Source: an uncultured Methanosarcinales archaeon
GTDB lineage: Archaea; Nanobdellota; Nanobdellia; Woesearchaeales; CAZYIM01
Direction of reading: 5' to 3'
DNA length: 64,000 nt
NCBI GenBank assembly: GCA_964647565.1
Contig: CAZYIM010000009.1
Coordinates: 11,266 to 75,265 of the forward strand
Under the pieces are notes generated by a model that worked only from the letters and a program-made list of their open reading frames with translations, had not been told where the DNA came from and did no database searches. How positions within the stretch are numbered: the first letter of the stretch is position 1; every line of letters starts with the position of its first letter. Of this stretch, positions 1-64,000 are shown piece after piece. The position numbers were made by a program, and so were the translations under genes.

Positions 1-460
1 ATGGCCTGGATTCAATCATGGTAAAGGATATCCTTATGAAAACATGATGAAATCTTATCAGTGGCCTGTTATTGGAGTTATGCAACATAATACAATGAAA
101 GGTGGAAAAGATGCTCCCATTATTGATCTAAGAGGGGGTATTATCTCACCGTATGGCAAATATTACTCTATAGTCGGATATGACAAGACAGATGGAACAA
201 TCAAGATAAATTCTGCAATAAACGGAGCGGTCTGCTATAAGATGAGGGGAGGTGAACTTCATTCAGGAGGGGACATCGATTCAGTATATCTTGATATATG
301 GGATGGGAAGATAACTGTTCCTGCAGGGACAAAGGCAGAAAGATATTTTTTTGAGGGGAGCGGATTTCGGAACCATGGTAAGATTGTGAATTCAAAAGGC
401 AGAAGATTATATCCCCTGCCAGGTAAAAAGATTGTAACTATGTTTAAATCGATTAAATGA
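1..460 (+). CDS. Hypothetical protein, 3' part (the frame is open from the window start, so probably 5'-truncated)
   Basis: No stop between position 2 and the ATG at 44 in this frame; TGA at 458-460 lies 4 nt before the first leader-array gene. Confidence 0.6.
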   Translation, partial: WPGFNHGKGYPYENMMKSYQWPVIGVMQHNTMKGGKDAPIIDLRGGIISPYGKYYSIVGYDKTDGTIKINSAINGAVCYKMRGGELHSGGDIDSVYLDIWDGKITVPAGTKAERYFFEGSGFRNHGKIVNSKGRRLYPLPGKKIVTMFKSIK

Positions 461-464
461 GAAG

Positions 465-1868
465 ATGACACTCGAAGAAGATATCAATAAAACAAGGAAA
501 AAGCTTAAGAGGACTAAGTTTAAGAAAGAAAGGAAATTTAAGATGAAGTCTTGGATGTGGGGTGCTGCATCAATAGTATTCATCGGCTCAACAATAGGCA
601 TAAGCTCCTGGTTAAACAACAATTATTTCCCAAGCAAACAAACTGTTGCCTCTCAAGACAACACGCAAGTAGTAGCAAGTGTGATTGAAGATACATTAAA
701 AGTAGAACAACCTACTTTAATCGACAACCTGACAAAGGAATTTACTCCAACAATAGATAGAAAGAGTTCAGACCCTTTGATTGCAGACTTATTAAAGAGA
801 AAAGCAAATGAATATTCAAGTTTACCCAGAGGAAAAAAATATGCATTTAATGAAGAAAACATTGTTGATATGTTCACAGATCATCAAGGTGCCATATATG
901 CATTATCAGGGGAAAGACCTTATCGTCCAAGTGAGTTATATCTCAAGAAATTAACTGTAACGTCTAATGAAATAATAGTCAGATCCATGAATATACTTGG
1001 GAAACGGATTGCGAGCAATGAAATCTACTTCGGGGGCTTTGATAAATTTGGAAACGGATATTTCTATACGCATCTGAAGGACATAAAAGGCCAAGGAATT
1101 TCAAAACATTATATCCAGATTGAAAAGCTAAGATTTGACTCTGTCGGAAAGATTGTAAATCGTGAAAAAGCAGGTCTTATCAAGTTTTCAAACAATCCTA
1201 AGACTATTAGTTTGCAAGGCGCTTACTGCGATATTGAAGGCAACCATTACCTTGCAATAGGTCTAACCAGGCCAGGTCACAACGATAGAGGAATCCTGGA
1301 GATCGATGGGAAAAATCTTGACTTAACTGCGTTACGTGGGCAAGATGAAGTTATTATTTCAGATCTCCACAGCAAAACAAGTAATCAATTCATTAAACTC
1401 CCGAATAAGGTAAATTCAAGATACCATTTTAGAGGCTGGCTAGAATCTGGAGGGGGAGGGACTAAAAGATTCGAAACCTATGATGGAGAATTTTTAATGT
1501 GTCCATCAGGAGGTGCTAGTTTCAATGTTTTTAATGAAAGTATGGAACGTATTTTTGCCCATGACTATAACAGCAATTACTATGCAAAGGATTCAAGAAA
1601 CAGGATTATCGAGATTAAACACTGTCACAGGTTTGTTATAAGTCCCTATGATAATTTCTATGGATTAAGGCGTAATTATCCTCTGATTAGAGTAATTACA
1701 ATGAAAAAAGACACTAAATGGTGGCCATATCTGGTTGAAACGATAAGAAATTATGTCGATGATGAAAGGTTGGTTAGTTTCAAAGATCTAAGAGTAGGCG
1801 TTGCAGATAACAACCATCTCTATGTTATTGAACCTGGATTCCTACATAAGATAAACATTAAAAAATGA
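465..1868 (+). CDS. Leader-array protein 1: leader, TM helix and degenerate NHL-like beta-propeller
   Basis: Starts MTLEEDINKTRKKL; hydrophobic WMWGAASIVFIGSTIGISSW; EIYFGGFDKFGNGYFY block shared with the genes at 7684 and 8997. Confidence 0.75.
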   Translation: MTLEEDINKTRKKLKRTKFKKERKFKMKSWMWGAASIVFIGSTIGISSWLNNNYFPSKQTVASQDNTQVVASVIEDTLKVEQPTLIDNLTKEFTPTIDRKSSDPLIADLLKRKANEYSSLPRGKKYAFNEENIVDMFTDHQGAIYALSGERPYRPSELYLKKLTVTSNEIIVRSMNILGKRIASNEIYFGGFDKFGNGYFYTHLKDIKGQGISKHYIQIEKLRFDSVGKIVNREKAGLIKFSNNPKTISLQGAYCDIEGNHYLAIGLTRPGHNDRGILEIDGKNLDLTALRGQDEVIISDLHSKTSNQFIKLPNKVNSRYHFRGWLESGGGGTKRFETYDGEFLMCPSGGASFNVFNESMERIFAHDYNSNYYAKDSRNRIIEIKHCHRFVISPYDNFYGLRRNYPLIRVITMKKDTKWWPYLVETIRNYVDDERLVSFKDLRVGVADNNHLYVIEPGFLHKINIKK

Positions 1869-2512
1869 CACTTGAAAAAGATGTAAAAGAAACAAAAAGC
1901 ATGCTTGATGGCATGGTTATCAAAACAGATTTAAAAGCAAATAGATTGGAAAAAGAAAAAAAAATAAGGCAGTTGCTTGAACAAGCCAAAATAAAGGATC
2001 ACGCGAGGGATTGGGGTACGGCTCAAGATCTTATTAATCAAGCCAGGAAGCTGGGTGCAGATGATAGTTTGTTTTTTGCAGATTCAATTGCCAAGTTCAG
2101 ACAAAAACAATATGATCAGGCTATCGAAGCAATTGACATGGCTCTATTATTAGATTCGCAAAATGAACAGTACTTCCTTCAACGAGGCCGTACTAAAATG
2201 GAAATGGGTCGATATAATGATGCGATTGAAGATTTTGATTTAGCGATAAAATATAAGCTTAGATATTGGGAAGCTTATTATAACAAAGGCCTGTGCTATG
2301 AAAAACTGAACGACACTGGCCAAGCATATGATGCATATCACAGCATTTGGTATAACGGAGGGGAATACTCAGATACTGAACAAAGAATGGCAATGCTAAA
2401 TAGAAAAAATAAAGAAAATCAGGACAAAATGGCGGAGTATATACATAACAATTCGTTCGAAGGTAAGCTAGAAAATGCCTTTAGGAAAATATTCAGAAGA
2501 AAAAAGAAATAA
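1865..2512 (+). CDS. Leader-array protein 2: TPR protein
   Basis: Starts MTLEKDVKETKSML; TPR motifs YFLQRGRTKMEMGRYNDAIEDFDLAI and AYYNKGLCYEKL; ATGA overlap with the previous gene. Confidence 0.85.
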   Translation: MTLEKDVKETKSMLDGMVIKTDLKANRLEKEKKIRQLLEQAKIKDHARDWGTAQDLINQARKLGADDSLFFADSIAKFRQKQYDQAIEAIDMALLLDSQNEQYFLQRGRTKMEMGRYNDAIEDFDLAIKYKLRYWEAYYNKGLCYEKLNDTGQAYDAYHSIWYNGGEYSDTEQRMAMLNRKNKENQDKMAEYIHNNSFEGKLENAFRKIFRRKKK

Positions 2513-2513
2513 G

Positions 2514-3020
2514 ATGTCACTAGAAAAAGAGATCAAGAAATGGAAAGGTAAACTAAAGGATTTGGTTTTTAAGCTGAAACCTCCTGAAGAGGATCCAGTT
2601 GAGCGGGCAAGGAGGATCAGATTGGATAGCTTTAAGCATCATTATAGATTGGGTAAGAACAAACAGGAATTGAATGATCTTGATGGTGCTGTTGCTGAAT
2701 ATGTTAGAGCCCTTAAGTATGAACCTACTAATGTTGACTCATTACACAGGATAGGTAAAATCAAAATGCAACAGGAGGCTTGGGAGACTGCCATCCATTA
2801 TCTAGATAGGGCGTTAAGACTGGATCCTGATCACCTAACAGCATATTTTGATAGAGGATATGCAAAAGCAAAATTAGGCGATGAGCAAGGCCAGCACAAA
2901 GATTATGAAAAAGGCTTGGAACTAAATCCTAATATGAATGCAGCTACATCATTGGTTGCTGCTTCGAGAAAAAAAGAACAAGATATATTGGATGCCTTTG
3001 ATGGCAAGAGGAGGAAATAG
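2514..3020 (+). CDS. Leader-array protein 3: TPR protein
   Basis: Start reassigned to ATG 2514 (MSLEKEIKKWKGKL), 1 nt after the upstream TAA; TPR motifs AIHYLDRALRLDP and AYFDRGYAKAKLG. Confidence 0.85.
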   Translation: MSLEKEIKKWKGKLKDLVFKLKPPEEDPVERARRIRLDSFKHHYRLGKNKQELNDLDGAVAEYVRALKYEPTNVDSLHRIGKIKMQQEAWETAIHYLDRALRLDPDHLTAYFDRGYAKAKLGDEQGQHKDYEKGLELNPNMNAATSLVAASRKKEQDILDAFDGKRRK

Positions 3021-3021
3021 T

Positions 3022-3552
3022 GTGGCATTGGAAGAAGAGATCAGCAAAACAAAAAAGTTGTTAGACTATATAGAAATAATCTCTCATGATAAAGATATTG
3101 AAAAATACTTACCAAGGACCTGGTTAATTGGACCTAAGGATAGGTCTAAATTGGCTTATTCAAAAGCTTACTATAAAAGGGTGGTGGATAAAACTTACAA
3201 TGGCACTGACTTTAGCGGAATAGATGATCTAAATATTTGTTTGGCTCTCAACCCATACCATGTCCAAGCTTTATATAGACGAGGAAAATTCAATTTAAAG
3301 CATAATCATTACCGCAAAGCTATTGCTGATTTCGACAGAATAATTAACATAAATCCTAATTATGTAGATGTTTATTTACAACGATCTTTCGCAAAACATA
3401 AATTAGGTATTAGATGGGATGCAGAGGAAGATAGAAAGAAAATGTATGATATCATCAAGAAGAACGGTGGTAAGCTCCTTGGAATATCGAATAAAGCATT
3501 TTCAAAAATAATAAATGATGACGCAATGAGCGTAATAAATAGAATAAAATGA
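3022..3552 (+). CDS. Leader-array protein 4: TPR protein (GTG start)
   Basis: GTG at 3022 after GAGGAGG gives (M)ALEEEISKTKKLL; TPR motif ALYRRGKFNLKHNHYRKAIADFDRIININP. Confidence 0.8.
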   Translation: MALEEEISKTKKLLDYIEIISHDKDIEKYLPRTWLIGPKDRSKLAYSKAYYKRVVDKTYNGTDFSGIDDLNICLALNPYHVQALYRRGKFNLKHNHYRKAIADFDRIININPNYVDVYLQRSFAKHKLGIRWDAEEDRKKMYDIIKKNGGKLLGISNKAFSKIINDDAMSVINRIK

Positions 3553-4271
3553 CACTAGACCAAGAAGTACAGAAAATGAAGCAACTGCTAGATACTCTTG
3601 AGATGCATGTAATGTTGCCTTCTGAATCAGAAGAGAAAGATCCCATCAAAAAGTGGATGGATGAACGAGAATCCGTAAAAAAATTCATCGATACAATTAG
3701 TTTTTGGGTGACGGATTCTTATCTTGAAGGCATTAAGGCAGTTTTCAAAGAAATTCCTGAAAATAAAAATATTGTTGACTATAACTTTATTGAAACTGCA
3801 AAGCTCAAGGATATTTGGGTAGAAACTATGACTACTTATTTAGAAGATCGCGTGCTGAAGTACTTCGGGATTAATGAGAAAGATGATCTAAAAACACCTA
3901 TGTTGATGAAGTCTACAATAGGCCTTTCTTCACACGACCTTAAAAATATCATAGATGAATATGGAAAAGACTACACTTTACAAAAGCATAATCTATTAAC
4001 AGAACTATTAGAAGAAAAGATCACTAAAAGACTTTATACTGATGTGGGTGCCCATCTAAATGATGAACATGTTGAAGATGTGATCAAATGCATAGAAAGT
4101 CTGGATGCCACGCATTTCTTAGATGTTAAGAATATGTCAATAAAGGATGCTCTTGAGATGTATGATCTATATGCAGAAAGTAATGGATTATTTACTCCAA
4201 AATATATCAAGGATCATTTTGTGGATAAGAAACAAGAGATCCCTAAATATCTTACAATTATTCCGCCTTAG
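3549..4271 (+). CDS. Leader-array protein 5: helical hypothetical protein
   Basis: Starts MTLDQEVQKMKQLLDTLEM; 240-aa ORF; ATGA overlap. Confidence 0.7.
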   Translation: MTLDQEVQKMKQLLDTLEMHVMLPSESEEKDPIKKWMDERESVKKFIDTISFWVTDSYLEGIKAVFKEIPENKNIVDYNFIETAKLKDIWVETMTTYLEDRVLKYFGINEKDDLKTPMLMKSTIGLSSHDLKNIIDEYGKDYTLQKHNLLTELLEEKITKRLYTDVGAHLNDEHVEDVIKCIESLDATHFLDVKNMSIKDALEMYDLYAESNGLFTPKYIKDHFVDKKQEIPKYLTIIPP

Positions 4272-4989
4272 GCTTCTTGGCCAGGTTCCATAGAATCTTG
4301 AAATATTTTCTGTACGCATTAGCGATCTCCTGGCTCCTTATCAGGATGATCAATGGCTCTTTTGACCACAGAATCAGGCTTACATACTCACCACATATGG
4401 ATGTGGTTACAGGACTGTCAAATTCTCTTGGCAATAGTCTTGCTTCTGTATAGGGTAATTTGTTAAGAAAATGCATCCTGTCCAATGCATCGGCATTGTA
4501 TATATGATCCATCTGTATCTTCAGTTCTTTTCTCCTGTTATGGTAATTAGTCAGGAAAGGACCTATCATCTTGGCCACATCAGCTATGACGCCATAGGTA
4601 TAGATGGTCTGTTTTTGCTTTAAAAATAATTCAAGCATGTTTTTTGTTGCTCTAATGCCTTCGAATATCTTAGCTTCGCTCTTTTTAGACATCTGTTTTG
4701 CAAGTGCAAGCTGCGGCAGGGCTTTAGAAAGCTTGTCTTCTTTTTCTTTGAGCATGTCCATCAGCCGCTCTGGATCGCTGGCTTCAAAGTATTTGGTCTT
4801 ATCCTTTAGAATATATGCCACAAGACCTTTGTCTATCAGTCTTTTCAATGCATCATAGACATTAGTCCTATGTACGCCGCTCTTTTCTGATATCTTGCCT
4901 GCAACTGAACAACCCAGTTCTAGAAGTGCCAGATATACTTTGGCCTCGTTGTCCGAAAGACCGATTTCTTGAAGGATTTCTTCATCCAT
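4258..4989 (-). CDS. TrmB-family transcriptional regulator
   Basis: MDEEILQEIGLSDNEAKVYLALLELG...SGVHRTNVYDALKRLIDKGLV wHTH plus effector domain; start reassigned to 4989. Confidence 0.9.
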   Translation of the reverse strand: MDEEILQEIGLSDNEAKVYLALLELGCSVAGKISEKSGVHRTNVYDALKRLIDKGLVAYILKDKTKYFEASDPERLMDMLKEKEDKLSKALPQLALAKQMSKKSEAKIFEGIRATKNMLELFLKQKQTIYTYGVIADVAKMIGPFLTNYHNRRKELKIQMDHIYNADALDRMHFLNKLPYTEARLLPREFDSPVTTSICGEYVSLILWSKEPLIILIRSQEIANAYRKYFKILWNLAKKPKAE

Positions 4990-5158
4990 TTTTAGTTCTT
5001 TTAATGGTATGATAGTTTTAATAATTTCCGGAAAAAACTTCGGAATGTAAAAAAACATCCGTTTTCATCACTGTATGATGGAAAAGCTTATAAATTTTCC
5101 TATCTTACCGAAGGTCATTATTCAAGATAATATATAAAGCTGGCAGGGGGTAATAAAA

Positions 5159-6421
5159 GTGTCGTTAGATGGCGATATCGAGAGAGCGAGGAAAGACTTG
5201 CAAAGTATGGATTTCAACACGAGATCCATAGACAAAGTCAAGAGCAAAAAGGAACTTGAGATAGAAAAGAAACACAGTTATGGGTTTCGGACATTGATGG
5301 GGAACAATGGCCGTACAGGATATGCTCATTTCCAGACGCCTAAAGAAGATCAAACTTGGTTATTACTTCTTCAAACTAGCTATGGTTTAAAGGGTTTCAA
5401 AAAGTTAATGGATGAAAAAGTCTTTGATGCCAAACTTCATGAAAAGATGGATTTCATCCAATTCTCAGCACCTAATATAGCTGCAGGATATAACCGTATT
5501 TTCTCAGTAGGAGATAACTTTATCAAGATATTTAATTTCAAGGGAGACTTGATCAATAATGTGATTTTGGATTCTGGAATGCCTATAAAATTCGATCCTG
5601 TTTACTATAATAATAGTCTGCTAATTCACGGTATGGAAACTGAAATGCAGTGCTTTGACAGGGATGGAGAGTTAAAATGGACATATGATACTGGATGTCA
5701 CGGTAGAAAAAATCCGCCTACCATGTTGAACGATGCTATTTATCATATCAAGGGCACATCAGATACAATTGCTGTTGCCCTTAATTATAATGGAAAAGAG
5801 ATTTGGAGCTATGACAATGTGAAAGATGTTGAATCATCTCCCGTAGTTATTGGTTATGGAAAAGATAGAAAAATCATATATGGAACACAGGATGGACTCA
5901 TCGCTTTGAATCATAAAGGTAAATTGAAGTGGAGATTCAAAACAGAAAAACCAAGCGAATGGATGAACAGGAGACCACCGACCTGCACATTTAAGGAAGA
6001 CAAGCTTTTCTATTGTATGCCTGAAAGAAATAAGCTCTATTGCGTGAATCCTAAAAAGGGAAAATTACTTTGGGAAACAAATATTCCAATGAATGAAGAA
6101 GAGTTTGATTATCCTCCATCTGTCCTGGATAATCGTCTTTTTATGCCAGGATATGGAAAAGTGACAGCTTATGAGATTCAGAAAAAAGGACTGAAAAAAC
6201 TCTGGGACGTTAATGTGGAAGAAGGGCAGTGTACAACACCCACCATCATGTATGGAGGACGAGTAATCATGTTTAAGAACTTTCTAAAAAAAGCAACTTT
6301 TAGTGATGACAACAAGCTGAGCTTAGTTATTGATAATGAAAGCAAGCCGCTTGACAAATCAGATGTTGATATTGCAGCATTGCCAATGAGTATCGGAATA
6401 GACAAACACCTTATTGCATAA
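5159..6421 (+). CDS. Leader-array protein 6: PQQ-like (BamB-type) beta-propeller
   Basis: GTG start, SLDGDIERARKDL; GNNGRTG motif; repeats CFDRDGELKW, ALNYNGKEIW, ALNHKGKLKW. Confidence 0.85.
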   Translation: MSLDGDIERARKDLQSMDFNTRSIDKVKSKKELEIEKKHSYGFRTLMGNNGRTGYAHFQTPKEDQTWLLLLQTSYGLKGFKKLMDEKVFDAKLHEKMDFIQFSAPNIAAGYNRIFSVGDNFIKIFNFKGDLINNVILDSGMPIKFDPVYYNNSLLIHGMETEMQCFDRDGELKWTYDTGCHGRKNPPTMLNDAIYHIKGTSDTIAVALNYNGKEIWSYDNVKDVESSPVVIGYGKDRKIIYGTQDGLIALNHKGKLKWRFKTEKPSEWMNRRPPTCTFKEDKLFYCMPERNKLYCVNPKKGKLLWETNIPMNEEEFDYPPSVLDNRLFMPGYGKVTAYEIQKKGLKKLWDVNVEEGQCTTPTIMYGGRVIMFKNFLKKATFSDDNKLSLVIDNESKPLDKSDVDIAALPMSIGIDKHLIA

Positions 6422-6422
6422 A

Positions 6423-7682
6423 ATGCCACTTGAAAAAGACATTGAAGGACTGAGAAAAAGTCTGAGAAGCATAGAGTTTAGCACAAGAAGAATAGATAAA
6501 GAACAGAGTAGAAGAGAACTTAAGATAGAAGAAAAAAATAATTTTGGATTTAAAACCTGGATGGAAAACTTTGCACGAACAGGATATTCTAATTTCCAAA
6601 CATCTAAAAAAGAGGGTGATTGGCTACTTATTTTCCAAACAACCAATTATCTATTTGGCTATAAAAAACTGTTTTCAGATCAACTCTTTAAGGTCAAGCT
6701 TTCTGAAAAGATGGATTTTTTTGATTATTTGGTTCCAAACCTAGCTGCAAGTTACAACAGAATATTTTGTGCAGGACACAACTTTCTGAAGGTCTTTGAT
6801 TTCAAGGGTAATGAAATAAACAGCATTTTACTGGAGCAAGCAATGATACCTAATAGGGAAGATCCTGTTTATTATGAAAACAGCCTGATAATAACTGGTT
6901 TTGATAACATGATGCACTGTTTTGATAGGGATGGAGAGTTAAAATGGCAGTATGACACCGAGGTTCAGGGTAGAAAAACACCTCCTACCATGACCAATGA
7001 TGCTATCTATCACATAAAAAACTTGGCTAAAAGGTTAGCGGTTGCTATTGATTATAATGGAAAGGAACTCTGGACTTTTGATAAGATCGAGAAACTCGAA
7101 TCATCTCCAGTAATCTACAAAAGAGGGTTTCAACAATATATAATCTACGGAACACAGGATGGATTGATAGCGCTAGATAAAAAAGGAAGATTAAAATGGA
7201 GATTCCAGACTGATAAACCTCAGGAATATAGTAAAAGACGTCCTCCCACGTTAATGAATGAAAAGATATTCTATTGTATGCCTGAAAGAAACAAGATATG
7301 CTGTGTAGATGCACGTAAAGGTAAACTGCTTTGGGATGCTAATGTTCCTATGAACGAAGAAGAGTTTGATTATCCTCCATCTGTCACAGAAGAACGTTTA
7401 TTTATGCCAGGTTACGGCAAGATAACTGCCTACAAGATCCAGAAAACGGGGTTAGACAAACTCTGGGATGTAGAAGTGGGAGAAGGAAACTGCACAACAC
7501 CAGCTATTGCGTATGGAGGGTATGTTATTATGTTTCGGCATAATCCAACAAAAAAAAGTTTCAATATGGATCGAAAAATGATCCTGGTATTTGATAAACT
7601 TGATGAAGGAATTGAAAAGATGGAATATAATATATCTGCATTACCTATAACAATAGGAGTAGACAAACACCTTATTGAATAA
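6423..7682 (+). CDS. Leader-array protein 7: PQQ-like beta-propeller, close paralog of protein 6
   Basis: MPLEKDIEGLRKSL; long identical blocks with protein 6 (IIYGTQDGLIAL, FYCMPERNK, PMNEEEFDYPPSV). Confidence 0.85.
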   Translation: MPLEKDIEGLRKSLRSIEFSTRRIDKEQSRRELKIEEKNNFGFKTWMENFARTGYSNFQTSKKEGDWLLIFQTTNYLFGYKKLFSDQLFKVKLSEKMDFFDYLVPNLAASYNRIFCAGHNFLKVFDFKGNEINSILLEQAMIPNREDPVYYENSLIITGFDNMMHCFDRDGELKWQYDTEVQGRKTPPTMTNDAIYHIKNLAKRLAVAIDYNGKELWTFDKIEKLESSPVIYKRGFQQYIIYGTQDGLIALDKKGRLKWRFQTDKPQEYSKRRPPTLMNEKIFYCMPERNKICCVDARKGKLLWDANVPMNEEEFDYPPSVTEERLFMPGYGKITAYKIQKTGLDKLWDVEVGEGNCTTPAIAYGGYVIMFRHNPTKKSFNMDRKMILVFDKLDEGIEKMEYNISALPITIGVDKHLIE

Positions 7683-7683
7683 A

Positions 7684-8991
7684 ATGTCGCTGACAAGAAA
7701 CATCAGGAATCTTAGGAAAGAAACAGACGGTTTTGAATTCACAAAAGTAAATAAAAAAAGACCATTTTGGCAAAGAGCATTGATGTGGGGAGGGGGAGCT
7801 GTATTATTTCTAGGTATAAGCATAACGGCCAGCGTTTTCATAATGAAAAACATGCTGGGTTATGAGAAACCGCAGTCTCAACAAGAAGTTGTGCCACCCC
7901 CAATTGAACCTAAAGTTAAAACAACTGTAGTAAAAGACACGCTTGAGAAAATAGTTGAAGAAGAAAAAGAACCTGAACTGATCAAGCCAACATTTGAAGT
8001 ATTAAGAGCACCAGCAGGAACAGAAGACCTGATTACCGATCCGTTTGGAAATTTCTACATCCTGACAAAAACCAATGCAGGAACAAAGTTAGAACAATAC
8101 AAAGGTTCAACATTTTGCAAATATGCTTCTATACGAAAAATAATGAACCTAGAAAAAGGAGAAATATTCGGCGGCTTTGATTTTAAAGGGATAGGATATT
8201 ATTATCGTATATCAAATATTGAAGATATACCTTACGAAACAGGCAGTTTTAATCTAAACATATCAAATTTTGAAATGACTAATCCGAGTTATGTTAAGAA
8301 AATTAGTAAAAAAATCACTTATAACAATGGTAAGGACAGAAGTGAAGATTATACATTACCCAAATCATACCCTAATAGTTATGAAGCTTTATCAGCTCCA
8401 AAACTGGTAGATGGAAAAGTGTCGCCTAAAGGTAATAATTATATATTAATACAGTTAGATCGGAAAAAGCGTCTTGCAACAAAATGGGGACGAGAAAGTG
8501 GTTCTATAACTGAAGAGTATTTTGCCAGCTTTTTATTATTTGATAAACTAGGAAATTTAATAAAAACCAATTATGAAAATAAAGAGAAACATTTTCTTAG
8601 TTCAGAATATCCTGATTTTTCAAATGCCAGAATTTCAACGTGGGATGGAAAAAGAGTTAATGTATTAAAATTGTCAACACTAGGTATTTTTATTTATGAT
8701 GAATTTTGGGAACTTCAGGAAGGTTTTGGCAAATTTGGTAATTCAATTGGACAATTTATACGTCCACAAGATATAGCAATTAGTCCCAATAACAAGATCT
8801 ATGTTGTTGATACAGGCAACAATAGAATTCAAAAATTTAGCTCAACTGGCAATTTTCTTAAAAGTTTAGGTGAGTATGGCGCCAACCCAGGTCAATTCGA
8901 CAATCCTACAAGGATTGTTGTGGATCAGAATCAAAACATCTACGTCTATGACAAGGGCAACAACAGGATACAGAAAATAAGCAACTGGTAA
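7684..8991 (+). CDS. Leader-array protein 8: TM helix and NHL-repeat propeller
   Basis: Divergent leader MSLTRNIRNLRKE; TM ALMWGGGAVLFLGISITASVFIM; NHL repeats GQFIRPQDIAISPNNKIYVVDTGNNRIQKF. Confidence 0.85.
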   Translation: MSLTRNIRNLRKETDGFEFTKVNKKRPFWQRALMWGGGAVLFLGISITASVFIMKNMLGYEKPQSQQEVVPPPIEPKVKTTVVKDTLEKIVEEEKEPELIKPTFEVLRAPAGTEDLITDPFGNFYILTKTNAGTKLEQYKGSTFCKYASIRKIMNLEKGEIFGGFDFKGIGYYYRISNIEDIPYETGSFNLNISNFEMTNPSYVKKISKKITYNNGKDRSEDYTLPKSYPNSYEALSAPKLVDGKVSPKGNNYILIQLDRKKRLATKWGRESGSITEEYFASFLLFDKLGNLIKTNYENKEKHFLSSEYPDFSNARISTWDGKRVNVLKLSTLGIFIYDEFWELQEGFGKFGNSIGQFIRPQDIAISPNNKIYVVDTGNNRIQKFSSTGNFLKSLGEYGANPGQFDNPTRIVVDQNQNIYVYDKGNNRIQKISNW

Positions 8992-8996
8992 TTAAA

Positions 8997-10139
8997 ATGC
9001 CTCTAGAAAAAGAAATAAAAAAATGGAGAAAAAGACTTGATATGTATGAATTTAAAAAACCCGAACCATTTTGGAAAAGAGCTTCGAGAACTGCACTTTT
9101 TATCGGGAGCAGTTTCATGTTAAGTTTTATGATTATGAAAAATTTTGGAAATGATCCAACACAATACAACAAAGAACAACAAACTCAAATTAACTCAAGT
9201 GAACAAATTGGAAAAAAAGAAATTATCAATCCTACCTCTGAAAATCTTAAGATAAGAGTAATTCAAGAGACAATAATCCCTCCTTCTGAACCATTGGAAA
9301 TGAGATCTGATTTATTAGGAAACATGTACTGTATTTTCAAAGGCAAAGAAAAAGAAAGAATTGTAAATGTATATGATGGTATTAGGTTTAAACCTCAAAC
9401 TATAATGAAACGCAACGATCTAATATGGGGAGGTGTGGATCGAGAAATGTTCAGGTATTTTTATTATGCTAATGAAGTTGGAGCAAACAGGATTGATTAT
9501 AAGAAATATAATATTTATCTTTTAAAAAATAATAAAAATGGAAAAAAAATAACACATCATAAAATAGTCAGCGAAGAGTATGGGTACTGGAATGAAAAAG
9601 AAGAATTATTCCATTTGTTGGATGGCCGCTCTGATTCGATCGGCAATAACTATATTATTGCATTAGTAAATTATAAAACAAATCATAGCTATGTCAATAG
9701 AACTCTTTCTATCAAAACTGATAACATGGGTGAACTAATTAATAAAAAATTTGTTGTGCCAGATGTAGATAGAAGTTCGAAATTAAAAATAGGTAATGAC
9801 AACAAATTATATGTTCACAGTCCAAATAAATCCATTCATGTTTTCGATAATGACTGGAACTACCTAAATCAAATCGGATCCCCTAATGGAAATGGTGACG
9901 GACAATTTATGAAACCTCAAGATATCACAATAGGTCCTGATGGAAGTGTCTATATAGCAGATACCAGCAATCACAGGATCCAGAAGTTCGATCCTGACGG
10001 AGCATTTATTGCCAAATTCGGAGAATATGGTTCTGGCAAAGGACAGTTCAACTACCCCGCAAGAATCACTGTCGACAAGAACAGCAACGTCTATGTCTAT
10101 GACAAGGGCAATAACAGGATACAGAAGTTCAGGTTTTGA
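8997..10139 (+). CDS. Leader-array protein 9: TM helix and NHL-repeat propeller
   Basis: MPLEKEIKKWRKRL; TM ALFIGSSFMLSFMIM; NHL repeat GQFMKPQDITIGPDGSVYIADTSNHRIQKF. Confidence 0.85.
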   Translation: MPLEKEIKKWRKRLDMYEFKKPEPFWKRASRTALFIGSSFMLSFMIMKNFGNDPTQYNKEQQTQINSSEQIGKKEIINPTSENLKIRVIQETIIPPSEPLEMRSDLLGNMYCIFKGKEKERIVNVYDGIRFKPQTIMKRNDLIWGGVDREMFRYFYYANEVGANRIDYKKYNIYLLKNNKNGKKITHHKIVSEEYGYWNEKEELFHLLDGRSDSIGNNYIIALVNYKTNHSYVNRTLSIKTDNMGELINKKFVVPDVDRSSKLKIGNDNKLYVHSPNKSIHVFDNDWNYLNQIGSPNGNGDGQFMKPQDITIGPDGSVYIADTSNHRIQKFDPDGAFIAKFGEYGSGKGQFNYPARITVDKNSNVYVYDKGNNRIQKFRF

Positions 10140-10141
10140 AA

Positions 10142-11170
10142 ATGGGACTTGAAGAAGAAATCAAGAAAACAAAAAGGAAATTACATAGCTTGAATATCGA
10201 AGTTATACCCAAAATGCCTGTTTATAAAAAAATACCTAAAAGCTGGTTTTTATGGGGTGTAGGAATCTTATTTTTGAGCTTCTTGGGTTATACGGGCATC
10301 ACTAAAATACCCTTCTCACAACCCAGTACAAAAACGCCTGTAAGATCATCAACCTATAATCCCCCAAATGGCTCAGACCTTTATCAAAGGAAAACAGGCG
10401 ATCTTTCGAAAATCGATCCCACTCCTGTAAAGATTGTAAACACGAAGAAAAAAAAAGATCTCTCAAAAATCAAACCTATATTCGAGGAAATCCCTATAAG
10501 GAACAAATATCAAACTAATTTGGCGGAAAACAATATTGCTGCAGAATCTCCTTCTCGTTACTCTAGTAGAGAACTTGAAATTTATATGACCCAGGGAGCA
10601 AAACTTTCTAATCTTGGAAGATATGATGACGCATTGAATTACTATGACAGAGCACTAGCCATAGAGCCTAATAATCAGAAAATCCGAAGCAGTAAAGGCC
10701 TTGCACTTCTACGCCAGGGTAGTTCGCTTCAGAAAAAAGGAAAACTTGATTTGGGCATTGAAAAATTTCTTGATGCAAAAAAATTTCTTACAGATAAAAG
10801 TCCTGCAAATACAGGATTATATACTTGCTATCTTGACAAAGGAATTGATGCATTTAACACTAAATCATTCCGGACTTCACTCGTTTCATTTAATAATGCT
10901 CTCAGATATCAATCAAATGGCGCCAAAGCAATGGAACTTAAAGGTGCTGCCCTATTTTATCTGAATCAAATTAATGAATCTAAAACCTGGATTGATAGAG
11001 CTCTAAAACAAAAAGAAACAGATTTTGGCTATTATTATCAGGGTCATATCCATTTCAAACTAGGTAATGTAATAGAAGGTGGTAATTCCTGGATAAAAGG
11101 CAGAGCAATTGACCCTACGGGATATTGTGCAAGACCTGGTAAGTCAACAGACATACGTAAAGCCCAGTAA
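10142..11170 (+). CDS. Leader-array protein 10: TM helix and TPR domain
   Basis: MGLEEEIKKTKRKL; TM WFLWGVGILFLSFLGY; TPR motif LGRYDDALNYYDRALAIEP. Confidence 0.85.
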   Translation: MGLEEEIKKTKRKLHSLNIEVIPKMPVYKKIPKSWFLWGVGILFLSFLGYTGITKIPFSQPSTKTPVRSSTYNPPNGSDLYQRKTGDLSKIDPTPVKIVNTKKKKDLSKIKPIFEEIPIRNKYQTNLAENNIAAESPSRYSSRELEIYMTQGAKLSNLGRYDDALNYYDRALAIEPNNQKIRSSKGLALLRQGSSLQKKGKLDLGIEKFLDAKKFLTDKSPANTGLYTCYLDKGIDAFNTKSFRTSLVSFNNALRYQSNGAKAMELKGAALFYLNQINESKTWIDRALKQKETDFGYYYQGHIHFKLGNVIEGGNSWIKGRAIDPTGYCARPGKSTDIRKAQ

Positions 11171-11198
11171 CCTCTCTACAAAGGATTGAAAGATTAAA

Positions 11199-11690
11199 AT
11201 GCCGCTTGAACACGATGTACAAAGTATGAGGGAATTGCTCAAAACTCTGAATATAGAAATCAAGAAAGGCCCTTTGACTGAAGAAGAGTATCGTGAATTA
11301 ATTGATCAAGCTTTAGAAGAAGTTAGACTAAAGAAAGAAGTTGTGGTAAAAGAGCTTGAAAGACTAAAAAAAGGTGACTTTGAAAGCAGGTTAACTGATT
11401 TAATACTAAAAGAGAAATATTCGCAGATGAGAAGTGTCCTGATAGCTGCAAACGATAGATTTGGAAGACATGGAAAATATAGTATAATTGGAAGAAAGCT
11501 GACAACTCTTGAGAAATTAAGATATAAAATTCCTAAAAAAGTGGAAGAATCAAACATTTATGATTTGGAAGAAAAGATTGTTGCGAAGATCAAGAAGTTA
11601 AGAGGAAGAAATGTGGACGTGCATTATCTAGAAAAAGAACTGAACAGACTCGATCCAGATTATGAAATAAAGGGAAAGCCTTCAAAATAA
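11199..11690 (+). CDS. Leader-array protein 11: charged helical/coiled-coil protein
   Basis: MPLEHDVQSMRELLKTLNIEI; E/K/L-rich. Confidence 0.7.
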   Translation: MPLEHDVQSMRELLKTLNIEIKKGPLTEEEYRELIDQALEEVRLKKEVVVKELERLKKGDFESRLTDLILKEKYSQMRSVLIAANDRFGRHGKYSIIGRKLTTLEKLRYKIPKKVEESNIYDLEEKIVAKIKKLRGRNVDVHYLEKELNRLDPDYEIKGKPSK

Positions 11691-11700
11691 TTATAGAAAA

Positions 11701-12687
11701 ATGCCTCTAGAAGAAGACATAAAAAAAACAAAGCAACTCCTCGAAGGTCTCGACATCCAACTCAAGAAGGAGATATTGGCAGCTGGCGCTATTAAATTGA
11801 CTGAAAAGGATCTGATGGTTGAGAAGGCTCTCAATCATTATCTTGAAAATTCTTCACAAGAGATAAGCAATAGTTGTATTGGGAAGAGCATTAATGCTAT
11901 GGATGCATTCTATTTTACATTCAAAGATAAATCAGAAGAAAAGTTCGAATTGACTGATAGCATCTATCACAAGAATGAAGAGCTAGAAGAGATTACTTTT
12001 CACAGTCTTAAGAAATTCCATGAGAAAGTTAATCCTGAATTTCTCATATTGATGGAATCAATCTATGATGAAATGGATCAACTTCTTCCAGAATATGCAA
12101 AGGAGTTTGACAATCTGCTAAATCCTACCAACAAAGAAGAAGAGAAGAGTTATCCTGGAATGGATTTCAAGAAATGGACTGAGATGGCGGGAAAAGAGGA
12201 AAAGGGAACCTATACACCAGATTTTATGAGGAATCCATTACCACCCATTCAAACGCATAGCCCATTCCCAACTAAACCAAAAGAAGAGCCTTTTGCCTAT
12301 AAGCCTGACTTCATGAAGATGAAAATACCTCAGATTTCAAATGAAAGTCATATAGACGAGAAATATACGCCCTTGCTCGATTTGTTACATGAATCTGTAT
12401 CTGATAAAGAAATGACTGTTATGAAACTCCATACCGAACTGTCTAAAGTAACTCATGACAATTCAATAACTATGGCAAGGCATCTGCAGTTCAGACAAGC
12501 CAGCCAGCTATTGCAACCATTTTCAGATCTGGATATCATACTTTATCTTATCAGGTAGGCTGTGACTGAAGATGTTAAACTAGATCCCATAAAACTGAAC
12601 AAGATGAGCAGGCAGGACATGATCAGCACATTCCTAAGCCATGAAGGCTATTGGATGCAAAGAGAGTTCGGGCTGGTGAAGAAATGA
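11701..12687 (+). CDS. Leader-array protein 12: hypothetical protein with an internal in-frame TAG at 12556-12558 (truncated allele or readthrough)
   Basis: MPLEEDIKKTKQLL; the frame stays open for 42 codons after the TAG and ends in a TGA that overlaps the next ATG (ATGA at 12684-12687). Confidence 0.65.
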
Positions 12688-13982
12688 GTCTAATCGAAGA
12701 TATTTGGGAAGCGAAGAGAACCTTGGAATCGCTAGTAATAAACGTGTATGAAACAATAGAAATAACACCCAATCCTGAAGATCTTTCCCTTGAAAAGAAA
12801 ATGGACTTCGGATTTCCAACAAAGGGAGGTAACTTTGCTAGAACAGGTTTTGTGGATTTCAGCACAAAAGAGCCTTCAGAGACCATGGTGCTGTTTCTGG
12901 CAACAAAGATAAGTGAGGGAACCTCTCTTTTCGCATATAAGCCGAATCCTAAGCCAGAACTCATCTGGACTATGCCACTAGAAAAGGATTGGATAGGATC
13001 TGAATTTGTTTCCAAAAAAAATGTAGCTGTCGGATACAACAGGATTTATGCTATAACCCAACATCTGAAATCGTGGTTGAACATCCTTGATTTCAAGGGA
13101 AATCATCTTGAGCGAGTTCAACTCGATTACGTTGCAGCCAGATATTCCCACCCAATGGTTTATGGTCATGACAGCCTTTTGTTATCATCGCAAAAAAATA
13201 TGTATTGTTATGACAGGGATGGCAAGCTGAAATGGGAGACTGAACATCCTGCAGCATTTAGTTATCCACCAACAATCGGAAAAGATGGAATCTATTATGT
13301 TTCAGACAGAGGTACAGTATCTGCAGCCTATAATCTGGATGGTACAAAAAAGTGGATTGTTCAGCATAGGGATGGAGAAATGCCATTCATAACTGCTTAT
13401 TCAAAATCATCACCAATACTGTTTAATGACATGGCAATCTATGGATTATGGAAAGGAGTTGTTGCACTTGATAGAAAAACAGGTCAACAAAGATGGAAAT
13501 TCAATGTAAATAGTAATTCGGATCATGATTCAACAGTTCCAGCCCTATATGACAATAAGATATTCTATAGATTCTGGTCTGTCAGCGATGAAAGACTCAT
13601 CTGTCTGGATGCAAGAGATGGTAGAAAACTCTGGGAAACAGGGGTTAGAGATAACAATGACAAACCACCGGTTATTGACCAGGGAAGAATATTTCTTCCT
13701 CAAGCTCGTTCAGTAGCTGGCTATAACCTGACAGAGAGAGGAATTAATTCAAAGTTTAACTTGAACATAGATGTACATAATAATTATATTAATGGCCTTG
13801 CAGTACTTGAAGACTTTCTGGCTGTTGGCATAGATTGCATAAAGACAATCTTTGTTGATGTTAGCAAGGCAAATGGGGAGTGCAAGTTAACTGAACTAGG
13901 AGAAGGAAACTACTCAATTCTAGAGCAGGGAAACGCTACAAATCCGATAATAATAAGATATGATAAGGAACTAGTAAAGTAA
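12684..13982 (+). CDS. Leader-array protein 13: PQQ-like beta-propeller
   Basis: ATG 12684 after GGTGA; MSLIEDIWEAKRTL; FPTKGGNFARTG; CYDRDGKLKW, ALDRKTGQQRW, CLDARDGRKLW. Confidence 0.85.
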   Translation: MSLIEDIWEAKRTLESLVINVYETIEITPNPEDLSLEKKMDFGFPTKGGNFARTGFVDFSTKEPSETMVLFLATKISEGTSLFAYKPNPKPELIWTMPLEKDWIGSEFVSKKNVAVGYNRIYAITQHLKSWLNILDFKGNHLERVQLDYVAARYSHPMVYGHDSLLLSSQKNMYCYDRDGKLKWETEHPAAFSYPPTIGKDGIYYVSDRGTVSAAYNLDGTKKWIVQHRDGEMPFITAYSKSSPILFNDMAIYGLWKGVVALDRKTGQQRWKFNVNSNSDHDSTVPALYDNKIFYRFWSVSDERLICLDARDGRKLWETGVRDNNDKPPVIDQGRIFLPQARSVAGYNLTERGINSKFNLNIDVHNNYINGLAVLEDFLAVGIDCIKTIFVDVSKANGECKLTELGEGNYSILEQGNATNPIIIRYDKELVK

Positions 13983-13983
13983 G

Positions 13984-15378
13984 ATGTCACTTGAAAAAGA
14001 AGTTCGGAAAACAAAGAAAAAGCTTCAAACATTAGAAATCGAGGTCAAGATATCAGAGTTAGAATTAGAGAAAAAATTCAATCTTGGTAATAAGACCTAT
14101 CATGGAGATTATTCCAAAACCAGATCAGTTGATATTAGAACTTCATCCGACGAAAGCGATCTTTTAGTATTATCAAGAAATTTGGACAACGAAATTAATG
14201 TATATCGACCGTTACCAGACTTGAATGTTCAGCCTTTTTGGGGGATTAATATGGAAACAAATAAAGAAGGATGGGCTGGTCTTCAAACATCCACTATAGG
14301 TATTGGTTATAACAGGCTTTTTATTGTTACTCATGCTTATATGCAGATAGAAAGCCCTGAGGATGTCAATGCCTGCAAATCTTTTTTGAACATTTATGAT
14401 TTCAAGGGCAACCTTTTACATAAAAAAAATATTGATAAAGAGTTAGGCACCATATATGGTAAGGAAATTTTCGGAGGACCTAGTGTTGTTTATAAAAATA
14501 ATTCTTTAATTGTTCATACAGCTGCAAAATATGTTTGTTTTGATAGGGATGGCAATAAGAAATGGGATTTTACAAAATCAAAGAATAATGAAAAATTCAG
14601 GATCCTGTATCATCCAGAAATGACCGAGGATGCAATTTATGCACATTATATGTTTGAAGATGGGAATACCTATAAGGTTGCCAAACTGGACTATGATGGA
14701 CAGATATTATGGGAATCACCAGGAGCGCATAGTTTCGGACCATTTATCTACAAAGATCTTTTTATCTTTTACGAGAGTAAGAATCTTGTTGCTTTAGACA
14801 AGGATGGAAAACGAGAATGGAAATATACTCTGGATAAAGGGAAATTCTATTCAAATGTTGTTCTTCACAAAGACAAGATACTAGTTTTGATAGATCCCAA
14901 TCCTAAAAATAGCATAAAAATCTACGGATATGATGAAACAGTAGTTCATGATTTTTTAAGCATAGATGCCATTACCGGAAAAACTGTCTGGAAAGATCAA
15001 TTAATCCTTCCAGGAAAATATAGTTTCGCATCAAGTATAAACAATAAGATATATGCAAATACTTCAGATGAAAATGATAAATATGAATCAACATATGAGT
15101 ATATATTCACAGAAACTGGAATAAGCGAAGGCTGGCGTCGCAAACTGCCTATAGCAATCCATTATAGCGAAATAGCAATGAGGAATAATTTAATGGCCTA
15201 CAATGCGGGCATATTAAGTACGCTAAAAGAGCCATATACAACTGTATTATTAGATATGGAAAAAATCAGAAAAAATTCACCTCCTCCATTAAAAATAAGT
15301 GAAGATACATATGCATTGATAAAGAAATGCGATCGTCAACCTTTGATAATAGAATGCGACAAAGAGCTACTCGATTAA
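13984..15378 (+). CDS. Leader-array protein 14: PQQ-like beta-propeller
   Basis: MSLEKEVRKTKKKL; IGYNRLF, YDFKG, CFDRDGNKKW, ALDKDGKREW. Confidence 0.85.
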   Translation: MSLEKEVRKTKKKLQTLEIEVKISELELEKKFNLGNKTYHGDYSKTRSVDIRTSSDESDLLVLSRNLDNEINVYRPLPDLNVQPFWGINMETNKEGWAGLQTSTIGIGYNRLFIVTHAYMQIESPEDVNACKSFLNIYDFKGNLLHKKNIDKELGTIYGKEIFGGPSVVYKNNSLIVHTAAKYVCFDRDGNKKWDFTKSKNNEKFRILYHPEMTEDAIYAHYMFEDGNTYKVAKLDYDGQILWESPGAHSFGPFIYKDLFIFYESKNLVALDKDGKREWKYTLDKGKFYSNVVLHKDKILVLIDPNPKNSIKIYGYDETVVHDFLSIDAITGKTVWKDQLILPGKYSFASSINNKIYANTSDENDKYESTYEYIFTETGISEGWRRKLPIAIHYSEIAMRNNLMAYNAGILSTLKEPYTTVLLDMEKIRKNSPPPLKISEDTYALIKKCDRQPLIIECDKELLD

Positions 15379-15379
15379 G

Positions 15380-16099
15380 ATGTCACTTGAAGAAGATGTA
15401 CAACAAGCTAGGCGACAGTTAAGAAGATTAGAAATTAAGATATATGAAGCTCCAATTGAAATACCTAAAAAAATAAAAAAAAAGAAAAGAAGATTAAAAG
15501 TTTGGCTCACAAGTCTGGTTTCGATTGTTGTACTGGCCACAGGAGGATATTTTGGCTACAACCCTGCTACGAACTTGATCGATAACATCAAGGAGAACAG
15601 ACTGATTACAAGTATAGAAAATTCAAATCCAACAATCGGCAGAAAGGAATCTATCATCAGCACCAATCCTAGAGATTATAAGACAGTACGGGAGCTCCAG
15701 ATGTTCTGGATAAACCAAGGCAACTCATATCTTGAAGAATTCAAGTTTAAACAGGCACAATCCTGCTACGACAAGGTAAACGAAGTTGAGTTTGATGAAG
15801 AAACTTGGGATGGCATGACTAATGGTGATGTCTTGGGCTCAGCTAATTCGATGCTCAACTCTGCAACTGCTGTGGGTTTGTATATATTCACAGACTGGCT
15901 ATTGGATGAGGGCGTACCAAAACTGAATTCAAGACATGAAAAGCTAGCGCATCTTGCCTCTAAGTTCGAGGAAGGGAACGATTATGAAAGCTCATTATAC
16001 TATTACAAAAAAGCTTACACATTGAATAAAAAACAATCCTACAAAGACGGAATAGACAGAACACAAAAAAAATTCAAAGAACAACAAGATGCCACTTGA
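15380..16099 (+). CDS. Leader-array protein 15: TM helix and TPR-like helical domain
   Basis: MSLEEDVQQARRQL; basic stretch, then TM VWLTSLVSIVVLATGGYFG; SLYYYKKAYTLN. Confidence 0.75.
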   Translation: MSLEEDVQQARRQLRRLEIKIYEAPIEIPKKIKKKKRRLKVWLTSLVSIVVLATGGYFGYNPATNLIDNIKENRLITSIENSNPTIGRKESIISTNPRDYKTVRELQMFWINQGNSYLEEFKFKQAQSCYDKVNEVEFDEETWDGMTNGDVLGSANSMLNSATAVGLYIFTDWLLDEGVPKLNSRHEKLAHLASKFEEGNDYESSLYYYKKAYTLNKKQSYKDGIDRTQKKFKEQQDAT

Positions 16100-17876
16100 A
16101 GAAGATATTTATCGTATCAGGAAAAAATTAAAGAGATTAGATATTAAGCTAGTCAAGAAAACAAGTAAAACAAGAAGAAGTTTGACCTACATTACAGCAG
16201 CATTGTTATTAATCAGCGGAGGATATGCTAGCTATAAAATTGGTGGCCCAATAATAGAAAACACTCAAAAAAAAGGATTTATCAATAATATTCTAGATAA
16301 GTATCCAGAAATACTAGAAAAGGAAAAGATTGCTAATGACAATCCTCGGGAATTGCATAGCGTATTTGATGTTATATGGTTCTGGCATCAACAAGGAGAT
16401 TCTTGCCTTTCAGAATTTGAACTGAAAAAATCTAGTTACTGCTACAATAGGATTCTCGATGTAAAAATCGAATATTGGCAATCCGGAAAAGAACCTGCTC
16501 CTGGCGAAGTTGGTTTTTTTAACTGGAACTATTCACACATGGGCCGTAAGCATGCAGAAAAATACTTGAGCTTCATAAGCGAACTTAAAAAAAAAGATCT
16601 TCCTGAATTTGAACATAGATATGAAAAGATGACCTTTATCGCGGATGAATGGGTTAAAATAGAAGAATTACAGGATGCACTTTATTATTATGAAAAAGCA
16701 TTTGAGTTAAATAAATCTGAAGAGTATAAACAAAATATCGACAAGGTTCTTGAACTGATCAAAATACAAAACGCGAAAATAAACGCTGAACTAAAAGCTC
16801 AGTCTGAGAAGGAAAAAACAAGCAAAGGTTTACAAACTGAAGAGAGTAAAAGTCTTAAAACAAATCCGCCGCCTGCTGTAAAAGAGAAAAAGCCCATAGT
16901 AACTCCAAAGAAAATAATTCTTGATCCTAATGAAGAGAAGCTGTTCTATATGGTAGATGTTCCAAAAAAAGAAATGCCTCACATCCCCTCACCTTCATGG
17001 AGACGCAAGGATGGCGATATTAAAGCTATTTATATGCTGAATGAAAAGGGAAAATCTCGCAAGGATGACTATCTAGTAATCGCTATGGATGCTAATATAG
17101 AAGCGTTAACTGTTTTCAACAATGAATTATATATGGCACACCAGTCGAGCTCAGTGGAACCCTATACTGATTTTGAGGGGGATATAATCGTTAAAATCAT
17201 AAATAAAGAAGGTCAAGTCGTGAGGATCCCTATTGCAGATAGAAGGAACTTAACCACAACAACCCTTGTTAGCGGCGAAATAGATCATCCAAGAAATTCT
17301 ATACATGCTATTCAAGAATTCAACAATCAATTGCTGGATGGAGGTTCATATCCCTGGATTTTCAAAGCATTGGACTCTAATGGACACGCCATTAACAGAA
17401 AGTTCTTCAACACAGGACTTATATGGATTGATGATATTGCGGGGCTGGGCAGCACTCTTTACTATTCAGGAAGCTTGCCCGCTGAGATCTGCAGATTAGA
17501 GAATAATAATGGAGAGTTGGAGAAAAGAACAATCTTAACAAGACCCGACAAATACATACATGAACTCGAAGTATTGAACAATGAGCTATATGCAGCAATA
17601 AGCAATACTGCCTCTACCAAAGGCCAGATTCAGATTATAAAGGCTGTAAATGCTGCTGGGCAGACAGTCAGCCAGCTGATAGCATCAAGAAACTCAACCA
17701 TTTACGCCCTTGCTGTTCTTAACAATGAGCTATATGATGCAGGTTTCTATAAGAAAATCATCAAGACCATAAATACAGAAGGCAAAGTTGTAAATCATAC
17801 TATTCGGGATCTGCATGAAACAGTCTATGCGATGTGTGTTGGAAAGGTAAACTTCCAACCGCAAGTAAAGAATTAA
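16089..17876 (+). CDS. Leader-array protein 16: TM helix, TPR-like domain paralogous to protein 15, linker and repeat beta-propeller
   Basis: MPLEEDIYRIRKKL; repeated motif I.AL.V[LF]NNELY in the C-terminal half. Confidence 0.75.
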   Translation: MPLEEDIYRIRKKLKRLDIKLVKKTSKTRRSLTYITAALLLISGGYASYKIGGPIIENTQKKGFINNILDKYPEILEKEKIANDNPRELHSVFDVIWFWHQQGDSCLSEFELKKSSYCYNRILDVKIEYWQSGKEPAPGEVGFFNWNYSHMGRKHAEKYLSFISELKKKDLPEFEHRYEKMTFIADEWVKIEELQDALYYYEKAFELNKSEEYKQNIDKVLELIKIQNAKINAELKAQSEKEKTSKGLQTEESKSLKTNPPPAVKEKKPIVTPKKIILDPNEEKLFYMVDVPKKEMPHIPSPSWRRKDGDIKAIYMLNEKGKSRKDDYLVIAMDANIEALTVFNNELYMAHQSSSVEPYTDFEGDIIVKIINKEGQVVRIPIADRRNLTTTTLVSGEIDHPRNSIHAIQEFNNQLLDGGSYPWIFKALDSNGHAINRKFFNTGLIWIDDIAGLGSTLYYSGSLPAEICRLENNNGELEKRTILTRPDKYIHELEVLNNELYAAISNTASTKGQIQIIKAVNAAGQTVSQLIASRNSTIYALAVLNNELYDAGFYKKIIKTINTEGKVVNHTIRDLHETVYAMCVGKVNFQPQVKN

Positions 17877-17877
17877 A

Positions 17878-19203
17878 ATGCCACTTGAAGACGACGTAAA
17901 AAAAACAAAGAAAAAACTGCATAGTCTCAGCTATATTATCGATGAAACTCTTGGCATTGAACAGAAGATCGGCTGCTGCTGGCCAACAGACAGGGGCAAC
18001 TTCGAGCGGACAGGTTTTGTAGATGCCAGCGTACCTAAAGAAGATTCAGATTTGGTGCAGTTAGTTTTAACTAATAGTGGCTTTGTAACTGCATTTAAGG
18101 TCGATAAGAAATCCGATAAATTATGGAGTAAAGAGCTGTTCCATTATAATGAAACTCGAGGAAAGTCGAGGGGGCCCTATAGCAATCTAGCTATTGGATA
18201 TGATAGGATATATTGTGTCTTGGATGGATTTATGATTGTTTTAAATTTCAAAGGAGATATTATCAATAAAAAAAAAGAATTTAAATTTAAAAATCGCATT
18301 GAAAAAAATTGTGATATTGTTTATAAGAACAACAGACTTATTGTAAGTTCACAAAAAGGCTTATCCTGTTTTGACAGAGATGGAAATAGGGAGTGGGATT
18401 TTAAAGATCTGAATACAAAAATCACATTACCTACGATTACAGATGATGCCATCTATTTTAACTCAGGAGATCCTAAAAAAAGAAATAAAGTTGTTAGTTA
18501 TGTTGGGGCCATCGATTTGAATGGAAAAGAAAAATGGAGATTTGATTTTGATAAAAGGTTCTTTGAAAAAAAAGGAGATTGGAATCCTGACATATTACTC
18601 AAATCTTCATCTTTGATTTTTAAAGACTACATAATTTTCAGCTATAATAGTGGAATATTTACATTAGACAGAGAAGGGAATTTTATATGGGAATTTACTC
18701 CAAAGGATATACCTGCAATCTTAGGCCCTCCCACCAAACTAACTCTCAGGGGCAATACAGTCATAAGTTACCTGCCTGTAACCAATACTCTGTATTTTCT
18801 TAATGCAAAGACAGGAACTATATTGCATGATACTATTAAAGACGCAGGCATACATTCGTATATTCCAATTCATTCTGGCAAAATTTATGTTAAAAATATT
18901 TATAACCATAATTCCTTGACTGAGTTTGAGATTAAAGATAAGCGGGTTGAGGAAAGATGGACAATAATTTCAGACAATGATGTTGGCCAGCCAATCATTA
19001 ATGATAAGTATGTGATTTTTAATGCGGGGATGTCAATCAAGGGAGACTTCATGATATTAGACAGAACAGATTTAGAAGGAGATTATAAAATCAATACATG
19101 GAGTAACCGGATCAGCATACCTAAAGATAAATATTCAGTATTAAAGTTTGTAAGACACAGTGATGTTGTACTTGTAAAGGCCAATAAAAAACTCTTGTAC
19201 TAA
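17878..19203 (+). CDS. Leader-array protein 17: PQQ-like beta-propeller
   Basis: MPLEDDVKKTKKKL; WPTDRGNFERTG; CFDRDGNREW, AIDLNGKEKW. Confidence 0.85.
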   Translation: MPLEDDVKKTKKKLHSLSYIIDETLGIEQKIGCCWPTDRGNFERTGFVDASVPKEDSDLVQLVLTNSGFVTAFKVDKKSDKLWSKELFHYNETRGKSRGPYSNLAIGYDRIYCVLDGFMIVLNFKGDIINKKKEFKFKNRIEKNCDIVYKNNRLIVSSQKGLSCFDRDGNREWDFKDLNTKITLPTITDDAIYFNSGDPKKRNKVVSYVGAIDLNGKEKWRFDFDKRFFEKKGDWNPDILLKSSSLIFKDYIIFSYNSGIFTLDREGNFIWEFTPKDIPAILGPPTKLTLRGNTVISYLPVTNTLYFLNAKTGTILHDTIKDAGIHSYIPIHSGKIYVKNIYNHNSLTEFEIKDKRVEERWTIISDNDVGQPIINDKYVIFNAGMSIKGDFMILDRTDLEGDYKINTWSNRISIPKDKYSVLKFVRHSDVVLVKANKKLLY

Positions 19204-19204
19204 A

Positions 19205-19237
19205 ATGCCGCTTGAAGAAGATATCAACAATCCATAG
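19205..19237 (+). pseudogene. Leader-only remnant (MPLEEDINNP*) of an 18th array gene
   Basis: ATGCCGCTTGAAGAAGATATCAACAATCCATAG begins 1 nt after the previous stop, like other array junctions. Confidence 0.75.
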
Positions 19238-19275
19238 AAAAATTTATATCTTTCAAAGGTATTGATCAAAACGAG

Positions 19276-19833
19276 GTGGTCAAAATAGATAAAGAGGTTA
19301 GCATTGAAGAAGTCACTAATTACAGGCCTGGCACCAGGAACCTAATCATGTCAAGCCTAGAATCTGAAATCGAAAAGCATGAGAACTTATTTAGACAGCA
19401 TGGTTGGCAGTGTAAGACAATTCGTGATCCCAAAAGTCCGACTGACTATGAACAGCTTGCAACTATTGTGAATGACGATGATGCAGAAGACACCATCTAT
19501 CTTGTTTTGGTCAATGATGATGCTCATGCCTCAAGGATGAGAGATATCAGCACCCAAATGTATGAATATCTTGAAAAATTTGACTCTGTAAACCATTGGC
19601 ACATATTTCATGAAGATGTCCGAGTGCCTCCTGGAAATGAAACAGTCAAACTTCACGGGGAATATACAGAAGCATACCAACCCCCTCCTTTAAACAAGAA
19701 AACTTACGAAAAGCCCGAGTTTAGAATAGTCAATGAGAATGATGAGGCCTGCAGGAACCGCCATAAGAGAATAATGAATAAGTTCAAGAATAGAGGAAAC
19801 TCAAACGGTTTTGGTGCAGATATGCGCTTCTAA
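19276..19833 (+). CDS. Hypothetical protein
   Basis: 185-aa ORF with GTG start; TTTATA box upstream; no leader motif. Confidence 0.55.
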   Translation: MVKIDKEVSIEEVTNYRPGTRNLIMSSLESEIEKHENLFRQHGWQCKTIRDPKSPTDYEQLATIVNDDDAEDTIYLVLVNDDAHASRMRDISTQMYEYLEKFDSVNHWHIFHEDVRVPPGNETVKLHGEYTEAYQPPPLNKKTYEKPEFRIVNENDEACRNRHKRIMNKFKNRGNSNGFGADMRF

Positions 19834-19870
19834 TAAAAAGATTTAAAAACTTCCAACCAAATATCCCTTT

Positions 19871-20227
19871 ATGGTAAAAGAGGTTAAAGGTAATAAAGTT
19901 TCTAAACATCTGATAAAGAAAAATGCTCTTGAGACAGACAGCTTGATAAAAAATATCCTTCAACTGGAGGGATTGAACTTCACAGAGTCTGATATCAAGA
20001 ACATGAAGCTTGTCTCTGAAGAAAATTGCACCACTATTTTCCTGGATTCAGAGCTTGAAGCACTTGATCTAAACCTGTCTGGAAAGCTATTGAAGCATTT
20101 CCATGAAAAATTGAACATGAAACCTGCTGAAGTCAGTGAATGGAGTGACAAGTTCAAAGTGCTTTATGATCTTTCTTTTGAGAAAGCATCTGTAGTATTG
20201 TTTGTTAGAAAACCCTTTATGAGTTGA
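19871..20227 (+). CDS. Hypothetical protein
   Basis: 118-aa ORF with TTTAAA box upstream. Confidence 0.55.
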   Translation: MVKEVKGNKVSKHLIKKNALETDSLIKNILQLEGLNFTESDIKNMKLVSEENCTTIFLDSELEALDLNLSGKLLKHFHEKLNMKPAEVSEWSDKFKVLYDLSFEKASVVLFVRKPFMS

Positions 20228-20228
20228 A

Positions 20229-20909
20229 TTATTCCATTAACTTTATCTCATTTCTTAAGTGTTCAACCAACTGATCAAGTCCATCAGAATTGACTTGTAT
20301 TGGCCTACGGATATCAACTAAAACCTTGGATCTGAATCTCTTGTGGTCTTCATATTCTACATCGATTGGTAAAAATGTGATTGGTTCATCTAAGGTTTTC
20401 TGGACCTCTAGCAACCGTTTCAGAGGGGCTCTGTTAATTGGCCCCAGTCTCTTGTAATATCGGGTGGTTTCAGGATATAAGGTAATAATATCTCTTTTGG
20501 ACAGTATATACCCCATAATACCAGTAACATAATCTCGGGTTTTTTTTGCCATCAGTATCATTGCTTTTTTCTGCTCCCTACTTTCAGTTCCGTCGAGCTG
20601 TTTTAAGGCATCCTTTTTTCTTACTATCGGAACACCCCCACAATATTCAAGGATCTTGGTAAGGCTGTCTTTCATTATGACATAACCATGATTACCATAA
20701 GCCTTGTTTAAAGTCAAACCAATCAGAGGAATATCCATCCAGCTTTGATGCTTAGGTAAGACAACAAGACCTTTGTTTTCTAAACCATCGAATCTGTAAG
20801 TATTCTTAAAAGAAATATCATAAAATGAATGCATAACAATCTTAGCAGTCTTAGCAATTAAATAAGAAAAAAGTTTATTCTTCCTCAATCTATATTGAAC
20901 GTCCACCAT
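20229..20909 (-). CDS. PlsC-like (lysophospholipid) acyltransferase
   Basis: HxxxxD motif PKHQSWMDI and YPETTR (variant of FPEGTR). Confidence 0.8.
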   Translation of the reverse strand: MVDVQYRLRKNKLFSYLIAKTAKIVMHSFYDISFKNTYRFDGLENKGLVVLPKHQSWMDIPLIGLTLNKAYGNHGYVIMKDSLTKILEYCGGVPIVRKKDALKQLDGTESREQKKAMILMAKKTRDYVTGIMGYILSKRDIITLYPETTRYYKRLGPINRAPLKRLLEVQKTLDEPITFLPIDVEYEDHKRFRSKVLVDIRRPIQVNSDGLDQLVEHLRNEIKLME

Positions 20910-20941
20910 AAGAAAAAGGAAAGTGAGAAGAATATAAAAAT

Positions 20942-21250
20942 TTATCCGGTTTCTTTATAAATCCAATCCTCAAAAGCTTTATTAGCCTCAACATCCAATT
21001 TCATGATGCAGGGCACATCATAAGGATGGATCTTCTCAACCTCTTGCTTGACCATTTCCCAGTTCTCTTTTCGAGTCTTGACAATGGTCACGATCTCATC
21101 TTCACAAGCAAGTTTGCCTTTCCACCAATAAGAGCTTTTCATAGGGAAAAAGTTGGCGCATGCAACAATTTTTTTCTTCAGAAGATGATCTGATACTCTC
21201 TTAGCTTCTTCCTCATTCGGATAGGTTATATAGATAAGGATGAATGACAT
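20942..21250 (-). CDS. cutA: Divalent-cation tolerance protein CutA
   Basis: VACAN, SYWWKG, VKT, HPYDVPCI. Confidence 0.95.
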   Translation of the reverse strand: MSFILIYITYPNEEEAKRVSDHLLKKKIVACANFFPMKSSYWWKGKLACEDEIVTIVKTRKENWEMVKQEVEKIHPYDVPCIMKLDVEANKAFEDWIYKETG

Positions 21251-21292
21251 GGAAAAAGATACTGCTCTTCTGCTTAAAAATGTTTTTGTAAG

Positions 21293-22210
21293 CTATTGGA
21301 TCTCAAACATTTCATAAGAATTTATTATACCTGAATGACCCTTTCGCAAGGAATACACAATCTGTTTTAATTCTGCCATGTCTTTGACATGGACATTAAG
21401 GATAATATTGAAGTGCCCCAAACATCTGGAATATCTGATGATCTGTGGATGTTTACTGCAAGACTCAAGGAACTCTGTCATTTTGAGTGGATCTGGAGCC
21501 AAATTGAACAAACAAAGAATATTCTGATATCCAAGCACAGAAATGTTAATCTTAGGCGAACATCTAAGCAATATTTTCTCTGATTTTAGATAGTTATACT
21601 TATCTTTTATTGTATCATAGCTTTTCTTTAATTGCTGTGCAATCTGTAATAATGAGCTTAAGGGCTGCTTTTTCAATATTTCATATGTTTTTTGTTCTGC
21701 ATCTTTTAGTTCAATCAATTTGCCGGCAGTATACTTTACAGCAGAGCCTGGCTTATCATACAAATAATCATGACAACCGATATAGCCTTCATGATCGACA
21801 TAAAACCTGTATTCTTTTATGTGATGACCTGCAACGGTAAATATTTTTCCCAATACTTGATTAAACGAGCATATGTCTTTTTCTATTATTACAACAAGAA
21901 TGTCCCAGTGACCAGAAATCGAAGTCACCCAGGAAACCGAATTCATTTTAGCAAGCTTGTTGATCAGTTCTCGCTCATCCGCATATACAAGATTTTGAAA
22001 CCGCATCAAAAGGCCAAAAGACAATTTGCCAAGAATCACCTGATTTGAAATATACTGAAAACCTGTTATTATTTTTCTTTTTTTCAACCGTTTAATCCTG
22101 TAGCTGACCAAAGTTTTATTTGTCCCGATCTTTCTGGCAATTTTTGAATGGCTTTGACGGCTGTCAATCTCCAGTTCCCTTAATATCTTCTTATCCAGCA
22201 TATCTAGCAT
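21293..22210 (-). CDS. Lrp/AsnC-family regulator with a tandem duplicated HTH+RAM architecture
   Basis: LDKKILRELEIDSRQSHSKIARKIG HTH; a second HTH/RAM unit in the C-terminal half. Confidence 0.85.
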   Translation of the reverse strand: MLDMLDKKILRELEIDSRQSHSKIARKIGTNKTLVSYRIKRLKKRKIITGFQYISNQVILGKLSFGLLMRFQNLVYADERELINKLAKMNSVSWVTSISGHWDILVVIIEKDICSFNQVLGKIFTVAGHHIKEYRFYVDHEGYIGCHDYLYDKPGSAVKYTAGKLIELKDAEQKTYEILKKQPLSSLLQIAQQLKKSYDTIKDKYNYLKSEKILLRCSPKINISVLGYQNILCLFNLAPDPLKMTEFLESCSKHPQIIRYSRCLGHFNIILNVHVKDMAELKQIVYSLRKGHSGIINSYEMFEIQ

Positions 22211-22315
22211 AATATCCCATTATTCTTATTTTTATATAAATTTTTCTAATTTTGAAAGATAAATCAAGAGATATATCTATATAATATACTAAACGACCAA
22301 TTATTAGGTGATAAA

Positions 22316-23287
22316 ATGAAAAAAATCAAATACGGAGTTATTGGATGTGGCGCACACTCCAGGATGTCACATGCCCTGCCTGGAAAAGAAATCCCTGATC
22401 TGGAGTTGACATCATTATATGATATCTCTTTACCCCAGATGCAATCATTTGAAAAGGAATATGGAACAACACTCAAGAAACACACGGACCTGAACAAATT
22501 CTTTAATAGTGAAATTGATGCTGTACTCATCGGCTCACCAGATGAATTTCATTTTAACCAACTTCAAACAGCATTGACAGCAGGCAAACACGTTTTTATT
22601 GAGAAACCTCTAGCCACCAATACAAATGAATTACAGCCCTTAATGGCCCTATTAGACTATTCAACAGATAACAACCTATTAGTCAGCAGCTGCCATCCAA
22701 GAAGACTTGATCCGCCTTTCATCTGGCTTAAAGAAAAGTTGACAGAACTAAATACCTCGTTGGGAAAAGTAATATCTTTCTCATTTGATTTCTCATATCA
22801 CCAGCCAGTAAAGGCCTGGAAGCATGAAAGAGGTCTGGTTTTAGATCATGCCAATCACGAAATTGATCTGTTGCATTATCTGTTCGACTATAAGGATTTT
22901 GAAGCTAATCGATTAGTTGACAGCTATAACAGGTATTGCATAACCGGAAACAGAACAGATGATATGAATTTTGTATTTTCTGGAACCCGGACCCTATCCT
23001 CAAAAAGATATCTTGAATTCAGTTCTCTAAGGTTTGAACGGGGATTGCTAAATATGGATTCAATCAACGGAATAGCCACACTTGTTGATCACGAAAACAA
23101 TTCGACAAAAACCTACGGGATTCCAAAAACAGACTATCAGTTAAGAGGTAAAAGAACACTTGAGAATTTTGTGAAAGCAATAAGAGGTGTTGAAGACTGC
23201 TATCTATCATCAAGAGATCTCTATATCAACACTGCAATGTCTGTTAATCTGAGCGAAAGAGCAAATTGGAAATGTTATTGGAGATGA
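22316..23287 (+). CDS. Gfo/Idh/MocA-family oxidoreductase
   Basis: GVIGCG, GKHVFIEKP, DHANHEID; GGTGA RBS. Confidence 0.9.
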   Translation: MKKIKYGVIGCGAHSRMSHALPGKEIPDLELTSLYDISLPQMQSFEKEYGTTLKKHTDLNKFFNSEIDAVLIGSPDEFHFNQLQTALTAGKHVFIEKPLATNTNELQPLMALLDYSTDNNLLVSSCHPRRLDPPFIWLKEKLTELNTSLGKVISFSFDFSYHQPVKAWKHERGLVLDHANHEIDLLHYLFDYKDFEANRLVDSYNRYCITGNRTDDMNFVFSGTRTLSSKRYLEFSSLRFERGLLNMDSINGIATLVDHENNSTKTYGIPKTDYQLRGKRTLENFVKAIRGVEDCYLSSRDLYINTAMSVNLSERANWKCYWR

Positions 23288-23293
23288 AAAAAG

Positions 23294-23542
23294 ATGGAAG
23301 TAATTAAAAAGGGAACGAAACGATTAGTTGAGTGTCTGGAATGCGGGAGCGTCTTAAAGTATTATGCAGGTGATGTCTATAAGAGATACGAGCCTCATGT
23401 AATGTATGAGATGGAAGGCAGAGACAGATACTACATTACATGCCCCTGCGGCACGGAGATGGATATTACATCAAAGATAAGTTCAAGAATGACAAAAAAA
23501 GTAGGTGAACTAAAAAAGCTGGATGACCTGGAATATCTTTAA
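23294..23542 (+). CDS. Small zinc-ribbon protein
   Basis: CLECG...CPCG. Confidence 0.65.
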   Translation: MEVIKKGTKRLVECLECGSVLKYYAGDVYKRYEPHVMYEMEGRDRYYITCPCGTEMDITSKISSRMTKKVGELKKLDDLEYL

Positions 23543-23608
23543 TTAGATTCACTTTTAAGTAGTTACAATAATAAACTTTATATACGCTAGAAATTTCCCC
23601 AATCACAT

Positions 23609-24052
23609 ATGGAAATAGCCACTAAAACCTTGATTGAAGCTGGTGCCACGTTGCTGGCCGGTTGCTGGGCATTTAAAGGAACCTATAGTTTTATAGATGT
23701 TTTTAAAGGCCAGCGTAAATTAAGAAAAGCAGTCTCTGACCTTGAAACCTATATCAGTGAAAACAGCGCAGAAGCTCTCAATAATGCAAAAAGCAGGATT
23801 CAAAAAGGCTATCACTCATTGACCTCCCACTGGCATGTATTCCCACTGTCTCCAAGTGCAAAAAAACTTGACAATCTGGTTGAGGATCTAGATAACCAAC
23901 CAAACAATGAGATTCAATACTCAATCATTCCCAAGATCAATAATGTTAAAGACGCATATAGAGGTCCAGGCAACTGCCCTTATGTCAAAATGCTGATCCC
24001 ACTCGGAGCCACAATATATTTCGGTATTCAAACCATTAAAGCATTGATGTAA
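23609..24052 (+). CDS. Hypothetical membrane protein (tandem paralog A)
   Basis: Hydrophobic N and C termini; GNCP motif; aligns with the gene at 24054. Confidence 0.7.
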   Translation: MEIATKTLIEAGATLLAGCWAFKGTYSFIDVFKGQRKLRKAVSDLETYISENSAEALNNAKSRIQKGYHSLTSHWHVFPLSPSAKKLDNLVEDLDNQPNNEIQYSIIPKINNVKDAYRGPGNCPYVKMLIPLGATIYFGIQTIKALM

Positions 24053-24053
24053 A

Positions 24054-24530
24054 ATGAAACCAATCCATAAAGCTCTAATAGGTACAGGAGTAACGATACT
24101 ATTTGCCTATCTGACATATAAAGGTATCAGAGGATTTATAGAAGTCATTGGAGGAACAGGCAATTTGGGCGATGGCATCTCTAATCTCGAACTTTATGTT
24201 TCAGAAGGCAGCAAAGAGGTGTTGGCAAATGCCAAAACCCTTGTCCAAAATGGATACAAAGCCTTAACCTCATATCCCCACATACTTCCTATAGGAACTC
24301 ATGCATCAGAAATAGGGGATATTGTTCAAAATATTGACACTTATAATGCACAAGAGTTGACAGATACAATCATTCCTAAAATACAAGAAGTCAAAAATTC
24401 ATATTCCGGCGTTGGCAACTGCCCTCACAAAATGACCATTCCAACCATTCTAACAATTTTCAGCACATCGAAAACAACAAAACTCTGGAAAAATTATTCT
24501 AAAAATGCCCGAAGCACCTCTCAAGTGTAG
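24054..24530 (+). CDS. Hypothetical membrane protein (tandem paralog B)
   Basis: Shares LE.Y.SE.S.E.L.NAK, GY..LTS, IIPKI..VK..Y.G.GNCP with paralog A. Confidence 0.7.
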   Translation: MKPIHKALIGTGVTILFAYLTYKGIRGFIEVIGGTGNLGDGISNLELYVSEGSKEVLANAKTLVQNGYKALTSYPHILPIGTHASEIGDIVQNIDTYNAQELTDTIIPKIQEVKNSYSGVGNCPHKMTIPTILTIFSTSKTTKLWKNYSKNARSTSQV

Positions 24531-25725
24531 CAGGCATTGCAATGCCATACTTATTAGCTGCCTTGATGACGCTTATATCTCTTTGTGATCCAAATGGCTG
24601 GGTTACAGCAGTAACACCCACTCTGGACAAACGTTCAATAGAGTCAGGAAATGGGAAAAACGCATCTGAAGCGCATACAGCTCCCTTGAATGGTTGGTCT
24701 TTAAGTTGTTCATATCCATTGATGCCATAAAAAGGGTCGTACGCAATACCTTCCCGGTCCATGGCCTTCTGCATGCCCTTTATGATAGCCTGTTCAACTG
24801 CGCCAACTCTTTCGACCTGACCAGAACCCATTGCTACTGATACTCCATTTTTAACAAAGACTACGCCATTACTTCTTGCACCTGCAATATTCAAGCGCCA
24901 TGCAGTCAATAAATCATCTAATTCCCAGCCTGTCGGTTTTTTTTCAACTTCATACCAGATATCATCTTTCTTGCTCTGCAACATAGGGTGTAGTATAAAA
25001 TCATCAATATTCTTTATAGATGTAAGATAGATATCCTGGATTCCAATCCTTCCAGTCGGCATGTCCTTAACAGACAGCATGCCATGTGTATCATCACCAA
25101 TAAACTTAGGCATAGCACCCATACCAAATATGTTATAACTTGCGATGCGAAGATTTGCTGATTGGGCCTCAAGATATTCCAAAACACCCTTGCCAAAGGA
25201 GGGCGCTGCCACAACATCTACAAAGAAAACAGCTTTGCCCTTTAATTCATACATTGCTTTTGCAGTTTCCATATCAAGTTCATCTGTAAATACCGCTGTT
25301 CCTCCGAAGTTGCTCCTCCTGTCAGTATCCCTTGCCAATCTGAACAGGTCTGTCATGGTCTGTCCTTCTGTAACTTTCTTGGCAAATCCAGAGACAATGG
25401 TGTGTTTCATGATTGCAACCGCGTCATTATCAACAAAATATTTCAGAGTATCCATGGCACGGGTAATATCCATCATGTTATTGAGAGATAATCCACCTTT
25501 ACCTTTACTGTCGCTGCGCACAGACTCTATCTCAGTCAGTTCTGCAATATGCTTTGCGTTCTCACCTCTTATACTGTCCAGAAAATACATGGCTGCGTGC
25601 TGGTTTGGATTCTCACCATATTTAAGGTCCCATTCCTTCTGCAGCTTGATGACCATCTCAGAAGGGAAGTCTCCTCCAGATCGTTGCCTGTACTTCTTCT
25701 TCATTCCAGAGATGTCAGTCCCCAT
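24499..25725 (-). CDS. purH: AICAR transformylase (PurH transformylase domain only)
   Basis: LKYGENPNQHA, SNGVV, GSGQVERV, ASDAFFPFPDSI, QPFGSQRD, RCFGH; no N-terminal IMP cyclohydrolase/MGS domain. Confidence 0.85.
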   Translation of the reverse strand: MGTDISGMKKKYRQRSGGDFPSEMVIKLQKEWDLKYGENPNQHAAMYFLDSIRGENAKHIAELTEIESVRSDSKGKGGLSLNNMMDITRAMDTLKYFVDNDAVAIMKHTIVSGFAKKVTEGQTMTDLFRLARDTDRRSNFGGTAVFTDELDMETAKAMYELKGKAVFFVDVVAAPSFGKGVLEYLEAQSANLRIASYNIFGMGAMPKFIGDDTHGMLSVKDMPTGRIGIQDIYLTSIKNIDDFILHPMLQSKKDDIWYEVEKKPTGWELDDLLTAWRLNIAGARSNGVVFVKNGVSVAMGSGQVERVGAVEQAIIKGMQKAMDREGIAYDPFYGINGYEQLKDQPFKGAVCASDAFFPFPDSIERLSRVGVTAVTQPFGSQRDISVIKAANKYGIAMPATLERCFGHF

Positions 25726-25726
25726 C

Positions 25727-26566
25727 TTAGCTCCCTCTATCAATCCTATTTATTGTAACAGGTTCTTCAAGAGTTCCATCTTTTCTCATTAAAACTGTAG
25801 CTGTAGCAACTCTGTAGTTGTCTCCATGTTCCTGACCACCAAAAACTGCCTTGTAGAAACTTTCTGCAATATCTTCAACATTATTAGATGATATCTTAAA
25901 GTCCATTGGATCATCTGAATAAGGTTGTAGCGGTGTTTCATTACCACCTTTATACGTTGCTATACCAAACGCAACTCCAGGCTCGAGATCTCGCGCCCAT
26001 ATAGCACTAGCATAACTCTTCATATACTCATCTCTCCAAACCATATGCAAAGATGCTTTACCTCCAAAAGTACATGCACTTATTCGAGGAGTGTAGTTAG
26101 GAGCATCAGGTTCATACTGAGTTATGTCTATCCAACCAAACCTATTGCTATATTCAAATGCACTCTTAGAAAAGGCAGATTGAATAATGTTTGTAGGTGT
26201 AAGGTTATTCAGGGTATTTTCCCTCAGAATAACAGCTGAATAAAGAAGCTTGGTCTGTGCACCATTGCTTGCAATCAATACAGGTTCGCCTACATTTTCT
26301 GTTATCGGCACAACAGCAGGATACAACAGCAAAGCAGGGTCACCGCCCATCAACTGTTTAGCATCAGTAACATCAGTTATGATGGTGTTGCTTTTAGCAT
26401 CTGGCACACCCTCTTCTTCAGGTATCCTAAGCTTCCTGGCCTGGCTTGAAGGGCTTCTGCCTGTCAGGGTATATGCCACAAAGGTGTCGCCCTCAGGAGT
26501 CATACCGACTGCGATGCCTCTTCCAGAATAAATCATACTTTCTAACTCTCTCAAATCAGTTGTCAT
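25727..26566 (-). CDS. IMP cyclohydrolase-like protein (PurO/Ntn-hydrolase family)
   Basis: YSGRGI, GRSPSSQAR, SNGAQT, YEPDAPNYTPRIS; coupled to purH; GAGGTG RBS before ATG 26566. Confidence 0.8.
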   Translation of the reverse strand: MTTDLRELESMIYSGRGIAVGMTPEGDTFVAYTLTGRSPSSQARKLRIPEEEGVPDAKSNTIITDVTDAKQLMGGDPALLLYPAVVPITENVGEPVLIASNGAQTKLLYSAVILRENTLNNLTPTNIIQSAFSKSAFEYSNRFGWIDITQYEPDAPNYTPRISACTFGGKASLHMVWRDEYMKSYASAIWARDLEPGVAFGIATYKGGNETPLQPYSDDPMDFKISSNNVEDIAESFYKAVFGGQEHGDNYRVATATVLMRKDGTLEEPVTINRIDRGS

Positions 26567-26640
26567 ATATACCACCTCAAAGCACAAAGAAATACTAAAT
26601 AGTATAAATAATTAGTGTTAATAGAATATATAGATTATGT

Positions 26641-27219
26641 TTAATCAGCTAGATACTTAGAAAGCGTCCTAATAAAATTTCCAAAACCTCTAAGACCCAG
26701 CATCAAGGCATGAAACATCCCATCTTCTACTCTGTCGACTGCCTGGTTTATCCTATCATATTTTTCCCCGCTTATCTCAAATGAGTAGTTACCGTTATAG
26801 TCATCATATTTTATCAGTCTCAGCTCATCCTTGTTTAAGACTTGAGGATTCTTTCTGTCTTTAAGGTATTTGCCGTACATCCTCAGATTAACGCATAAGG
26901 TATCTGCAGAATCCAGTTCACTCACTATCAATCTCTTCGGTCCAACCACAGTATGATCCTGTTCATAGGCCCAGCATTTGTCAGCAAGAACTTCGACTTG
27001 TTTTGCCAGATCAAGCATATAGCCTGAATTGATCATCTTATCATCTGTCATCATCACAATCTTATCATTGAGAGGATTAGTTTTAGGCTGTCGCATATAG
27101 GTTACGACTACCTTTGCTTCATGCTTGAGGTGTGCTAGTTGATTCTGTGCTTCTCTGTAATCATCTATTGTCCTGATTACTTTTTCCAGAGAAACCTGTT
27201 TTGATTTTTTGAATAACAT
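26641..27219 (-). CDS. Hypothetical protein
   Basis: 192-aa ORF. Confidence 0.55.
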   Translation of the reverse strand: MLFKKSKQVSLEKVIRTIDDYREAQNQLAHLKHEAKVVVTYMRQPKTNPLNDKIVMMTDDKMINSGYMLDLAKQVEVLADKCWAYEQDHTVVGPKRLIVSELDSADTLCVNLRMYGKYLKDRKNPQVLNKDELRLIKYDDYNGNYSFEISGEKYDRINQAVDRVEDGMFHALMLGLRGFGNFIRTLSKYLAD

Positions 27220-27327
27220 AGTCTTCTGAACTTGTTAGTTAATATGATAGAAAAAATGTAGCTTATCACTTATAAATGTTTTGTTTTTTACCACTAAAAA
27301 GTAATTAAAATTAACTGATAAAACATA

Positions 27328-27412
27328 AGCCCTCGATGGGAGTTGCACCCATGACCTGCTGCTCACCCGCAAAGTTACGAGGCAGCCGCTCTAGCTACTG
27401 AGCTACGAGGGC
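27328..27412 (-). tRNA. tRNA-Thr(CGT) with a 12-nt intron at position 37/38 (intron 27364-27375)
   Basis: Acceptor GCCCTCG/CGAGGGC, D arm GCTC/GAGC, anticodon stem GCTGC/GCAGC with loop CT-CGT-A^A, T arm ATGGG/CCCAT, U73, no encoded CCA. Confidence 0.92.
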
Positions 27413-27430
27413 AGAAGTAAACAGCCAGAA

Positions 27431-27583
27431 CTAGAGTTTCTCCTTGATCTCTCTCATCGTGTGCTTCTTCTGGCACGCACTACAGACAGGTTGCCGTTTG
27501 CTCTTCTTATCCTTGACATAAGAGCCCACAATCTTCTTCAAAAAGGTCTCTTCTATCTTCTTACCGCAGAGTTTGCACTTCAT
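27431..27583 (-). CDS. Small zinc-finger protein (50 aa; absent from the ORF track)
   Basis: MKCKLCGKKIEETFLKKIVGSYVKDKKSKRQPVCSACQKKHTMREIKEKL; two CxxC motifs. Confidence 0.75.
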   Translation of the reverse strand: MKCKLCGKKIEETFLKKIVGSYVKDKKSKRQPVCSACQKKHTMREIKEKL

Positions 27584-27635
27584 GCACACTAAAGAACAAG
27601 AATTGATTTAAAAGATTTGTGATTAAAAAGAAAGA

Positions 27636-28487
27636 TTAATAAATTACATGCAACTTGGTTTCTTTTTTATGATATTTTTTTGAAATGAACGATATTTGAG
27701 GAGGATTAAACTTGGTATTTTTCCATTGCGTACCACGAACCTCCGCCATATAATACTTCTTTTCACCACGTTCTCTGTACCAACCATCAAAATTGCCAGT
27801 AAGACCCACCATCATGTCATATGTTTTAACGCTGTCTGCAGATAACTGTGCTATCTCAATAAGACCAACATCAAAACCAGCACCTTTTAGGAGCGAAGCT
27901 GCAAGAATAGAGAGATCTTTTCGGTCACCACCACCCTCAACAAGAGTCTCGATCGGATATTTCAGGTAGTTATTATTACATAAATAGCGATCATTAAGAT
28001 GCTGATTAACAAAATCCATTATCAACTGGGCCTTTTTTTCTTCATTATCCTGATTTTGGGTTATGGTCTTAACAACTTCCTGCACTGTTGGATGTTGAGG
28101 GGTTATAAATTGCATAATTTCCTTGATATTTTTAGGATTATGGCTTTTCTGCTTATAAGGCAAAAAATGAGAAATATTAGTATAAAATTTCCACGAGTTG
28201 CCTCCAAAATTTGGCACATATATTATGATATTAGATTCTTCAGGCATAGCTTTCGAATCAATAGAAACTGCTGTCTCAATATAATAAGGTTTACCTACAA
28301 CAACAAGATTTTCTTTTGGTTCTGGAATCGAAGGTACTTTATCTCTCAAGCAGAAACCGAGCTCAGACTCAAGAACTCGTATTTTAGGCACATAATGGTT
28401 TTTGGTAAGTTTATGAGCTACACCTAAACCTAATGCCAAGGTTACAATTGGTGCGGCGATTAAGCCTATTTTAAATATACGTCTCAT
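27636..28487 (-). CDS. Membrane-anchored transglutaminase-like protein, probably catalytically inactive
   Basis: N-terminal TM; YPIETLVEGGGDRKDLSILAASLL, where GDC is expected. Confidence 0.7.
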   Translation of the reverse strand: MRRIFKIGLIAAPIVTLALGLGVAHKLTKNHYVPKIRVLESELGFCLRDKVPSIPEPKENLVVVGKPYYIETAVSIDSKAMPEESNIIIYVPNFGGNSWKFYTNISHFLPYKQKSHNPKNIKEIMQFITPQHPTVQEVVKTITQNQDNEEKKAQLIMDFVNQHLNDRYLCNNNYLKYPIETLVEGGGDRKDLSILAASLLKGAGFDVGLIEIAQLSADSVKTYDMMVGLTGNFDGWYRERGEKKYYMAEVRGTQWKNTKFNPPQISFISKKYHKKETKLHVIY

Positions 28488-28547
28488 ACCTCATCAGAGA
28501 AGCCACTCTATTTTAAAAATATTTCTATATTTTTCACTTTAAAGTGG

Positions 28548-29129
28548 TTAAAATACATATTGGACAAACATCAGAATAAGCGTAATGCCCAACAGCACCC
28601 CATAGACAGGTTTGCTCCAGTCCAGAATCTTCTTACCGTCAAACCAGCCAAAAGGTATCATATTGAACAAGGCCAGCCAGACATTGATCATGAAGCCATA
28701 CTGAGCGATCAAGATCAGCAGCTCTACCTGAGATAATACTGCAAAGACAGCAAAAGGAATGAACAATAAAGCAAAAACTACATTTGAAAGAGGTCCGGCC
28801 AAAGATATCAAGCCTCTCTGCTTTTTATTGACATGCCCCTGGATCATCACAGCACCAGGAGCTGCAAACACAAAGCCAAAAAAACTCATTATCAAAGCCA
28901 GCCAAAGCATCCGCTGGTTAGCTCGAAACTCCGCCCAGCAATGATATTTCTGGGCCATGAACTTATGAGCCATCTCATGCACCAAGAAACCTAATCCCAC
29001 TCCCACAGCCGCAACAACCAGAGCATAAGGGATTGCAACTCCGCTCCTGGCCAAAACAATACCAAATGCTAAGCTGATAAACAACCACGCCTTAAGCAAA
29101 TCACGCTTTTCAATCTCTGAGAATTTCAT
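28548..29129 (-). CDS. M50/site-2 membrane metalloprotease
   Basis: HEMAH, ISLAGP, FNMIPFGWFDG. Confidence 0.9.
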   Translation of the reverse strand: MKFSEIEKRDLLKAWLFISLAFGIVLARSGVAIPYALVVAAVGVGLGFLVHEMAHKFMAQKYHCWAEFRANQRMLWLALIMSFFGFVFAAPGAVMIQGHVNKKQRGLISLAGPLSNVVFALLFIPFAVFAVLSQVELLILIAQYGFMINVWLALFNMIPFGWFDGKKILDWSKPVYGVLLGITLILMFVQYVF

Positions 29130-29275
29130 AGAAAACAGCAAATCAGGATATGTTTAAAAAGTTAGCCATTTCTTTTTAACAAAAAAGCAAATTATATAAT
29201 AAAACCCCTATGGAGGGTATCATTGAAAACTATTTCTATAAGCGTTTTTTAAACCAGATCAGCCCTAAAAATCCC

Positions 29276-29806
29276 CTATATCTTCTCTTTGTTCACACCT
29301 AAAACATATCCAAGATAATGAAAGAGCAAACTTAACAAGGTGCTAATTACAAAAAGCATCAAGATTATTTCCCAAGAAGGAATAAAGATAAGAAATGAAA
29401 GCAAAAGTGCACCTATTATGAAATCAATTTGATCAAATGGAAACCATGTATGACTCGAATCTCGTCCACTCTGTCGTTTGAAGAAAGATTCTACTATATC
29501 ACCAAATAATGCTCCAAAACTCAATAAAAAACCTAACCAGAACGTGGTTTGAGGATAGTTAACAAGACTTATAGAACGAAACCATTCGATAGAATAAAGT
29601 TGTATCTGGATAAAGAATATCAACATTCCACAAAAAGTGCCAAGAACCAAGCCTCTCCAAGTCTTGCTCTTACCAAACATCCTTTTGCCTCTAAAGGTTT
29701 TGTTAAAATCAATGGGATATTTAAGTAATCTTAACTTCTTGAACAATGGAGGAGTCATGTTGGCTATCAAAGCAGGAAGAAAGTAGTATAGGGCTTGCAG
29801 TATCAT
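29276..29806 (-). CDS. carS: CDP-archaeol synthase
   Basis: ANMTP, PIDF, GKSKTWRG, GDIVESFFKRQ, DQIDF. Confidence 0.9.
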   Translation of the reverse strand: MILQALYYFLPALIANMTPPLFKKLRLLKYPIDFNKTFRGKRMFGKSKTWRGLVLGTFCGMLIFFIQIQLYSIEWFRSISLVNYPQTTFWLGFLLSFGALFGDIVESFFKRQSGRDSSHTWFPFDQIDFIIGALLLSFLIFIPSWEIILMLFVISTLLSLLFHYLGYVLGVNKEKI

Positions 29807-30300
29807 CTTATCACCTTCGGAATCCTGAATCTACAGATCATGAGTATTGAAGAAAGAAGTGTTAGTATTATTACAACCACACTACCGACATTTAAAAAAT
29901 ACAAGATAGGGAATATGATTCCATTCATAGTGATAGGCATACCTTGAAAACCCTTTATCTTTGACTTGTTCACATTATATCTGGCTAGTCTGAACGTTCC
30001 TGCCACAACCAATAATACAAAAGCAGCACCTGCTAACCAACTCTTGAAAAAGGAAAACATAAGGACTCCGGGTGCAATACCAAAAGAAACTAGATCTGCA
30101 AGAGAGTCGAGCATTTCCCCCATCTTAGATTCAGCATTAAACATCCTTGCTAACTTACCATCCAGATAGTCAAATCCTACTGCCACCAATATCAGTGTAG
30201 ATGCAAGAGTAAAATCTCCATTGATAGAAAAGAGGATGGACACAAAACCAATAGCCAGATGGATTAGAGTAACAGCATTCGGAATATTCTTTCTTATCAT
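29803..30300 (-). CDS. pssA: Archaetidylserine/phosphatidylserine synthase (CDP-alcohol phosphotransferase)
   Basis: IPNAVT, DYLDGKLAR, GEMLDSLADLVSFGIAP, RLARYN, FQGMP. Confidence 0.9.
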   Translation of the reverse strand: MIRKNIPNAVTLIHLAIGFVSILFSINGDFTLASTLILVAVGFDYLDGKLARMFNAESKMGEMLDSLADLVSFGIAPGVLMFSFFKSWLAGAAFVLLVVAGTFRLARYNVNKSKIKGFQGMPITMNGIIFPILYFLNVGSVVVIILTLLSSILMICRFRIPKVIR

Positions 30301-30920
30301 TTTGTTGCTATGATAGTCTGTCCTGCAAGGACTTTCTGACCTTCCTTAACCAATATTTTAACTTTATCAGGCAATATCAACGTTGCCTGACTGCCCAGAG
30401 TTATCATGCCAATTTTTTGTCCTCTTTTAATCGAGTCGCCAACATTTAAATGATTTTTTATTCTCCTTGCCAAAAAGCCTGCAATCTGAAGAACTTTCAC
30501 TTTCAGTTTTTTACCCTCAATCAAAGTTTCGACATGCTCATTCTCAAGCAATGCATTCCCAGTCATAGCCATGCCAAACCTGCCTTTCTTATGCTTAACG
30601 TGTTTAATAACACCAGATATAGGCGATCTATTAACATGGACATTGAAAGGACTCATGAAGATGGAAATAATATAGCCTTTGCTGGAAACTTCTTTTGTCA
30701 GAGAATGTATCTTACCTAAACCTTTGCGGACGACTATATCTTCTTGGTTAAATCGCTGGATCAAGATGACCTTGCCGTCTGCAGGACTAACAAGGTTATC
30801 ACCTGGAGGAATGGCCCTATTAGGATCCCTTAGAAAGATGAATTTGTAGAAAACAATTGCTAAGACCAACAATAAAAAAATAACATAAATTACTATCATG
30901 ATCAAAATAATCCTCCTCAT
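30297..30920 (-). CDS. psd: Archaetidylserine/phosphatidylserine decarboxylase proenzyme
   Basis: FLRDP, VSPADG, IFMSPFNVHVNRSP, QIAGFLARRI, LGS autocleavage site. Confidence 0.9.
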   Translation of the reverse strand: MRRIILIMIVIYVIFLLLVLAIVFYKFIFLRDPNRAIPPGDNLVSPADGKVILIQRFNQEDIVVRKGLGKIHSLTKEVSSKGYIISIFMSPFNVHVNRSPISGVIKHVKHKKGRFGMAMTGNALLENEHVETLIEGKKLKVKVLQIAGFLARRIKNHLNVGDSIKRGQKIGMITLGSQATLILPDKVKILVKEGQKVLAGQTIIATK

Positions 30921-30957
30921 GACTTAAAAAATTATGAATTTAAAAATTTATCCCTTA

Positions 30958-31236
30958 TTATCGGTTATGTGTAGAATGGGGTTTTGGATGCTTCATCTCT
31001 TTCTTCTCAGAATTCCCAGTTCGCATGACAGATTTGCCACCAATATTACCATGTTCTGCGAAACCAATGATCATAAGTTCTTTGTTCTTGACAATACCAT
31101 AATGAACGGGCTGATGGCAATATTGGCATTCAGTAAGTTTAGGCAGGGTAATACTCCTTCTGATATCATACTCAGGATGTTTGCATTTTTTCGCATCTTT
31201 GGGATGATCATGAACAACATGATAAGTTATTGCCAT
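30958..31236 (-). CDS. Small Cys/His-rich hypothetical protein
   Basis: HDHP, CKHP, CQYCH. Confidence 0.5.
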   Translation of the reverse strand: MAITYHVVHDHPKDAKKCKHPEYDIRRSITLPKLTECQYCHQPVHYGIVKNKELMIIGFAEHGNIGGKSVMRTGNSEKKEMKHPKPHSTHNR

Positions 31237-31282
31237 ATAAATCTCTTAGAATTGCTATTTAATATATTTTTCTATTTTCTAT

Positions 31283-32020
31283 TCACCAATCGCCCAAAGT
31301 CTTTTGGTCTTTTTTGTATCTTTCTAGATGTTTGGGCGGATCAACTTTTTTCCACTCAAAACCCCACTTCTTGAGCATCTCGAATGCATTTGAACTTATA
31401 TCAGGAGATGCAAGCACACCTTGGACTTTATCAGTGCCTTTAAGCTCCTTGATCTTCTCAACATATCTCCTCAATTGGGAAACGCATTTCAGACTACCAA
31501 CATAACGCTTGCATTCAACAATAACCAGGTTACCCTTGCCGTCATGGCCAAAAACATCGATAAATCCAAACTTGGTATGCTCCTCTCTGCTTACTGGCTT
31601 AAAATCTTTTGAGATCAGCGCAGGATTTTCCTTGATCATGTCAGACATCTGCTTTTCATTGCCTGCCAGCTCAAGCTTCTGGCCGTCTTCAAGCACATGA
31701 GTAATGCAGTCATAGATTCTGTATATCTCGATATTCATGAATTCTTTGAGATCCAGGTTCTTGGCCTTTAGAAGAAGATGGCTTTCAATTCTTTCAAGCT
31801 CATAGGCAGTGCCAGGTTTCATATAATTAACAGGGTTGTTAGATTCTGGTTGGTGTATCAGCAATGTATTGTCTGCTTTTATGATAAGTATCCTATCACC
31901 TCTGCTAAGGTGGGATTGAGCCCTGCCATCATAATCTATCTCACATTGGCAAAAGAAAGTGATGCATGCATTCTTTCGAAGAGCATCATAAAACCTGTCA
32001 ATGAACTCCACCAACTCCAT
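31283..32020 (-). CDS. nucS: Mismatch-specific endonuclease NucS/EndoMS
   Basis: YDGRAQSHL, IIKADNTLLIH, PVNY, GFIDVFG, VECKR, QLRRY. Confidence 0.93.
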   Translation of the reverse strand: MELVEFIDRFYDALRKNACITFFCQCEIDYDGRAQSHLSRGDRILIIKADNTLLIHQPESNNPVNYMKPGTAYELERIESHLLLKAKNLDLKEFMNIEIYRIYDCITHVLEDGQKLELAGNEKQMSDMIKENPALISKDFKPVSREEHTKFGFIDVFGHDGKGNLVIVECKRYVGSLKCVSQLRRYVEKIKELKGTDKVQGVLASPDISSNAFEMLKKWGFEWKKVDPPKHLERYKKDQKTLGDW

Positions 32021-32068
32021 GAGAAGGAGAAAATAAATATTAATATAAAAAGGTTGTTAAAAAAAAGA

Positions 32069-32413
32069 TTAACTTCTTTTATATCCAAACAGCTTATTAT
32101 AATCTTTATGATTTAAAATCCTTATAATAAAAACAAAGATGATAATTCGATCTCCTTCTATTGTATATAACAGCCTCCAATAATTAGACAGCTTCACTCG
32201 ATAAAGATTTTGAATGCCTAAATTCAACAAATCTTCAGGAATCAATCTCCTTGTCAGGGGATTGCCGTATTGAGGATTCTCTTGGAGAATATTTTTCATT
32301 CTTTTTAAGGAGTTTAATATTATTCCTGCTTCTTTGTCTTTTCGATTTTTCAAATTCAGATAGCATTCTTTTGCCTGGCCTTTAAGAAAAATCTTAACTT
32401 TTTTTCCAAACAT
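32069..32413 (-). CDS. RelE/ParE-like toxin
   Basis: ENPQYG, NLYRVKLSNYWRLLYTI, HKDYNKLFGY. Confidence 0.7.
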   Translation of the reverse strand: MFGKKVKIFLKGQAKECYLNLKNRKDKEAGIILNSLKRMKNILQENPQYGNPLTRRLIPEDLLNLGIQNLYRVKLSNYWRLLYTIEGDRIIIFVFIIRILNHKDYNKLFGYKRS

Positions 32414-32474
32414 AGATCAAACCGAATTAAGACAGAATATAAAGATTAACAAAGAAAAACTGAAAATTCTCCGA

Positions 32475-32738
32475 TTAAATTTCAAGACTGTCTTTCAGCA
32501 TCTGCTTTAGATGCTCTGGCTCAACATATATCCACTGAATCCCTTTTGGGCCATAAAGTATTTTACCGCTTCTGAAGAGATATTCTAGTGTGATCTTTAA
32601 TGTCTGATGCATTACTTGCTTAGGTAATTTCTGCTTCAGTTCAGTAAATTTAATTGGCAGACTTCTATTTTTCTTAAGAAAGTCTTCTACCATTATTATT
32701 GTATGAAGGTTGGGATATCTTAATTTTGTTTTTTGCAT
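32475..32738 (-). CDS. Winged-helix protein, putative antitoxin/autoregulator
   Basis: PNLHTIIMVE, ELKQKLPKQVMHQTL, LEYLFRSGKI; directly upstream of the RelE-like gene. Confidence 0.65.
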   Translation of the reverse strand: MQKTKLRYPNLHTIIMVEDFLKKNRSLPIKFTELKQKLPKQVMHQTLKITLEYLFRSGKILYGPKGIQWIYVEPEHLKQMLKDSLEI

Positions 32739-32748
32739 CTTAACAAAA

Positions 32749-32788
32749 GTATCAATTGATACCTAATTAATATCAATTGATATATAAA
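32749..32788 (-). promoter_or_regulatory. Two TATCAATTGATA palindromes next to the TATA box of the wHTH/RelE operon
   Basis: GTATCAATTGATAC at 32749-32762 and ATATCAATTGATAT at 32770-32783; TTTATATA on the minus strand at 32781-32788. Confidence 0.7.
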
Positions 32789-32797
32789 GTTTTCGCT

Positions 32798-34015
32798 TCA
32801 GAATTCAAACAGCTTCTTTTGGCTTTTCATGTTATGTAATAATTTGCTTTTCCTGAATAATACATTCAGGTCAAAACCAAATTTCTTGTTGATCAGCTTC
32901 TCGCTATATTTCAACATCAATTCTTTAGAAGAAAAGGAAATAGGCTTTTCCTGCATGGTTTTTCTTACAGCCTCCCTTACAACCCAAACCCCCAGCGGAG
33001 CCCAATACTCGTCGGTTACAAACCGCAAAGCAAGAACAGAAGCTTGCTTCCTTTTAGATTTCAGATGCTCCAGCATAGAGATCCTCGCAGCATAATAGCC
33101 CCCCTGCGTATTGAAGGCATACTGTTTCCTGCCAGCATAGCCTTCATAATCAGAGACCGTAGCTATCTTATCAGGATTGTATATGGTCTTTGGCATGTAG
33201 GTCTCAAAAAGCTCGTAGCTCCAGACTTCTGGAAAGAACAGAATCAAGTAGTAGTTGCCAAGATGACCTCCAAATAAAGCAGCATACTCCATTGAATTAT
33301 AATCCTTTATCTCTTTTATCAGGCTCTTGCCAACAGTATCATCCACAGCTGTTATACTCCACCTGGTAGGCACCAGTTTTCGCTGAGTCTTAACGCCCAA
33401 ATTACCAACACTCAATATCTTAGACAGGTAATGCACATCAAATCCTTTGCCAAAGAGTTGGTTCATGGCAGGTCCTGCCTTAAAGTCTGTATCTGATACC
33501 ACCTTGTCGACAGCACGAGGTATCTTGGGATTCTCTGTGATCTTCATCTGCTTTAATTTCACAGAAGGGCCGTGCGGCATCACATCCTGCACAAAGCTAA
33601 TCTTGAACTCAGGCTTTTTATTCAGGTTCATTTCAACATCAACAGGCTTCTTGGCCATACTTATCTCCTGGCCGGCCTCTATGAACCGCTCCTTAAAGGA
33701 CTTAATATGCACTTTAAAGTTAGAGTTTATCAATGAAGTCCTGAAATCAACTACCTTTGAGATCGAATAGTTCTTTTTGGACCATAATGCAGGATTATCA
33801 TATTCCTCATTCACACCCTCATTAGATAGAATACCCACATTGATGTCAGGATAGCCGAACCTGCCTACAAATACAGAGGGGCTTGCGCCAAAAAAGTCCT
33901 GTTTTCCCTCTATATTTATCTTTTTCTGACTGGATATCTTGGCAAGTATGGGACAGAATTTTCTGCCGCAGAGGGAAGGATCCTTACCCTTGCAGCTTAT
34001 GCATTTGCTTTGCAT
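32798..34015 (-). CDS. nreA: Archaeal DNA repair protein Nre (NreA family)
   Basis: N-terminal CxxC...CG..CP, PSVFVGRFGYP, LVPTRWSITAVD, GGYYA, PLGVWVVRE, C-terminal PIP box QKKLFEF. Confidence 0.9.
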   Translation of the reverse strand: MQSKCISCKGKDPSLCGRKFCPILAKISSQKKINIEGKQDFFGASPSVFVGRFGYPDINVGILSNEGVNEEYDNPALWSKKNYSISKVVDFRTSLINSNFKVHIKSFKERFIEAGQEISMAKKPVDVEMNLNKKPEFKISFVQDVMPHGPSVKLKQMKITENPKIPRAVDKVVSDTDFKAGPAMNQLFGKGFDVHYLSKILSVGNLGVKTQRKLVPTRWSITAVDDTVGKSLIKEIKDYNSMEYAALFGGHLGNYYLILFFPEVWSYELFETYMPKTIYNPDKIATVSDYEGYAGRKQYAFNTQGGYYAARISMLEHLKSKRKQASVLALRFVTDEYWAPLGVWVVREAVRKTMQEKPISFSSKELMLKYSEKLINKKFGFDLNVLFRKSKLLHNMKSQKKLFEF

Positions 34016-34186
34016 TGTTATAAGAATTGGAGGATGTTAAAATAATTTTTCTTTTGGTAAGAACCTAGCTTTTTAAAATAATAAATATATTTCTTTAAAT
34101 AAAAATATATATTCTACACAATCAATATATTTTTCCGAAAAGTTTATATATGGATGCGGCTTCCCGTCACAAATCGGTGACAAATC

Positions 34187-35176
34187 ATGAGAAGAAAAGT
34201 CATAAAACAGGGCCATAACACTTTAACTGTCACTCTCCCACACAAATGGGTGAAGGATCAGAACATTCAAGCAGGAGATGAGATAGATTTCGAACAGAAA
34301 GACACAGCCATTCTTCTTAGCACAGAAAAAAAGACGCCTCATAGAAATACAGTTCTCGATGTAAGAGGATCAAGCATCCCTGTATTATGGAGATACATCA
34401 TATCTGCATACAGAGCAGGTTATGACGAGATAACCATCAAGTTCGACCCTCCAAAAAAGAACGGCAAGAACATATACACAGGTTTTGGTTATCAAACCCT
34501 GGAATGGCTCTTTCCAGAAGGAATTCTTCAATTGAGCCCAATGGAAGCAGTCCAGGCTCTTGTAAACAGATTAGTTGGTGTTGAGATAATCGACCAAAAA
34601 GAGGACTATTGCATCATAAAAGAGATGGGCGAGACCATGTTCAAGGAATTCGACAGTTCCCTAAGAAGGATATTTTTAATACTGCTCTCAATGGGTGATG
34701 AGATATACAATTGTTACAAGACAGATACCAAACAACCCCTAAAATCAATTCATCTGGTAGACACCAATCTTGACCGATTTGAAGACTTTTGTCTCAGAGT
34801 ATTGAACAAAAAAGGGTATTCTGATTTTAAGAAGACCACAACCATTTACAACACGATCTTCCTGTTAGAGATGATCGGCGATGAATATAAAAAGATTGCA
34901 CTGCATGTGCTCGACATGAAATCTAAGCCTAACCCACACCTAGTTAAGGAGTTTGAGATCTTCAAGGAACAGGTGCCAAGATACTATAAATTCTTCTATA
35001 AGTTCTCAAAGGAGAAGGCAGAAGAGATCTACAAGATGAATGAAGAGGCTATCATATTTCTCAAGGAAAACTACTCTACCTTTTCAGATACAGAAAAAGA
35101 AATAATACACCATATCAAGAAGATTGGCACATATATCATCAGTTTGACAGAGTTGAGAATAGATTTGGAAATATAA
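34187..35176 (+). CDS. AbrB-PhoU phosphate-uptake regulator family protein
   Basis: MRRKVIKQGHNTLTVTLP AbrB domain, ISAYRAGYDEI, LEMIGDEY; GGTGA RBS. Confidence 0.85.
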   Translation: MRRKVIKQGHNTLTVTLPHKWVKDQNIQAGDEIDFEQKDTAILLSTEKKTPHRNTVLDVRGSSIPVLWRYIISAYRAGYDEITIKFDPPKKNGKNIYTGFGYQTLEWLFPEGILQLSPMEAVQALVNRLVGVEIIDQKEDYCIIKEMGETMFKEFDSSLRRIFLILLSMGDEIYNCYKTDTKQPLKSIHLVDTNLDRFEDFCLRVLNKKGYSDFKKTTTIYNTIFLLEMIGDEYKKIALHVLDMKSKPNPHLVKEFEIFKEQVPRYYKFFYKFSKEKAEEIYKMNEEAIIFLKENYSTFSDTEKEIIHHIKKIGTYIISLTELRIDLEI

Positions 35177-35235
35177 CCCCTTCTCACGAAGTTAAAATTG
35201 TCGTGATAATTGATGAACCGGTGAATTCAAATCAA

Positions 35236-36810
35236 TTAAGGAATAACAAAATTAAGACATGTTTGCTCCTGGACAACATCATATTTGAAGAGACCGTATT
35301 CATAACCCGCTCCATCTAATAGATCATATGGAATAATAACATAATCTCCTTCAATTAAAGGCGATTTTGCATTGTACTCATTACAACTAATTGTTGTTGT
35401 TTCTTGGGTATTAAAATCGTACATCATAACATCACCAGAAGAAACCCACACAACTCTTGAACCATCATAATCATATACATATTGAGTACCGCCATTTGAC
35501 ACAGGAATCTGTTCTTGCGTAGCAATATCATAGGCATATATGCTGAAATCCCAGTTACTTTTCCAAAGAATTTTTGTACCTCCATCAGTAAAGTAACCCG
35601 GCCCTTCAGAACGATAATCAAAACTAGAAGCAGGAATCTCGGTATCATCCACTAAATCATACATATAAACGTGAATTTCAGGACTACCACCTGTAGAGAC
35701 TGTTTGGGTAAACGACACCATATTATCATAAACAGAGTAAAGAAGCTCAATATGTGGCGTTTCAGTCAACGGTTTAACCTGACTAGTCACAATATTATAA
35801 GCATAAACATCCTGATTATCAATCGAATAACTATCTGGATCCGCAGTTGTATCAACTAAAAACACAATCCAATCACCAAATATATATGGATCAAACTGTT
35901 GTCGGCCTAAATCTTGAGCAATAGGAGTCTTCACGCCACTATCCAAATTAAACAAGAATATACCACCTCTTAGATTACTATACACAATATTACTACCACT
36001 CCTCCTCACTTTCATCTGATCATCAGGTTCGATAAGAACAGCAGATTCAATATCAGTCGTCAAATCAAGCATATAAATATCATCATCACCACCCTTATCA
36101 TCAAGATAATACACCCTATTCTCAAACACAAATAAAAATTCCTGATTCGAAGGATTGTCTGTTATTTGTTTTGTGGTTCCTGTTAAGAGATCGTGCATGT
36201 ATAAATTTTCGTGACCAGATAGGCTTACATCAATCCAAAACACCTTATTATCATCAATGTCCGCGTCAAAATCTCTAAGACCTGAGACAAAAAGATTCTC
36301 ACCCAACTCACCTCCTGGAGAGGGTGTACAATTACCGTCGCAGCAATCTCCTGTGTACGCTACCCCGTCACAACAGATTTGTCCAGTATCAAGACAGTCA
36401 GCTTCACAGTTGTTACAGTCTTCTTCCTCATCGCAATTTCCGTCTCCGCAGATTGGTGGACAGGGTCCACAGTCCAGTTCACAGTTGTTACACTCTTCTC
36501 CTACATCACAAATTTGGTCTCCACAATAAGACTCCAACCCTCCAGATGTTTCGTTATCATCCTCTGCGCTATCACAGTCAGGATCTGCAGGCATCCGAAT
36601 CCTGTTCTTACCTCTACCTATGTTGCAACCCTCAAAATCACAGGCACCATCACCATCATTATCCGCCTGGTCACTACATTGAACAGTCACAGGATCATTA
36701 TCACCGCCGCCTTTCTTTCCACCTTTTGCTTGTCCAGTCGTTGAAACACAGCCTAATATCAAACTTGCCATAACAATTAAACTCATTACAATAAGAATTA
36801 CTTTTTTCAT
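35236..36810 (-). CDS. Secreted lipoprotein with Cys-rich repeats and a TolB-like beta-propeller
   Basis: Lipobox LILGC; CSDQADNDGDGACD; CGDxxC..E.C..C..DC twice; propeller repeats such as LYMHDLLTG and VYAYNIVTS. Confidence 0.75.
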   Translation of the reverse strand: MKKVILIVMSLIVMASLILGCVSTTGQAKGGKKGGGDNDPVTVQCSDQADNDGDGACDFEGCNIGRGKNRIRMPADPDCDSAEDDNETSGGLESYCGDQICDVGEECNNCELDCGPCPPICGDGNCDEEEDCNNCEADCLDTGQICCDGVAYTGDCCDGNCTPSPGGELGENLFVSGLRDFDADIDDNKVFWIDVSLSGHENLYMHDLLTGTTKQITDNPSNQEFLFVFENRVYYLDDKGGDDDIYMLDLTTDIESAVLIEPDDQMKVRRSGSNIVYSNLRGGIFLFNLDSGVKTPIAQDLGRQQFDPYIFGDWIVFLVDTTADPDSYSIDNQDVYAYNIVTSQVKPLTETPHIELLYSVYDNMVSFTQTVSTGGSPEIHVYMYDLVDDTEIPASSFDYRSEGPGYFTDGGTKILWKSNWDFSIYAYDIATQEQIPVSNGGTQYVYDYDGSRVVWVSSGDVMMYDFNTQETTTISCNEYNAKSPLIEGDYVIIPYDLLDGAGYEYGLFKYDVVQEQTCLNFVIP

Positions 36811-37102
36811 AGGTTATCACCAAATTGGTAATTGGCAACAAGGGTTTATAAATCTTATTATATTAATATACGCGAATAGGATATTAATTAATGACACAAA
36901 GAAACCTTCAACACTAGATGTAATGAAAATCAGACATACAACTATGCAATTTAACACAAGTATAGGAACTATCTGATTAGGAAAAAAAAATATCTTGTGT
37001 GTTTTTCTTAATATTATTGTATCTGAAAGCAAGTTTCCAGCTGCACCTCAATCATGTTATTCCATAAAATTTATATATCACATACCCGCCTCTATTTTTA
37101 AA

Positions 37103-37792
37103 ATGCATTATAAAAAACACAATCTTTTCAAGGATATCGGCTCAAAAGATAAGAATCTTCGGAAAAAAACAGTCACGATCGTAGGAATAAGCAGCGTCGG
37201 TTCTGTGATAGCAGACATGCTTGCAAGAGCAGGCGTCAACCTAAGATTGGTAGACAGGGGAAGAATTGAAACAGAAGACATGCTAAGCTCCACACTCTAT
37301 GAGATGGAGGACCTAAACAAGTTCAAGGTTAAGCAAGCCAAGAAACGGCTAGAAGTCGTCACCAAGGATGTGAAGATCAAGACATTTCATGAGGACCTGG
37401 TCCCGAGGAACATCTTCCTACTTGATTCAGACATTGTGATTGATTGTACCAACAATATAGAAACATCATTGATGATAAACGAACACTGCTATAAGAAGAA
37501 GATCCCTCTAATATTCTGTAAATACGCAGGTTCAAAGGGAATTATCTTCATTGTTGACAAAGATGCCTGTGTTGCATGTGTCGAAGATAAGATCAAAATC
37601 GGCAAAATAGAAAAAGAGGGTATCATCTCTCCAACTGTACATGTAACAGCCTCGTTTGCTGTTGCCAAGGCGTTAAAGTTGCTTCTAGGTCATAAGCATG
37701 AGAAAAACATGATCAGCTTTGACATTTGGAAGAACACAGCCAATAAGGTGAGCGTAAGAAAGAATCCTAAATGCTCTGTGCATAAGAAATAA
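37103..37792 (+). CDS. ThiF/MoeB-family protein with degenerate catalytic motifs
   Basis: VTIVGISSVGS..ADMLARAGV..LVDR, VIDCTNN, CVAC; lacks the NLxRQ motif. Confidence 0.8.
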   Translation: MHYKKHNLFKDIGSKDKNLRKKTVTIVGISSVGSVIADMLARAGVNLRLVDRGRIETEDMLSSTLYEMEDLNKFKVKQAKKRLEVVTKDVKIKTFHEDLVPRNIFLLDSDIVIDCTNNIETSLMINEHCYKKKIPLIFCKYAGSKGIIFIVDKDACVACVEDKIKIGKIEKEGIISPTVHVTASFAVAKALKLLLGHKHEKNMISFDIWKNTANKVSVRKNPKCSVHKK

Positions 37793-37823
37793 ATTTTATA
37801 AACAGTTCTTTACTCTTTAAACT

Positions 37824-38684
37824 ATGACTAGTTCAGATAAGAGATTTATGCACAATTTTGAAAAAAAGATAGTTAAGACTATAAAGAAATACAAATTATT
37901 CTCCAAACAAAATAAGGTCGGTGTCGCGGTCTCTGGCGGAAAAGATTCTACTGTCTGTCTTCATGTGCTAAACAAACTAGGCTATAAAGTGGTAGGCCTG
38001 ACTGTGGATGCAGTCATCGGCAACTACACCAAGAAAAACCTAGAGAGACTCAGGACTTTTTGCAAACAGAACAAGATTCCTCTAAAAGAGCTCTGCTTCA
38101 GAGAGGAATTCGGGGGTTCGCTCTGCTATCTAAGGGATATACTCAAGGAAAAAGGATTCAAATACAAATCATGCATGCTCTGTGGCATTCTTCGAAGATA
38201 CTTATTGAACAAATACGCTAAACACTACAAGTTTAATGTGCTGACAACAGGCCACAACATAGATGACGAAGCACAATCCATACTGATGAACATTGCCAGA
38301 AATGATCAAGCAAGATTGATGAGATTAGGTCCAATAACAGGCATTGTCAAAAGCAAGGGCTTTGTCCAAAGGGTCAAGCCATTATACTTCTGCACTGAAG
38401 AAGAAATTACGCGGTACTCCAAGCTGATGGGCTTTGATGTCATCTACACAAGATGCCCCTGCTCTGTAAATGCTTTTAGGAGAAAGTTTCGAAATGAACT
38501 GGATCAAATCGAGAAAAAAACTCCTGGAGTAAAGGAAAACATTGTCAAATACTATATGCAAAATATCTACCCTTTGAAGAAAAAACAAAAAAAAGGGGAA
38601 ATAGCCTTCTGCAGCACCTGCGAAGAACCTGCCAGCCAAAAGATCTGCAAGAAATGCGAGATCATACTAGCTTTGAGAAAATAA
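37824..38684 (+). CDS. ncsA: tRNA 2-thiolation protein (NcsA/TtuA/Ctu1 family)
   Basis: SGGKDS PP-loop, CMLCGILRR, TGHNIDDE, RVKPL, CP, C-terminal CxxC...CxxC. Confidence 0.88.
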   Translation: MTSSDKRFMHNFEKKIVKTIKKYKLFSKQNKVGVAVSGGKDSTVCLHVLNKLGYKVVGLTVDAVIGNYTKKNLERLRTFCKQNKIPLKELCFREEFGGSLCYLRDILKEKGFKYKSCMLCGILRRYLLNKYAKHYKFNVLTTGHNIDDEAQSILMNIARNDQARLMRLGPITGIVKSKGFVQRVKPLYFCTEEEITRYSKLMGFDVIYTRCPCSVNAFRRKFRNELDQIEKKTPGVKENIVKYYMQNIYPLKKKQKKGEIAFCSTCEEPASQKICKKCEIILALRK

Positions 38685-38692
38685 TCCTCATT

Positions 38693-39508
38693 TTAAAAAC
38701 TATATCTTCCAACTAATGTTAAGGCGCTGCGATTTTTTACAGGAGATGCCCCCCGTATTTCTAAAGATCTATCATACCAAAGTTCAAAATGCATCTTTTT
38801 TCCTAATTTGCCTGGTGGTGTGTATCTTGCATCGACTCTTCCACTCAATGCGGATTCTCCATCATTGTTTCCACCAGATTTATAGATAAAGCGAGGCCCT
38901 GCGACTAGTCTTAGATTATCATTAATTCTACCACCTAACACAATCCCCACATGAATGTTATCCGATACTTCTTTTCCTTCTGTTAAAGTATAATCAAGAT
39001 GAACGTCAGCTTCATATTTCTTAGACGCGCTTAAAAGAGTTCCAAATAGTCCTACTTTAGAATCTGATCTGCCTGTTCCCAGGGCAAGTTTAGCACTTTT
39101 ATCTCCTGTTGGTAAAACTGTTCCAAAATAGGTTAATAATCCAAGCTTATTTTCTCCAAGTTTTCTTTCAAATCTTGGCCCGATCCCTAATAGAATATCT
39201 CCTATGCCTTCACTTTCAATGTTTCCAGATTTTATATTTTTATATGGCAAATTTACAAAAGCAAAAATACCGTTTTCTGCCCCATCCCAATATTTTAAGA
39301 TAAGATTATTTGCAGGAATTTGAGTCCTTATTCCGGTCTGAGCTTCTTTTGTTGAATAACTTACACGATTATCAACTTGAAATACAGTTGGACCTCTTAA
39401 TCCATTAAAAATACTTTGAGCATTTCCTGAAATAGGTATAATTGTTGCTAAAGCTAATGCGCCTGCTGCGAGATATTTTCTTAGGTTTTTTCTTATTTTT
39501 TTTGTCAT
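38693..39508 (-). CDS. Signal-peptide protein resembling a bacterial outer-membrane beta-barrel (MetA-pathway/phenol-degradation transporter family)
   Basis: Signal peptide ending GNA; GIGDILLG, LPTGD..LGTG..D; alternating amphipathic strands; ends in RYSF. Confidence 0.6.
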   Translation of the reverse strand: MTKKIRKNLRKYLAAGALALATIIPISGNAQSIFNGLRGPTVFQVDNRVSYSTKEAQTGIRTQIPANNLILKYWDGAENGIFAFVNLPYKNIKSGNIESEGIGDILLGIGPRFERKLGENKLGLLTYFGTVLPTGDKSAKLALGTGRSDSKVGLFGTLLSASKKYEADVHLDYTLTEGKEVSDNIHVGIVLGGRINDNLRLVAGPRFIYKSGGNNDGESALSGRVDARYTPPGKLGKKMHFELWYDRSLEIRGASPVKNRSALTLVGRYSF

Positions 39509-39574
39509 TTTAATTTCCTCCAAAGATTTTTTAACCACTTCTTAGTAATAACTAAGATAGCCAATATATAAATG

Positions 39575-39601
39575 TTTGTGGTAATGTAGTACTACCACAA
39601 A
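39575..39601. promoter_or_regulatory. Inverted repeat, candidate TrmB operator
   Basis: TTTGTGGTA-N9-TACCACAAA between the divergent barrel-like and TrmB genes, flanked by TATA-like boxes. Confidence 0.55.
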
Positions 39602-39639
39602 TAACAACATTTATATTGTTTGAAATTTATGATCACTCC

Positions 39640-40377
39640 ATGAACTTAGAAATACTCAAGAAAATAGGATTATCTGAAGGTGAGATAAAAGTATATGGTG
39701 CCTTGTTAGAAATAGGAGTGACTTCTATTAATAATATTCATGAAAAAATAGGAATAGATAGAAGGAATATCTACGATATCCTGAACAAACTTATTGAACG
39801 AGGACTTGTGTCATATATAGAAACAAACGGAATACGCACATTCAGAATATCAAATCCTGATAAACTCATCAGTTATATTGAAGAAAAAAAGTCAAGATTA
39901 GACAATATAAAAAGTGAAGTTACCAAGATCATGCCCGCAATACATGATATGTTCCAGTCCGAAAAACAAAAGATGTTTGCAGAAATATTCAAAGGTGCTG
40001 AAGGATTAAAAGCAGTTTGGGATGACTTACTTAATTATGATGCAATATACTGGATAGGTTCAGGAGGATATGTTCCGGAACAGTACACCGCATATTTTAA
40101 TGATTGGAATAAAAGGAGAAAGAGAAAAGGTGTTAAAAGCTATCATTTGTATAGATCTGAAAAGTGGAAATTTGCTTTAAAGTCATGGTTTACAGATGCA
40201 AGAGTTCTTCCGCCAGAATTTTCAGGAAATCCAACTGTAACTGTTACTTACGGAGATAAAGTTACGCAAATGCTTTTAGGAGAAGAAATTGCAGTTTTTG
40301 TCATTCAAAGCAAGGAATTGGCTGAAAATTACAAGAAATACCATAAGTTCTTGTGGGATAAGGTCGCAAAAGTTTAG
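39640..40377 (+). CDS. TrmB-family transcriptional regulator
   Basis: LKKIGLSEGEIKVYGALLE, RRNIYDILNKLIERGLV; paralog of the gene at 4258. Confidence 0.9.
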   Translation: MNLEILKKIGLSEGEIKVYGALLEIGVTSINNIHEKIGIDRRNIYDILNKLIERGLVSYIETNGIRTFRISNPDKLISYIEEKKSRLDNIKSEVTKIMPAIHDMFQSEKQKMFAEIFKGAEGLKAVWDDLLNYDAIYWIGSGGYVPEQYTAYFNDWNKRRKRKGVKSYHLYRSEKWKFALKSWFTDARVLPPEFSGNPTVTVTYGDKVTQMLLGEEIAVFVIQSKELAENYKKYHKFLWDKVAKV

Positions 40378-40475
40378 TCGTTTATTGAATTGGTGGACAG
40401 GTTTATTTTATCTATGATCGAACAATATCAAAAAATATTAAAACTCTATTCACTAATGCATTTTAGGGGGATAAA

Positions 40476-40703
40476 ATGTTAGCGTATGTATTGATATCTT
40501 TGTGTGAGTGTGATGAGAAGGAATTACTCCAGGATCTGATGAGACATAAGGAATCTGTCGACGGCCATATTCTCTTCGGAGAGTGGGATCTTATATTGAA
40601 GATCAAAACTGAAAGTCCGGAACATGCCGGCAGTTTTGTGATGGAGAAGATCCGAAGCCTTGAAGATGTGAAACTGACCAGCACACATATCGTGGCTAAG
40701 TAA
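40476..40703 (+). CDS. Stand-alone Lrp/AsnC ligand-binding (RAM) domain protein
   Basis: AYVLI, LFGEWDLILKI, IRSLEDVKLTSTHI. Confidence 0.85.
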   Translation: MLAYVLISLCECDEKELLQDLMRHKESVDGHILFGEWDLILKIKTESPEHAGSFVMEKIRSLEDVKLTSTHIVAK

Positions 40704-40707
40704 TACT

Positions 40708-41271
40708 ATGACTAAGAAAGAACTTAGATTCATAGGTATAGATGACTCGCCTTTCGATAAGCTGCAAAGGCAGCCAGTTCTTGTAATCGGAACTATATTC
40801 CGCGGAGGGGAGTTCATGGACGGCCTGGTCTCCTGCTATGTAGAGAAAGATGGGGAAGATGCAACTCTTAAACTAATAGATCTTATCAACAACTGTAAGT
40901 TCAAGACACAGCTCAAGGCCATCTTTTTGGACGGTATCGCAGTAGGAGGTTTTAATGTTATTAATGCGAAATCCTTGAATAAGCTTACAGGCATCCCTGT
41001 AATTGTTGTGATGAGGGACTATCCTGATTTCAAGAAGATGTATACTGCCTTAAAGAACCTGGGCATGGAAAAAAAGATAGATATCATAAAGAAGATGCCC
41101 AAGCCAAAAAAAGCAAGCCAGATCTACATCCAAAATATAGGCCTGACACTGAAAACAGCAAGAGAATACCTAAAGATCAGCGCAACCCATTCTTATCTGC
41201 CAGAACCAATAAGGATTGCGCATCTGATAACCCAAGGAATCGTCATGGGAGAAAGCAAAGGACGCGCTTAA
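40708..41271 (+). CDS. DUF99 / endonuclease V-like protein
   Basis: IGIDDSPF, DGEDAT, LDGIAVGGFNV, PEPIRIAHLI. Confidence 0.85.
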   Translation: MTKKELRFIGIDDSPFDKLQRQPVLVIGTIFRGGEFMDGLVSCYVEKDGEDATLKLIDLINNCKFKTQLKAIFLDGIAVGGFNVINAKSLNKLTGIPVIVVMRDYPDFKKMYTALKNLGMEKKIDIIKKMPKPKKASQIYIQNIGLTLKTAREYLKISATHSYLPEPIRIAHLITQGIVMGESKGRA

Positions 41272-41906
41272 TCAACAAATACCCATTTCTGTCTTTTGAA
41301 AACCAAGGTAAGCAAAATAACTATAACAGATTTGATTGTAGCATCAAGAAACATCTTAAATGCTGCAGCTTTAAAGAACGTCAATGGGAACAGGGTTATT
41401 AGCAAGGAATCCACTGGAAATGTATAATTCCCTTGCGGAAAGAATACTTGATGAAAGGATTCAAAAGCAGAGCCAAAGTTTAGGAAAAGAAGCCCCAACA
41501 CCACCATCAGCCCAATAGCTATCAAAGGGGCAATAAAGGTGACCTTGAAAAGATTAGTAAGAAAGTTTTTAGAATCATGATAAGAGACCCAGATTAACAA
41601 CAACAGAAGCAGACCTATTAAAACATAGTAGATAACATCTAAGGGTTGTATGATATCTTTGACATCCTGCAGATGAGATGCCTGATCGCCTTCAAAGAAT
41701 CTCAACTCTTCCTTATCCCGAAAAAAACCAAACAGATTATCTGTAATCGCCTCTGTCTTCTCAAGACCAAGCACATCAACAACACCATTCTTAGCATACT
41801 GTTTCCTGTAGAATGGCTTGTCGTAAAACACATGAAAAAAAGAGCTCACAATAATGATAAATGCGAGAACAATAGAAGCAATTATCACAGGGATCTTGAT
41901 CTTCAT
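41268..41906 (-). CDS. Integral membrane protein, DUF1461/TIGR01906-like
   Basis: HLQDVK, FESFHQVFFPQGNYTF, LITLFP; 4 TM helices. Confidence 0.8.
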   Translation of the reverse strand: MKIKIPVIIASIVLAFIIIVSSFFHVFYDKPFYRKQYAKNGVVDVLGLEKTEAITDNLFGFFRDKEELRFFEGDQASHLQDVKDIIQPLDVIYYVLIGLLLLLLIWVSYHDSKNFLTNLFKVTFIAPLIAIGLMVVLGLLFLNFGSAFESFHQVFFPQGNYTFPVDSLLITLFPLTFFKAAAFKMFLDATIKSVIVILLTLVFKRQKWVFVD

Positions 41907-41928
41907 GAAATGATTAAATAGAGCAGGA

Positions 41929-42570
41929 TTAATAAATATTCTTAATTTGTTCAATAGTCAGATCAGAAAGAGAAGATACAAGAAGATTGGCGGGATATTT
42001 TTCAGATTTAGGATCAACAACAAGACCTATACATTTCATGCCAGCGTTCTTTGCAGCAAGCATACCTGCAATCGCGTCTTCAATAACAACGGCTTCAGAA
42101 GGATTTATATCCAGCTGCTCTGCTGTCTTCAAATATATCTCAGGATCTGGCTTACATTTATCTACTTCGTCACCACAGACAATCCTCTCAAAAAAATCAA
42201 CCAGATTAAGCGCTCCCAGAGTTGCATATACTACTTCTTTAATTGAAGAAGACGCAACTGCCAAAGGTATACCATTGTCGTGCAAGGTTTTTATCAAATC
42301 AACAGCACCTTCAATAGGATCCACATGTGTTTTGATCTCTTTGAGGACACGATTGTTCTTCTCGTTAATAAGCGTACCAACATCCATTCTTTTGTCTCCT
42401 AGCAATTCAACAAAGAACTCTGCAGTTTTTCTTCCGGCAAACCTGCGAGTGATTTCTTCAGGAGATAAGTCAACTCCCTCTCTAGAAAGTATCTGGTGCT
42501 CGACAGAGGAATGAATTTTCTGCGAATCAGCAATAACACCATCCATATCAAATATAACTGCTTTGATCAT
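41929..42570 (-). CDS. HAD-family phosphatase (beta-phosphoglucomutase-like)
   Basis: IFDMDGVIADS, VASSS, KPDPEIY, IEDA..G. Confidence 0.92.
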   Translation of the reverse strand: MIKAVIFDMDGVIADSQKIHSSVEHQILSREGVDLSPEEITRRFAGRKTAEFFVELLGDKRMDVGTLINEKNNRVLKEIKTHVDPIEGAVDLIKTLHDNGIPLAVASSSIKEVVYATLGALNLVDFFERIVCGDEVDKCKPDPEIYLKTAEQLDINPSEAVVIEDAIAGMLAAKNAGMKCIGLVVDPKSEKYPANLLVSSLSDLTIEQIKNIY

Positions 42571-42614
42571 AAGATGCATCTAATCCAAAAGCATTAATAT
42601 AGTTTGTGGAAAAA

Positions 42615-44618
42615 CTAGTCTAGAATCTCTTTTAACAATCTGCCATCAACCTCATGAGGAGGTCTGATACCCATCAGATGTAAAATAGTCGGATATTGGT
42701 CTACATTACCAATAGGTTCCTCAATCTGAAATCCTTTTTTCACTCCAGGACCCGTGATGATAAAAGGAGTCCACATACCCCTGGTTTCGTTGGCAAAGAT
42801 GGCTTGCTTATAGCCAGACTTTAAAGGTTCTGAAAAGATTTCATGATCCGCTGTCATCTCTTCATTCCAACCATAGCCGGCCTCGTTGGTAATTACCAGA
42901 TCACCAACTCTATCAGTTGGAAGATCCAAATATTCACTAACATCCTCCCAGGGGGTCACTGCCCTGACAGGTCTTACTCCTGTCTGAACATCTTCAAGTT
43001 CCAACAAAGCCTTACTAACCTCTTTTCTGAGCTTGTCATATTCATATCCTGATGCCCTCGTCCAGTTTCCTCCCAAACCATCAGGATGGATATAGATATT
43101 GTCCATCTTCAGGTATATTACCTGAGAAGCATCCCAATCAATTATTGGCTCACCAGTCTTAACATTAATCTCGAAATGTAGCCAGTCTTTCTCTGCAAAA
43201 AGGTTGTTTAGCCTGACCCATCTGTCAAGAGGGACTGCACCATGATCTGAACTCAATACGATGATTGTATTCTTATCTGAATTGTCAAGAATCTGCCCTA
43301 TCATCGTGTCAAGACTCTTATACATATCAAGAACCTCGTCCCAAAGCTGTTCCCGTTCCTCGGGCCAGACCCAACCATATCTTCTGCTTTTAGGATCAAC
43401 ATACCCAAGCCACCACCTGCTGGTCAGCATCTGGTTGGGAGAGTAGATATCGTGGATAATGACATTAGAATCATATTGCCTGATTACAAAAGGTATTGAT
43501 CTAGTGTGCCAATCAAAGCTCAAATGCATCTCCTGTAAAAATGTCTGTTTGTCTTCCCCATAATATATCAATTGAGGTGGAAAATTATCAACAAAATCAA
43601 CCATAGGTCCGACATTATCAACAAGATCACCTGAAACCCACATAGGTTCAACGTTATAGTCATTAAGATTGTTATAAAAAAGCCGAATCCTGAAAAAACC
43701 GTCATCTTCAAGCTTGATAACGTGGCATTTGACATGAGATTCAACATTAAGTTCTCCCCATTCCAAGGTTAGGGGAATCCAATCACTCCATTCACCTTCC
43801 TTTAGAGGCCCGATCCTTGCTTTCTTGTCTGTAGAAAATATGACCTGATCATAATTTATTTTCCTGTCATCAGTAGAATCATAGATATATGCAAATAGAG
43901 TACTTCCCCAGCCATCAAGCCTTATCTCTTTAGGTCTAGCATAAGACTTGGGCTGCACCACCCAGCCTCCAGGTTTGTCAGCAGCAACATATTGAGTAAG
44001 TTGGGGGCCAAAGTAAAACAGTCTAGAACCTCTCCCTTGTTTTCTTTTTTGTTCAAGGTCTTCTGTAGACTCGAAATTAAGAGCATGAAAATCTGCACCC
44101 CAGCCGCCCCATCTCCCTCTGACAGTTATACCTTTTTCAAGCTCGGGCGGTGTAGAACCTGGCATAGACAGCAATAAAACCTCCAACCCGTTCCGCTCTA
44201 AAGTGGTCCAGATCGGATCAACTTTTTTTGCAGCTGAAGAAAAGCCTCCAATTGCCACCTTGTTTAAAGGTTGACCTTCAACATGCATTGGACCGTCTGC
44301 AACACCGTGCTTTTCTGGAAAGGTCCCTGTAAGCAAGGTAGCAAAGTTAGTAGGTGTGTGACTCGGAAAGACAGGAACAGAATAACCATATGATCCTCGA
44401 TCCATCATCCTCTTTATATTGGGCAGTTCGCCTGATTCTGCCCATCCATATATATTGAAAAGGTCAGGGTCAGCTCTCATACCGTCAGGGACGAACCAGT
44501 AAAGTCGCAAGGTCGAATCCTGCACTGTTTTAACTGACTTTTTTACAGGAGCATCAAAGTCGCAAAAGTTCACCAGTATGATTAGCAGAAGTATAAGCAA
44601 AACAAGATTTTTATTCAT
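42615..44618 (-). CDS. Alkaline-phosphatase superfamily / nucleotide pyrophosphatase-phosphodiesterase
   Basis: N-terminal anchor; DGMR, PSHTPTNFATLLTG, SDHG, VDQYPTILHLMG. Confidence 0.85.
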   Translation of the reverse strand: MNKNLVLLILLLIILVNFCDFDAPVKKSVKTVQDSTLRLYWFVPDGMRADPDLFNIYGWAESGELPNIKRMMDRGSYGYSVPVFPSHTPTNFATLLTGTFPEKHGVADGPMHVEGQPLNKVAIGGFSSAAKKVDPIWTTLERNGLEVLLLSMPGSTPPELEKGITVRGRWGGWGADFHALNFESTEDLEQKRKQGRGSRLFYFGPQLTQYVAADKPGGWVVQPKSYARPKEIRLDGWGSTLFAYIYDSTDDRKINYDQVIFSTDKKARIGPLKEGEWSDWIPLTLEWGELNVESHVKCHVIKLEDDGFFRIRLFYNNLNDYNVEPMWVSGDLVDNVGPMVDFVDNFPPQLIYYGEDKQTFLQEMHLSFDWHTRSIPFVIRQYDSNVIIHDIYSPNQMLTSRWWLGYVDPKSRRYGWVWPEEREQLWDEVLDMYKSLDTMIGQILDNSDKNTIIVLSSDHGAVPLDRWVRLNNLFAEKDWLHFEINVKTGEPIIDWDASQVIYLKMDNIYIHPDGLGGNWTRASGYEYDKLRKEVSKALLELEDVQTGVRPVRAVTPWEDVSEYLDLPTDRVGDLVITNEAGYGWNEEMTADHEIFSEPLKSGYKQAIFANETRGMWTPFIITGPGVKKGFQIEEPIGNVDQYPTILHLMGIRPPHEVDGRLLKEILD

Positions 44619-44716
44619 TAGCTTAGGAACCTAAAACTAATATATTATCTTTTCGGTAAGAAAGAAATTTCATTTATAAACCACCAGAAACTTACAAAAT
44701 CTTAATGATTTTGAAG

Positions 44717-44743
44717 TTCTGAAATGTCTGGAGCATTTCAGAA
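44717..44743. repeat. Intergenic inverted repeat (hairpin)
   Basis: TTCTGAAATG-N7-CATTTCAGAA between divergent genes. Confidence 0.6.
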
Positions 44744-44821
44744 ACCCTTCGGAAAACTCTGGAAAAGGTTTATTAAAGGAAAGATCTGCCTAGAATTAAG
44801 AAATTTTGTGAGGTGGATCGT

Positions 44822-46138
44822 ATGAAAAAAATAGTATTAGCTATAGCTATATTGTCTGTCTTGATGACAGAATTGATCAGTGCAGAGGTCTTGATAACAG
44901 AGGTGCTTTATGACCCTGTGACCTCAACTGCAGAAGCAGTTGAATTGTATAATATTGGCGGCCAAACAATTGATATCTCTGGCTGGAAACTGGCAACAGA
45001 AGCATCTTTGCAGGATGCCACTATTCCAGATAACGTTAGTCTGGAACCTGGACAACACTATCTTGTCACAGATCCTGGTTTTGCAGCCAACAAGGATAAC
45101 AGCTCATGGCCCGATCCAGATTATGAAGAGACTATACAACTCTACAACGATAATTCAGGCGTAGCTATCATCAACGGCAACATAACTTCAGATGCTGTTG
45201 GTTGGGGTGATGCTGTTGATATTGATGCAGGTTTTTTCGAAGGGGTTCCTGCAGCTGATTGTTCAAAAGGAGAAAGTCTTCAAAGAATTTACAGTAGTTC
45301 CTTTGCAGACAGTAACAACAACTCAATAGATTTTTTCTGCGGATATCCTGAGCTGAAAAACAGTGTGCTAGTTGAAGAAGATGAAGAGGAAATCAACAAT
45401 TCTCCAGAAATCAACTCTACAAACGGAATTACAATCAATCTGGAAGTTGAGAACTCAAATCCAGTTGTCCATGAAATAACTCTTGATCAAGACGATAGTT
45501 CAGAAGTGGGAATACAACTAATGCCCATCGCCGGCCAGACAAAAGATATCTTTATCCAAACCATTGTGAGCGATGAAAATGGAATTGACGATATAGACTC
45601 AGTAGAAGTTGAAATTGGACCAATAACCAGATCACTATGGAAACAACAGGAACTGAATACAACATCAGCCATATATAATGTCAGTGTCGGATTGGATTTT
45701 TTTATGCCAGCAGGTAACTACCAGCTTTTTGTCTCTGCAAAAGACAGGGGAAATACAACTGGCTTACAGACCGAGGATCTTGAATATAAAAGCCTAAGTG
45801 CTATTGATGTTGATTCACAGATCGCTTTATCTGCGTTTGCTGGAAATGAAAAAAACCAATCGATAGAGATACGGAATCTTGGAAACACAATTGTAAATGT
45901 GGAACTCTCAGGAACAGACCTTGAAAATGAAAAAGGTATTATTCCTGTCAGCAGCATATTTTACTCCTTCGACAACTTCTTGACATCTACATTGTTGTCA
46001 AAGACTGCTGAGTTGCAGAGTATCAATCTACAGCCAGGAGAGAATTCTGGCAAGTTCATGGATCTAAGCATAAGGATTCCAGAAGGTTCAGATGCAGGAA
46101 GTTATTCAGGAACCATATTTGTGAACACAGTTGATTGA
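44822..46138 (+). CDS. Secreted lamin-tail-domain protein with Ig-like domains
   Basis: Signal peptide; VLITEVLYDP, EAVELYN, IDISGW, DAVGWG, DSNNNSIDF; GAGGTG RBS. Confidence 0.85.
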   Translation: MKKIVLAIAILSVLMTELISAEVLITEVLYDPVTSTAEAVELYNIGGQTIDISGWKLATEASLQDATIPDNVSLEPGQHYLVTDPGFAANKDNSSWPDPDYEETIQLYNDNSGVAIINGNITSDAVGWGDAVDIDAGFFEGVPAADCSKGESLQRIYSSSFADSNNNSIDFFCGYPELKNSVLVEEDEEEINNSPEINSTNGITINLEVENSNPVVHEITLDQDDSSEVGIQLMPIAGQTKDIFIQTIVSDENGIDDIDSVEVEIGPITRSLWKQQELNTTSAIYNVSVGLDFFMPAGNYQLFVSAKDRGNTTGLQTEDLEYKSLSAIDVDSQIALSAFAGNEKNQSIEIRNLGNTIVNVELSGTDLENEKGIIPVSSIFYSFDNFLTSTLLSKTAELQSINLQPGENSGKFMDLSIRIPEGSDAGSYSGTIFVNTVD

Positions 46139-46139
46139 A

Positions 46140-47276
46140 ATGAAAATTATTTTTTTTATTCTTATTCTACAATTATGTTCGTGCAGCCTGGCGAGTGCCC
46201 TCACTCTCGGAGTTTCCCCCTCTGACATCAGCCTGACACTCGCCAAAAGCACGACTGCAAAAAAAGAATTCTACATCCAGGCCTATGATAGCCTCCCAGT
46301 AAATTTGACTATTGAGACAGAAGGTAGGCTAGAAAGCTCAATAAAACCATCTCGAAGAAAACTAACGCTAAATAATGAAACTAAAAAGCTTTCATTTAAA
46401 ATAACTGCACCAGAACATCTAGAAAATAATGTATATGCTGGCAGGATTGTAATCAAGCCAGATATAGATAAAAAATTTCTGAATATGGTACCATCTGTCT
46501 CGCTAAAGATAAATCTTAACATAACAGGAGAGGAGGTTGTTGACACAAAGATCACAGAATTTCAAGCAGAAGACAGCGAGGAAAACCAAAGCATTTACTT
46601 CGACATTAAAATGGAAAATAATGGTAATGTAGTTAATTTCCCTATGTTAGTTATCAACATCAGCCAGCTCAATAACAGTTGGGAGTTTCGAAAAGCACTT
46701 GGGGAGATCAATCCGGGTGAAGAAAGGATTGATCAGGTTGAATTCAAAATTGAAAACATTTCTCTAGGCAATTACTCAGCCGTAGCACATCTTGTAATCC
46801 AAAACAATAAGACTAATTTAAGCCATAACAATTTCAGTATATTTTCAAAAGGAACTTTTTCAAGAAATGCATCTATAAAGAACATAACGTTTTCTGCTCC
46901 AATTCAAGACAAGGAAATGAAAATAACTGTCCCGATCCAAAATACGGGGAAATTCCCGATTCAAAGTAAAGTAGTTATTGAGATTTACAAGGATCATGTC
47001 TTTGAAAAACATATGGAAAGCGAAGAGCTAACAATCAAGAGAGATGAAATTAAAGAGATAGACCTATTCTATATACCTGAAGCATCTGGATCTTACACTA
47101 TCCAGGCTAAAATCTATTATGAAGGTAAAGAGTCAAAGAAAATTGAAACAGAATTCACAATCAAGAACAATCTCCAGATCATCACAGCCAACATTGTCAA
47201 AAGCGAGGCTACAGGTGGTGTTTTCATTATAGCATTGATATTAATCGGGTTTTTCATCTGGAGGCGATTAAAATGA
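46140..47276 (+). CDS. Surface protein with Ig-like domains and a C-terminal TM anchor
   Basis: Signal peptide; LGVSP, NNGNV, NTGK beta-sandwich motifs; C-terminal TM followed by RR. Confidence 0.75.
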   Translation: MKIIFFILILQLCSCSLASALTLGVSPSDISLTLAKSTTAKKEFYIQAYDSLPVNLTIETEGRLESSIKPSRRKLTLNNETKKLSFKITAPEHLENNVYAGRIVIKPDIDKKFLNMVPSVSLKINLNITGEEVVDTKITEFQAEDSEENQSIYFDIKMENNGNVVNFPMLVINISQLNNSWEFRKALGEINPGEERIDQVEFKIENISLGNYSAVAHLVIQNNKTNLSHNNFSIFSKGTFSRNASIKNITFSAPIQDKEMKITVPIQNTGKFPIQSKVVIEIYKDHVFEKHMESEELTIKRDEIKEIDLFYIPEASGSYTIQAKIYYEGKESKKIETEFTIKNNLQIITANIVKSEATGGVFIIALILIGFFIWRRLK

Positions 47277-47328
47277 AATTGCATCGATCCGACGAGGATT
47301 TAAAATCTAATCTCATCGAACGTTTTTT

Positions 47329-47346
47329 ATATGTGAGTACACATAT
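47329..47346. promoter_or_regulatory. Palindromic operator of the antitoxin/PIN operon
   Basis: ATATGTG-AGTA-CACATAT next to a TTTTAT box, about 30 nt before the antitoxin start. Confidence 0.6.
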
Positions 47347-47374
47347 TACACATATAAAACCAAAAGGTGATAGT

Positions 47375-47593
47375 ATGCCGAACATGACCTTGTCGATACC
47401 AAAGGAACTACACAACATCGTAAAACAACACTCTGAGATTAAATGGAGTGAGATAGCCAGGAGGGCAATGTGGATTCAAGCCAGAAAGTTGAAACTAATG
47501 GACGAATTAACAAAAAAAAGTAAACTATCTGAAAAAGACATAGAAGAACTAGACCATAAAATAAAAGCAGGACTTCTGAAAAGGTTTGTGTGA
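47375..47593 (+). CDS. Ribbon-helix-helix antitoxin (VapB-like)
   Basis: MPNMTLSIPKELH...EIKWSEIARRA; GGTGA RBS; TGATG overlap with the PIN gene. Confidence 0.8.
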   Translation: MPNMTLSIPKELHNIVKQHSEIKWSEIARRAMWIQARKLKLMDELTKKSKLSEKDIEELDHKIKAGLLKRFV

Positions 47594-48003
47594 TGAAACT
47601 TATTATAGATACCAATGTAATTTTATCTGCCCTACTTAGAAAATGTCTAACTAGAAAGATCATTCTTTCCCAAAATGTTGAATAATACATAACAGATTAT
47701 GTAATAGATGAAATAAACAAATACAGGAGTTACATAGTTGAGAAATCTGCCCTATCTCCTAAAGAATTAAAAATTCTCTTCAATTTAATAATGGCGAACC
47801 TAGTCATAATCTCTGAGAAAGAAGTGAAATTAAAAATAAAAGAAGCTACAGAAATAATGAAAAATATAGATCCAAAAGATGCACCTATTGTTGCATGCGC
47901 ATTATCAGTACAAAATGAAGGAATTTGGAGTGAATATAAGCATTTATTTAAACAAAAGATAATAAAAGTATGGCATACCCAAGATTTGATGAAATTTATT
48001 TAA
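47593..48003 (+). pseudogene. PIN-domain (VapC-like) toxin pseudogene
   Basis: MKLIIDTNVILSAL... with an in-frame TAA at 47683-47685, continuing to DPKDAPIVACAL and IWSEYKH. Confidence 0.8.
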
Positions 48004-48015
48004 TAATATTCTAGG

Positions 48016-48273
48016 TTATCTCTTTTCCCTTTTTTTCAGCCACCACTTCTTGATAAACGGCAGTGTTAAAGTAGACAGCACGAAACCTGCAGTCGGCACC
48101 AAGGCAGATAGCAATGGCATCGGCGCTTTGATTGCCAATAGAAAGAGAACCACAATAACATAAGTCATCAAAGCAATCGTGATCCTGCGAAAAGCGCTGA
48201 CCTCCCAGGCCTTATCTCCCTCGACACGCTGGTTTCGCTTTTTTATTTCCTGAACGTCTTTTTCAAGGTCCAT
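48016..48273 (-). CDS. Small two-TM hypothetical protein
   Basis: MDLEKDVQEIKKRNQRVEGDKAWEVSAFRR followed by 2 TM segments. Confidence 0.75.
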   Translation of the reverse strand: MDLEKDVQEIKKRNQRVEGDKAWEVSAFRRITIALMTYVIVVLFLLAIKAPMPLLSALVPTAGFVLSTLTLPFIKKWWLKKREKR

Positions 48274-48336
48274 AGAACATATAATAAAAGTTAAATATTT
48301 AAAACTATTGGATTTAAATATCCATATGCTCGACAC

Positions 48337-48894
48337 TTAATCTAGAAAGTTTTGTTCATAAGCAGCAAGCAAACCAGTATAAAGTGCAGGATCTTTGATC
48401 TCTTTGGCTTGCCTTGCGGATAATCCATCTGGAAGCACTACTTTGGAATCATCTACAATGAACTCATTCATAAACTCTACTGTCTTTTTAGGATTATTGA
48501 TCAATGCATCACTAACAAGGGTAATCTTATATTTATCACCTTGCGGCTCGAGTATCCTGAAAATAATACCAGGAGTCATATAGTTAAAAGTCCCTTCATC
48601 AGCATCATAGATGCCTTCTCGCTCACTGAACAAGTCATCAAATTTGTACTTGGTAAGAACATAAGCCATAGCATTCTTGCCTTTATACTCAAAATCTCTT
48701 GCTAGGTATTGGACAGGATCCCCGCTGACTTCATTGCCTTCCCTAGCGTCTCCGTGCGTCAGCACATCTTCAAGTATCTTTCCAGGAACACCCCTATCAA
48801 AGTAAGTTGCTGCATCATGATCAACCTTTATTTGACAGCTGCTAAATATGGTTGTCATCAACAATGCGGTAAATAATGTCTTAAACGGTTTCAT
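48337..48894 (-). CDS. Putative lipoprotein
   Basis: MKPFKTLFTALLMTTIFSSC lipobox-like signal. Confidence 0.6.
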   Translation of the reverse strand: MKPFKTLFTALLMTTIFSSCQIKVDHDAATYFDRGVPGKILEDVLTHGDAREGNEVSGDPVQYLARDFEYKGKNAMAYVLTKYKFDDLFSEREGIYDADEGTFNYMTPGIIFRILEPQGDKYKITLVSDALINNPKKTVEFMNEFIVDDSKVVLPDGLSARQAKEIKDPALYTGLLAAYEQNFLD

Positions 48895-48949
48895 TTTAAA
48901 CAGGGAATGCCTCAAAATTTATAAATGTTGCGTCATTTACTCCTTATTC

Positions 48950-49531
48950 ATGGCAATAACCTCTATAATCGGAGCACCAGGCGTTGGTAAGTCATTTCTG
49001 ACCCAACAATTAGCAGCGTTAGACTGTCTACCATGCTTTCTTGAAGGCGAGGAAGGCATCATCCCTGATGATGTTTTTGAGTCCTGTTTCACAGGCAATC
49101 CTGTCAAAAGGTTTACATGGTTCATAGACAGGTTCAAGAAGAACATGGCAAGAGCAAAAAAGATCTCTGATTCAGGCATCACCTGCTATGTTGACGGCGC
49201 AGCCATCACAGACACAGCCATCATGCTCTATGAAGATAAAAAGTACCACTCCCAGCTAAAACCCATTGTTGATTCTGCAGCACATCTCGAATCAGATATC
49301 ACTGTTCTTGTAACTGCAAGCGAAGCAAGACTCAAAGAACTAATCCTGGCGAGAGGCAGGCAGTCTGAACCTGTAGAAAAGGCTTTAAAGCGAGCAATCA
49401 AGATCCAGAACATCTTCCTTAAACTAATCAAGGATGAACAGAACTGTATCCTTATCGATAGATCAAATCTTGATTTTAAAAAAGAAAAAGATCTAAAAGA
49501 AATAAATGAAAAAATAAAAAAAATAAAATAA
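48950..49531 (+). CDS. P-loop kinase (deoxynucleoside/nucleotide kinase-like)
   Basis: GAPGVGKS Walker A; ARGRQSE lid. Confidence 0.75.
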   Translation: MAITSIIGAPGVGKSFLTQQLAALDCLPCFLEGEEGIIPDDVFESCFTGNPVKRFTWFIDRFKKNMARAKKISDSGITCYVDGAAITDTAIMLYEDKKYHSQLKPIVDSAAHLESDITVLVTASEARLKELILARGRQSEPVEKALKRAIKIQNIFLKLIKDEQNCILIDRSNLDFKKEKDLKEINEKIKKIK

Positions 49532-49532
49532 A

Positions 49533-50981
49533 CTAGTGGCCTCCTTGTCTGGCTCTCCTATCTGCTTCTTCTCTTCGCCTTTTCTCTCTTTCCTTTTCAT
49601 CCTTGACAGACAATATATTTTTCTCTATTACCTTTCTTTTCTCAAGTTCATCAAGCACTTCAGTCTTTATCTTAGCGTTCCTGATCTGGTCTGGTTTGTC
49701 TCTCAACAATCCAAGCCGTCTGTAAAGCTTGGCCATTTGAGGTAAGCTTTCATCATAGAGTCTTGCCAGTTCATTTCTCATCTCAACAGGAGAAAAATTA
49801 TTTGGCTTGAAAACAACCTCTGTAAAATCATAGTGGTTATAGTTCCAATCAAAGATCCTCTTTGCCTTTTTCATCTTATCAAATTCCTTTGTTCCTGGCA
49901 AAGGGGTGAAAGGCAAGAATTGAGCGTCTTTCATACCTGATTCATTGACAACCCTTATCGTATTGTCAAATGTTTGCCTATTGTCTCCATCCAGACCGAC
50001 AACAAAAGTACCCAAAACATCAATATTATATTTTTCCTGGATCTTTCTTACCCCTTTGACAAAGTAATCTATCAGGCTTTGGCCTTGTTTGAGATTATAT
50101 TTCTCTCCTGCAAGGGTCTTTAAGCTTTTAGGGGACAATGAATCAAATCCTATAAGCACGCCTTGTGCTCCACTATCTCGCATAGCACTCAAAACGCTGT
50201 CATATCTGTGCACTGCAAAAGATGTTGATCCAAACCAAGGGTGATCCATTGGAATCATGCCCTTGAAAAGTTGCTTGGCTCGCTTCCTTCCAGGTTCTGA
50301 AAAAGTAATCAGATTAGGATCTGTAAAATAAACTCGGTCTCCTTTAGGTATGTTAGACATATCCTCAAGCGTTTTTTTAACGGATGCAGCTTCATAACCT
50401 TGGCCATAGACGAATCTTGCACTGCAAAACGCACATATCCTGTCACAGCTTACAGATGTCTGTACAGGCCAGTTGATGTTCTTGCCGTATCCCACAACCT
50501 CAAATCCTGAAAAATCAGGCGCCTTAAGATCGTTCATAGGAGTTCGCTCTCCCTGATAGAAATTCTTTAGCTTGCCCTTTTCAAAGTCTTTTAACATCTG
50601 TGGAAATATCTTCTCTCCTGGACCTACACCAACAGCGTCCACTCTTTTTGCAAAGAATCCTGGGTCAACCCCTGCAACATAACCACCAACCATGATGGCA
50701 GTCTCAGTGCCCATTACACCGTCTGCTTCCTCAATCTCTTCGATTAGGTCCATTGTCCTTTCTATATTGCAGACATTGCCTCCGCTTAGAGCAACAACAT
50801 CTACATTCCCCACATGATCGTAGGCATTGAATGGCTTGACTGTCTCGTCAACTATCTTCTTGTTCCAGTTATCCGGGGTATAAGCCGCCAGATACGCAAG
50901 GCTCAGTGCAGGCATCCTGGTATTCATATATAGTGTTCCTGGATTTACAACATTCACCATTGCAACAGTTTTTTCTGTCAT
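49533..50981 (-). CDS. B12-binding radical SAM enzyme
   Basis: PALSLAYLAAYTP, IMVGG (cobalamin-binding domain); CDRICAFC; FVVGLDGD, TPLPGT. Confidence 0.9.
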   Translation of the reverse strand: MTEKTVAMVNVVNPGTLYMNTRMPALSLAYLAAYTPDNWNKKIVDETVKPFNAYDHVGNVDVVALSGGNVCNIERTMDLIEEIEEADGVMGTETAIMVGGYVAGVDPGFFAKRVDAVGVGPGEKIFPQMLKDFEKGKLKNFYQGERTPMNDLKAPDFSGFEVVGYGKNINWPVQTSVSCDRICAFCSARFVYGQGYEAASVKKTLEDMSNIPKGDRVYFTDPNLITFSEPGRKRAKQLFKGMIPMDHPWFGSTSFAVHRYDSVLSAMRDSGAQGVLIGFDSLSPKSLKTLAGEKYNLKQGQSLIDYFVKGVRKIQEKYNIDVLGTFVVGLDGDNRQTFDNTIRVVNESGMKDAQFLPFTPLPGTKEFDKMKKAKRIFDWNYNHYDFTEVVFKPNNFSPVEMRNELARLYDESLPQMAKLYRRLGLLRDKPDQIRNAKIKTEVLDELEKRKVIEKNILSVKDEKEREKRRREEADRRARQGGH

Positions 50982-51007
50982 ATTGATCTCCTCCTAGTTT
51001 TAGTTAA

Positions 51008-54000
51008 TTATCTTTTCAGATGGTTTTTTGAAATATATCTGAACATCATATCATCTGTCTTGGTCTTGAGCATCTCTCCAATCTTCTGATCGCCAACACC
51101 TACAGCTCTCATTCGATCTACGAAAGCAACATATGGCTCTGCAAGCTCTGCCTTATGCTCATTGAAATAGGCCTGTTTGGCCTGTGTAATGTTAAATGTA
51201 AGGCTGGCTCCTACCATGCTTTGATACTGTTTTTTTAGCCGCGGATTTAATTCATCTTGTTTTTCGTCTTTATCTTTGGCCAACTCAAGGTCTCCCAATG
51301 TGCATTCGATTGTACCACATGGGAATGTTACCCGGACCTCTTCGTCAGGATCATCAGGATCATAGACCTCATCAATAGTCCCGACCTTCCTGCTCGGACA
51401 GTAATATTCACTGCTCTTCTTTACTCTAACCTGAGAATCGTCAGTTATATGTTCTGAGTTATCATCAGCAGGATCACTAATCAGCATTACTGGCATCAAT
51501 TCACTTGCTTTTATTTTATAATAACTTTCAGGAAAATCTCCAAAAGGCACGAAATCCAGCTCACTATCCATCCGTCCAGCTGTGCCAATGGGCAGCTCTT
51601 CAACACTGGTTCCTCCGGCATATTCATTGCCGTTTTCAGAAGTGTGGGTGACTGCAATATCATCCCTATTTAACCGACCTCCTTCTTTTTGTCCTGTTAT
51701 CGAAAGCATATAGAACTTGATATCCTGAGAAGCTGCACCTTGCCTGGCTTCCTTCTCAAACTGTTCAAAATCCTCCCTGTCAAACGCAGTTCTGGAATAG
51801 GTAAAAACAATACCTGTTGATCTCTGTAATGTCTTCTGCACCAGATTGTATATACTTGTATAATCATATTGGGATTTTACATGATCCAACTTATCCAGTG
51901 CAGATGTTGAGGGCAATAAACCTGAAAACTTCTTAAGATGTTCATTTGAAAGATTAGCCTGATAGAATGCCTTGATATAAGGCCGTTCAATGCCAAGCTC
52001 ACTCATGTTTTCAACACCCATCCTTATCAGGACTTTCTCTTCCTCGACTGGATCAATTTCTTTATGCCTATATTCATCAGCGATCTTGGATAAAGATCTC
52101 CGAAGTCTCTTCTTCTTAAGTCTATGACTATTTTCCCTAAAATGATACCTGCCTAATTTAAACAAAAAGCCTCCGAATTCAAAAATATTGACTGCAGTAT
52201 CCTTAACAGTATGAGGTGTCCAGTCAAACAATGCAAACTGGGTCCTGTTTGAAACCTCCTTTGTAGCTTCTGTAGTCCATTCAACTGCATCATCCAGTCT
52301 AAGTGCCCTGTATGGTTTGGTCATCTGCCAGCGTATATCTGACCATGAGACATTGCGTAGAAGATCTGATATTCCATCCTTGGCTCTATCAAGCTTCAAC
52401 TTATGCCCAAGATCCGACATACTATCCTTGGCCCTGTCCAATTTCAGCTGTCTACCAAGATTTGACAGCCTGTTCTTGGCCTTGTCCAGCTTCAGGTACT
52501 GCTTGATTGATTCTGGCATCTTAATCTTAATACATGGTTCCTTAACAATTCTAACCTGGTCTTTACGTATATCCCAGGTTACAATTGGATGATCAGGATC
52601 TTTGGATAGATGATGAAACTCAATATAATAAGCTTCATCTGTCTCTCTCTTAACATAACCCCAACTACCTTCTTTAGAATAGTTATAGCCGGCTCCATTA
52701 ATGACTTCAGCCTTAGGCCTGCCCTCGGCATCACGAACTACTCGATCTTCTAATAAAGAATATTTTCCTAGCGTCTTAACCAAGTTCTCACTCATCTTCG
52801 GGATAAACGGACTTAGAACTTTACGCTTCTCAATAATATCAACATCATCTTTTCGGACCTCTTTAACCCTGGGTGTCTTATGGCCATATTTAGAGAGATG
52901 GAACTCAATCTCATACCTGTCCGCAGATTCACCAATAACATAACCCCAGTCACCTTCGTGTATAGTCATGTATCTCGAATCATCAGTAAGTATTGCTTTT
53001 GGCCTGCCTTTTGCCACTGGATCGATGCCAATCTTTGCTAAAAGACCGCTTAATCTAAACGACTTATGAATTTTATTTCTCTTGTTGTGTCTCAGTTCAT
53101 CTCTCTTATTCTCTCTCTTCTGTCTTCGCTTGTCCTTTCTCTCATCTTTCCGATCCACAAAATCATCAAGATATCTATAATCACGATCCCGTTCAAAGTT
53201 AGGCCTCCAGTGATCAGGAGATTTAAACTTCGTAGCTTTCCTAAGCTCGCTTGGCTTTAAGCAGTAATAATCATTATGCTTATCCCTAAAATCCAGGTCT
53301 CCATCTATCCTGCCAAGGGTTCCAATAGGAATCTTCTCAACAAGAGTCCCATCAGAATACTCGTCTCCTTTCAGGGCCTTATGTGTTATAACTTCGTCAT
53401 CTCTTTTTAGCTTAGGTCTCCCTTTCTTAATTTTATATAAGTTAAGATCGTAGATATTCTGTATCCTATCCAAGAATCTTTTATAATCGGATTTATTAGT
53501 CAAATCAGGCAGCTGGATCTTAAAGCCTGTCTTCTTAAGGATCTTCTGCTCAATCTCCTCACAAAAGACAGAATATGAATAGGTCTTGTGTTTTAACTTG
53601 TCCAACTGGTATACCATGAACCCTAAAAACTGATCCTTTGATCCTATCAAGCCCTCGTACTTACTGACAGCTTCGTTTGCAGACAAGCCACCAAATATAC
53701 CCTCTTTTGCAGCCACATTCACAAGTGCCTGCTTTATCAACATATCAAGATCAGAAGTTGGCTTATTGGCTTGTCTCAACACAGTTTTCTGATGTTGAGC
53801 ATCTAATTCCTTGCTACAAATGCTCAATAGACTTAGTCTTGTCAGATCTGAATAATCTTCAATATACTCCAATCTCTTGCCAAAAGGTTTTACCAGATCA
53901 TGGATCAGGTTTGCAACAACAATCTCTTCAACAGGAAAACCAGTAAAAAATACATCCTGATATGGTTCTGTTCTCTTTTCAGGGATGGGCAACTCTTCTG

Positions 54001-54739
54001 ACATTGGTTTTTGCCTAGGTTCGCTCTCTTCAACAGGCGTTTCCTGTCCAGCCTTGCCAAAGATATTTTGAGTCCATGCTCTTAGCCTGCTAACTTCTAC
54101 AGGCGTCTCTTTCATCCTGATGAAATCCAGGATTGGCGTCATCGGCGCAGCCAGCTCATTGCTCAGCTGATCATTAATATATTGTTGAGCAGAAAAATCT
54201 GCATTCGGCTTGCTTTTAAGATTTGAATACTTAGCAGCTGTTGAAGCCAGGATAATGCTCGTAAGCTCTTCAATCTGCTCAGCATATCTGCCAGCTCTTT
54301 GGGAGACAGCTCTTGGCGTCTTTCCAACGACAAGATTAGCCAACACCATATTGAGCAAAGGACTATAATCATTAGTATAGTCATAGTCTTTTTCTGTTCT
54401 GGAAAGGATTGATGCTATCTTCTTGACAGGATTAAATCCAATCTCAGGAACATTGATCTCCTCTTCTCCTCCAAACAGGTTCTGTTCTATCTTCTCATTC
54501 ACAGAATCCTCTATCATAGAATCAAAATCATCATCGTCATCAGAAGGAACAGGATGCTCTTCAAACAGATCAAGTTCTTTTATTTTTTTAAGTTGTTTCT
54601 TTTTTTCAGGAGTCAGATTCAAAAGTTTTTCATTTGTAAGATCGTTATAGGCAGTATCATAATTAGTTTTCTCTTTACGCTCATATCTATTATTACCATA
54701 CATGTCATTAACATAGTCATCCAGTGTATCCCGAGTCAT
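51008..54739 (-). CDS. Large (1243 aa) hypothetical protein with duplicated SH3-like modules
   Basis: Long ORF with visible internal repeats; ATGA overlap with the E1 gene. Confidence 0.75.
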   Translation of the reverse strand: MTRDTLDDYVNDMYGNNRYERKEKTNYDTAYNDLTNEKLLNLTPEKKKQLKKIKELDLFEEHPVPSDDDDDFDSMIEDSVNEKIEQNLFGGEEEINVPEIGFNPVKKIASILSRTEKDYDYTNDYSPLLNMVLANLVVGKTPRAVSQRAGRYAEQIEELTSIILASTAAKYSNLKSKPNADFSAQQYINDQLSNELAAPMTPILDFIRMKETPVEVSRLRAWTQNIFGKAGQETPVEESEPRQKPMSEELPIPEKRTEPYQDVFFTGFPVEEIVVANLIHDLVKPFGKRLEYIEDYSDLTRLSLLSICSKELDAQHQKTVLRQANKPTSDLDMLIKQALVNVAAKEGIFGGLSANEAVSKYEGLIGSKDQFLGFMVYQLDKLKHKTYSYSVFCEEIEQKILKKTGFKIQLPDLTNKSDYKRFLDRIQNIYDLNLYKIKKGRPKLKRDDEVITHKALKGDEYSDGTLVEKIPIGTLGRIDGDLDFRDKHNDYYCLKPSELRKATKFKSPDHWRPNFERDRDYRYLDDFVDRKDERKDKRRQKRENKRDELRHNKRNKIHKSFRLSGLLAKIGIDPVAKGRPKAILTDDSRYMTIHEGDWGYVIGESADRYEIEFHLSKYGHKTPRVKEVRKDDVDIIEKRKVLSPFIPKMSENLVKTLGKYSLLEDRVVRDAEGRPKAEVINGAGYNYSKEGSWGYVKRETDEAYYIEFHHLSKDPDHPIVTWDIRKDQVRIVKEPCIKIKMPESIKQYLKLDKAKNRLSNLGRQLKLDRAKDSMSDLGHKLKLDRAKDGISDLLRNVSWSDIRWQMTKPYRALRLDDAVEWTTEATKEVSNRTQFALFDWTPHTVKDTAVNIFEFGGFLFKLGRYHFRENSHRLKKKRLRRSLSKIADEYRHKEIDPVEEEKVLIRMGVENMSELGIERPYIKAFYQANLSNEHLKKFSGLLPSTSALDKLDHVKSQYDYTSIYNLVQKTLQRSTGIVFTYSRTAFDREDFEQFEKEARQGAASQDIKFYMLSITGQKEGGRLNRDDIAVTHTSENGNEYAGGTSVEELPIGTAGRMDSELDFVPFGDFPESYYKIKASELMPVMLISDPADDNSEHITDDSQVRVKKSSEYYCPSRKVGTIDEVYDPDDPDEEVRVTFPCGTIECTLGDLELAKDKDEKQDELNPRLKKQYQSMVGASLTFNITQAKQAYFNEHKAELAEPYVAFVDRMRAVGVGDQKIGEMLKTKTDDMMFRYISKNHLKR

Positions 54740-56220
54740 TGTTGCTGCCTCAACAGATGTGGATTCTTCTTGACAAACTTATCCACCATCTTTTGTGTGA
54801 TTTTAAGATTAGGAACTGGTTTTGAATAGCAATCGCAGGGATCGTTAAGAGGATCTGTTCCAAACCTGGTCGGACCTTCTGCCCTATAGGTGACCTCTCC
54901 ATTGAATGGCTCTCCAAATTTCTCAGGCTCAAACAAGCTAAAAGACGCCAGCATGGCCATTGCACCTGAAATCGCATTGGGCATAACAACAGATGGGTCT
55001 GGATTGTCAACGCAGCTTGCTCTTCTTATCATCTCAGCCTGCTTACCCTGCTCAAAGATATCATAGATGCAGTTCATGCACTGGGTCTTGCCAGGCGACT
55101 GGGTTATCACTCTTGCACTATAGGGCATGGCACCTGCACTTATCAGGTGTGCACCATTTTCAAGGGCCCATGCAGTATTGACTGCTCGAGTATAAGGATT
55201 GTCAACAAGATCAAATCCAAGCTGGTACTTTTTCTTTGTTGTAAAACCAGGCTCTATCATCTGATCTATTCCCTTTGACTTGGTCCTGCCTCTAGACATG
55301 GCCTTGATCTTCTTTGCTCCATGAACACATTTCTTTTCCCCAATACCATCTATTCCAAGGATCTGCCTGTGCGGATTGGTCGTATCAAAAATATCATAAT
55401 CCACAAGGTCAAGACATTTGAAATTCATGTAGGATCCAGGAATACCTGCCCAATTACCAATTGCGCCAAATCCTAGAATGACTGCCTGTATCTTGGCATA
55501 TATATCCCAATCAGGAGTAGGTATATCCTTAAAGCTCTTAGGAAATCCAAATCTATAACCCTCACCGAGCCTGTACCTGACTGGCTTGCCAAGATATTTT
55601 CCTTCTTCTTTAAAAATGACCTTTCTCATCTCTTCTGTCGTGACACCGCACATCAATAAAGCCATAAGCTCATCTTGTGACTTGCCTTCAAACATAGGCA
55701 TCAGACCCGCAGGATCTTTCTCACCATTGGTCTGCATCAGCTTGGTATATCCAAAAACAGAGGAAGTGCTTAGAACAGGGACATCCATATCGTGTCCTTT
55801 TGCCATTGCACGCCTTTTTGAGTTCAATGAGTTAGTAGCATCAACAATAACACTGGCATCACCAAGCAGATCGTCGTCTGCAGAGGACTCCAGCTGCGTG
55901 ACATAGCTTTCAATCTTTACCTGGGGATTCAAGGCCCCCAATAACGCAGCATAGCTTTCTGCCCTGGGACCCACGGGTACTTCCTGACCAAGAAACATCT
56001 CTCCTTTTTCAACATCTGAACCGTCAATCAGAACAAGATGCCCAATACCTAATGGAATTGCACAGGCCGCAGTCCATAAGCCTTGCTTATCTAGACCAAC
56101 AATCGCAGCTCTGGATTGAGTCAGCATTTCCTGACCTTCATCTCCCCAGATCCTCTTCTGCCTATTATATCTCTCTTTCTCAATCATTACTGCTTTTTCT
56201 GTCTTTTTTCGTTTTGGCAT
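54736..56220 (-). CDS. E1-like enzyme with two ThiF/MoeB domains (inactive plus active)
   Basis: Domain 1 RYNRQKRIWG...IVGLDKQG; domain 2 LGFGAIG, VDYD..DTTNPHRQ, DLVDN, CMNC, ASC. Confidence 0.88.
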   Translation of the reverse strand: MPKRKKTEKAVMIEKERYNRQKRIWGDEGQEMLTQSRAAIVGLDKQGLWTAACAIPLGIGHLVLIDGSDVEKGEMFLGQEVPVGPRAESYAALLGALNPQVKIESYVTQLESSADDDLLGDASVIVDATNSLNSKRRAMAKGHDMDVPVLSTSSVFGYTKLMQTNGEKDPAGLMPMFEGKSQDELMALLMCGVTTEEMRKVIFKEEGKYLGKPVRYRLGEGYRFGFPKSFKDIPTPDWDIYAKIQAVILGFGAIGNWAGIPGSYMNFKCLDLVDYDIFDTTNPHRQILGIDGIGEKKCVHGAKKIKAMSRGRTKSKGIDQMIEPGFTTKKKYQLGFDLVDNPYTRAVNTAWALENGAHLISAGAMPYSARVITQSPGKTQCMNCIYDIFEQGKQAEMIRRASCVDNPDPSVVMPNAISGAMAMLASFSLFEPEKFGEPFNGEVTYRAEGPTRFGTDPLNDPCDCYSKPVPNLKITQKMVDKFVKKNPHLLRQQQ

Positions 56221-56228
56221 TTTCTTGG

Positions 56229-58037
56229 TTATTTTTTAGGGGGTGTTTTTCTTACAGACTTTTGTTTTGCCGGTGCAGCGTCTTTGTAGATTTGATTCAC
56301 ATAATTCTCTAAAAGCTCGTTTCTTCCTTCAAGATGTGCAAAAGAAAAATCTTCCATGAATTGCAAAGTGGTTTCATCCTCATTCAGTACCATATCCAAT
56401 GCAAGACTGATCGTTGCATTCCTTGCTGCATAAAAATTCGTATCATATTGCTCAACTGCAAGAGGATTATCCTCTACCAGAGGCCCTGCCGCAAGCACTG
56501 CATCCTTTAGCCCATAGGTTTGTGGTGCTGTATTCGCAACGAAACCAATTTGGTTTGTTATCCCAGGTCTATATTCACTCAGATCGTCTATCAGAAAATC
56601 AATATAGGTCGAGTATTTGCATTCTGTTCTCTGCGAAAGCGCCCTGTATTGGAATGCTGCCATCACAAACATCGTAGCAATCTCAAGTGGCTCATTATAA
56701 TCTCTGTTCTCTTTCCACTCCAAACCATTTGGCAATTCAGGTTTTACTGGTTTTCCAGGTCCTACTGCAACAGATTCTCCAGTGTCAAGAGCTTCAAGCA
56801 GAAGTTCTGTATCATCAGGTATGTTTATAGTCTCTTCCACAATGTTTTCAGTTTCAGGAATGTCTAATTTTGACAGTTCTTCTTCCACCATAAATTCTAT
56901 TCTGTCTTTTACTGAAGGAGTTATTTTGTTTACGCCAAAACCCCCCCAGGGTAAGGGCGCGTACTTGGCTGCTGTTGAAACAACAGTTGTTCCTTTAGCA
57001 GGATAAGTAGTAACATAACGAGTATGACCCCATTTAGGAAATATTGTCCTCTCCTTGACAATTTTCTTGACTTCATCAGCAGTCGGAAGGTTTTTATCTT
57101 CATCAAACATCTCAAAACCAACATTTGCATAAGGTTTATATGCCTCTTTTTGAGAGAGTACAAACTTTTCCTGCACACCTAGAGCAACATAAGGATCATC
57201 TTTTCCAGAGTTGTTGAACACAAAGCTCCATGCAAAGTTGACCAGTCTTGGCTCTTCTGTAGTATGATCAATGATGTCAAGCAATTGCGCCATGAACTCA
57301 TTTTTCTTGAAATCCTTTCTCTTGGGATTTAGACCATAGTGCTTTAGAACTGTGTAGAACGCTTCATCATCAGGATAGACAAATTTAACTATTGCATCTG
57401 AAAGTGCATCGCCCTTAAGAATCAGCTTGTCCGCATCGTATTCTTTTGCAAGAGTGGATTGAATAAGATCAAATCTTGAACCATGAACACGTCTTGTGGT
57501 CTTAGCAAACTTGTTGGTAAGATTAACAAGCACATCATCATCATCCTTGCTGTGATGCAGACCTCCTCTTTTAGATGGATGTATATGGAAAAGCGCTGCA
57601 GATCTTTTGTTTGTACCGTCTCGTTTATTCCACTTATATACCTCTCTAGCAGCAGTATCATAGTTATTGTCAATCCTGATTGAACCTATTGTAACCTCTA
57701 ATTTTCTTGGAACAATAAAATCATATAACCTAAATAAGTCATCGCCTAAATCAGTCAGGAATAATCCTCCAGTCTCCAATGCCTTTTTACCTTGTTTTTG
57801 GGTCACAGGTCCAATCATCTTTCCAAATTCCAGACATCTATGAGATATCAATGGCTTTTTAGGCACCAATTCCCTAGCAGATAGGATTTTGGTTTTCTTC
57901 GCCTCAGGTTCATCATCCAAAGCCTCTAGGAGCTCATCAGCAAAAGTGCCGTCTAGATCATAGCCGCCAAGAGCAGCTCCGTTGATATCGCACATCCCAT
58001 CTGGACAGTCATCAGCTTGTTTCTTTTTTCGTGTCAT
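56229..58037 (-). CDS. JAMM/JAB (MPN+) metalloprotease domain protein with a long C-terminal extension
   Basis: ISHRCLE..., LETGGLFL, FHIHP-x8-SKDD; AGGTGA RBS before ATG 58037. Confidence 0.72.
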   Translation of the reverse strand: MTRKKKQADDCPDGMCDINGAALGGYDLDGTFADELLEALDDEPEAKKTKILSARELVPKKPLISHRCLEFGKMIGPVTQKQGKKALETGGLFLTDLGDDLFRLYDFIVPRKLEVTIGSIRIDNNYDTAAREVYKWNKRDGTNKRSAALFHIHPSKRGGLHHSKDDDDVLVNLTNKFAKTTRRVHGSRFDLIQSTLAKEYDADKLILKGDALSDAIVKFVYPDDEAFYTVLKHYGLNPKRKDFKKNEFMAQLLDIIDHTTEEPRLVNFAWSFVFNNSGKDDPYVALGVQEKFVLSQKEAYKPYANVGFEMFDEDKNLPTADEVKKIVKERTIFPKWGHTRYVTTYPAKGTTVVSTAAKYAPLPWGGFGVNKITPSVKDRIEFMVEEELSKLDIPETENIVEETINIPDDTELLLEALDTGESVAVGPGKPVKPELPNGLEWKENRDYNEPLEIATMFVMAAFQYRALSQRTECKYSTYIDFLIDDLSEYRPGITNQIGFVANTAPQTYGLKDAVLAAGPLVEDNPLAVEQYDTNFYAARNATISLALDMVLNEDETTLQFMEDFSFAHLEGRNELLENYVNQIYKDAAPAKQKSVRKTPPKK

Positions 58038-58050
58038 TTTGATTATCACC

Positions 58051-59475
58051 TTATTCAATTTGTGTTGCAATTACCTCTACTATTTGATAGCCTTTTTTCC
58101 TGGCTTGCGATCTTGTCATAGAACCTTGTCTTAGAATATCATTCAGATGTGTACCAAAGTAGGAATGTCCTGAATGGCTATCCAGACTTTCCTTGTTCAA
58201 TGGCTGCATATAGACATTAGCAGCGTCACTCAACTTCCTGACCATTTCAAGCAAGGTATTGTTGTAGGAACCCTCGTTTCGGTTCAGGTTGCATAACGTG
58301 CTATATCCACTAGTCCTGTCTCGTAAACAAGGGTGATATGGACTAGGCTCGATTATATATGGATAATCTGTGGTATAAGCTTTGCCACTCCCCCATCCGA
58401 TCTTAATTGCAACTCTTATTGCTTCAAAAGGCCAGAATTTTTTTGGATCTCTACCGTCCTGTGTTGCAAACTTAGGAAGAGTTGTATATACTAGGTATTC
58501 GCTGCCACTCCGTCTTAAAAAACCACAACCACCAATATCATACTCATCCAATTTAGCCAAATCTACCATGTAACCCTTGGTCATGTCCCGCTTTTGCATA
58601 ACCTCATTTATTGCCTGGAAAGCCTGCTTGCTCTTTTCAAGAGCTCTCACTTTCCACTGCTGTTTTTTTCTATTAACAAGATACTCGCTCAATCTAGATA
58701 TGCTCATAGACGCATTTTCAGACGGCACATAATTACGATTGTTAATTCGAAATCCGAGGCCCAAATGGGGTTTGCCCCCGACCTTTTTTAGTTCAAAGAC
58801 ATTCTGTCCAAGAACATAAAAAGGCTGGAAATCAATTAAATTCCCAAAGTCCGAGACTCTTAGATTCTTTCTTTTCAAACCTAACTCAGACAGAGCAATC
58901 CTTCCGCGGATTGCACTAGAGGTATCTATCTTTTCAGTCTCTTCCTGAATCAGTTTCTTTCTCATAAATTCTCCAAAGTCATCATCACTTTTTTCAAATT
59001 CCTTTGGATCCCCAAAACTTGCAATCAACTTGTCTGCTATCTCCTTTCTTGCCTGTTCCAAAGGATCAAACACTTCATTTTCATCCTTGTCATCAAGCAA
59101 ATCCAGGAGAATGAGATCATTATCATATTTCTTGCTGACAAGAAAGGGCATGAAATCATTCATGATATAACTCAGAGTATTTATCCTGTTTGATTCGTCG
59201 GCCACGCGATCCTCTGAATCAAGCCTCTGATGGATTTTTTCCTGCAGATATCTATCACTGTATTTATGGATAGCTTCTTCCTGCCTTACCTCATCCCGGC
59301 TCTCAAACTCAGCAAAACTTAAAGATGGCGCCAGTGAGAACTCCAGGCTGCCATTAAAGAACATCTTATCAGGATAGCCATTAGACTCTATAGGGGAGTA
59401 TACTCTATCTCCAAAAAGTACAAAAGAGGATTGCTTTTCAGCAATCCTGTCTAAAAAAGTTAAAAATTTGCTCAT
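58051..59475 (-). CDS. Protein with a C-terminal E2/UBC-like domain (putative)
   Basis: Beta-meander, then YPYIIEPSPYHPCL...TLCNL, a helix and PLN; operon context. Confidence 0.5.
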   Translation of the reverse strand: MSKFLTFLDRIAEKQSSFVLFGDRVYSPIESNGYPDKMFFNGSLEFSLAPSLSFAEFESRDEVRQEEAIHKYSDRYLQEKIHQRLDSEDRVADESNRINTLSYIMNDFMPFLVSKKYDNDLILLDLLDDKDENEVFDPLEQARKEIADKLIASFGDPKEFEKSDDDFGEFMRKKLIQEETEKIDTSSAIRGRIALSELGLKRKNLRVSDFGNLIDFQPFYVLGQNVFELKKVGGKPHLGLGFRINNRNYVPSENASMSISRLSEYLVNRKKQQWKVRALEKSKQAFQAINEVMQKRDMTKGYMVDLAKLDEYDIGGCGFLRRSGSEYLVYTTLPKFATQDGRDPKKFWPFEAIRVAIKIGWGSGKAYTTDYPYIIEPSPYHPCLRDRTSGYSTLCNLNRNEGSYNNTLLEMVRKLSDAANVYMQPLNKESLDSHSGHSYFGTHLNDILRQGSMTRSQARKKGYQIVEVIATQIE

Positions 59476-59496
59476 TCTCAGTTCTCAACCAAAGTT

Positions 59497-60162
59497 TTAA
59501 AACCTTTTCTCCAAGGGCTGATAATTTTCCCTTTGTTCAGATCCTGGAATGATGATAGCAGTTACAACCAGCTCAACGCCTCCGAAATATTCGACTGGCT
59601 TGTTGTCTCTTAACACCGGTTCACCATCTTTCATGACCTTTTGTTTCTTAAAAAGCCTATTCAGGATAGCATTCTTTTTCACTTTCTGACCGTTTACAGT
59701 AATGGTGTATCCGCCGTGTTTTCCGCCTTGATCTTTGATGAGTCGTGCAACCTCTCCGGTTCCATACATCTCATCCTTGATTCTGCTTACAGGTTCCTCA
59801 AACTTTCTGCCAATTTCTCTTTGAAATTTAGCGTCTTCTCCAGCAACCTTAACTGCAACTTCATCACCAACTGTATAAAGCGCGATCTGGTCTGCTGTTC
59901 CATGTAGGAACACATTCCTAGCCTCATCCTTTATAGAGTAGGTCATCCTGTCTCCCTCAATGCATCCAGGAAAGGCAGTCAAAGCCATCCTGTAGCCACC
60001 AATATCCTCAAGAGTCAATTTCTTGGCTCTCATACCTTTTTCTTCTTTCGTAACCTCTGCATCAGGTCTATCGTTACCACATCTTCGGGTTGCAGTAATT
60101 GTACCTGTAGTTTTAGGTTCTTGTGCTTTGGGCTTTTTTTTCTTTGCTTTTGTATTTGCCAT
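59497..60162 (-). CDS. Putative ubiquitin-like (beta-grasp) protein with a 14-aa C-terminal extension
   Basis: EPVSRIKDEM helix, YTITVNGQKV..NAIL, terminal strand VELVVTAIIIPG; GGAGG RBS; first gene of the operon. Confidence 0.5.
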   Translation of the reverse strand: MANTKAKKKKPKAQEPKTTGTITATRRCGNDRPDAEVTKEEKGMRAKKLTLEDIGGYRMALTAFPGCIEGDRMTYSIKDEARNVFLHGTADQIALYTVGDEVAVKVAGEDAKFQREIGRKFEEPVSRIKDEMYGTGEVARLIKDQGGKHGGYTITVNGQKVKKNAILNRLFKKQKVMKDGEPVLRDNKPVEYFGGVELVVTAIIIPGSEQRENYQPLEKRF

Positions 60163-60232
60163 TTTTTTCCTCCAAACGTAATATTCGATTCGAATTCACG
60201 TCAATTTTTTATCCATTTTTTTATATTTATAT

Positions 60233-62230
60233 CTAAAATGTCATTAACTCTCTATCAACATTAGCTGTTTTTAAGCCATCGAAATGTTGGCCATATTGTC
60301 TTGTTCTCAAGTACCAGGGATTCTGAGTTTTACCACTATGATATATATTCAACGCATCTATGAATCGAGAATCTCCCACTTGCTGTCTGTATTTTACTGC
60401 AAAATCAATGATCACATCCGGCAAATTAGTTGAAGCTCGACAACCAAACCCTTTTTTCGGCAGCTCAAGATTAAGGCAGCCACCTGAAGGGCATGCCTGC
60501 ATCAAGATCTCATCTGACAACTGCAATATCTCAGGAGTATATTTGAATGTCTCCTGAAAATCATAATATTTCTTGCTCTCAGCATAGAAATCATACAGAC
60601 CTGATGAAAACAAAAGCTTATCTCTTTGCATCTTGATCTCTGTTGAGATATTATGTACAATTTCATTCATCTCAGTAATGCCTTGGTTCCTGGCCTTTGC
60701 AATCCTGTTGAAAAAAGCATCCTGCAGATATTTGCCAACTCTATATGAACTACTGAAATTAGACTTTAGTCTCTCAACATTAAGGATAAACGGATTATCG
60801 TTGTTATTAATAGCTATCAGGGTTTTCTTATGTTCCTCATCATCAGCAAGATATATTACTGTAGCAGGCCCAATCTGCTCATAAATATCCGCCTGGGGTA
60901 TTTCCTGGCTGGTAAAGATGATAAAAGGCGTGCCTGTCTCATCCAGAGGAGGCAGCTCAGTATGTTTTGTAATCTTTTTTCTAATACCCATTTCAAATAG
61001 GCTTGTAAGCTCACCAGGATATCTGGATAGCAGCATGATTTGTCCGTGGTCAACTTTTTTTGGCAGATCATAGTTGCCTTTCTTGATAATAGCATCAACC
61101 AAGTCTTTTCGGCCGATTTTCTCAAATGCATTCTGAAGGTCATAAAATAATTCATTCCCATTTGTTAGTGTTGTCTCAATCTTCTCGAGATCTTTTTCTA
61201 TCAGCTGATCAAAGCCTACAAGATCGTGCTCTGCTCTCTTTCCAGTTATGAATCGTAGATGTTTTTGCATCAGGCCACTGGATTCAAACTGACTTTTGTC
61301 AGACAGATCAACAATTAGTTCTTTTGCTGCCAGTTGCTTTTCCAGAGCTGTTTTCTTTTTAGCAGATTCAGCAATATATAATATTGTAGAATGAGGATAT
61401 ATCCTTTGGATATCCTTATGCGCTGTCAAATCCCCAACAAATACTATACCTGGATTTTCACCTGAGTTATAGGGTCTTGCATCAAACTTTGATGTGTATT
61501 CCTTATTGATTCCCAGGCTCAAGTCTTCTATCTTTTTCTTAGCACCCGCCTTTGCAATTACAACAGCATGGATCATTGATGGTTCTTTTATTAGATATTC
61601 AAATCCATTCAGGCTATCCTTTAACCTATGATATTCATCAGATAAAACTGCCCCTGGTTTGAATACTCCTAACTGCAGATATGCCTTTAAGAGATCCATT
61701 GCTTTTAGAACATCATTGGTCGGAAATCCCTGTGGAAACTGGTCCGGGGATGTAAAATTAGCTTTAGGATCAATAGAGACTATCAAAGACTCAAGATCTG
61801 CGATCTGATCATTCAGCATATCTGTTGCCCTGACTTCGTCTATATATTGCTGTCTCAATTCTGGACTGAGCAGGGCAGCGCCTGTAAATAACTCATCCAA
61901 CATAACTTGTTCATCAGGATGAGCTTGAGCCCTCTCTTTCACTACATCTAATACCTGATTAAATGTTTGTTCACCAAGATATGCATATGAAAAAGGAGCA
62001 ACACCCACTATATGATTAGGATCTGTAAAAGAATGCTTAATATCATTCAGAAAATCTTTTGCCTTGTTAAATCCCCGTGTAGCATCAGAACCATTTTCAG
62101 GATTGACAGTATCAAGACCAAAAGAAAATAGCAGAGTAAAACCAAATTTGTCCAGGCTTTTAGCATACAACTCGTTGCTATCTATGCCTTCTAGCTCCAT
62201 AAGTTTGGCGAGGTATTCTTCTTGCTTCAT
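60233..62230 (-). CDS. Hypothetical protein (665 aa) with an internally duplicated alpha/beta module
   Basis: Long ORF; T[IV][LI]Y[IL]A...KK..L...KS.F.SS....K.L occurs twice; C-terminal CPSGGC...C. Confidence 0.7.
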   Translation of the reverse strand: MKQEEYLAKLMELEGIDSNELYAKSLDKFGFTLLFSFGLDTVNPENGSDATRGFNKAKDFLNDIKHSFTDPNHIVGVAPFSYAYLGEQTFNQVLDVVKERAQAHPDEQVMLDELFTGAALLSPELRQQYIDEVRATDMLNDQIADLESLIVSIDPKANFTSPDQFPQGFPTNDVLKAMDLLKAYLQLGVFKPGAVLSDEYHRLKDSLNGFEYLIKEPSMIHAVVIAKAGAKKKIEDLSLGINKEYTSKFDARPYNSGENPGIVFVGDLTAHKDIQRIYPHSTILYIAESAKKKTALEKQLAAKELIVDLSDKSQFESSGLMQKHLRFITGKRAEHDLVGFDQLIEKDLEKIETTLTNGNELFYDLQNAFEKIGRKDLVDAIIKKGNYDLPKKVDHGQIMLLSRYPGELTSLFEMGIRKKITKHTELPPLDETGTPFIIFTSQEIPQADIYEQIGPATVIYLADDEEHKKTLIAINNNDNPFILNVERLKSNFSSSYRVGKYLQDAFFNRIAKARNQGITEMNEIVHNISTEIKMQRDKLLFSSGLYDFYAESKKYYDFQETFKYTPEILQLSDEILMQACPSGGCLNLELPKKGFGCRASTNLPDVIIDFAVKYRQQVGDSRFIDALNIYHSGKTQNPWYLRTRQYGQHFDGLKTANVDRELMTF

Positions 62231-62248
62231 TTGCGGTTACTTCCTGAG

Positions 62249-63778
62249 TTATTTTGTTTTGGCAATCTCTTTAACAGCAGAGACTGCTCTTTCTGCATCG
62301 TCCTTGTTATTGTAGACATAGAAACTCATACGCAATGTACCCTCATCAATACCCATGTATTCATGGGCCAGGGAAGCACAATGGTCACCGTTTCTCGTCT
62401 CCACATGTCGTTTGTTCAACTCAAATGCAACTGTCTGTGGATCCTGCCCTTTGATATTAAAGGCAATCAATCCAGTTCGCTTTTTAGCATCCAGTGGCCC
62501 ATAAAGCTCAACACCATCAATAGCCGAAAGGCCGTCAATAGCATACTGGATTAGCTCCTCTTCATGCTGCATTATGTTAGTCATAGAAGTCTTGACTCTA
62601 TTCCTCGCCGCGGTTAATCTAGCATCAGGATTTTTTAAGATCTTGATCGTATCAGGATGTTTTTTGAGATATGCAGTCCATTCCTGCTTTTTCTCCTCAG
62701 GAACAATATAACTACCCTGATAGTCTCCTCTGCAGGTGTTCATCAGGATATCTGTCTCGATCTGCCTGCATATTTGTTTTTTAAAAACCGTTGTCTCAGT
62801 TTCATTTGGAGAAACCAGGTTATCTAAACCAAGATTAATCATGAATTCGATGCCATAACCAGTGGCTATGGTTCCAAGCACATTAGGTGTGCCTGCAGTA
62901 TATCTCCAGGGCAGGTCCTTGAATACAACCTCTCCTTCCCTGACAACATCAATCATGTCGCCGCCCACTAAAAAGGGATCTAGGTTTGAGAGCACTTTAT
63001 ATTTAGAATAAAGACCGCCCACTCCTAACGGAAGGCCTGCCTTGTGGAAGGACCATGCTAAGAAGTCACAGTCAATATCCTGTACATCTACTGGGCTTGC
63101 GGGTATCAATTGTGCTGCATCAACTAGTAAATATGATCCATTAAATCCTGTGTGCTGGCCGTATCCGCTTGAATGTGCAATCTCGCCAATCCTCTTAAGA
63201 TCAGGTTTAACACCCATGAAATTAGAAGCACCAGTAACAGCAACAAGCTTGGTATGATTATCAACATAGCTCTCAAGTTGGGCCATATCAAGCTCTCCTG
63301 TCTCTTTGTCAAAATCAACCATCCTTATCTCAACATCTTCAACACCAATTTTATCCAATCGCTGCTGGAGCCACCACCACGGAACATAGTTGGAGTTATG
63401 CTCAAGCCTTGTTGTCACAATATTATCATTCTTACGAAACCAGTGCTCAAAGGAATGCACAACAAGATTGATCATCTCAGTTGTGTTCCTGCCAAAGATA
63501 ATTTCTCTATAGGATTCGGCATTGATCAGATTTGCAGCTATATTATAGGCCCGTTCAAATCTTTCAGTAGAAACCTGAGAAGCATCGTATTCTCCTCTGT
63601 GAATATTTGCATAGTCAAAAAGAGATGATAGAAATTTTTCCATGACAGGAAGCGCCATCTGCGTCGATGCGGTGTTATCAACAAAGGTTCTTGGATGTTC
63701 CCGCGGATTGTTTAATCTAAGATCGATCGTCTCCATCAAGTATGGGTACAGCCCCCTAATTGTCTCTGTATTTAACAT
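62249..63778 (-). CDS. sufS: Group II cysteine desulfurase (SufS/CsdA family) with an insertion
   Basis: DNTAST, NIHRG, EHNSN, DAAQ, SFHK (PLP lysine), GTPN, RNGDHCA; GGAGG RBS before ATG 63778. Confidence 0.88.
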   Translation of the reverse strand: MLNTETIRGLYPYLMETIDLRLNNPREHPRTFVDNTASTQMALPVMEKFLSSLFDYANIHRGEYDASQVSTERFERAYNIAANLINAESYREIIFGRNTTEMINLVVHSFEHWFRKNDNIVTTRLEHNSNYVPWWWLQQRLDKIGVEDVEIRMVDFDKETGELDMAQLESYVDNHTKLVAVTGASNFMGVKPDLKRIGEIAHSSGYGQHTGFNGSYLLVDAAQLIPASPVDVQDIDCDFLAWSFHKAGLPLGVGGLYSKYKVLSNLDPFLVGGDMIDVVREGEVVFKDLPWRYTAGTPNVLGTIATGYGIEFMINLGLDNLVSPNETETTVFKKQICRQIETDILMNTCRGDYQGSYIVPEEKKQEWTAYLKKHPDTIKILKNPDARLTAARNRVKTSMTNIMQHEEELIQYAIDGLSAIDGVELYGPLDAKKRTGLIAFNIKGQDPQTVAFELNKRHVETRNGDHCASLAHEYMGIDEGTLRMSFYVYNNKDDAERAVSAVKEIAKTK

Positions 63779-64000
63779 ACAATTGCCTCCATAGGAACCC
63801 TCGGTAATATCTAAGACGAGGGAAAACAACAATCTTTATAAATCTTCCTATCCATCACTACTCCGAAGTTACAGCAAAATAGAAAATCAAAGAAGACTTA
63901 TCCATAGATTCTCAATAAAATGGAAATATTTCGATAAAACCTAGAAGAAATTCATCCGTAATACAACTTACCCTTGGACTTCTGTTCCCTATCCAACTGC

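Follow-up and report, generated by a model that had tools for sequence, protein, structure and literature searches.

A tandem array of nineteen archaeal genes with a common N-terminal leader, and its possible role as a docking handle

The window analysed here, a stretch of 64,000 nucleotides, comes from an uncultured small marine archaeon (genome label G000). It carries seventeen tandem genes whose products all begin with the same leader, or tag, of about 22 residues. The preliminary description counted these seventeen, and with two more genes of the kind immediately upstream on the same contig the true total is nineteen. The array is laid out as follows, the first coordinate of each tagged gene within the window being the start of its leader.

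C9:9859 (contig C9, upstream of the window), leader and TPR, 140 aa
C9:10286 (start; the 3' end is window 2..460), +, T02, leader (upstream of the window) and a body without Pfam family, 479 aa
465..1868, +, T03, leader, membrane helix (about residues 32-50) and beta-rich body
1865..2512, +, T04, leader and TPR
2514..3020, +, T05, leader and TPR (start corrected from 2475)
3022..3552, +, T06, leader (GTG start) and TPR (start corrected from 2938)
3549..4271, +, T07, leader and body without family match
4258..5058, -, TrmB-family regulator, antisense within the array, conserved module member
5159..6421, +, T08, leader (GTG start) and PQQ-type propeller
6423..7682, +, T09, leader and PQQ-type propeller
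7684..8991, +, T10, leader, membrane helix, linker and NHL repeats
8997..10139, +, T11, leader, membrane helix and NHL repeats
10142..11170, +, T12, leader, membrane helix and TPR
11199..11690, +, T13, leader and body without family match, 163 aa
11701..12558, +, T14, leader and body without family match, 285 aa
12684..13982, +, T15, leader and PQQ-type propeller (start corrected from 12651)
13984..15378, +, T16, leader and PQQ-type propeller
15380..16099, +, T17, leader, membrane helix and body with weak, sub-threshold TPR matches
16089..17876, +, T18, leader, membrane helix, T17-like part and extra C-terminal part, 595 aa
17878..19203, +, T19, leader and diverged PQQ-type propeller, the last tagged gene

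All 17 real plus-strand genes between 465 and 19203 carry the leader, and the seventeen motif strings quoted in the preliminary description are all found at these gene starts. The only other plus-strand ORFs of at least 80 aa in this interval, 4604-4858 and 10701-10964, lie within longer genes, antisense or in another frame. In six of the 17 (2514, 3022, 6423, 7684, 10142 and 12684) the start is shifted downstream of the first in-frame start codon, in agreement with the earlier remark that several copies become visible only after start correction. The gene junctions are tight (14 of 18 are spaced by -11 to +5 nt), and the first tagged gene begins 12 nt past the stop codon of a kinase gene (see below).

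The consensus with which all nineteen proteins begin is M-[S/P/T/A/G]-L-E-x-[D/E]-[I/V]-x3-[K/R]-x2-L-x2-L-x-[I/F], in which M1 and L3 are invariant and L14 is present in 18 of the 19. A 24-position HMM of the leader, run against the 24,968 six-frame ORFs of at least 40 aa in the 2.68-Mb assembly, finds exactly the nineteen array genes at E <= 1.1e-5, always at residue 1, and the next match has E = 0.32; the indiscriminate matching of housekeeping N-termini that a compositional artefact would give is not seen, and the leader is absent from every core protein of the surrounding module. The profile finds nothing in 40 related genomes and no match among 1,175 ORFs from 80 related loci (best E 0.11, at an internal position), and among 1.84 billion protein representatives it recovers nothing but this organism's own genes and three spurious repeat proteins. 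Pfam has no family over the tag region of any of the nineteen, and subsets of them scanned with NCBIfam, PADLOC and PHROGs gave no match in that region either, so the earlier impression that this is no recognised family holds for every library searched. The leader is seen in one population alone, and its conservation over time therefore cannot be followed.

Selection on the leader acts at the protein level, as had been proposed from its synonymous codon variation. Mean pairwise identity among the leaders is 0.50 at the first codon position, 0.675 at the second and 0.37 at the third, compared with 0.26-0.29 for control codons 41-60 and 0.35 for the unconserved DNA upstream, and each of the invariant or near-invariant positions L3, L14 and L17 draws on all six Leu codons. 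Such extensive synonymous variation, together with unrelated upstream DNA, indicates that there has been no recent conversion and that no conserved RNA or DNA element is present. These observations also make it very unlikely that the leader is functionless, that is, a relic of tandem duplication, spread by 5' recombination, or kept for translation initiation or coupling. The tight junctions, the restriction to one population and the fact that several body classes are plain tandem paralogs would suit such an origin, but the bodies have diverged to 24-35% identity or beyond recognition while the leader positions above have stayed fixed or almost so, conservation tracks helical periodicity, and in two related genomes orthologous bodies carry different, genome-specific tags (see below).

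The conserved leader positions cluster on one face of a helix (conservation moment 0.195, a value reached in 224 of 20,000 position shuffles), and the hydrophobic positions 3, 7, 10, 14, 17 and 21 have the 4-3-4-3-4 spacing of heptads. In an AF2 model of T09 the leader is a low-confidence helix (residues 3-15) that is not packed against the well-modelled propeller. It lacks the features of Sec, Tat, lipoprotein and class III signals, as first described. An amphipathic helix with several Lys and Arg residues, adjoining a membrane helix in six members, might target all members peripherally to the inner membrane face, but we give this only a very slim chance: the helix has a low mean hydrophobicity (-0.62 to 0.13) and a modest hydrophobic moment (0.29-0.52), the net charge of residues 1-22 spans -2 to +5, with nine of the 19 at zero or below, and the acidic E4 and D/E6 with a narrow Leu/Ile stripe suit recognition of protein better than lipid. 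The heptad spacing and one-sided conservation would also fit leaders that self-associate as short coiled coils, building mixed soluble and membrane multivalent complexes with no separate receptor; since the leader is absent from the core proteins, any homotypic contacts would be among tagged proteins only. We regard this as improbable, because 2.5-3 heptads, with Thr or Ala predominating at position 10 and variation at position 21, are short for a stable coiled coil, a generic bundle needs neither the conserved E4, D/E6 and K/R11 nor an exact N-terminus, and the embedding in a kinase module and the kinase fusion described below would be left unexplained.

The bodies behind the leader fall into at least nine classes unrelated by BLAST, which bears out the earlier view that unrelated folds share one tag. 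They include TPR, PQQ propeller, NHL propeller and helical types, and one has a weak, sub-threshold match to a family that we take to be beta-helical. Paralogs within a class are 24-35% identical among the reported pairs, with one pair at 58%; T17 is a paralog of the N-terminal part of T18, and T03 is weakly related to that of T10. A membrane helix directly follows the tag in six of the 17 window genes, the same six-to-eleven division as first given, and in six of the nineteen overall. In these six the helix comes after the tag and a basic stretch, which by the positive-inside rule indicates a predicted N-in orientation with the tag on the cytoplasmic side.

The remaining thirteen members have no classical signal, and 8 of the 19 bodies are PQQ or NHL propellers, domain types characteristic of proteins that are secreted or exposed at the surface; both points would be expected if the leader were a non-canonical export or targeting signal that sends the soluble members to the cell exterior or into a host. 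This is nevertheless unlikely. The tag is predicted to be cytoplasmic in the six membrane members, and the core proteins of the module have no membrane segment (KD19 peaks at 0.99 among the module proteins and at 1.22 in TrmB), so no dedicated channel is encoded. Of 300 other genomes in the order, 42 have single-copy PQQ-type homologs, and none of the 10 N-termini inspected has a signal peptide; propellers without an export signal thus seem normal in this group. The N-glycosylation sequon density of the soluble members (4.7 per 1000 aa) does not set them apart from cytoplasmic proteins (5.3). The suggestion of an export signal on host-directed effectors accordingly finds no support, and nothing ties the array to a host.

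The array sits in a conserved, undescribed module that consists of genes for an Mrr-like nuclease, a coiled-coil protein, an AAA ATPase, an LDH-like protein (X), a PP2C phosphatase, a Ser/Thr kinase and the antisense TrmB. Seven core genes are shared with genome G056, and most of them also with G147 and G020; related genomes likewise have the module with TrmB next to it, as orthologs that are 46-51% identical. The kinase is of the Hanks type (Pkinase E 2.5e-23), and the NCBIfam PknD model matches it weakly and in the kinase domain only. The AAA ATPase is a single-domain member of the classical clade whose best solved relatives are VAT, Afg2 and p97 (E 4e-12 to 1e-8), with a unique N-domain of about 240 residues that is predicted, at low confidence, to be all-helical. 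The G+C content of module and array is slightly below that of the genome (0.358 vs 0.384), as might be the case if the leader directed proteins to a particle or capsid of a virus or mobile element. That reading is extremely unlikely: a PHROGs scan of 15 proteins (seven core, six tagged and two just downstream) finds generic AAA, PP2C and kinase matches only, with none to structural or packaging families, archaeal housekeeping genes lie on both sides, and the module recurs in related genomes as described.

The AAA ATPase might instead be what the leader serves. As a Cdc48-like unfoldase it would thread, remodel or extract tagged clients, the six membrane-anchored proteins among them, with kinase and phosphatase as regulators; the tagged proteins would then be clients rather than adaptors. 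The presence in the same module of a classical-clade AAA protein with a unique N-domain is in favour of this, as is the strict anchoring at residue 1 in 19 of 19 proteins, which fits recognition of a free terminus. Only S, P, T, A or G occurs at residue 2, and these residues permit removal of the initiator Met. Against it, the coiled-coil/AAA pair is also present in loci of G233 and G061 that have no evident tagged genes, the tagged genes come after the kinase/X sub-module and not after the AAA gene, the fusion evidence favours the kinase, and the AAA N-domain gives no reliable model (pLDDT <50). On balance we consider a client tag unlikely.

Other tags are found at the module loci of related genomes. 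In G147 two variable genes are 84% identical over their first 31 residues (E 4e-26) and have unrelated bodies (E 3.2), and three G020 genes have in common a motif anchored at the start (E 5e-9 and 3e-5), also on unrelated bodies; each tag is restricted to its own module locus. The G020_p453 and G147_tm304 bodies are orthologous (37% identity, E 2e-39), and each has its own genome's tag, so selection or conversion must act on the tag itself. The G000 leader has no detectable homology to the other genomes' tags (hhalign probability 0.3%), so that any extension to those genomes is by analogy in position and architecture. In an automated screen G147 is the one other-genome case clearly above background (score 134 vs at most 55); G020 scores the same as the strongest background cases, and L083, a third candidate, does not rise above noise. 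Locus L080 has three kinases after X, and two of them are joined in one polypeptide with a domain homologous to nearly the whole of the tagged beta-helix protein G020_p356 (residues 270-636 against its residues 10-343, 32% identity, E 3e-41, and residues 316-678 against 3-327, E 4e-32). In both fusions the kinase and a linker stand where the tag would be, and the fused body is of the G020 beta-helix type, not a G000 body. The two longer relatives matched by the G000 PQQ body T15 are not kinase fusions.

We tentatively propose, at a little less than an even chance, that the leader is a cytoplasmic docking handle in a one-to-many system that resembles a split receptor kinase. As a short amphipathic helix followed by a short L-x-[I/F] segment, with E4, D/E6 and K/R11 bordering the Leu/Ile stripe that forms its conserved face, it would plug diversified binding-domain proteins into one common partner. 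Six of these would be single-pass membrane proteins with bodies that we read as lying outside the cell, and the thirteen others have no membrane helix. The partner most likely comes from the surrounding module, and the leading candidate is the Ser/Thr kinase (with PP2C and the LDH-like X); the receptor might equally well be the AAA ATPase, one of the coiled-coil proteins or protein X. The tag would thus stand in for the covalent link of kinase and sensor in a split receptor-kinase or adaptor system. We infer both the binding and the partner, as well as whatever is sensed or controlled. Docking is favoured because the leader is exclusive to the array and always at residue 1, is under protein-level selection with one-sided conservation and independently of the body, and is predicted to be cytoplasmic in the membrane members, because the array is embedded in a conserved module, and because relatives have genome-specific tags and L080 a kinase-body fusion. 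Among the earlier alternatives, a docking helix for a shared scaffold fits best, given the module, the relatives' tags and the fusion; the export signal is not supported.

Several known systems offer comparisons. In dockerin-cohesin assemblies a common small module assembles unrelated bodies on one scaffold, extracellularly and with proteins that have signal peptides. The array likewise has one small module common to unrelated bodies, but its leader is N-terminal, without signal peptide and probably cytoplasmic, and no cohesin-like scaffold was found. F-box, SOCS-box and similar proteins carry a short N-terminal docking element on WD40/propeller, repeat and other binding domains, so that many receptors serve one core machine. 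The leader is similarly a short conserved N-terminal element on diversified binding domains; unlike the F-box, a three-helix domain of 40-50 residues, it has about 22 residues, no F-box or other Pfam family covers it, there is no ubiquitin-ligase core and the host is archaeal. The F-box principle of interchangeable substrate receptors is set out in PMC8537223.

Many unrelated cofactors of p97/Cdc48, several of them membrane-anchored (gp78, VIMP, Derlin-1), dock on the N-domain of this one AAA ATPase through short motifs, and PMC5468458 gives the VIM as a linear motif, RX5AAX2R, and the VBM as RRRRXXYY. The leader fits neither of these two forms. A Cdc48-like AAA domain is present in the array's module as in the systems that use the VIM, VBM and SHP box, but its N-domain is predicted (at low confidence) to be all-helical, and gene order and fusion tie the tags to the kinase and not to the AAA protein.

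Effector-associated domains (EADs) of prokaryotic conflict systems are described by Kaur et al. 2020 (PMC7159879) as small adaptors without enzymatic activity, mostly alpha-helical, at the N- or C-terminus of varied proteins whose genes adjoin a core system, with adjacent or lineage-specific copies more alike, up to 19 paralogs per genome and systems that include kinase and PP2C modules. EADs are defined in part by having one copy fused to a core component, which gives homotypic coupling (PMC7159879). The leader resembles them as a small helical adaptor on varied proteins beside a core system, with neighbouring or lineage copies more alike, and differs in that no G000 core protein carries it, in that it is a single helix and not a domain, and in that the variable parts are binding domains where those of EADs are effector enzymes.

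Receptor-type Hanks Ser/Thr kinases carry their sensor domain outside the cell or at the C-terminus; in PknD a kinase, a membrane helix and an NHL propeller are joined in one protein. The G000 kinase, unlike such receptors, has no membrane helix; the sensor-type proteins are encoded separately, one kinase faces 19 candidate partners (13 of them without membrane helix), and the putative link is a 22-residue tag instead of a peptide bond. The components are nevertheless alike, as kinase, PP2C, membrane helices and sensor-type NHL, propeller and beta-helix domains occur here too, and the L080 kinases are covalently joined to a domain that in G020 is a separate tagged protein.

The preliminary description counted seventeen plus-strand genes beginning with one short leader, and every N-terminal string that it quoted is present at its gene; the motif genes number nineteen (T01 through T19), however, since two more lie upstream on the contig (C9, CAZYIM010000009.1):

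T01: from C9:9859, plus strand, GTG start, 140 aa, TPR protein
T02: from C9:10286 to window position 460, plus strand, 479 aa, without a Pfam family

The window corresponds to C9:11266–75265 of the 2.68 Mb, 86-contig assembly of the source genome, G000, and the array takes up 20.6 kb, or 0.77%, of that assembly. Estimated to be 87% complete, the genome exceeds in size each of the 40 listed genomes of its order (0.6–2.1 Mb). Some ORF starts needed correction, as had been supposed, and six (2514, 3022, 6423, 7684, 10142 and 12684) were moved past the first in-frame start codon; the genes at 3022 and 5159 start with GTG. With the motif methionine as the start, 14 of the 18 gene junctions fall at −11 to +5 nt, eight of them at exactly 1 nt, and this tight spacing supports the predicted starts.

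The earlier claim that synonymous variation reflects constraint on the protein is borne out by codon usage and by identity at the separate codon positions. All six leucine codons are used at each of L3, L14 and L17, and mean pairwise identity over codons 2–21 is 0.50, 0.675 and 0.37 at codon positions 1, 2 and 3, respectively (0.26–0.29 in control codons 41–60). These values, together with the unlike DNA of the 40 nt upstream (0.35 identical), indicate that the similarity starts at the start codon and that selection acts on the protein; that the leader is a functionless relic seems very unlikely. Within it M1 and L3 never vary, 18 of the 19 members have L14, and position 2 is restricted to S, P, T, A or G. 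The informative positions cluster on one helical face within a 160-degree arc, of which L3, L14, I/V7, K/R11 and E4 occupy one flank and D/E6, L17 and position 10 the opposite flank; the conservation moment of 0.195 was reached by 224 of 20,000 position shuffles. In an AlphaFold2 model of T09, made from an alignment of five paralogs, the propeller is well modelled (pTM 0.77), and the leader is a helix over residues 3–15 (pLDDT 34–50) that is not integrated into the body. Such a conserved face might let leaders associate with one another, which we think improbable, or might bind lipid, which is less credible still: mean hydrophobicity over residues 2–19 is low (−0.62 to 0.13) and net charge varies between −2 and +5.

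The leader appears to be confined to this array. A hidden Markov model of 24 positions, built from the nineteen N-termini and run against the 24,968 six-frame ORFs of at least 40 aa in G000, matches exactly the nineteen array genes (E 1.6e-9 to 1.1e-5; next match E = 0.32), so there is no broad overlap with unrelated housekeeping N-termini, and a loose regular expression finds the same nineteen and, on a different contig, a single chance ORF of 17 codons. In 40 same-order genomes, each of a different family, the best matches have E 0.0037 (a 29-codon frame) and E 0.0097, and of the 1,175 ORFs at 80 related loci none is matched at its start (best E 0.11, internal). The first gene after the kinase at one of those loci (L059), picked out by eye as a look-alike, was dropped on the latter result. 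A word-indexed search of 5.8 billion protein clusters, weak evidence because only the 8,000 candidates with the most words in common were scored, returned 12 matches, all of them the window's own proteins or near-identical short-contig copies. An exhaustive HMMER search of 1.84 billion representatives gave 17 proteins at E ≤ 0.001: 12 of the array's own, 2 fragments or variants of array genes, and 3 highly repetitive coiled-coil or leucine-rich proteins with an internal match. Residues 1–25 of the nineteen proteins fall within no Pfam family, in agreement with the initial impression that the family is not a described one, and a narrow literature search (DPANN N-termini, propellers and TPR proteins, effector-associated domains, p97 motifs) found neither the leader nor the gene module in which it lies in any listed title or abstract. 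The searches of the genome, its relatives and the databases together argue that the leader is neither a compositional artefact nor a known family; as far as sequence comparison reaches, it is so far private to one population.

The bodies behind the leader are of unrelated kinds, as had been proposed; all-against-all BLAST of residues 27 to the end separates at least nine unrelated classes, within which reported pairs are 24–35% identical, with one pair at 58%. By Pfam content they are as follows:

TPR bodies: T01, T04, T05, T06, T12 and, weakly, T17
PQQ-type propellers: T08, T09, T15, T16 and, below threshold, T19
NHL repeats: T10, T11
Pfam-negative bodies: T02, T03, T07, T13, T14, T18

T03, T10, T11, T12, T17 and T18 have a membrane helix behind the tag, and the basic residues before it suggest a cytoplasmic tag with the body on the outer side. 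Near-length relatives of the T15 PQQ body are limited to two weak matches besides T15 itself, one with a hydrophobic N-terminus read as signal-like and the other without; two longer relatives were found, neither of them fused to a kinase. DNA contigs of four runs compared with window 1–19900 gave low-depth pieces identical to it, with no usable population variation or cassette exchange, and two low-confidence joints with sides of 20–21 letters. A 143-aa database protein, P0015, is identical to T12 (10142–11170) over about its first 109 residues (leader, membrane helix and linker) and then diverges in its C-terminal part; its source is either a chimeric contig or a population variant in which the body has been exchanged.

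The earlier statement that the leader is not a Sec, Tat, lipoprotein or class III signal agrees with the tests of the nineteen sequences. There is no hydrophobic core after a short basic region, 13 of the 19 proteins lack any N-terminal hydrophobic segment, and in the six membrane members the membrane helix begins only past the complete tag. The alignment has no conserved RR; the only leader with RR pairs is that of T17 (15380), and no hydrophobic stretch follows them. All nineteen proteins are free of cysteine up to residue 30, and the leader has no hydrophobic run. A non-canonical export signal is, we judge, improbable: the six membrane members are predicted to have the tag in the cytoplasm, membrane segments are absent from the core proteins of the module, and propellers without signal peptides seem normal in the order. 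Of 300 further genomes of the order, 42 have a single-copy PQQ/FG-GAP-like propeller in open frames of about 395–450 aa (loci L024–L037; 43 of 301 with G000; the tally includes the unpublished G244 and G182), and no signal peptide is present in the N-termini inspected. It is a conserved, uncharacterised family without an apparent export signal. Most of the inspected N-termini have in common a short basic motif that closes with a conserved Trp immediately ahead of the propeller. Of the original proposal, then, the modular tag joined to varied binding domains stands, and its export or host-directed effector reading is unsupported. N-glycosylation sequon density and cysteine counts of the tagged proteins have no discriminating power. 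Compared by eye, the leader fits the consensus patterns of the MIM1-type (Vps4-binding) motif and the MAPK D-motif poorly or only trivially, and both readings were set aside.

Seven genes lie upstream of the array in its own orientation, and an eighth, antisense, lies inside it:

Mrr-like gene: upstream, same strand, short, nuclease fold
cc329: upstream, same strand, 329-aa coiled-coil protein
AAA ATPase: upstream, same strand, 540 aa, single-domain, with a unique N-domain of about 240 residues
p584: upstream, same strand, 584 aa
X: upstream, same strand, 764 aa, LDH-like
PP2C phosphatase: upstream, same strand
Hanks-type Ser/Thr kinase: upstream, same strand, 502 aa, stop codon 12 nt before T01
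TrmB regulator: between T07 and T08, antisense

The ATPase domain is closest to those of VAT, Afg2 and p97 (E 4e-12 to 1e-8), and its N-domain is modelled by AlphaFold2 at pLDDT below 50; the leader could be a client tag for this unfoldase, though that is unlikely. The best protein atlas score of cc329 is 0.88, against unnamed clusters, and seven cc329 orthologs searched against Pfam at E ≤ 5 have no family common to more than one member. Elsewhere the window is ordinary archaeal chromosome, with genes for purine synthesis, CDP-archaeol synthase, NucS, Nre and endonuclease dU, and PHROGs, PADLOC and NCBIfam recognise neither a virus nor a described system. PADLOC gives only generic kinase models and weak TRIP13-type AAA matches (E 3.9e-6), with no match for cc329, p584, X or the tagged proteins scanned. 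Virus or particle targeting by the leader is highly improbable, given the housekeeping flanks and the absence of any structural or packaging PHROGs family in a scan of 15 proteins (7 core, 6 tagged and 2 from downstream).

Several other genes of the window deserve mention. Six large co-directional genes at 51008–62230 on the minus strand (1243, 494, 613, 474, 221 and 665 aa), with a Pfam match in the 494-aa gene alone (ThiF/E1-like, E 2.4e-33), may form an undescribed E1-centred system. At 36995–38684 (plus) a ThiF-family protein (E 3.9e-43) adjoins a PP-loop ATPase (E 6.7e-14), a pair that looks like a sulfur-relay or tRNA-thiolation type. Outside the array there are also a second TrmB-family regulator at 39616–40377 (plus; E 4.5e-15) and, at 21293–22210 (minus), a 305-aa protein with an N-terminal AsnC-type HTH and an Lrp/AsnC ligand-binding domain near its C-terminus.

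The module is conserved in related genomes. G056 has seven genes in common with G000, namely cc, AAA (38% identical), p584, X (28%), PP2C, the kinase and the antisense TrmB (51%), and both G147 and G020 have an Mrr-like gene, cc, AAA, kinase(s), X and the antisense TrmB; in G020 the domains Mrr_cat (E 7e-11) and, in X, Ldh_1_N (E 2e-11) are recognised and a p584 relative is also present. The AAA N-domain is found in 11 of 401 genomes of the order, G000 and the unpublished G337 included. The 400 order genomes sampled contain no member of the window's own family. A scan of all species genomes, anchored on the TrmB ortholog since the X alignment is too divergent to serve, gave 80 loci in records titled Woesearchaeota, Nanoarchaeota and similar MAGs; about 17 carry parts of the module, three of these being repeats of loci already studied. 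As TrmB is a core gene and lies within the G000 array, the array grew inside the module. At one locus of G061 (L052; G061:C23, about 4.6–19.6 kb, reverse-complemented) the Mrr-like/coiled-coil/AAA trio occurs without kinase and X, and its companions, by eye, are a protein of 647 aa bearing two GxGxxG Rossmann signatures (E1/ThiF-like), one of 594 aa with a JAB/MPN-like signature, and two small paralogs; this suggests that the nuclease-cc-AAA part is an engine that pairs with different regulatory sub-modules. At another (L077, 2927–5430, minus) the module kinase is directly followed by a tandem pair of coiled-coil paralogs (413 aa and 421 aa; 56% identity overall, with the same first 21 residues); the pair is a whole-gene duplication and not a tag on unrelated bodies.

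Between X and TrmB, G147 and G020 have three genes each, with a start motif that is common within a genome and different between the two; G056 has a single gene of this kind. Two of the G147 genes have 84% identity across residues 1–31 (E 4e-26) and unrelated bodies (E 3.2), and the third has 13–14 motif residues in common with them. The N-termini of the G020 pairs match at E 5e-9 and 3e-5, again with unrelated bodies, one of them a right-handed beta-helix. All but one of these six proteins contain a membrane helix. The similarity starts at the ATG, the upstream DNA is unrelated, 6 synonymous differences occur in 33 codons, and each tag is restricted to its own module locus. An automated gapped screen for shared N-termini scored the G147 pair at 134 against a background of at most 55; G020 ties the top of the background, and a pair at a further locus (L083) scored 42, within noise. 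Comparison of the G000 leader with the tags of G020, G147 and G056 by hhalign showed no similarity. The orthologous bodies of the tagged proteins G020_p453 and G147_tm304 (37% identity, E 2e-39) each carry the tag of their own genome, which argues that tags evolve in concert within a genome; a shared receptor, or gene conversion limited to the tag, would produce this pattern.

One related locus (L080) has X, TrmB and part of AAA, with three paralogous kinases after X. In two of these a region homologous to nearly the whole tagged beta-helix protein of G020 directly follows the kinase domain: residues 270–636 match 10–343 (32% identity, E 3e-41) in one, and 316–678 match 3–327 (E 4e-32) in the other, and one of the two fusions has a Pfam Beta_helix match (E 6e-23). 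Robust homology begins just past the tag, so kinase plus linker takes the position that the tag has where the two are separate. A membrane helix at the C-terminus is present in other module kinases, at L063 and L080. The alignments give a fusion/fission link between the module kinase and one tagged body, that of G020 and none of those of G000.

The reading we tentatively prefer, at somewhat less than an even chance, is that the leader is a cytoplasmic docking handle linking diversified binding proteins to a shared module partner, in effect a split, one-to-many receptor or sensor kinase. The tagged proteins would dock through the leader helix onto one cytoplasmic partner, most likely the kinase sub-module; across genomes, support for such docking comes by analogy and from the single fusion. 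Complex prediction of the leader (19-row alignment) with the AAA N-domain and the C-terminal parts of the kinase and X gave a score of 0.18 (mark 0.32), which speaks neither for docking nor against it. A wider reading, which we hold to be unlikely, is an undescribed plug-in signalling or surveillance hub of Woesearchaeota-type DPANN archaea, whose kinase/PP2C/LDH-like/Cdc48-like AAA plus coiled-coil/Mrr-Card1-like nuclease engine would be wired by the tag to exchangeable sensors, many exposed outside the cell. The tag would co-evolve with its receptor in each genome, and the sensor set would have grown to 19 here, a non-covalent, one-to-many archaeal counterpart of receptor kinases that might serve host-cell or virus recognition; this extension is just as doubtful.

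DPANN archaea rely on contact with other cells, and to our knowledge almost nothing is known of their sensing and signalling across the envelope. The array offers a concrete architecture of one kinase/ATPase module, many interchangeable binding proteins and a 22-residue tag, and it defines a conserved, hitherto undescribed gene module in Woesearchaeota-type genomes. The leader is also a simple experimental handle, with six or seven candidate partners and tags from three genomes for cognate/foreign comparison; if the tag-receptor pair is real it would be a compact, probably orthogonal docking pair for protein engineering.

The leader array is real, strongly non-random and undescribed, and is a member of none of the systems with which we compared it. 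No component set of one described anti-phage defence system (PADLOC) is matched, and the viral capsid, protease and packaging context of phage capsid or particle-targeting sequences is absent among the proteins scanned and in the flanks. The short docking motifs of p97/Cdc48 cofactors described in PMC5468458, VIM (RX5AAX2R) and VBM (RRRRXXYY), which bind a Cdc48-type N-domain, differ from the leader consensus, which has neither an Arg-flanked AA pair nor poly-Arg. F-box-type receptor families are alike in working, but the N-terminal Pfam F-box that binds Skp1 has no counterpart here, as no Pfam family lies over residues 1–25 and the module has no Skp1-like gene. Effector-associated domains (EADs) are small, non-enzymatic and mostly alpha-helical, and their copies are more alike in adjacent genes and within a lineage; the leader agrees with this in its modelled helix, in the helical periodicity of its conservation and in the genome-specific tags of G000, G147 and G020. 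The defining feature of EADs, as set out in PMC7159879, is one copy on a core component; such a copy is absent here, where the leader model matches none of Mrr-like, cc329, AAA, p584, X, PP2C, kinase and TrmB. Closest in working are the Hanks-type receptor kinases, in which the kinase is covalently tied to a membrane helix and/or sensor, whereas the 502-aa G000 kinase has no membrane segment and the sensor-type proteins are separate genes; covalent forms do occur in related loci (kinase plus Beta_helix at L080, C-terminal membrane helix at L063 and L080). By this analogy the organising principle, a shared docking tag on variable binding domains, would be a known one, and what is new would be the delineated conserved module and its receptor-kinase-like model.

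Follow-up and report, generated by a model that had tools for sequence, protein, structure and literature searches.

Several prokaryotic systems are built from the genes of a ubiquitin-like cascade. In the ubiquitin operons of Caldiarchaeum subterraneum and of Asgard archaea, the ubiquitin gene is accompanied by genes for E1, E2, a RING E3 and an Rpn11-like protease. Another example is provided by the sulfur-carrier systems CysO/Mec+/MoeZ, QbsE/QbsD/QbsC and SAMP/UbaA, which have no E2, rely on a single-domain E1 that often bears a rhodanese, and use a carrier of about 70–100 aa. In bacteria, the genes of the Bil operon follow the order Ubl–E2–JAB–E1, and BilB is described as devoid of the C-terminal E2 helices (Chambers et al., 10.1101/2023.09.26.559546; Ye et al., 10.1101/2024.11.21.623953). 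Bub systems, according to their description, have no catalytic cysteines, form oxyesters, contain Ubl–E2 and JAB–E1 fusions and include a DUF6527 serine protease; in the same source, Cap2 is an E1–E2 fusion that conjugates the cyclase with no separate Ubl (Ye et al., 10.1101/2024.11.21.623953).

The operon considered here lies in a stretch of 64,000 nucleotides (the window) from a host that is archaeal and of DPANN type, as the initial annotation of this DNA had suggested, its relatives carrying the labels Woesearchaeota or Nanoarchaeota. The core of the operon probably encodes a complete ubiquitin-like conjugation cascade of BilABCD architecture, built from distinct protein families. The genes, with their predicted products, are the following:

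62249..63832, minus strand: SufS-like cysteine desulfurase, first gene, 527 aa (Pfam Aminotran_5, NCBIfam SufS)
60233..62230, minus strand: p665, an orphan of 665 aa with three invariant cysteines (alignment of relatives)
59497..60162, minus strand: putative ubiquitin-like protein precursor, 221 aa (AlphaFold model and structural search)
58051..59475, minus strand: enlarged E2-like protein, 474 aa (model, structural search, conserved residues)
56229..58070, minus strand: enlarged predicted JAB/JAMM metalloprotease, 613 aa with TTG as start codon or 602 aa when starting with the ATG at 58037 (motif and profile)
54736..56220, minus strand: predicted tandem E1, 494 aa (Pfam ThiF, invariants, PDB profile)
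51008..54739, minus strand: Giant, 1243 aa (homologues follow E1 in related loci)
49533..50981, minus strand: putative class B (B12-binding-type) radical SAM enzyme, last gene, 482 aa (Pfam Radical_SAM)

The six genes from the Ubl gene to the radical SAM gene were recovered by ORF listing as co-oriented minus-strand frames at exactly the coordinates first annotated, spanning 49533–60162. The intergenic gaps of 21, 13, 8, -4 and 26 nt given for them were reproduced with the ATG at 58037 as start of the JAB gene, whereas from the TTG at 58070 this gene overlaps the upstream one by 20 nt instead. The proposed six-gene operon is real as far as these genes are concerned, but two more co-oriented genes precede the Ubl gene, at 60233–62230 (gap 70 nt) and 62249–63832 (gap 18 nt). 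Because synteny is conserved in relatives, this pair is predicted to belong to the same operon, bringing it to eight genes. No known defence genes or integrases adjoining the operon were seen within the window.

The relatives were retrieved through their match to the E2-like protein, and 24 places were compared. A JAB-family gene neighbours the E2-like gene in 23 of them and an E1-family gene likewise in 23/24, so the synteny that had been anticipated was found; the two missing neighbours fall on short contigs, one of which ends within the cassette. The order is E2–JAB–E1 in 19 places and E2–E1–JAB in 4. This clustering of the cassette genes is far beyond chance. The core cassette has a patchy distribution, being present in 47 of the 401 sampled genomes of the phylum (41 of 281 genera), and its protein families seem, as far as seen, to be confined to DPANN-type archaea; no description of them was found in the literature. 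A second, paralogous cassette exists in genome G000, and some genomes hold several copies. The accessory genes vary, including AAA+ unfoldases, kinases (Ser/Thr kinases in some more distant cassettes) and large variable proteins. The full set of SufS-like, p665, Ubl, E2, JAB, E1, Giant and radical SAM genes was found in 8 distinct loci, in at least two orders, while 16 of the 24 places, some of which are cut by contig ends, show no SufS, p665 or radical SAM gene.

The 494-aa protein was confirmed as a predicted tandem E1, composed of an inactive and an active ThiF domain, Pfam ThiF matching it in two stretches (2.4e-33). The N-terminal domain is degenerate (GLDKQG, with the NxxRQ arginine missing) and supplies R17/R20; the C-terminal, active domain contains G250-F-G-A-I-G255, D274/D276, N282/R285/Q286, K297 and D340, together with the zinc-type cysteines C381/C384 and C462/C464 and the candidate catalytic Cys403 (codon 55012–55014). 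In alignments of 21 and 20 family members, G250, G252, D274, D276, N282, R285, Q286, K297, D340 and C403 are kept in 21/21 and R20 in 20/21, in agreement with the E1 motifs first noticed. Against the PDB, the best match of the family profile is SAE2 (1.3e-31), with UBA6 and UBA1 matched in two stretches each; SAE2, UBA6, UBA1 and UBA3 are as strong as MoeB and ThiF (1e-30) and stronger than Cap2 or BubCD. The active domain of the window's own E1, taken alone, finds its best PDB match at only 1.1e-3. A PADLOC search, which had been recommended, returned Cap2-type models for the E1 (best 4.5e-8) and no other defence-library model.

The 613-aa protein was also confirmed, at the level of sequence, as a putative JAB/JAMM metalloprotease with an intact motif, formed by Glu99 (57774–57776) and H162-x-H164...S174-x-x-D177 (57540–57587). 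As the initial annotation had recognised, the motif is genuine: E99, H162, H164, S174 and D177 are kept in 21/21 family members. The window protein itself has no Pfam match; its homologues in loci L008 and L009 match Prok-JAB above the cut-off (3.1e-8 and 1.8e-10), and the family profile finds the Rpn11-like protein of Caldiarchaeum as its best PDB match (9.6e-5), followed by CSN5, BRCC36 and RPN11. Some 400 aa of the protein form a C-terminal extension; this protein and the E2-like one are indeed much enlarged, as had been stated.

For the 474-aa protein, the presence of a C-terminal UBC (E2) fold is supported by its model (mean pLDDT 81.0), in which some 280 N-terminal aa with no fold assignment precede this domain. 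In a structural search independent of Foldseek, UBC-fold proteins occupied all top 16 rows, the best one with a Z of 6.5, an rmsd of 4.1 and 140/156 residues; in a second search, E2 enzymes filled 50 of 50 rows, and 64 of 994 chains reached Z>=5. Within the domain lie H381-P382-C383 and, as the candidate catalytic residue, Cys395 (codons 58291–58335). P382 and C395 are invariant in 24/24 family members and H381 is present in 21/24; the canonical HPN motif has not retained its Asn, and HP and Cys are further apart than in canonical E2s. The protein has no Pfam match. Foldseek, one of the checks proposed at the outset, gave zero matches at E<=0.001; in the other structural search the models yielded the expected folds, UBC for 58051–59475 and beta-grasp for 59497–60162. 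Since the structural scores are middling (the E2 reaches a best Z of 6.5, the Ubl one of 5.3), the fold calls are based on the uniformity of the match lists and on the motifs.

The 221-aa protein models as a ubiquitin-like precursor with a beta-grasp fold (mean pLDDT 78.9, pTM 0.72), comprising a disordered, Lys-rich N-terminus, a beta-grasp at about residues 52–207 with a large insertion, and a 14-residue tail. The conserved C-terminus of the fold reads ...VVTAIIIPG207 (Gly207 codon, 59542–59544); this glycine is retained in 14 of 15 family members, followed by a tail that varies in sequence and in length, from 2 to >20 residues among the sequences listed. No Pfam ubiquitin match was obtained, and neither the Ubl nor the E2 matched any Pfam, PADLOC or NCBIfam model in the window or in the relatives scanned. 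Chains of ubiquitin, Ubl and MoaD/SAMP proteins fill the VIA-align list for the model; the top one has a Z of 5.3 and an rmsd of 2.5 over 74/75 residues. MoaD-type sulfur carriers (Z 4.9 and 4.8) are among its best matches and score as well as ubiquitin, and the operon has a cysteine desulfurase, so a sulfur-carrier chemistry is conceivable. The protein would then be a carrier of the MoaD/ThiS/CysO/QbsE type, trimmed by the JAMM enzyme and adenylated by the E1, with conjugation absent or secondary; we regard such a pathway as unlikely.

The SufS-like protein matches Pfam Aminotran_5 at 8.4e-90 and the NCBIfam SufS subfamily at 3.8e-100 (335.6 bits, under the cut-off of 475), and we take its motifs SFHK (residue 261) and GDHCA (residue 482) to be the PLP-lysine context and the catalytic cysteine. 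In 8 distinct loci its gene is found at this same place, and since three further strong Aminotran_5 genes are located elsewhere in the genome, it is an extra copy. The next protein, p665, has three invariant cysteines near its C-terminus (C580, C585 and C597; CPxGGC...GxC) and no match in Pfam, PADLOC, PHROGs, NCBIfam, the PDB profile search or the ESM Atlas; it is present in 5 of the 401 sampled genomes of the phylum, every time within the Ubl cassette. In the unlikely pathway just named, SufS would deliver sulfur via p665 to form a thiocarboxylate on the carrier, and the radical SAM enzyme or enzymes would use it for a thio-cofactor or metabolite. Sulfur-carrier pathways such as CysO/Mec+, QbsCDE, ThiFSH and MoaA/MoaD/MoeB do combine Ubl, E1, JAMM and desulfurase, often with a radical SAM enzyme, and MoeB and ThiF are among the matches of the E1 profile, as noted above. 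However, a UBC protein with an invariant cysteine is found in 24/24 cassettes, and carrier pathways need no E2; most members of the family have the core with none of SufS, p665 or radical SAM; Pfam finds no rhodanese on the E1, which is a tandem pseudo-dimer like those of conjugating E1s; and the radical SAM enzymes belong to the B12-binding class, their closest NCBIfam families being mostly methyltransferases and not sulfur inserters.

The product of the last gene is read, as first annotated, as a B12-binding-type radical SAM enzyme: Pfam Radical_SAM is over its cut-off (8.3e-7, 29.8 bits against 29.5), with a CxxxCxxC starting at residue 179, and the B12-binding match is under its own (2.4e-6, 27.8 bits against 32.1). 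In NCBIfam, the PhpK (2.9e-13) and HpnJ (6.9e-13) families are matched far under their cut-offs. Orthologues of the 482-aa enzyme are encoded in loci L039 and L041, and a second class-B-like family, of 715–810 aa, takes or shares the last position in seven other loci. One radical SAM family weakly matches the RiPP enzyme ApyD (3.7e-6, far under the cut-off), MccB (8e-25) and PaaA (8e-20) are further matches of the E1 profile, and a Cys of the tag in a C[GD]xxRP motif occurs in 8/8 loci with SufS and p665 and is absent from the 2 loci lacking both, a correlation drawn from 10 related, non-independent loci. Alternatively, then, the small protein might be a precursor undergoing RiPP-like maturation, in which class-B radical SAM enzymes would tailor either the N-terminal Cys motif or the C-terminus, with further modification by an MccB/PaaA-like E1 and the JAMM enzyme as maturation protease. 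This scheme is very improbable, since the precursor, unlike a short peptide, models as a folded domain some 160 aa long, and no place is left for a UBC-fold protein or a tandem E1.

Giant is a fast-evolving multidomain protein, rich in Lys, Asp and Glu, with no family match reaching any cut-off and no usable PDB profile or Atlas match. Its homologues (822–1239 aa) lie 3' of E1 in related loci and share 16–20% identity, with 5 invariant columns. It had been called a repeat protein, which was not borne out: the short look-alike segments are a by-eye impression, and self-BLASTP gave no off-diagonal match at E<=1. Giant and the radical SAM enzyme are present as the partners first described, but as accessories of one sub-branch and not of the whole family. 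The SufS-like protein, p665 and the class-B-like radical SAM enzyme or enzymes form an accessory module of one sub-branch, which might, as a weak inference, chemically modify the tag or a target. The operon links Ubl tagging genes to sulfur-mobilising and radical-chemistry enzymes in this archaeal branch.

On the best reading, the operon probably encodes a Bil-like, eukaryote-flavoured Ubl conjugation system. Given the conserved glycine, the variable tail and the intact JAMM site, the protease would trim the precursor and expose Gly207, which the active C-terminal E1 domain may then adenylate with the help of an arginine that the degenerate N-terminal domain supplies. From the invariant residues, the tag would next be transferred to Cys403, which sits in a short loop following the CxxC zinc site, and passed to Cys395 in the UBC domain of the E2-like protein. 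The operon having no E3, targets could be chosen by the N-terminal 280 aa or so of the E2-like protein or by Giant, and conjugation may in addition be reversed by the JAMM enzyme itself.

As for its biological role, a function in conflict or antiviral defence can be proposed tentatively. A tag-dependent unfolding or proteolysis is also possible, if somewhat doubtful: in such a housekeeping "tag, unfold, degrade" route, which we consider a less than even prospect, the same conjugation chemistry would feed AAA+ unfoldases and the proteasome. Next to the tag gene, distant cassettes carry a ClpX/HslU-like AAA_2 (3 loci) or a PAN-like AAA that includes a proteasomal OB domain (2 loci), both proteasome subunits are encoded in the genome, and Rpn11-type proteins are the nearest matches of the JAB profile. 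On the other hand, the cassette of this window has no AAA+ gene, and the patchiness, the paralogous copies, the variable accessory genes and the fast-evolving partners fit an accessory or conflict system better than housekeeping.

Compared with known systems, the operon shares with Bub the Ubl, E2, E1 and JAB tool-kit, BubB being among the structural matches of the E2 (9eav_D, Z 5.2) and BubA among those of the Ubl (9eav_C, Z 4.2); in contrast to Bub, the genes are separate here, both cysteines are invariant and no cassette gene has a Pfam DUF6527. Type II CBASS Cap2/Cap3 resembles it in its E1/E2-like chemistry and JAB partner, and Cap2 (7to3_A) matches the E2 domain with a Z of 4.7, but no cyclase or effector is found here. 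The likeness to sulfur-carrier systems lies in a beta-grasp protein whose C-terminus is putatively trimmed, in a JAMM protein, in an E1-like adenylase and in a cysteine desulfurase as the source of sulfur, and the difference in the UBC protein with its invariant Cys, present in every cassette here. With the Caldiarchaeum and Asgard operons it has in common an archaeal host, a UBC E2 with HP...C and an Rpn11-like JAMM protein; it differs in that Pfam detects no RING in any cassette gene, as annotated from the start, in its 221-aa tag with an insertion, and in its fused tandem E1. The PDB entries 6fjv, 6fno and 6fj7 from this group were seen among the matches. Finally, the Bil preprints give BilABCD the same four genes in the same order (Ubl, E2, JAB/JAMM, tandem E1), no E3, and a tag precursor of varying domain make-up with a few residues beyond the glycine (Chambers et al.; Ye et al.). 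Unlike in BilABCD, the E2 has HPx before its Cys and C-terminal helices that align with eukaryotic E2s, the E2 and JAB proteins exceed their Bil counterparts by about 300–400 aa each, the operon belongs to an archaeon, and it contains SufS, p665, Giant and radical SAM genes in addition; no Bil chain is among the sequence or structure matches listed, Cap2 E1 being the only defence-library match. BilD is moreover described there with a helical CYS domain of about 80 aa, which seems to be missing here, with only 18 residues between C384 and C403. The operon had been proposed as a distinct variant, which holds for its protein families; since its gene order and tandem E1 match BilABCD, it can be regarded, on this comparison, as a variant of that architecture and so as not without parallel.

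The core of the operon is supported as a Ubl conjugation cascade that resembles Bil, has a eukaryotic flavour and belongs to an archaeal family not described so far, and the interpretation first given to these genes, a variant Ubl conjugation operon in a DPANN-like archaeon, is supported as well. An ORF listing of the window returned six minus-strand genes with exactly the boundaries of the initial annotation, and the intergenic gaps reported there were reproduced, provided that the third gene (JAB) starts at the ATG at 58037. This observation has been confirmed and enlarged, since two further co-oriented genes lie upstream and the operon extends to eight genes. The first six are listed below in order of transcription; a giant protein of 1243 residues and a radical SAM enzyme follow.

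Upstream and core genes of the operon
62249-63832, minus strand, SufS-like cysteine desulfurase (527 aa)
60233-62230, minus strand, orphan protein p665 (665 aa)
59497-60162, minus strand, Ubl tag
58051-59475, minus strand, E2-like protein
56229-58070, minus strand, JAB/JAMM protease
54736-56220, minus strand, tandem E1

The Ubl tag, a protein of 221 residues, was expected to have a beta-grasp fold, and this expectation is borne out by an AlphaFold model and by its structural matches to ubiquitin, Ubl and MoaD/SAMP chains. The model has a mean pLDDT of 78.9 and a pTM of 0.72, with residues 13-45 and 210-216 below 50. Foldseek gave no match at E ≤ 0.001 against the PDB, and many of its weak rows (E 0.03-0.4) were ubiquitin or SUMO. 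A structure search independent of Foldseek returned a list full of ubiquitin, Ubl modifiers, UBL domains and MoaD/SAMP carriers, headed by the TINCR Ubl (Z 5.3, rmsd 2.5, 74/75 residues) and including human MOCS2A (Z 4.9) and Haloferax SAMP1 (Z 4.6). The aligned portion amounts to about 75 residues over positions 52-207 of the model, and the alignments stop at model residues 201-209. We read the predicted structure as a beta-grasp with a large insertion whose final strand would end at Gly207, the Z values being middling. Alignment of the tag with homologues, eight of them taken from the protein database and two from genomes of relatives, shows a conserved C-terminal strand, GGVELVVSAIIxPG, and behind it tails of variable length and sequence. 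Among tags of the wider family Gly207 is kept in 14 of 15, and distant members terminate in GG and a further 2-10 residues. Ubiquitin and MoaD-type carriers score equally well, and therefore the fold alone cannot tell a conjugated tag from a sulfur carrier. The predicted complex between the E1 and tag residues 46-207 scored 0.02 against a mark of 0.32 and counts for neither side.

The next element of the cascade is the E2-like protein, for which a UBC fold had been proposed from motif and context. This fold is now supported by a predicted model, built from an 18-sequence alignment (mean pLDDT 81.0), and by structure-search lists dominated by E2/UBC proteins. In a search over 48,161 representative chains, ranks 1-16 were all UBC-fold proteins and the first unrelated row stood at rank 17; the best match was an E2 of Trypanosoma cruzi with a middling Z of 6.5 (rmsd 4.1, 140/156 residues), and BubB (Z 5.2) and Cap2 (Z 4.7) were also matched. 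When the 994 best Foldseek chains were rescored, 64 reached Z ≥ 5, and the 50 listed were without exception eukaryotic E2 enzymes. By itself, Foldseek found no PDB match to this model at E ≤ 0.001; its top rows, metallo-beta-lactamases, span only 64 columns and were taken as spurious. Neither the window protein (E ≤ 0.1) nor 3 relatives (E ≤ 0.01) nor 20 relatives (E ≤ 0.001) matched UQ_con or Prok-E2 in Pfam. At the putative active site, Pro382 and Cys395 are present in 24/24 members and His381 in 21/24, and the position after HP is Cys or Phe, not the Asn of the HPN motif (the window reads HPCLRDRTSGYSTLC). As far as these conserved positions tell, the site follows the HP...C pattern of UBC enzymes, with another residue in place of the Asn and with a longer loop. 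The UBC domain occupies the final ~190 residues of a protein of 474; the first ~280 are conserved across the family and match nothing.

The E1 was initially described as a two-domain protein, and both halves are indeed ThiF-like (Pfam ThiF 2.4e-33, in two stretches). In the N-terminal half the glycine loop is degenerate (GLDKQG) and the arginine of NxxRQ has been lost, while R17, R20 and Q21 are kept. The C-terminal half carries GFGAIG (G250-x-G252-x-x-G255), DxD (D274/D276), NxxRQ (N282/R285/Q286), K297 and D340, all of them invariant in 21/21 members except G255 (20/21). Judged by these residues, the protein is an inactive-plus-active pair, as in canonical eukaryotic E1s and BilD. Two cysteine pairs, C381/C384 and C462/C464, look like a structural zinc site. 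Another cysteine, C403, is found in 21/21 members, 18 residues past C384, and the family profile aligns with MoeB over profile positions 232-439 with no large insertion; C403 would fit a position on a short crossover loop, as in Uba5 and UbaA, rather than within an inserted domain of 80 aa. Against the PDB, the E1 profile matched SAE2 (1.3e-31), MoeB, ThiF, UBA6 and UBA1 (two stretches each), UBA3, Uba4, MccB and UBA5, and more weakly Cap2 (~1e-17) and BubCD (4e-15); no Bil chain was present among the best 60 of 82 matches. The active domain of the window protein, searched alone, matched nothing at 1e-5 and gave weak matches at E ≤ 1, the best being TcdA (1.1e-3). No rhodanese domain was detected on the E1 by Pfam. 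A tblastn search of plasmids with the E1 gave 38 records, all of MoeB/ThiF type and matching the N-terminal domain, none of which covers 80% of the query.

The fourth element of the cascade is the protease. The JAMM motif recognised at the outset is an intact E...HxH...S..D zinc site, with E99, H162, H164, S174 and D177 in 21/21 members. The window protein alone has no Pfam match, and homologues from two related genomes match Prok-JAB above cut-off (3.1e-8 and 1.8e-10). A profile of four JAB sequences retrieved the Rpn11-like protein of Caldiarchaeum from the PDB at 9.6e-5, followed by CSN5, BRCC36 and RPN11. The JAMM domain lies near the N-terminus, with ~400 further residues behind it.

The genes of the operon are syntenic in relatives, as seen in three loci with the same order and afterwards in 24 places that were picked by a match to the E2-like protein (20 of them fetched additionally) and in which all ORFs were clustered. 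A JAB-family gene adjoins the E2-like match in 23/24 places, the exception being a 3-kb contig, and an E1-family gene also in 23/24, the exception being a contig cut off within the JAB gene. In 19 places the genes run E2-JAB-E1 and in 4 they run E2-E1-JAB; 16 of 24 have a small protein upstream that belongs to one of two clusters, and the flanks of the cassette vary between genomes. The E2-like protein was found in 5 of 41 relatives searched, and its profile matched 31 genomes in a sample of 401 across the phylum. A broader profile of the UBC domain matched 47/401 genomes and 41/281 genera (E ≤ 1e-5). In a library of 1.84 billion representatives the same domain profile found 684 clusters (50% identity) at E ≤ 0.001 and 457 at 1e-10; among the 150 clusters listed, the domain lies toward the C-terminal end and most proteins have 360-620 aa. 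As a single-sequence query, the E2-like protein retrieved no relative from genome_contigs or viral_contigs; a closer alignment then recovered 6 loci in genome_contigs. The host genome itself holds a second, divergent cassette (L065, on contig C34), missed by earlier profile searches of this genome, in which proteins of 636 and 511 aa follow the four genes below.

Second cassette of the host genome (L065, 5588-10692; values from family HMMs)
small ORF, 229 aa
E2-like protein, 2.6e-33
JAB protein, 5.6e-20
tandem E1, 1.1e-92

Family libraries recognise little of the operon. Pfam matches three of the eight proteins (the E1, the radical SAM enzyme encoded by the last gene and the desulfurase encoded by the first), and the tag, the 474-aa E2-like protein, the 613-aa JAB protein, p665 and the giant protein draw a blank in Pfam, PADLOC, PHROGs and NCBIfam. 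The PADLOC matches are confined to the E1, with Cap2-type 'E1-E2' models (best 4.5e-8), and the desulfurase, with SspA/DndA; PADLOC 2.0, which may lack Bil models, gave no Bil match. PHROGs gave nothing relevant for the operon proteins, and the NCBIfam matches (ThiF/MoeB, class-B radical SAM and SufS) were all below threshold. The original remark that the operon lacks a RING protein holds, with no RING match in Pfam among the eight genes; no ubiquitin match was found among them either.

The full eight-gene set (SufS-like, p665, tag, E2, JAB, E1, giant and radical SAM) recurs in the closest sub-branch of the family, at eight distinct loci in at least two orders: the window, L039 (on the same contig as L064), L040, L041, L042, L061, L062, whose E1 is intact by tblastn, and L063. 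The desulfurase is a strong member of Aminotran_5 (8.4e-90) and represents an extra copy, because the host genome has three other strong Aminotran_5 genes. The orphan p665 has three invariant cysteines and is present in 5/401 sampled genomes, each time within the cassette. Neither p665 nor the giant protein has a usable match in four family libraries, PDB profile searches or the ESM Atlas. The giant protein is highly variable (16-20% identity, 5 invariant columns among 8 sequences), and its initial description as a repeat protein was not supported by self-BLASTP, which shows no internal repeat at E ≤ 1, at that sensitivity. The last gene scores 29.8 bits with Radical_SAM (cut-off 29.5) and 27.8 bits with the B12-binding domain, below the cut-off of 32.1; it carries CxxxCxxC from residue 179, and its best NCBIfam matches, far below cut-offs, are class B families. 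A radical SAM of the window type is found in 3 loci and a second, class-B-like type (715-810 aa) in 7, with both in one. In L042 (11484-14968) the SufS-like gene and p665 are each split into two ORFs, with a TAA inside p665, and the core genes remain whole; in that genome, decay of the accessory module may be under way.

Two cysteines of the tag follow the distribution of these accessory genes. An N-terminal cysteine, C28, within the motif C[GD]xxRP, is present in 8/8 loci with SufS and p665, one of which has it displaced by two residues, and is absent in both loci without p665 (L007 and L059). The second, C67 (PGC), is found in all 9 loci that have a radical SAM gene and is missing from L007. 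This correlation is a hint only, because the loci are few and related to one another. One conceivable, rather improbable scheme is that SufS and p665 load sulfur on the tag, at its N-terminal cysteine or as a C-terminal thiocarboxylate, and that the tag or its target receives additional modifications from the radical SAM enzymes. If so, a single operon would join sulfur-carrier chemistry with E2-dependent conjugation, and would represent either an extant intermediate between the two roles of beta-grasp proteins or a new kind of chemically modified Ubl tag; action of the desulfurase, the orphan and the radical SAM on the tag would be new chemistry. We know of no Ubl conjugation system reported with a cysteine desulfurase, a Cys-rich orphan and B12-type radical SAM partners. 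The conserved link of the cascade to a desulfurase, a Cys-rich orphan and class-B-like radical SAMs is the most interesting and unexplained part of the operon.

Distant cassettes are devoid of SufS, p665, the giant protein and radical SAM, and have other neighbours instead: three loci have ClpX/HslU-like AAA_2 proteins, two have PAN-like AAA proteins that carry a proteasomal OB domain, and two have Ser/Thr kinases (Pkinase 6e-31 and 5e-27). The AAA ATPases adjacent to these cassettes hint that tagging and unfolding may be connected in DPANN archaea.

Neighbours of distant cassettes
L045, 14921-16384, AAA-linked cassette (AAA_2 or PAN-like)
L049, 3523-5037, AAA-linked cassette (AAA_2 or PAN-like)
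L057, 2473-3627, AAA-linked cassette (AAA_2 or PAN-like)
L050, 10156-11649, AAA-linked cassette (AAA_2 or PAN-like)
L055, 3135-4607, AAA-linked cassette (AAA_2 or PAN-like)
L008, 16073-17458, eukaryote-type Ser/Thr kinase two genes past the E1
L046, 15269-16924, eukaryote-type Ser/Thr kinase two genes past the E1

With regard to the host, the proposed DPANN-like archaeon is supported because the named relatives of the operon proteins are labelled Woesearchaeota, Nanoarchaeota, Nanoarchaeia or plain 'archaeon' and the rest of the window is archaeal, with genes elsewhere for CDP-archaeol synthase, Nre, NucS, endonuclease dU and TrmB regulators. The assembly comprises 2.68 Mb in 86 contigs and is 87% complete; genomes of its order are small (0.6-2.1 Mb). 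The end of the window, 168 bases past the outermost gene (62249-63832), is probably the end of the contig. The stretch occurs in eight DNA sequencing runs of two studies (marine/seawater metagenomes), with no RNA run listed. A provirus or integrative element was considered and rejected: no integrase or viral hallmark was found in the window, and the G+C content of the operon (49533-63832) is only slightly raised (0.406 vs 0.369 in the remainder). Three other features of the window lie apart from the operon. At 36995-38684 a single-domain ThiF (3.9e-43) adjoins a PP-loop ATPase (ATP_bind_3 6.7e-14), which we take to be an ordinary tRNA thiolation pair of the UbaA/NcsA type. An 85-nt tRNA is detected by Rfam on the minus strand at 27328-27412 (56 bits), and ARAGORN finds no tRNA in the window; this tRNA may be intron-bearing or atypical. 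Finally, a long co-oriented run of paralogues (465-19203, plus strand) encodes PQQ-like beta-propeller, NHL-repeat and TPR proteins, five of the beta-propeller paralogues falling into one cluster.

Complete Ubl-E1-E2-protease cascades outside eukaryotes are few (Bil, Bub, Cap2/Cap3 and the Caldiarchaeum/Asgard operons), and each has altered views on the origin of ubiquitination. The present family adds a large branch (684 clusters at 50% identity) that is invisible to annotation libraries. It mixes traits regarded as typical of eukaryotic enzymes, namely a fused inactive-plus-active E1, an E2 that has C-terminal helices as well as HP...C and a protease of the Rpn11-like type, with a simple crossover-loop cysteine in the E1. 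Some members are linked to PAN-like or ClpX-like unfoldases, and therefore the origin of 'tag, then unfold' becomes testable in archaea. No paper describing this archaeal family was found in the open literature searched. Of 45 archaeal taxa covered by a survey preprint, only one is reported to have ISG15-like systems, and a term search of a review of prokaryotic Ubl systems returned no mention of DPANN or Nanoarchaeota.

Among the closest known systems are the Bil operons, which are described as encoding a Ubl, an E2, a JAB and an IAD-AAD-CYS E1 in that order, with no E3 and with tags that have at most 9 residues beyond the glycine (Ye et al. 10.1101/2024.11.21.623953; Chambers et al. 10.1101/2023.09.26.559546). 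The cassette has the same gene order, a tandem E1, a tag tail and no E3. It differs in the E1: BilD has a helical CYS domain of ~80 aa inserted in the crossover loop (Chambers et al. 10.1101/2023.09.26.559546), whereas such a domain seems absent here, with 18 residues from C384 to C403. The E2 of the cassette appears nearer to canonical eukaryotic E2s than BilB is described to be, and no BilB or BilD chain is present among the E2 structure matches listed or the best 60 of 82 E1 profile matches. The cassette also differs from the other systems. Oxyester chemistry, fusions and DUF6527 are features of Bub, and an E1-E2 fusion acting on a cyclase is the feature of Cap2/Cap3. The Caldiarchaeum and Asgard operons have a RING E3 and a ubiquitin of ~76 aa, whereas the cassette has no RING and a tag of 221 aa. 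Finally, the sulfur-carrier pathways (MoaD/ThiS/CysO/QbsE) lack an E2, whereas this family, despite the desulfurase of the operon, has a UBC protein with an invariant cysteine in every cassette.
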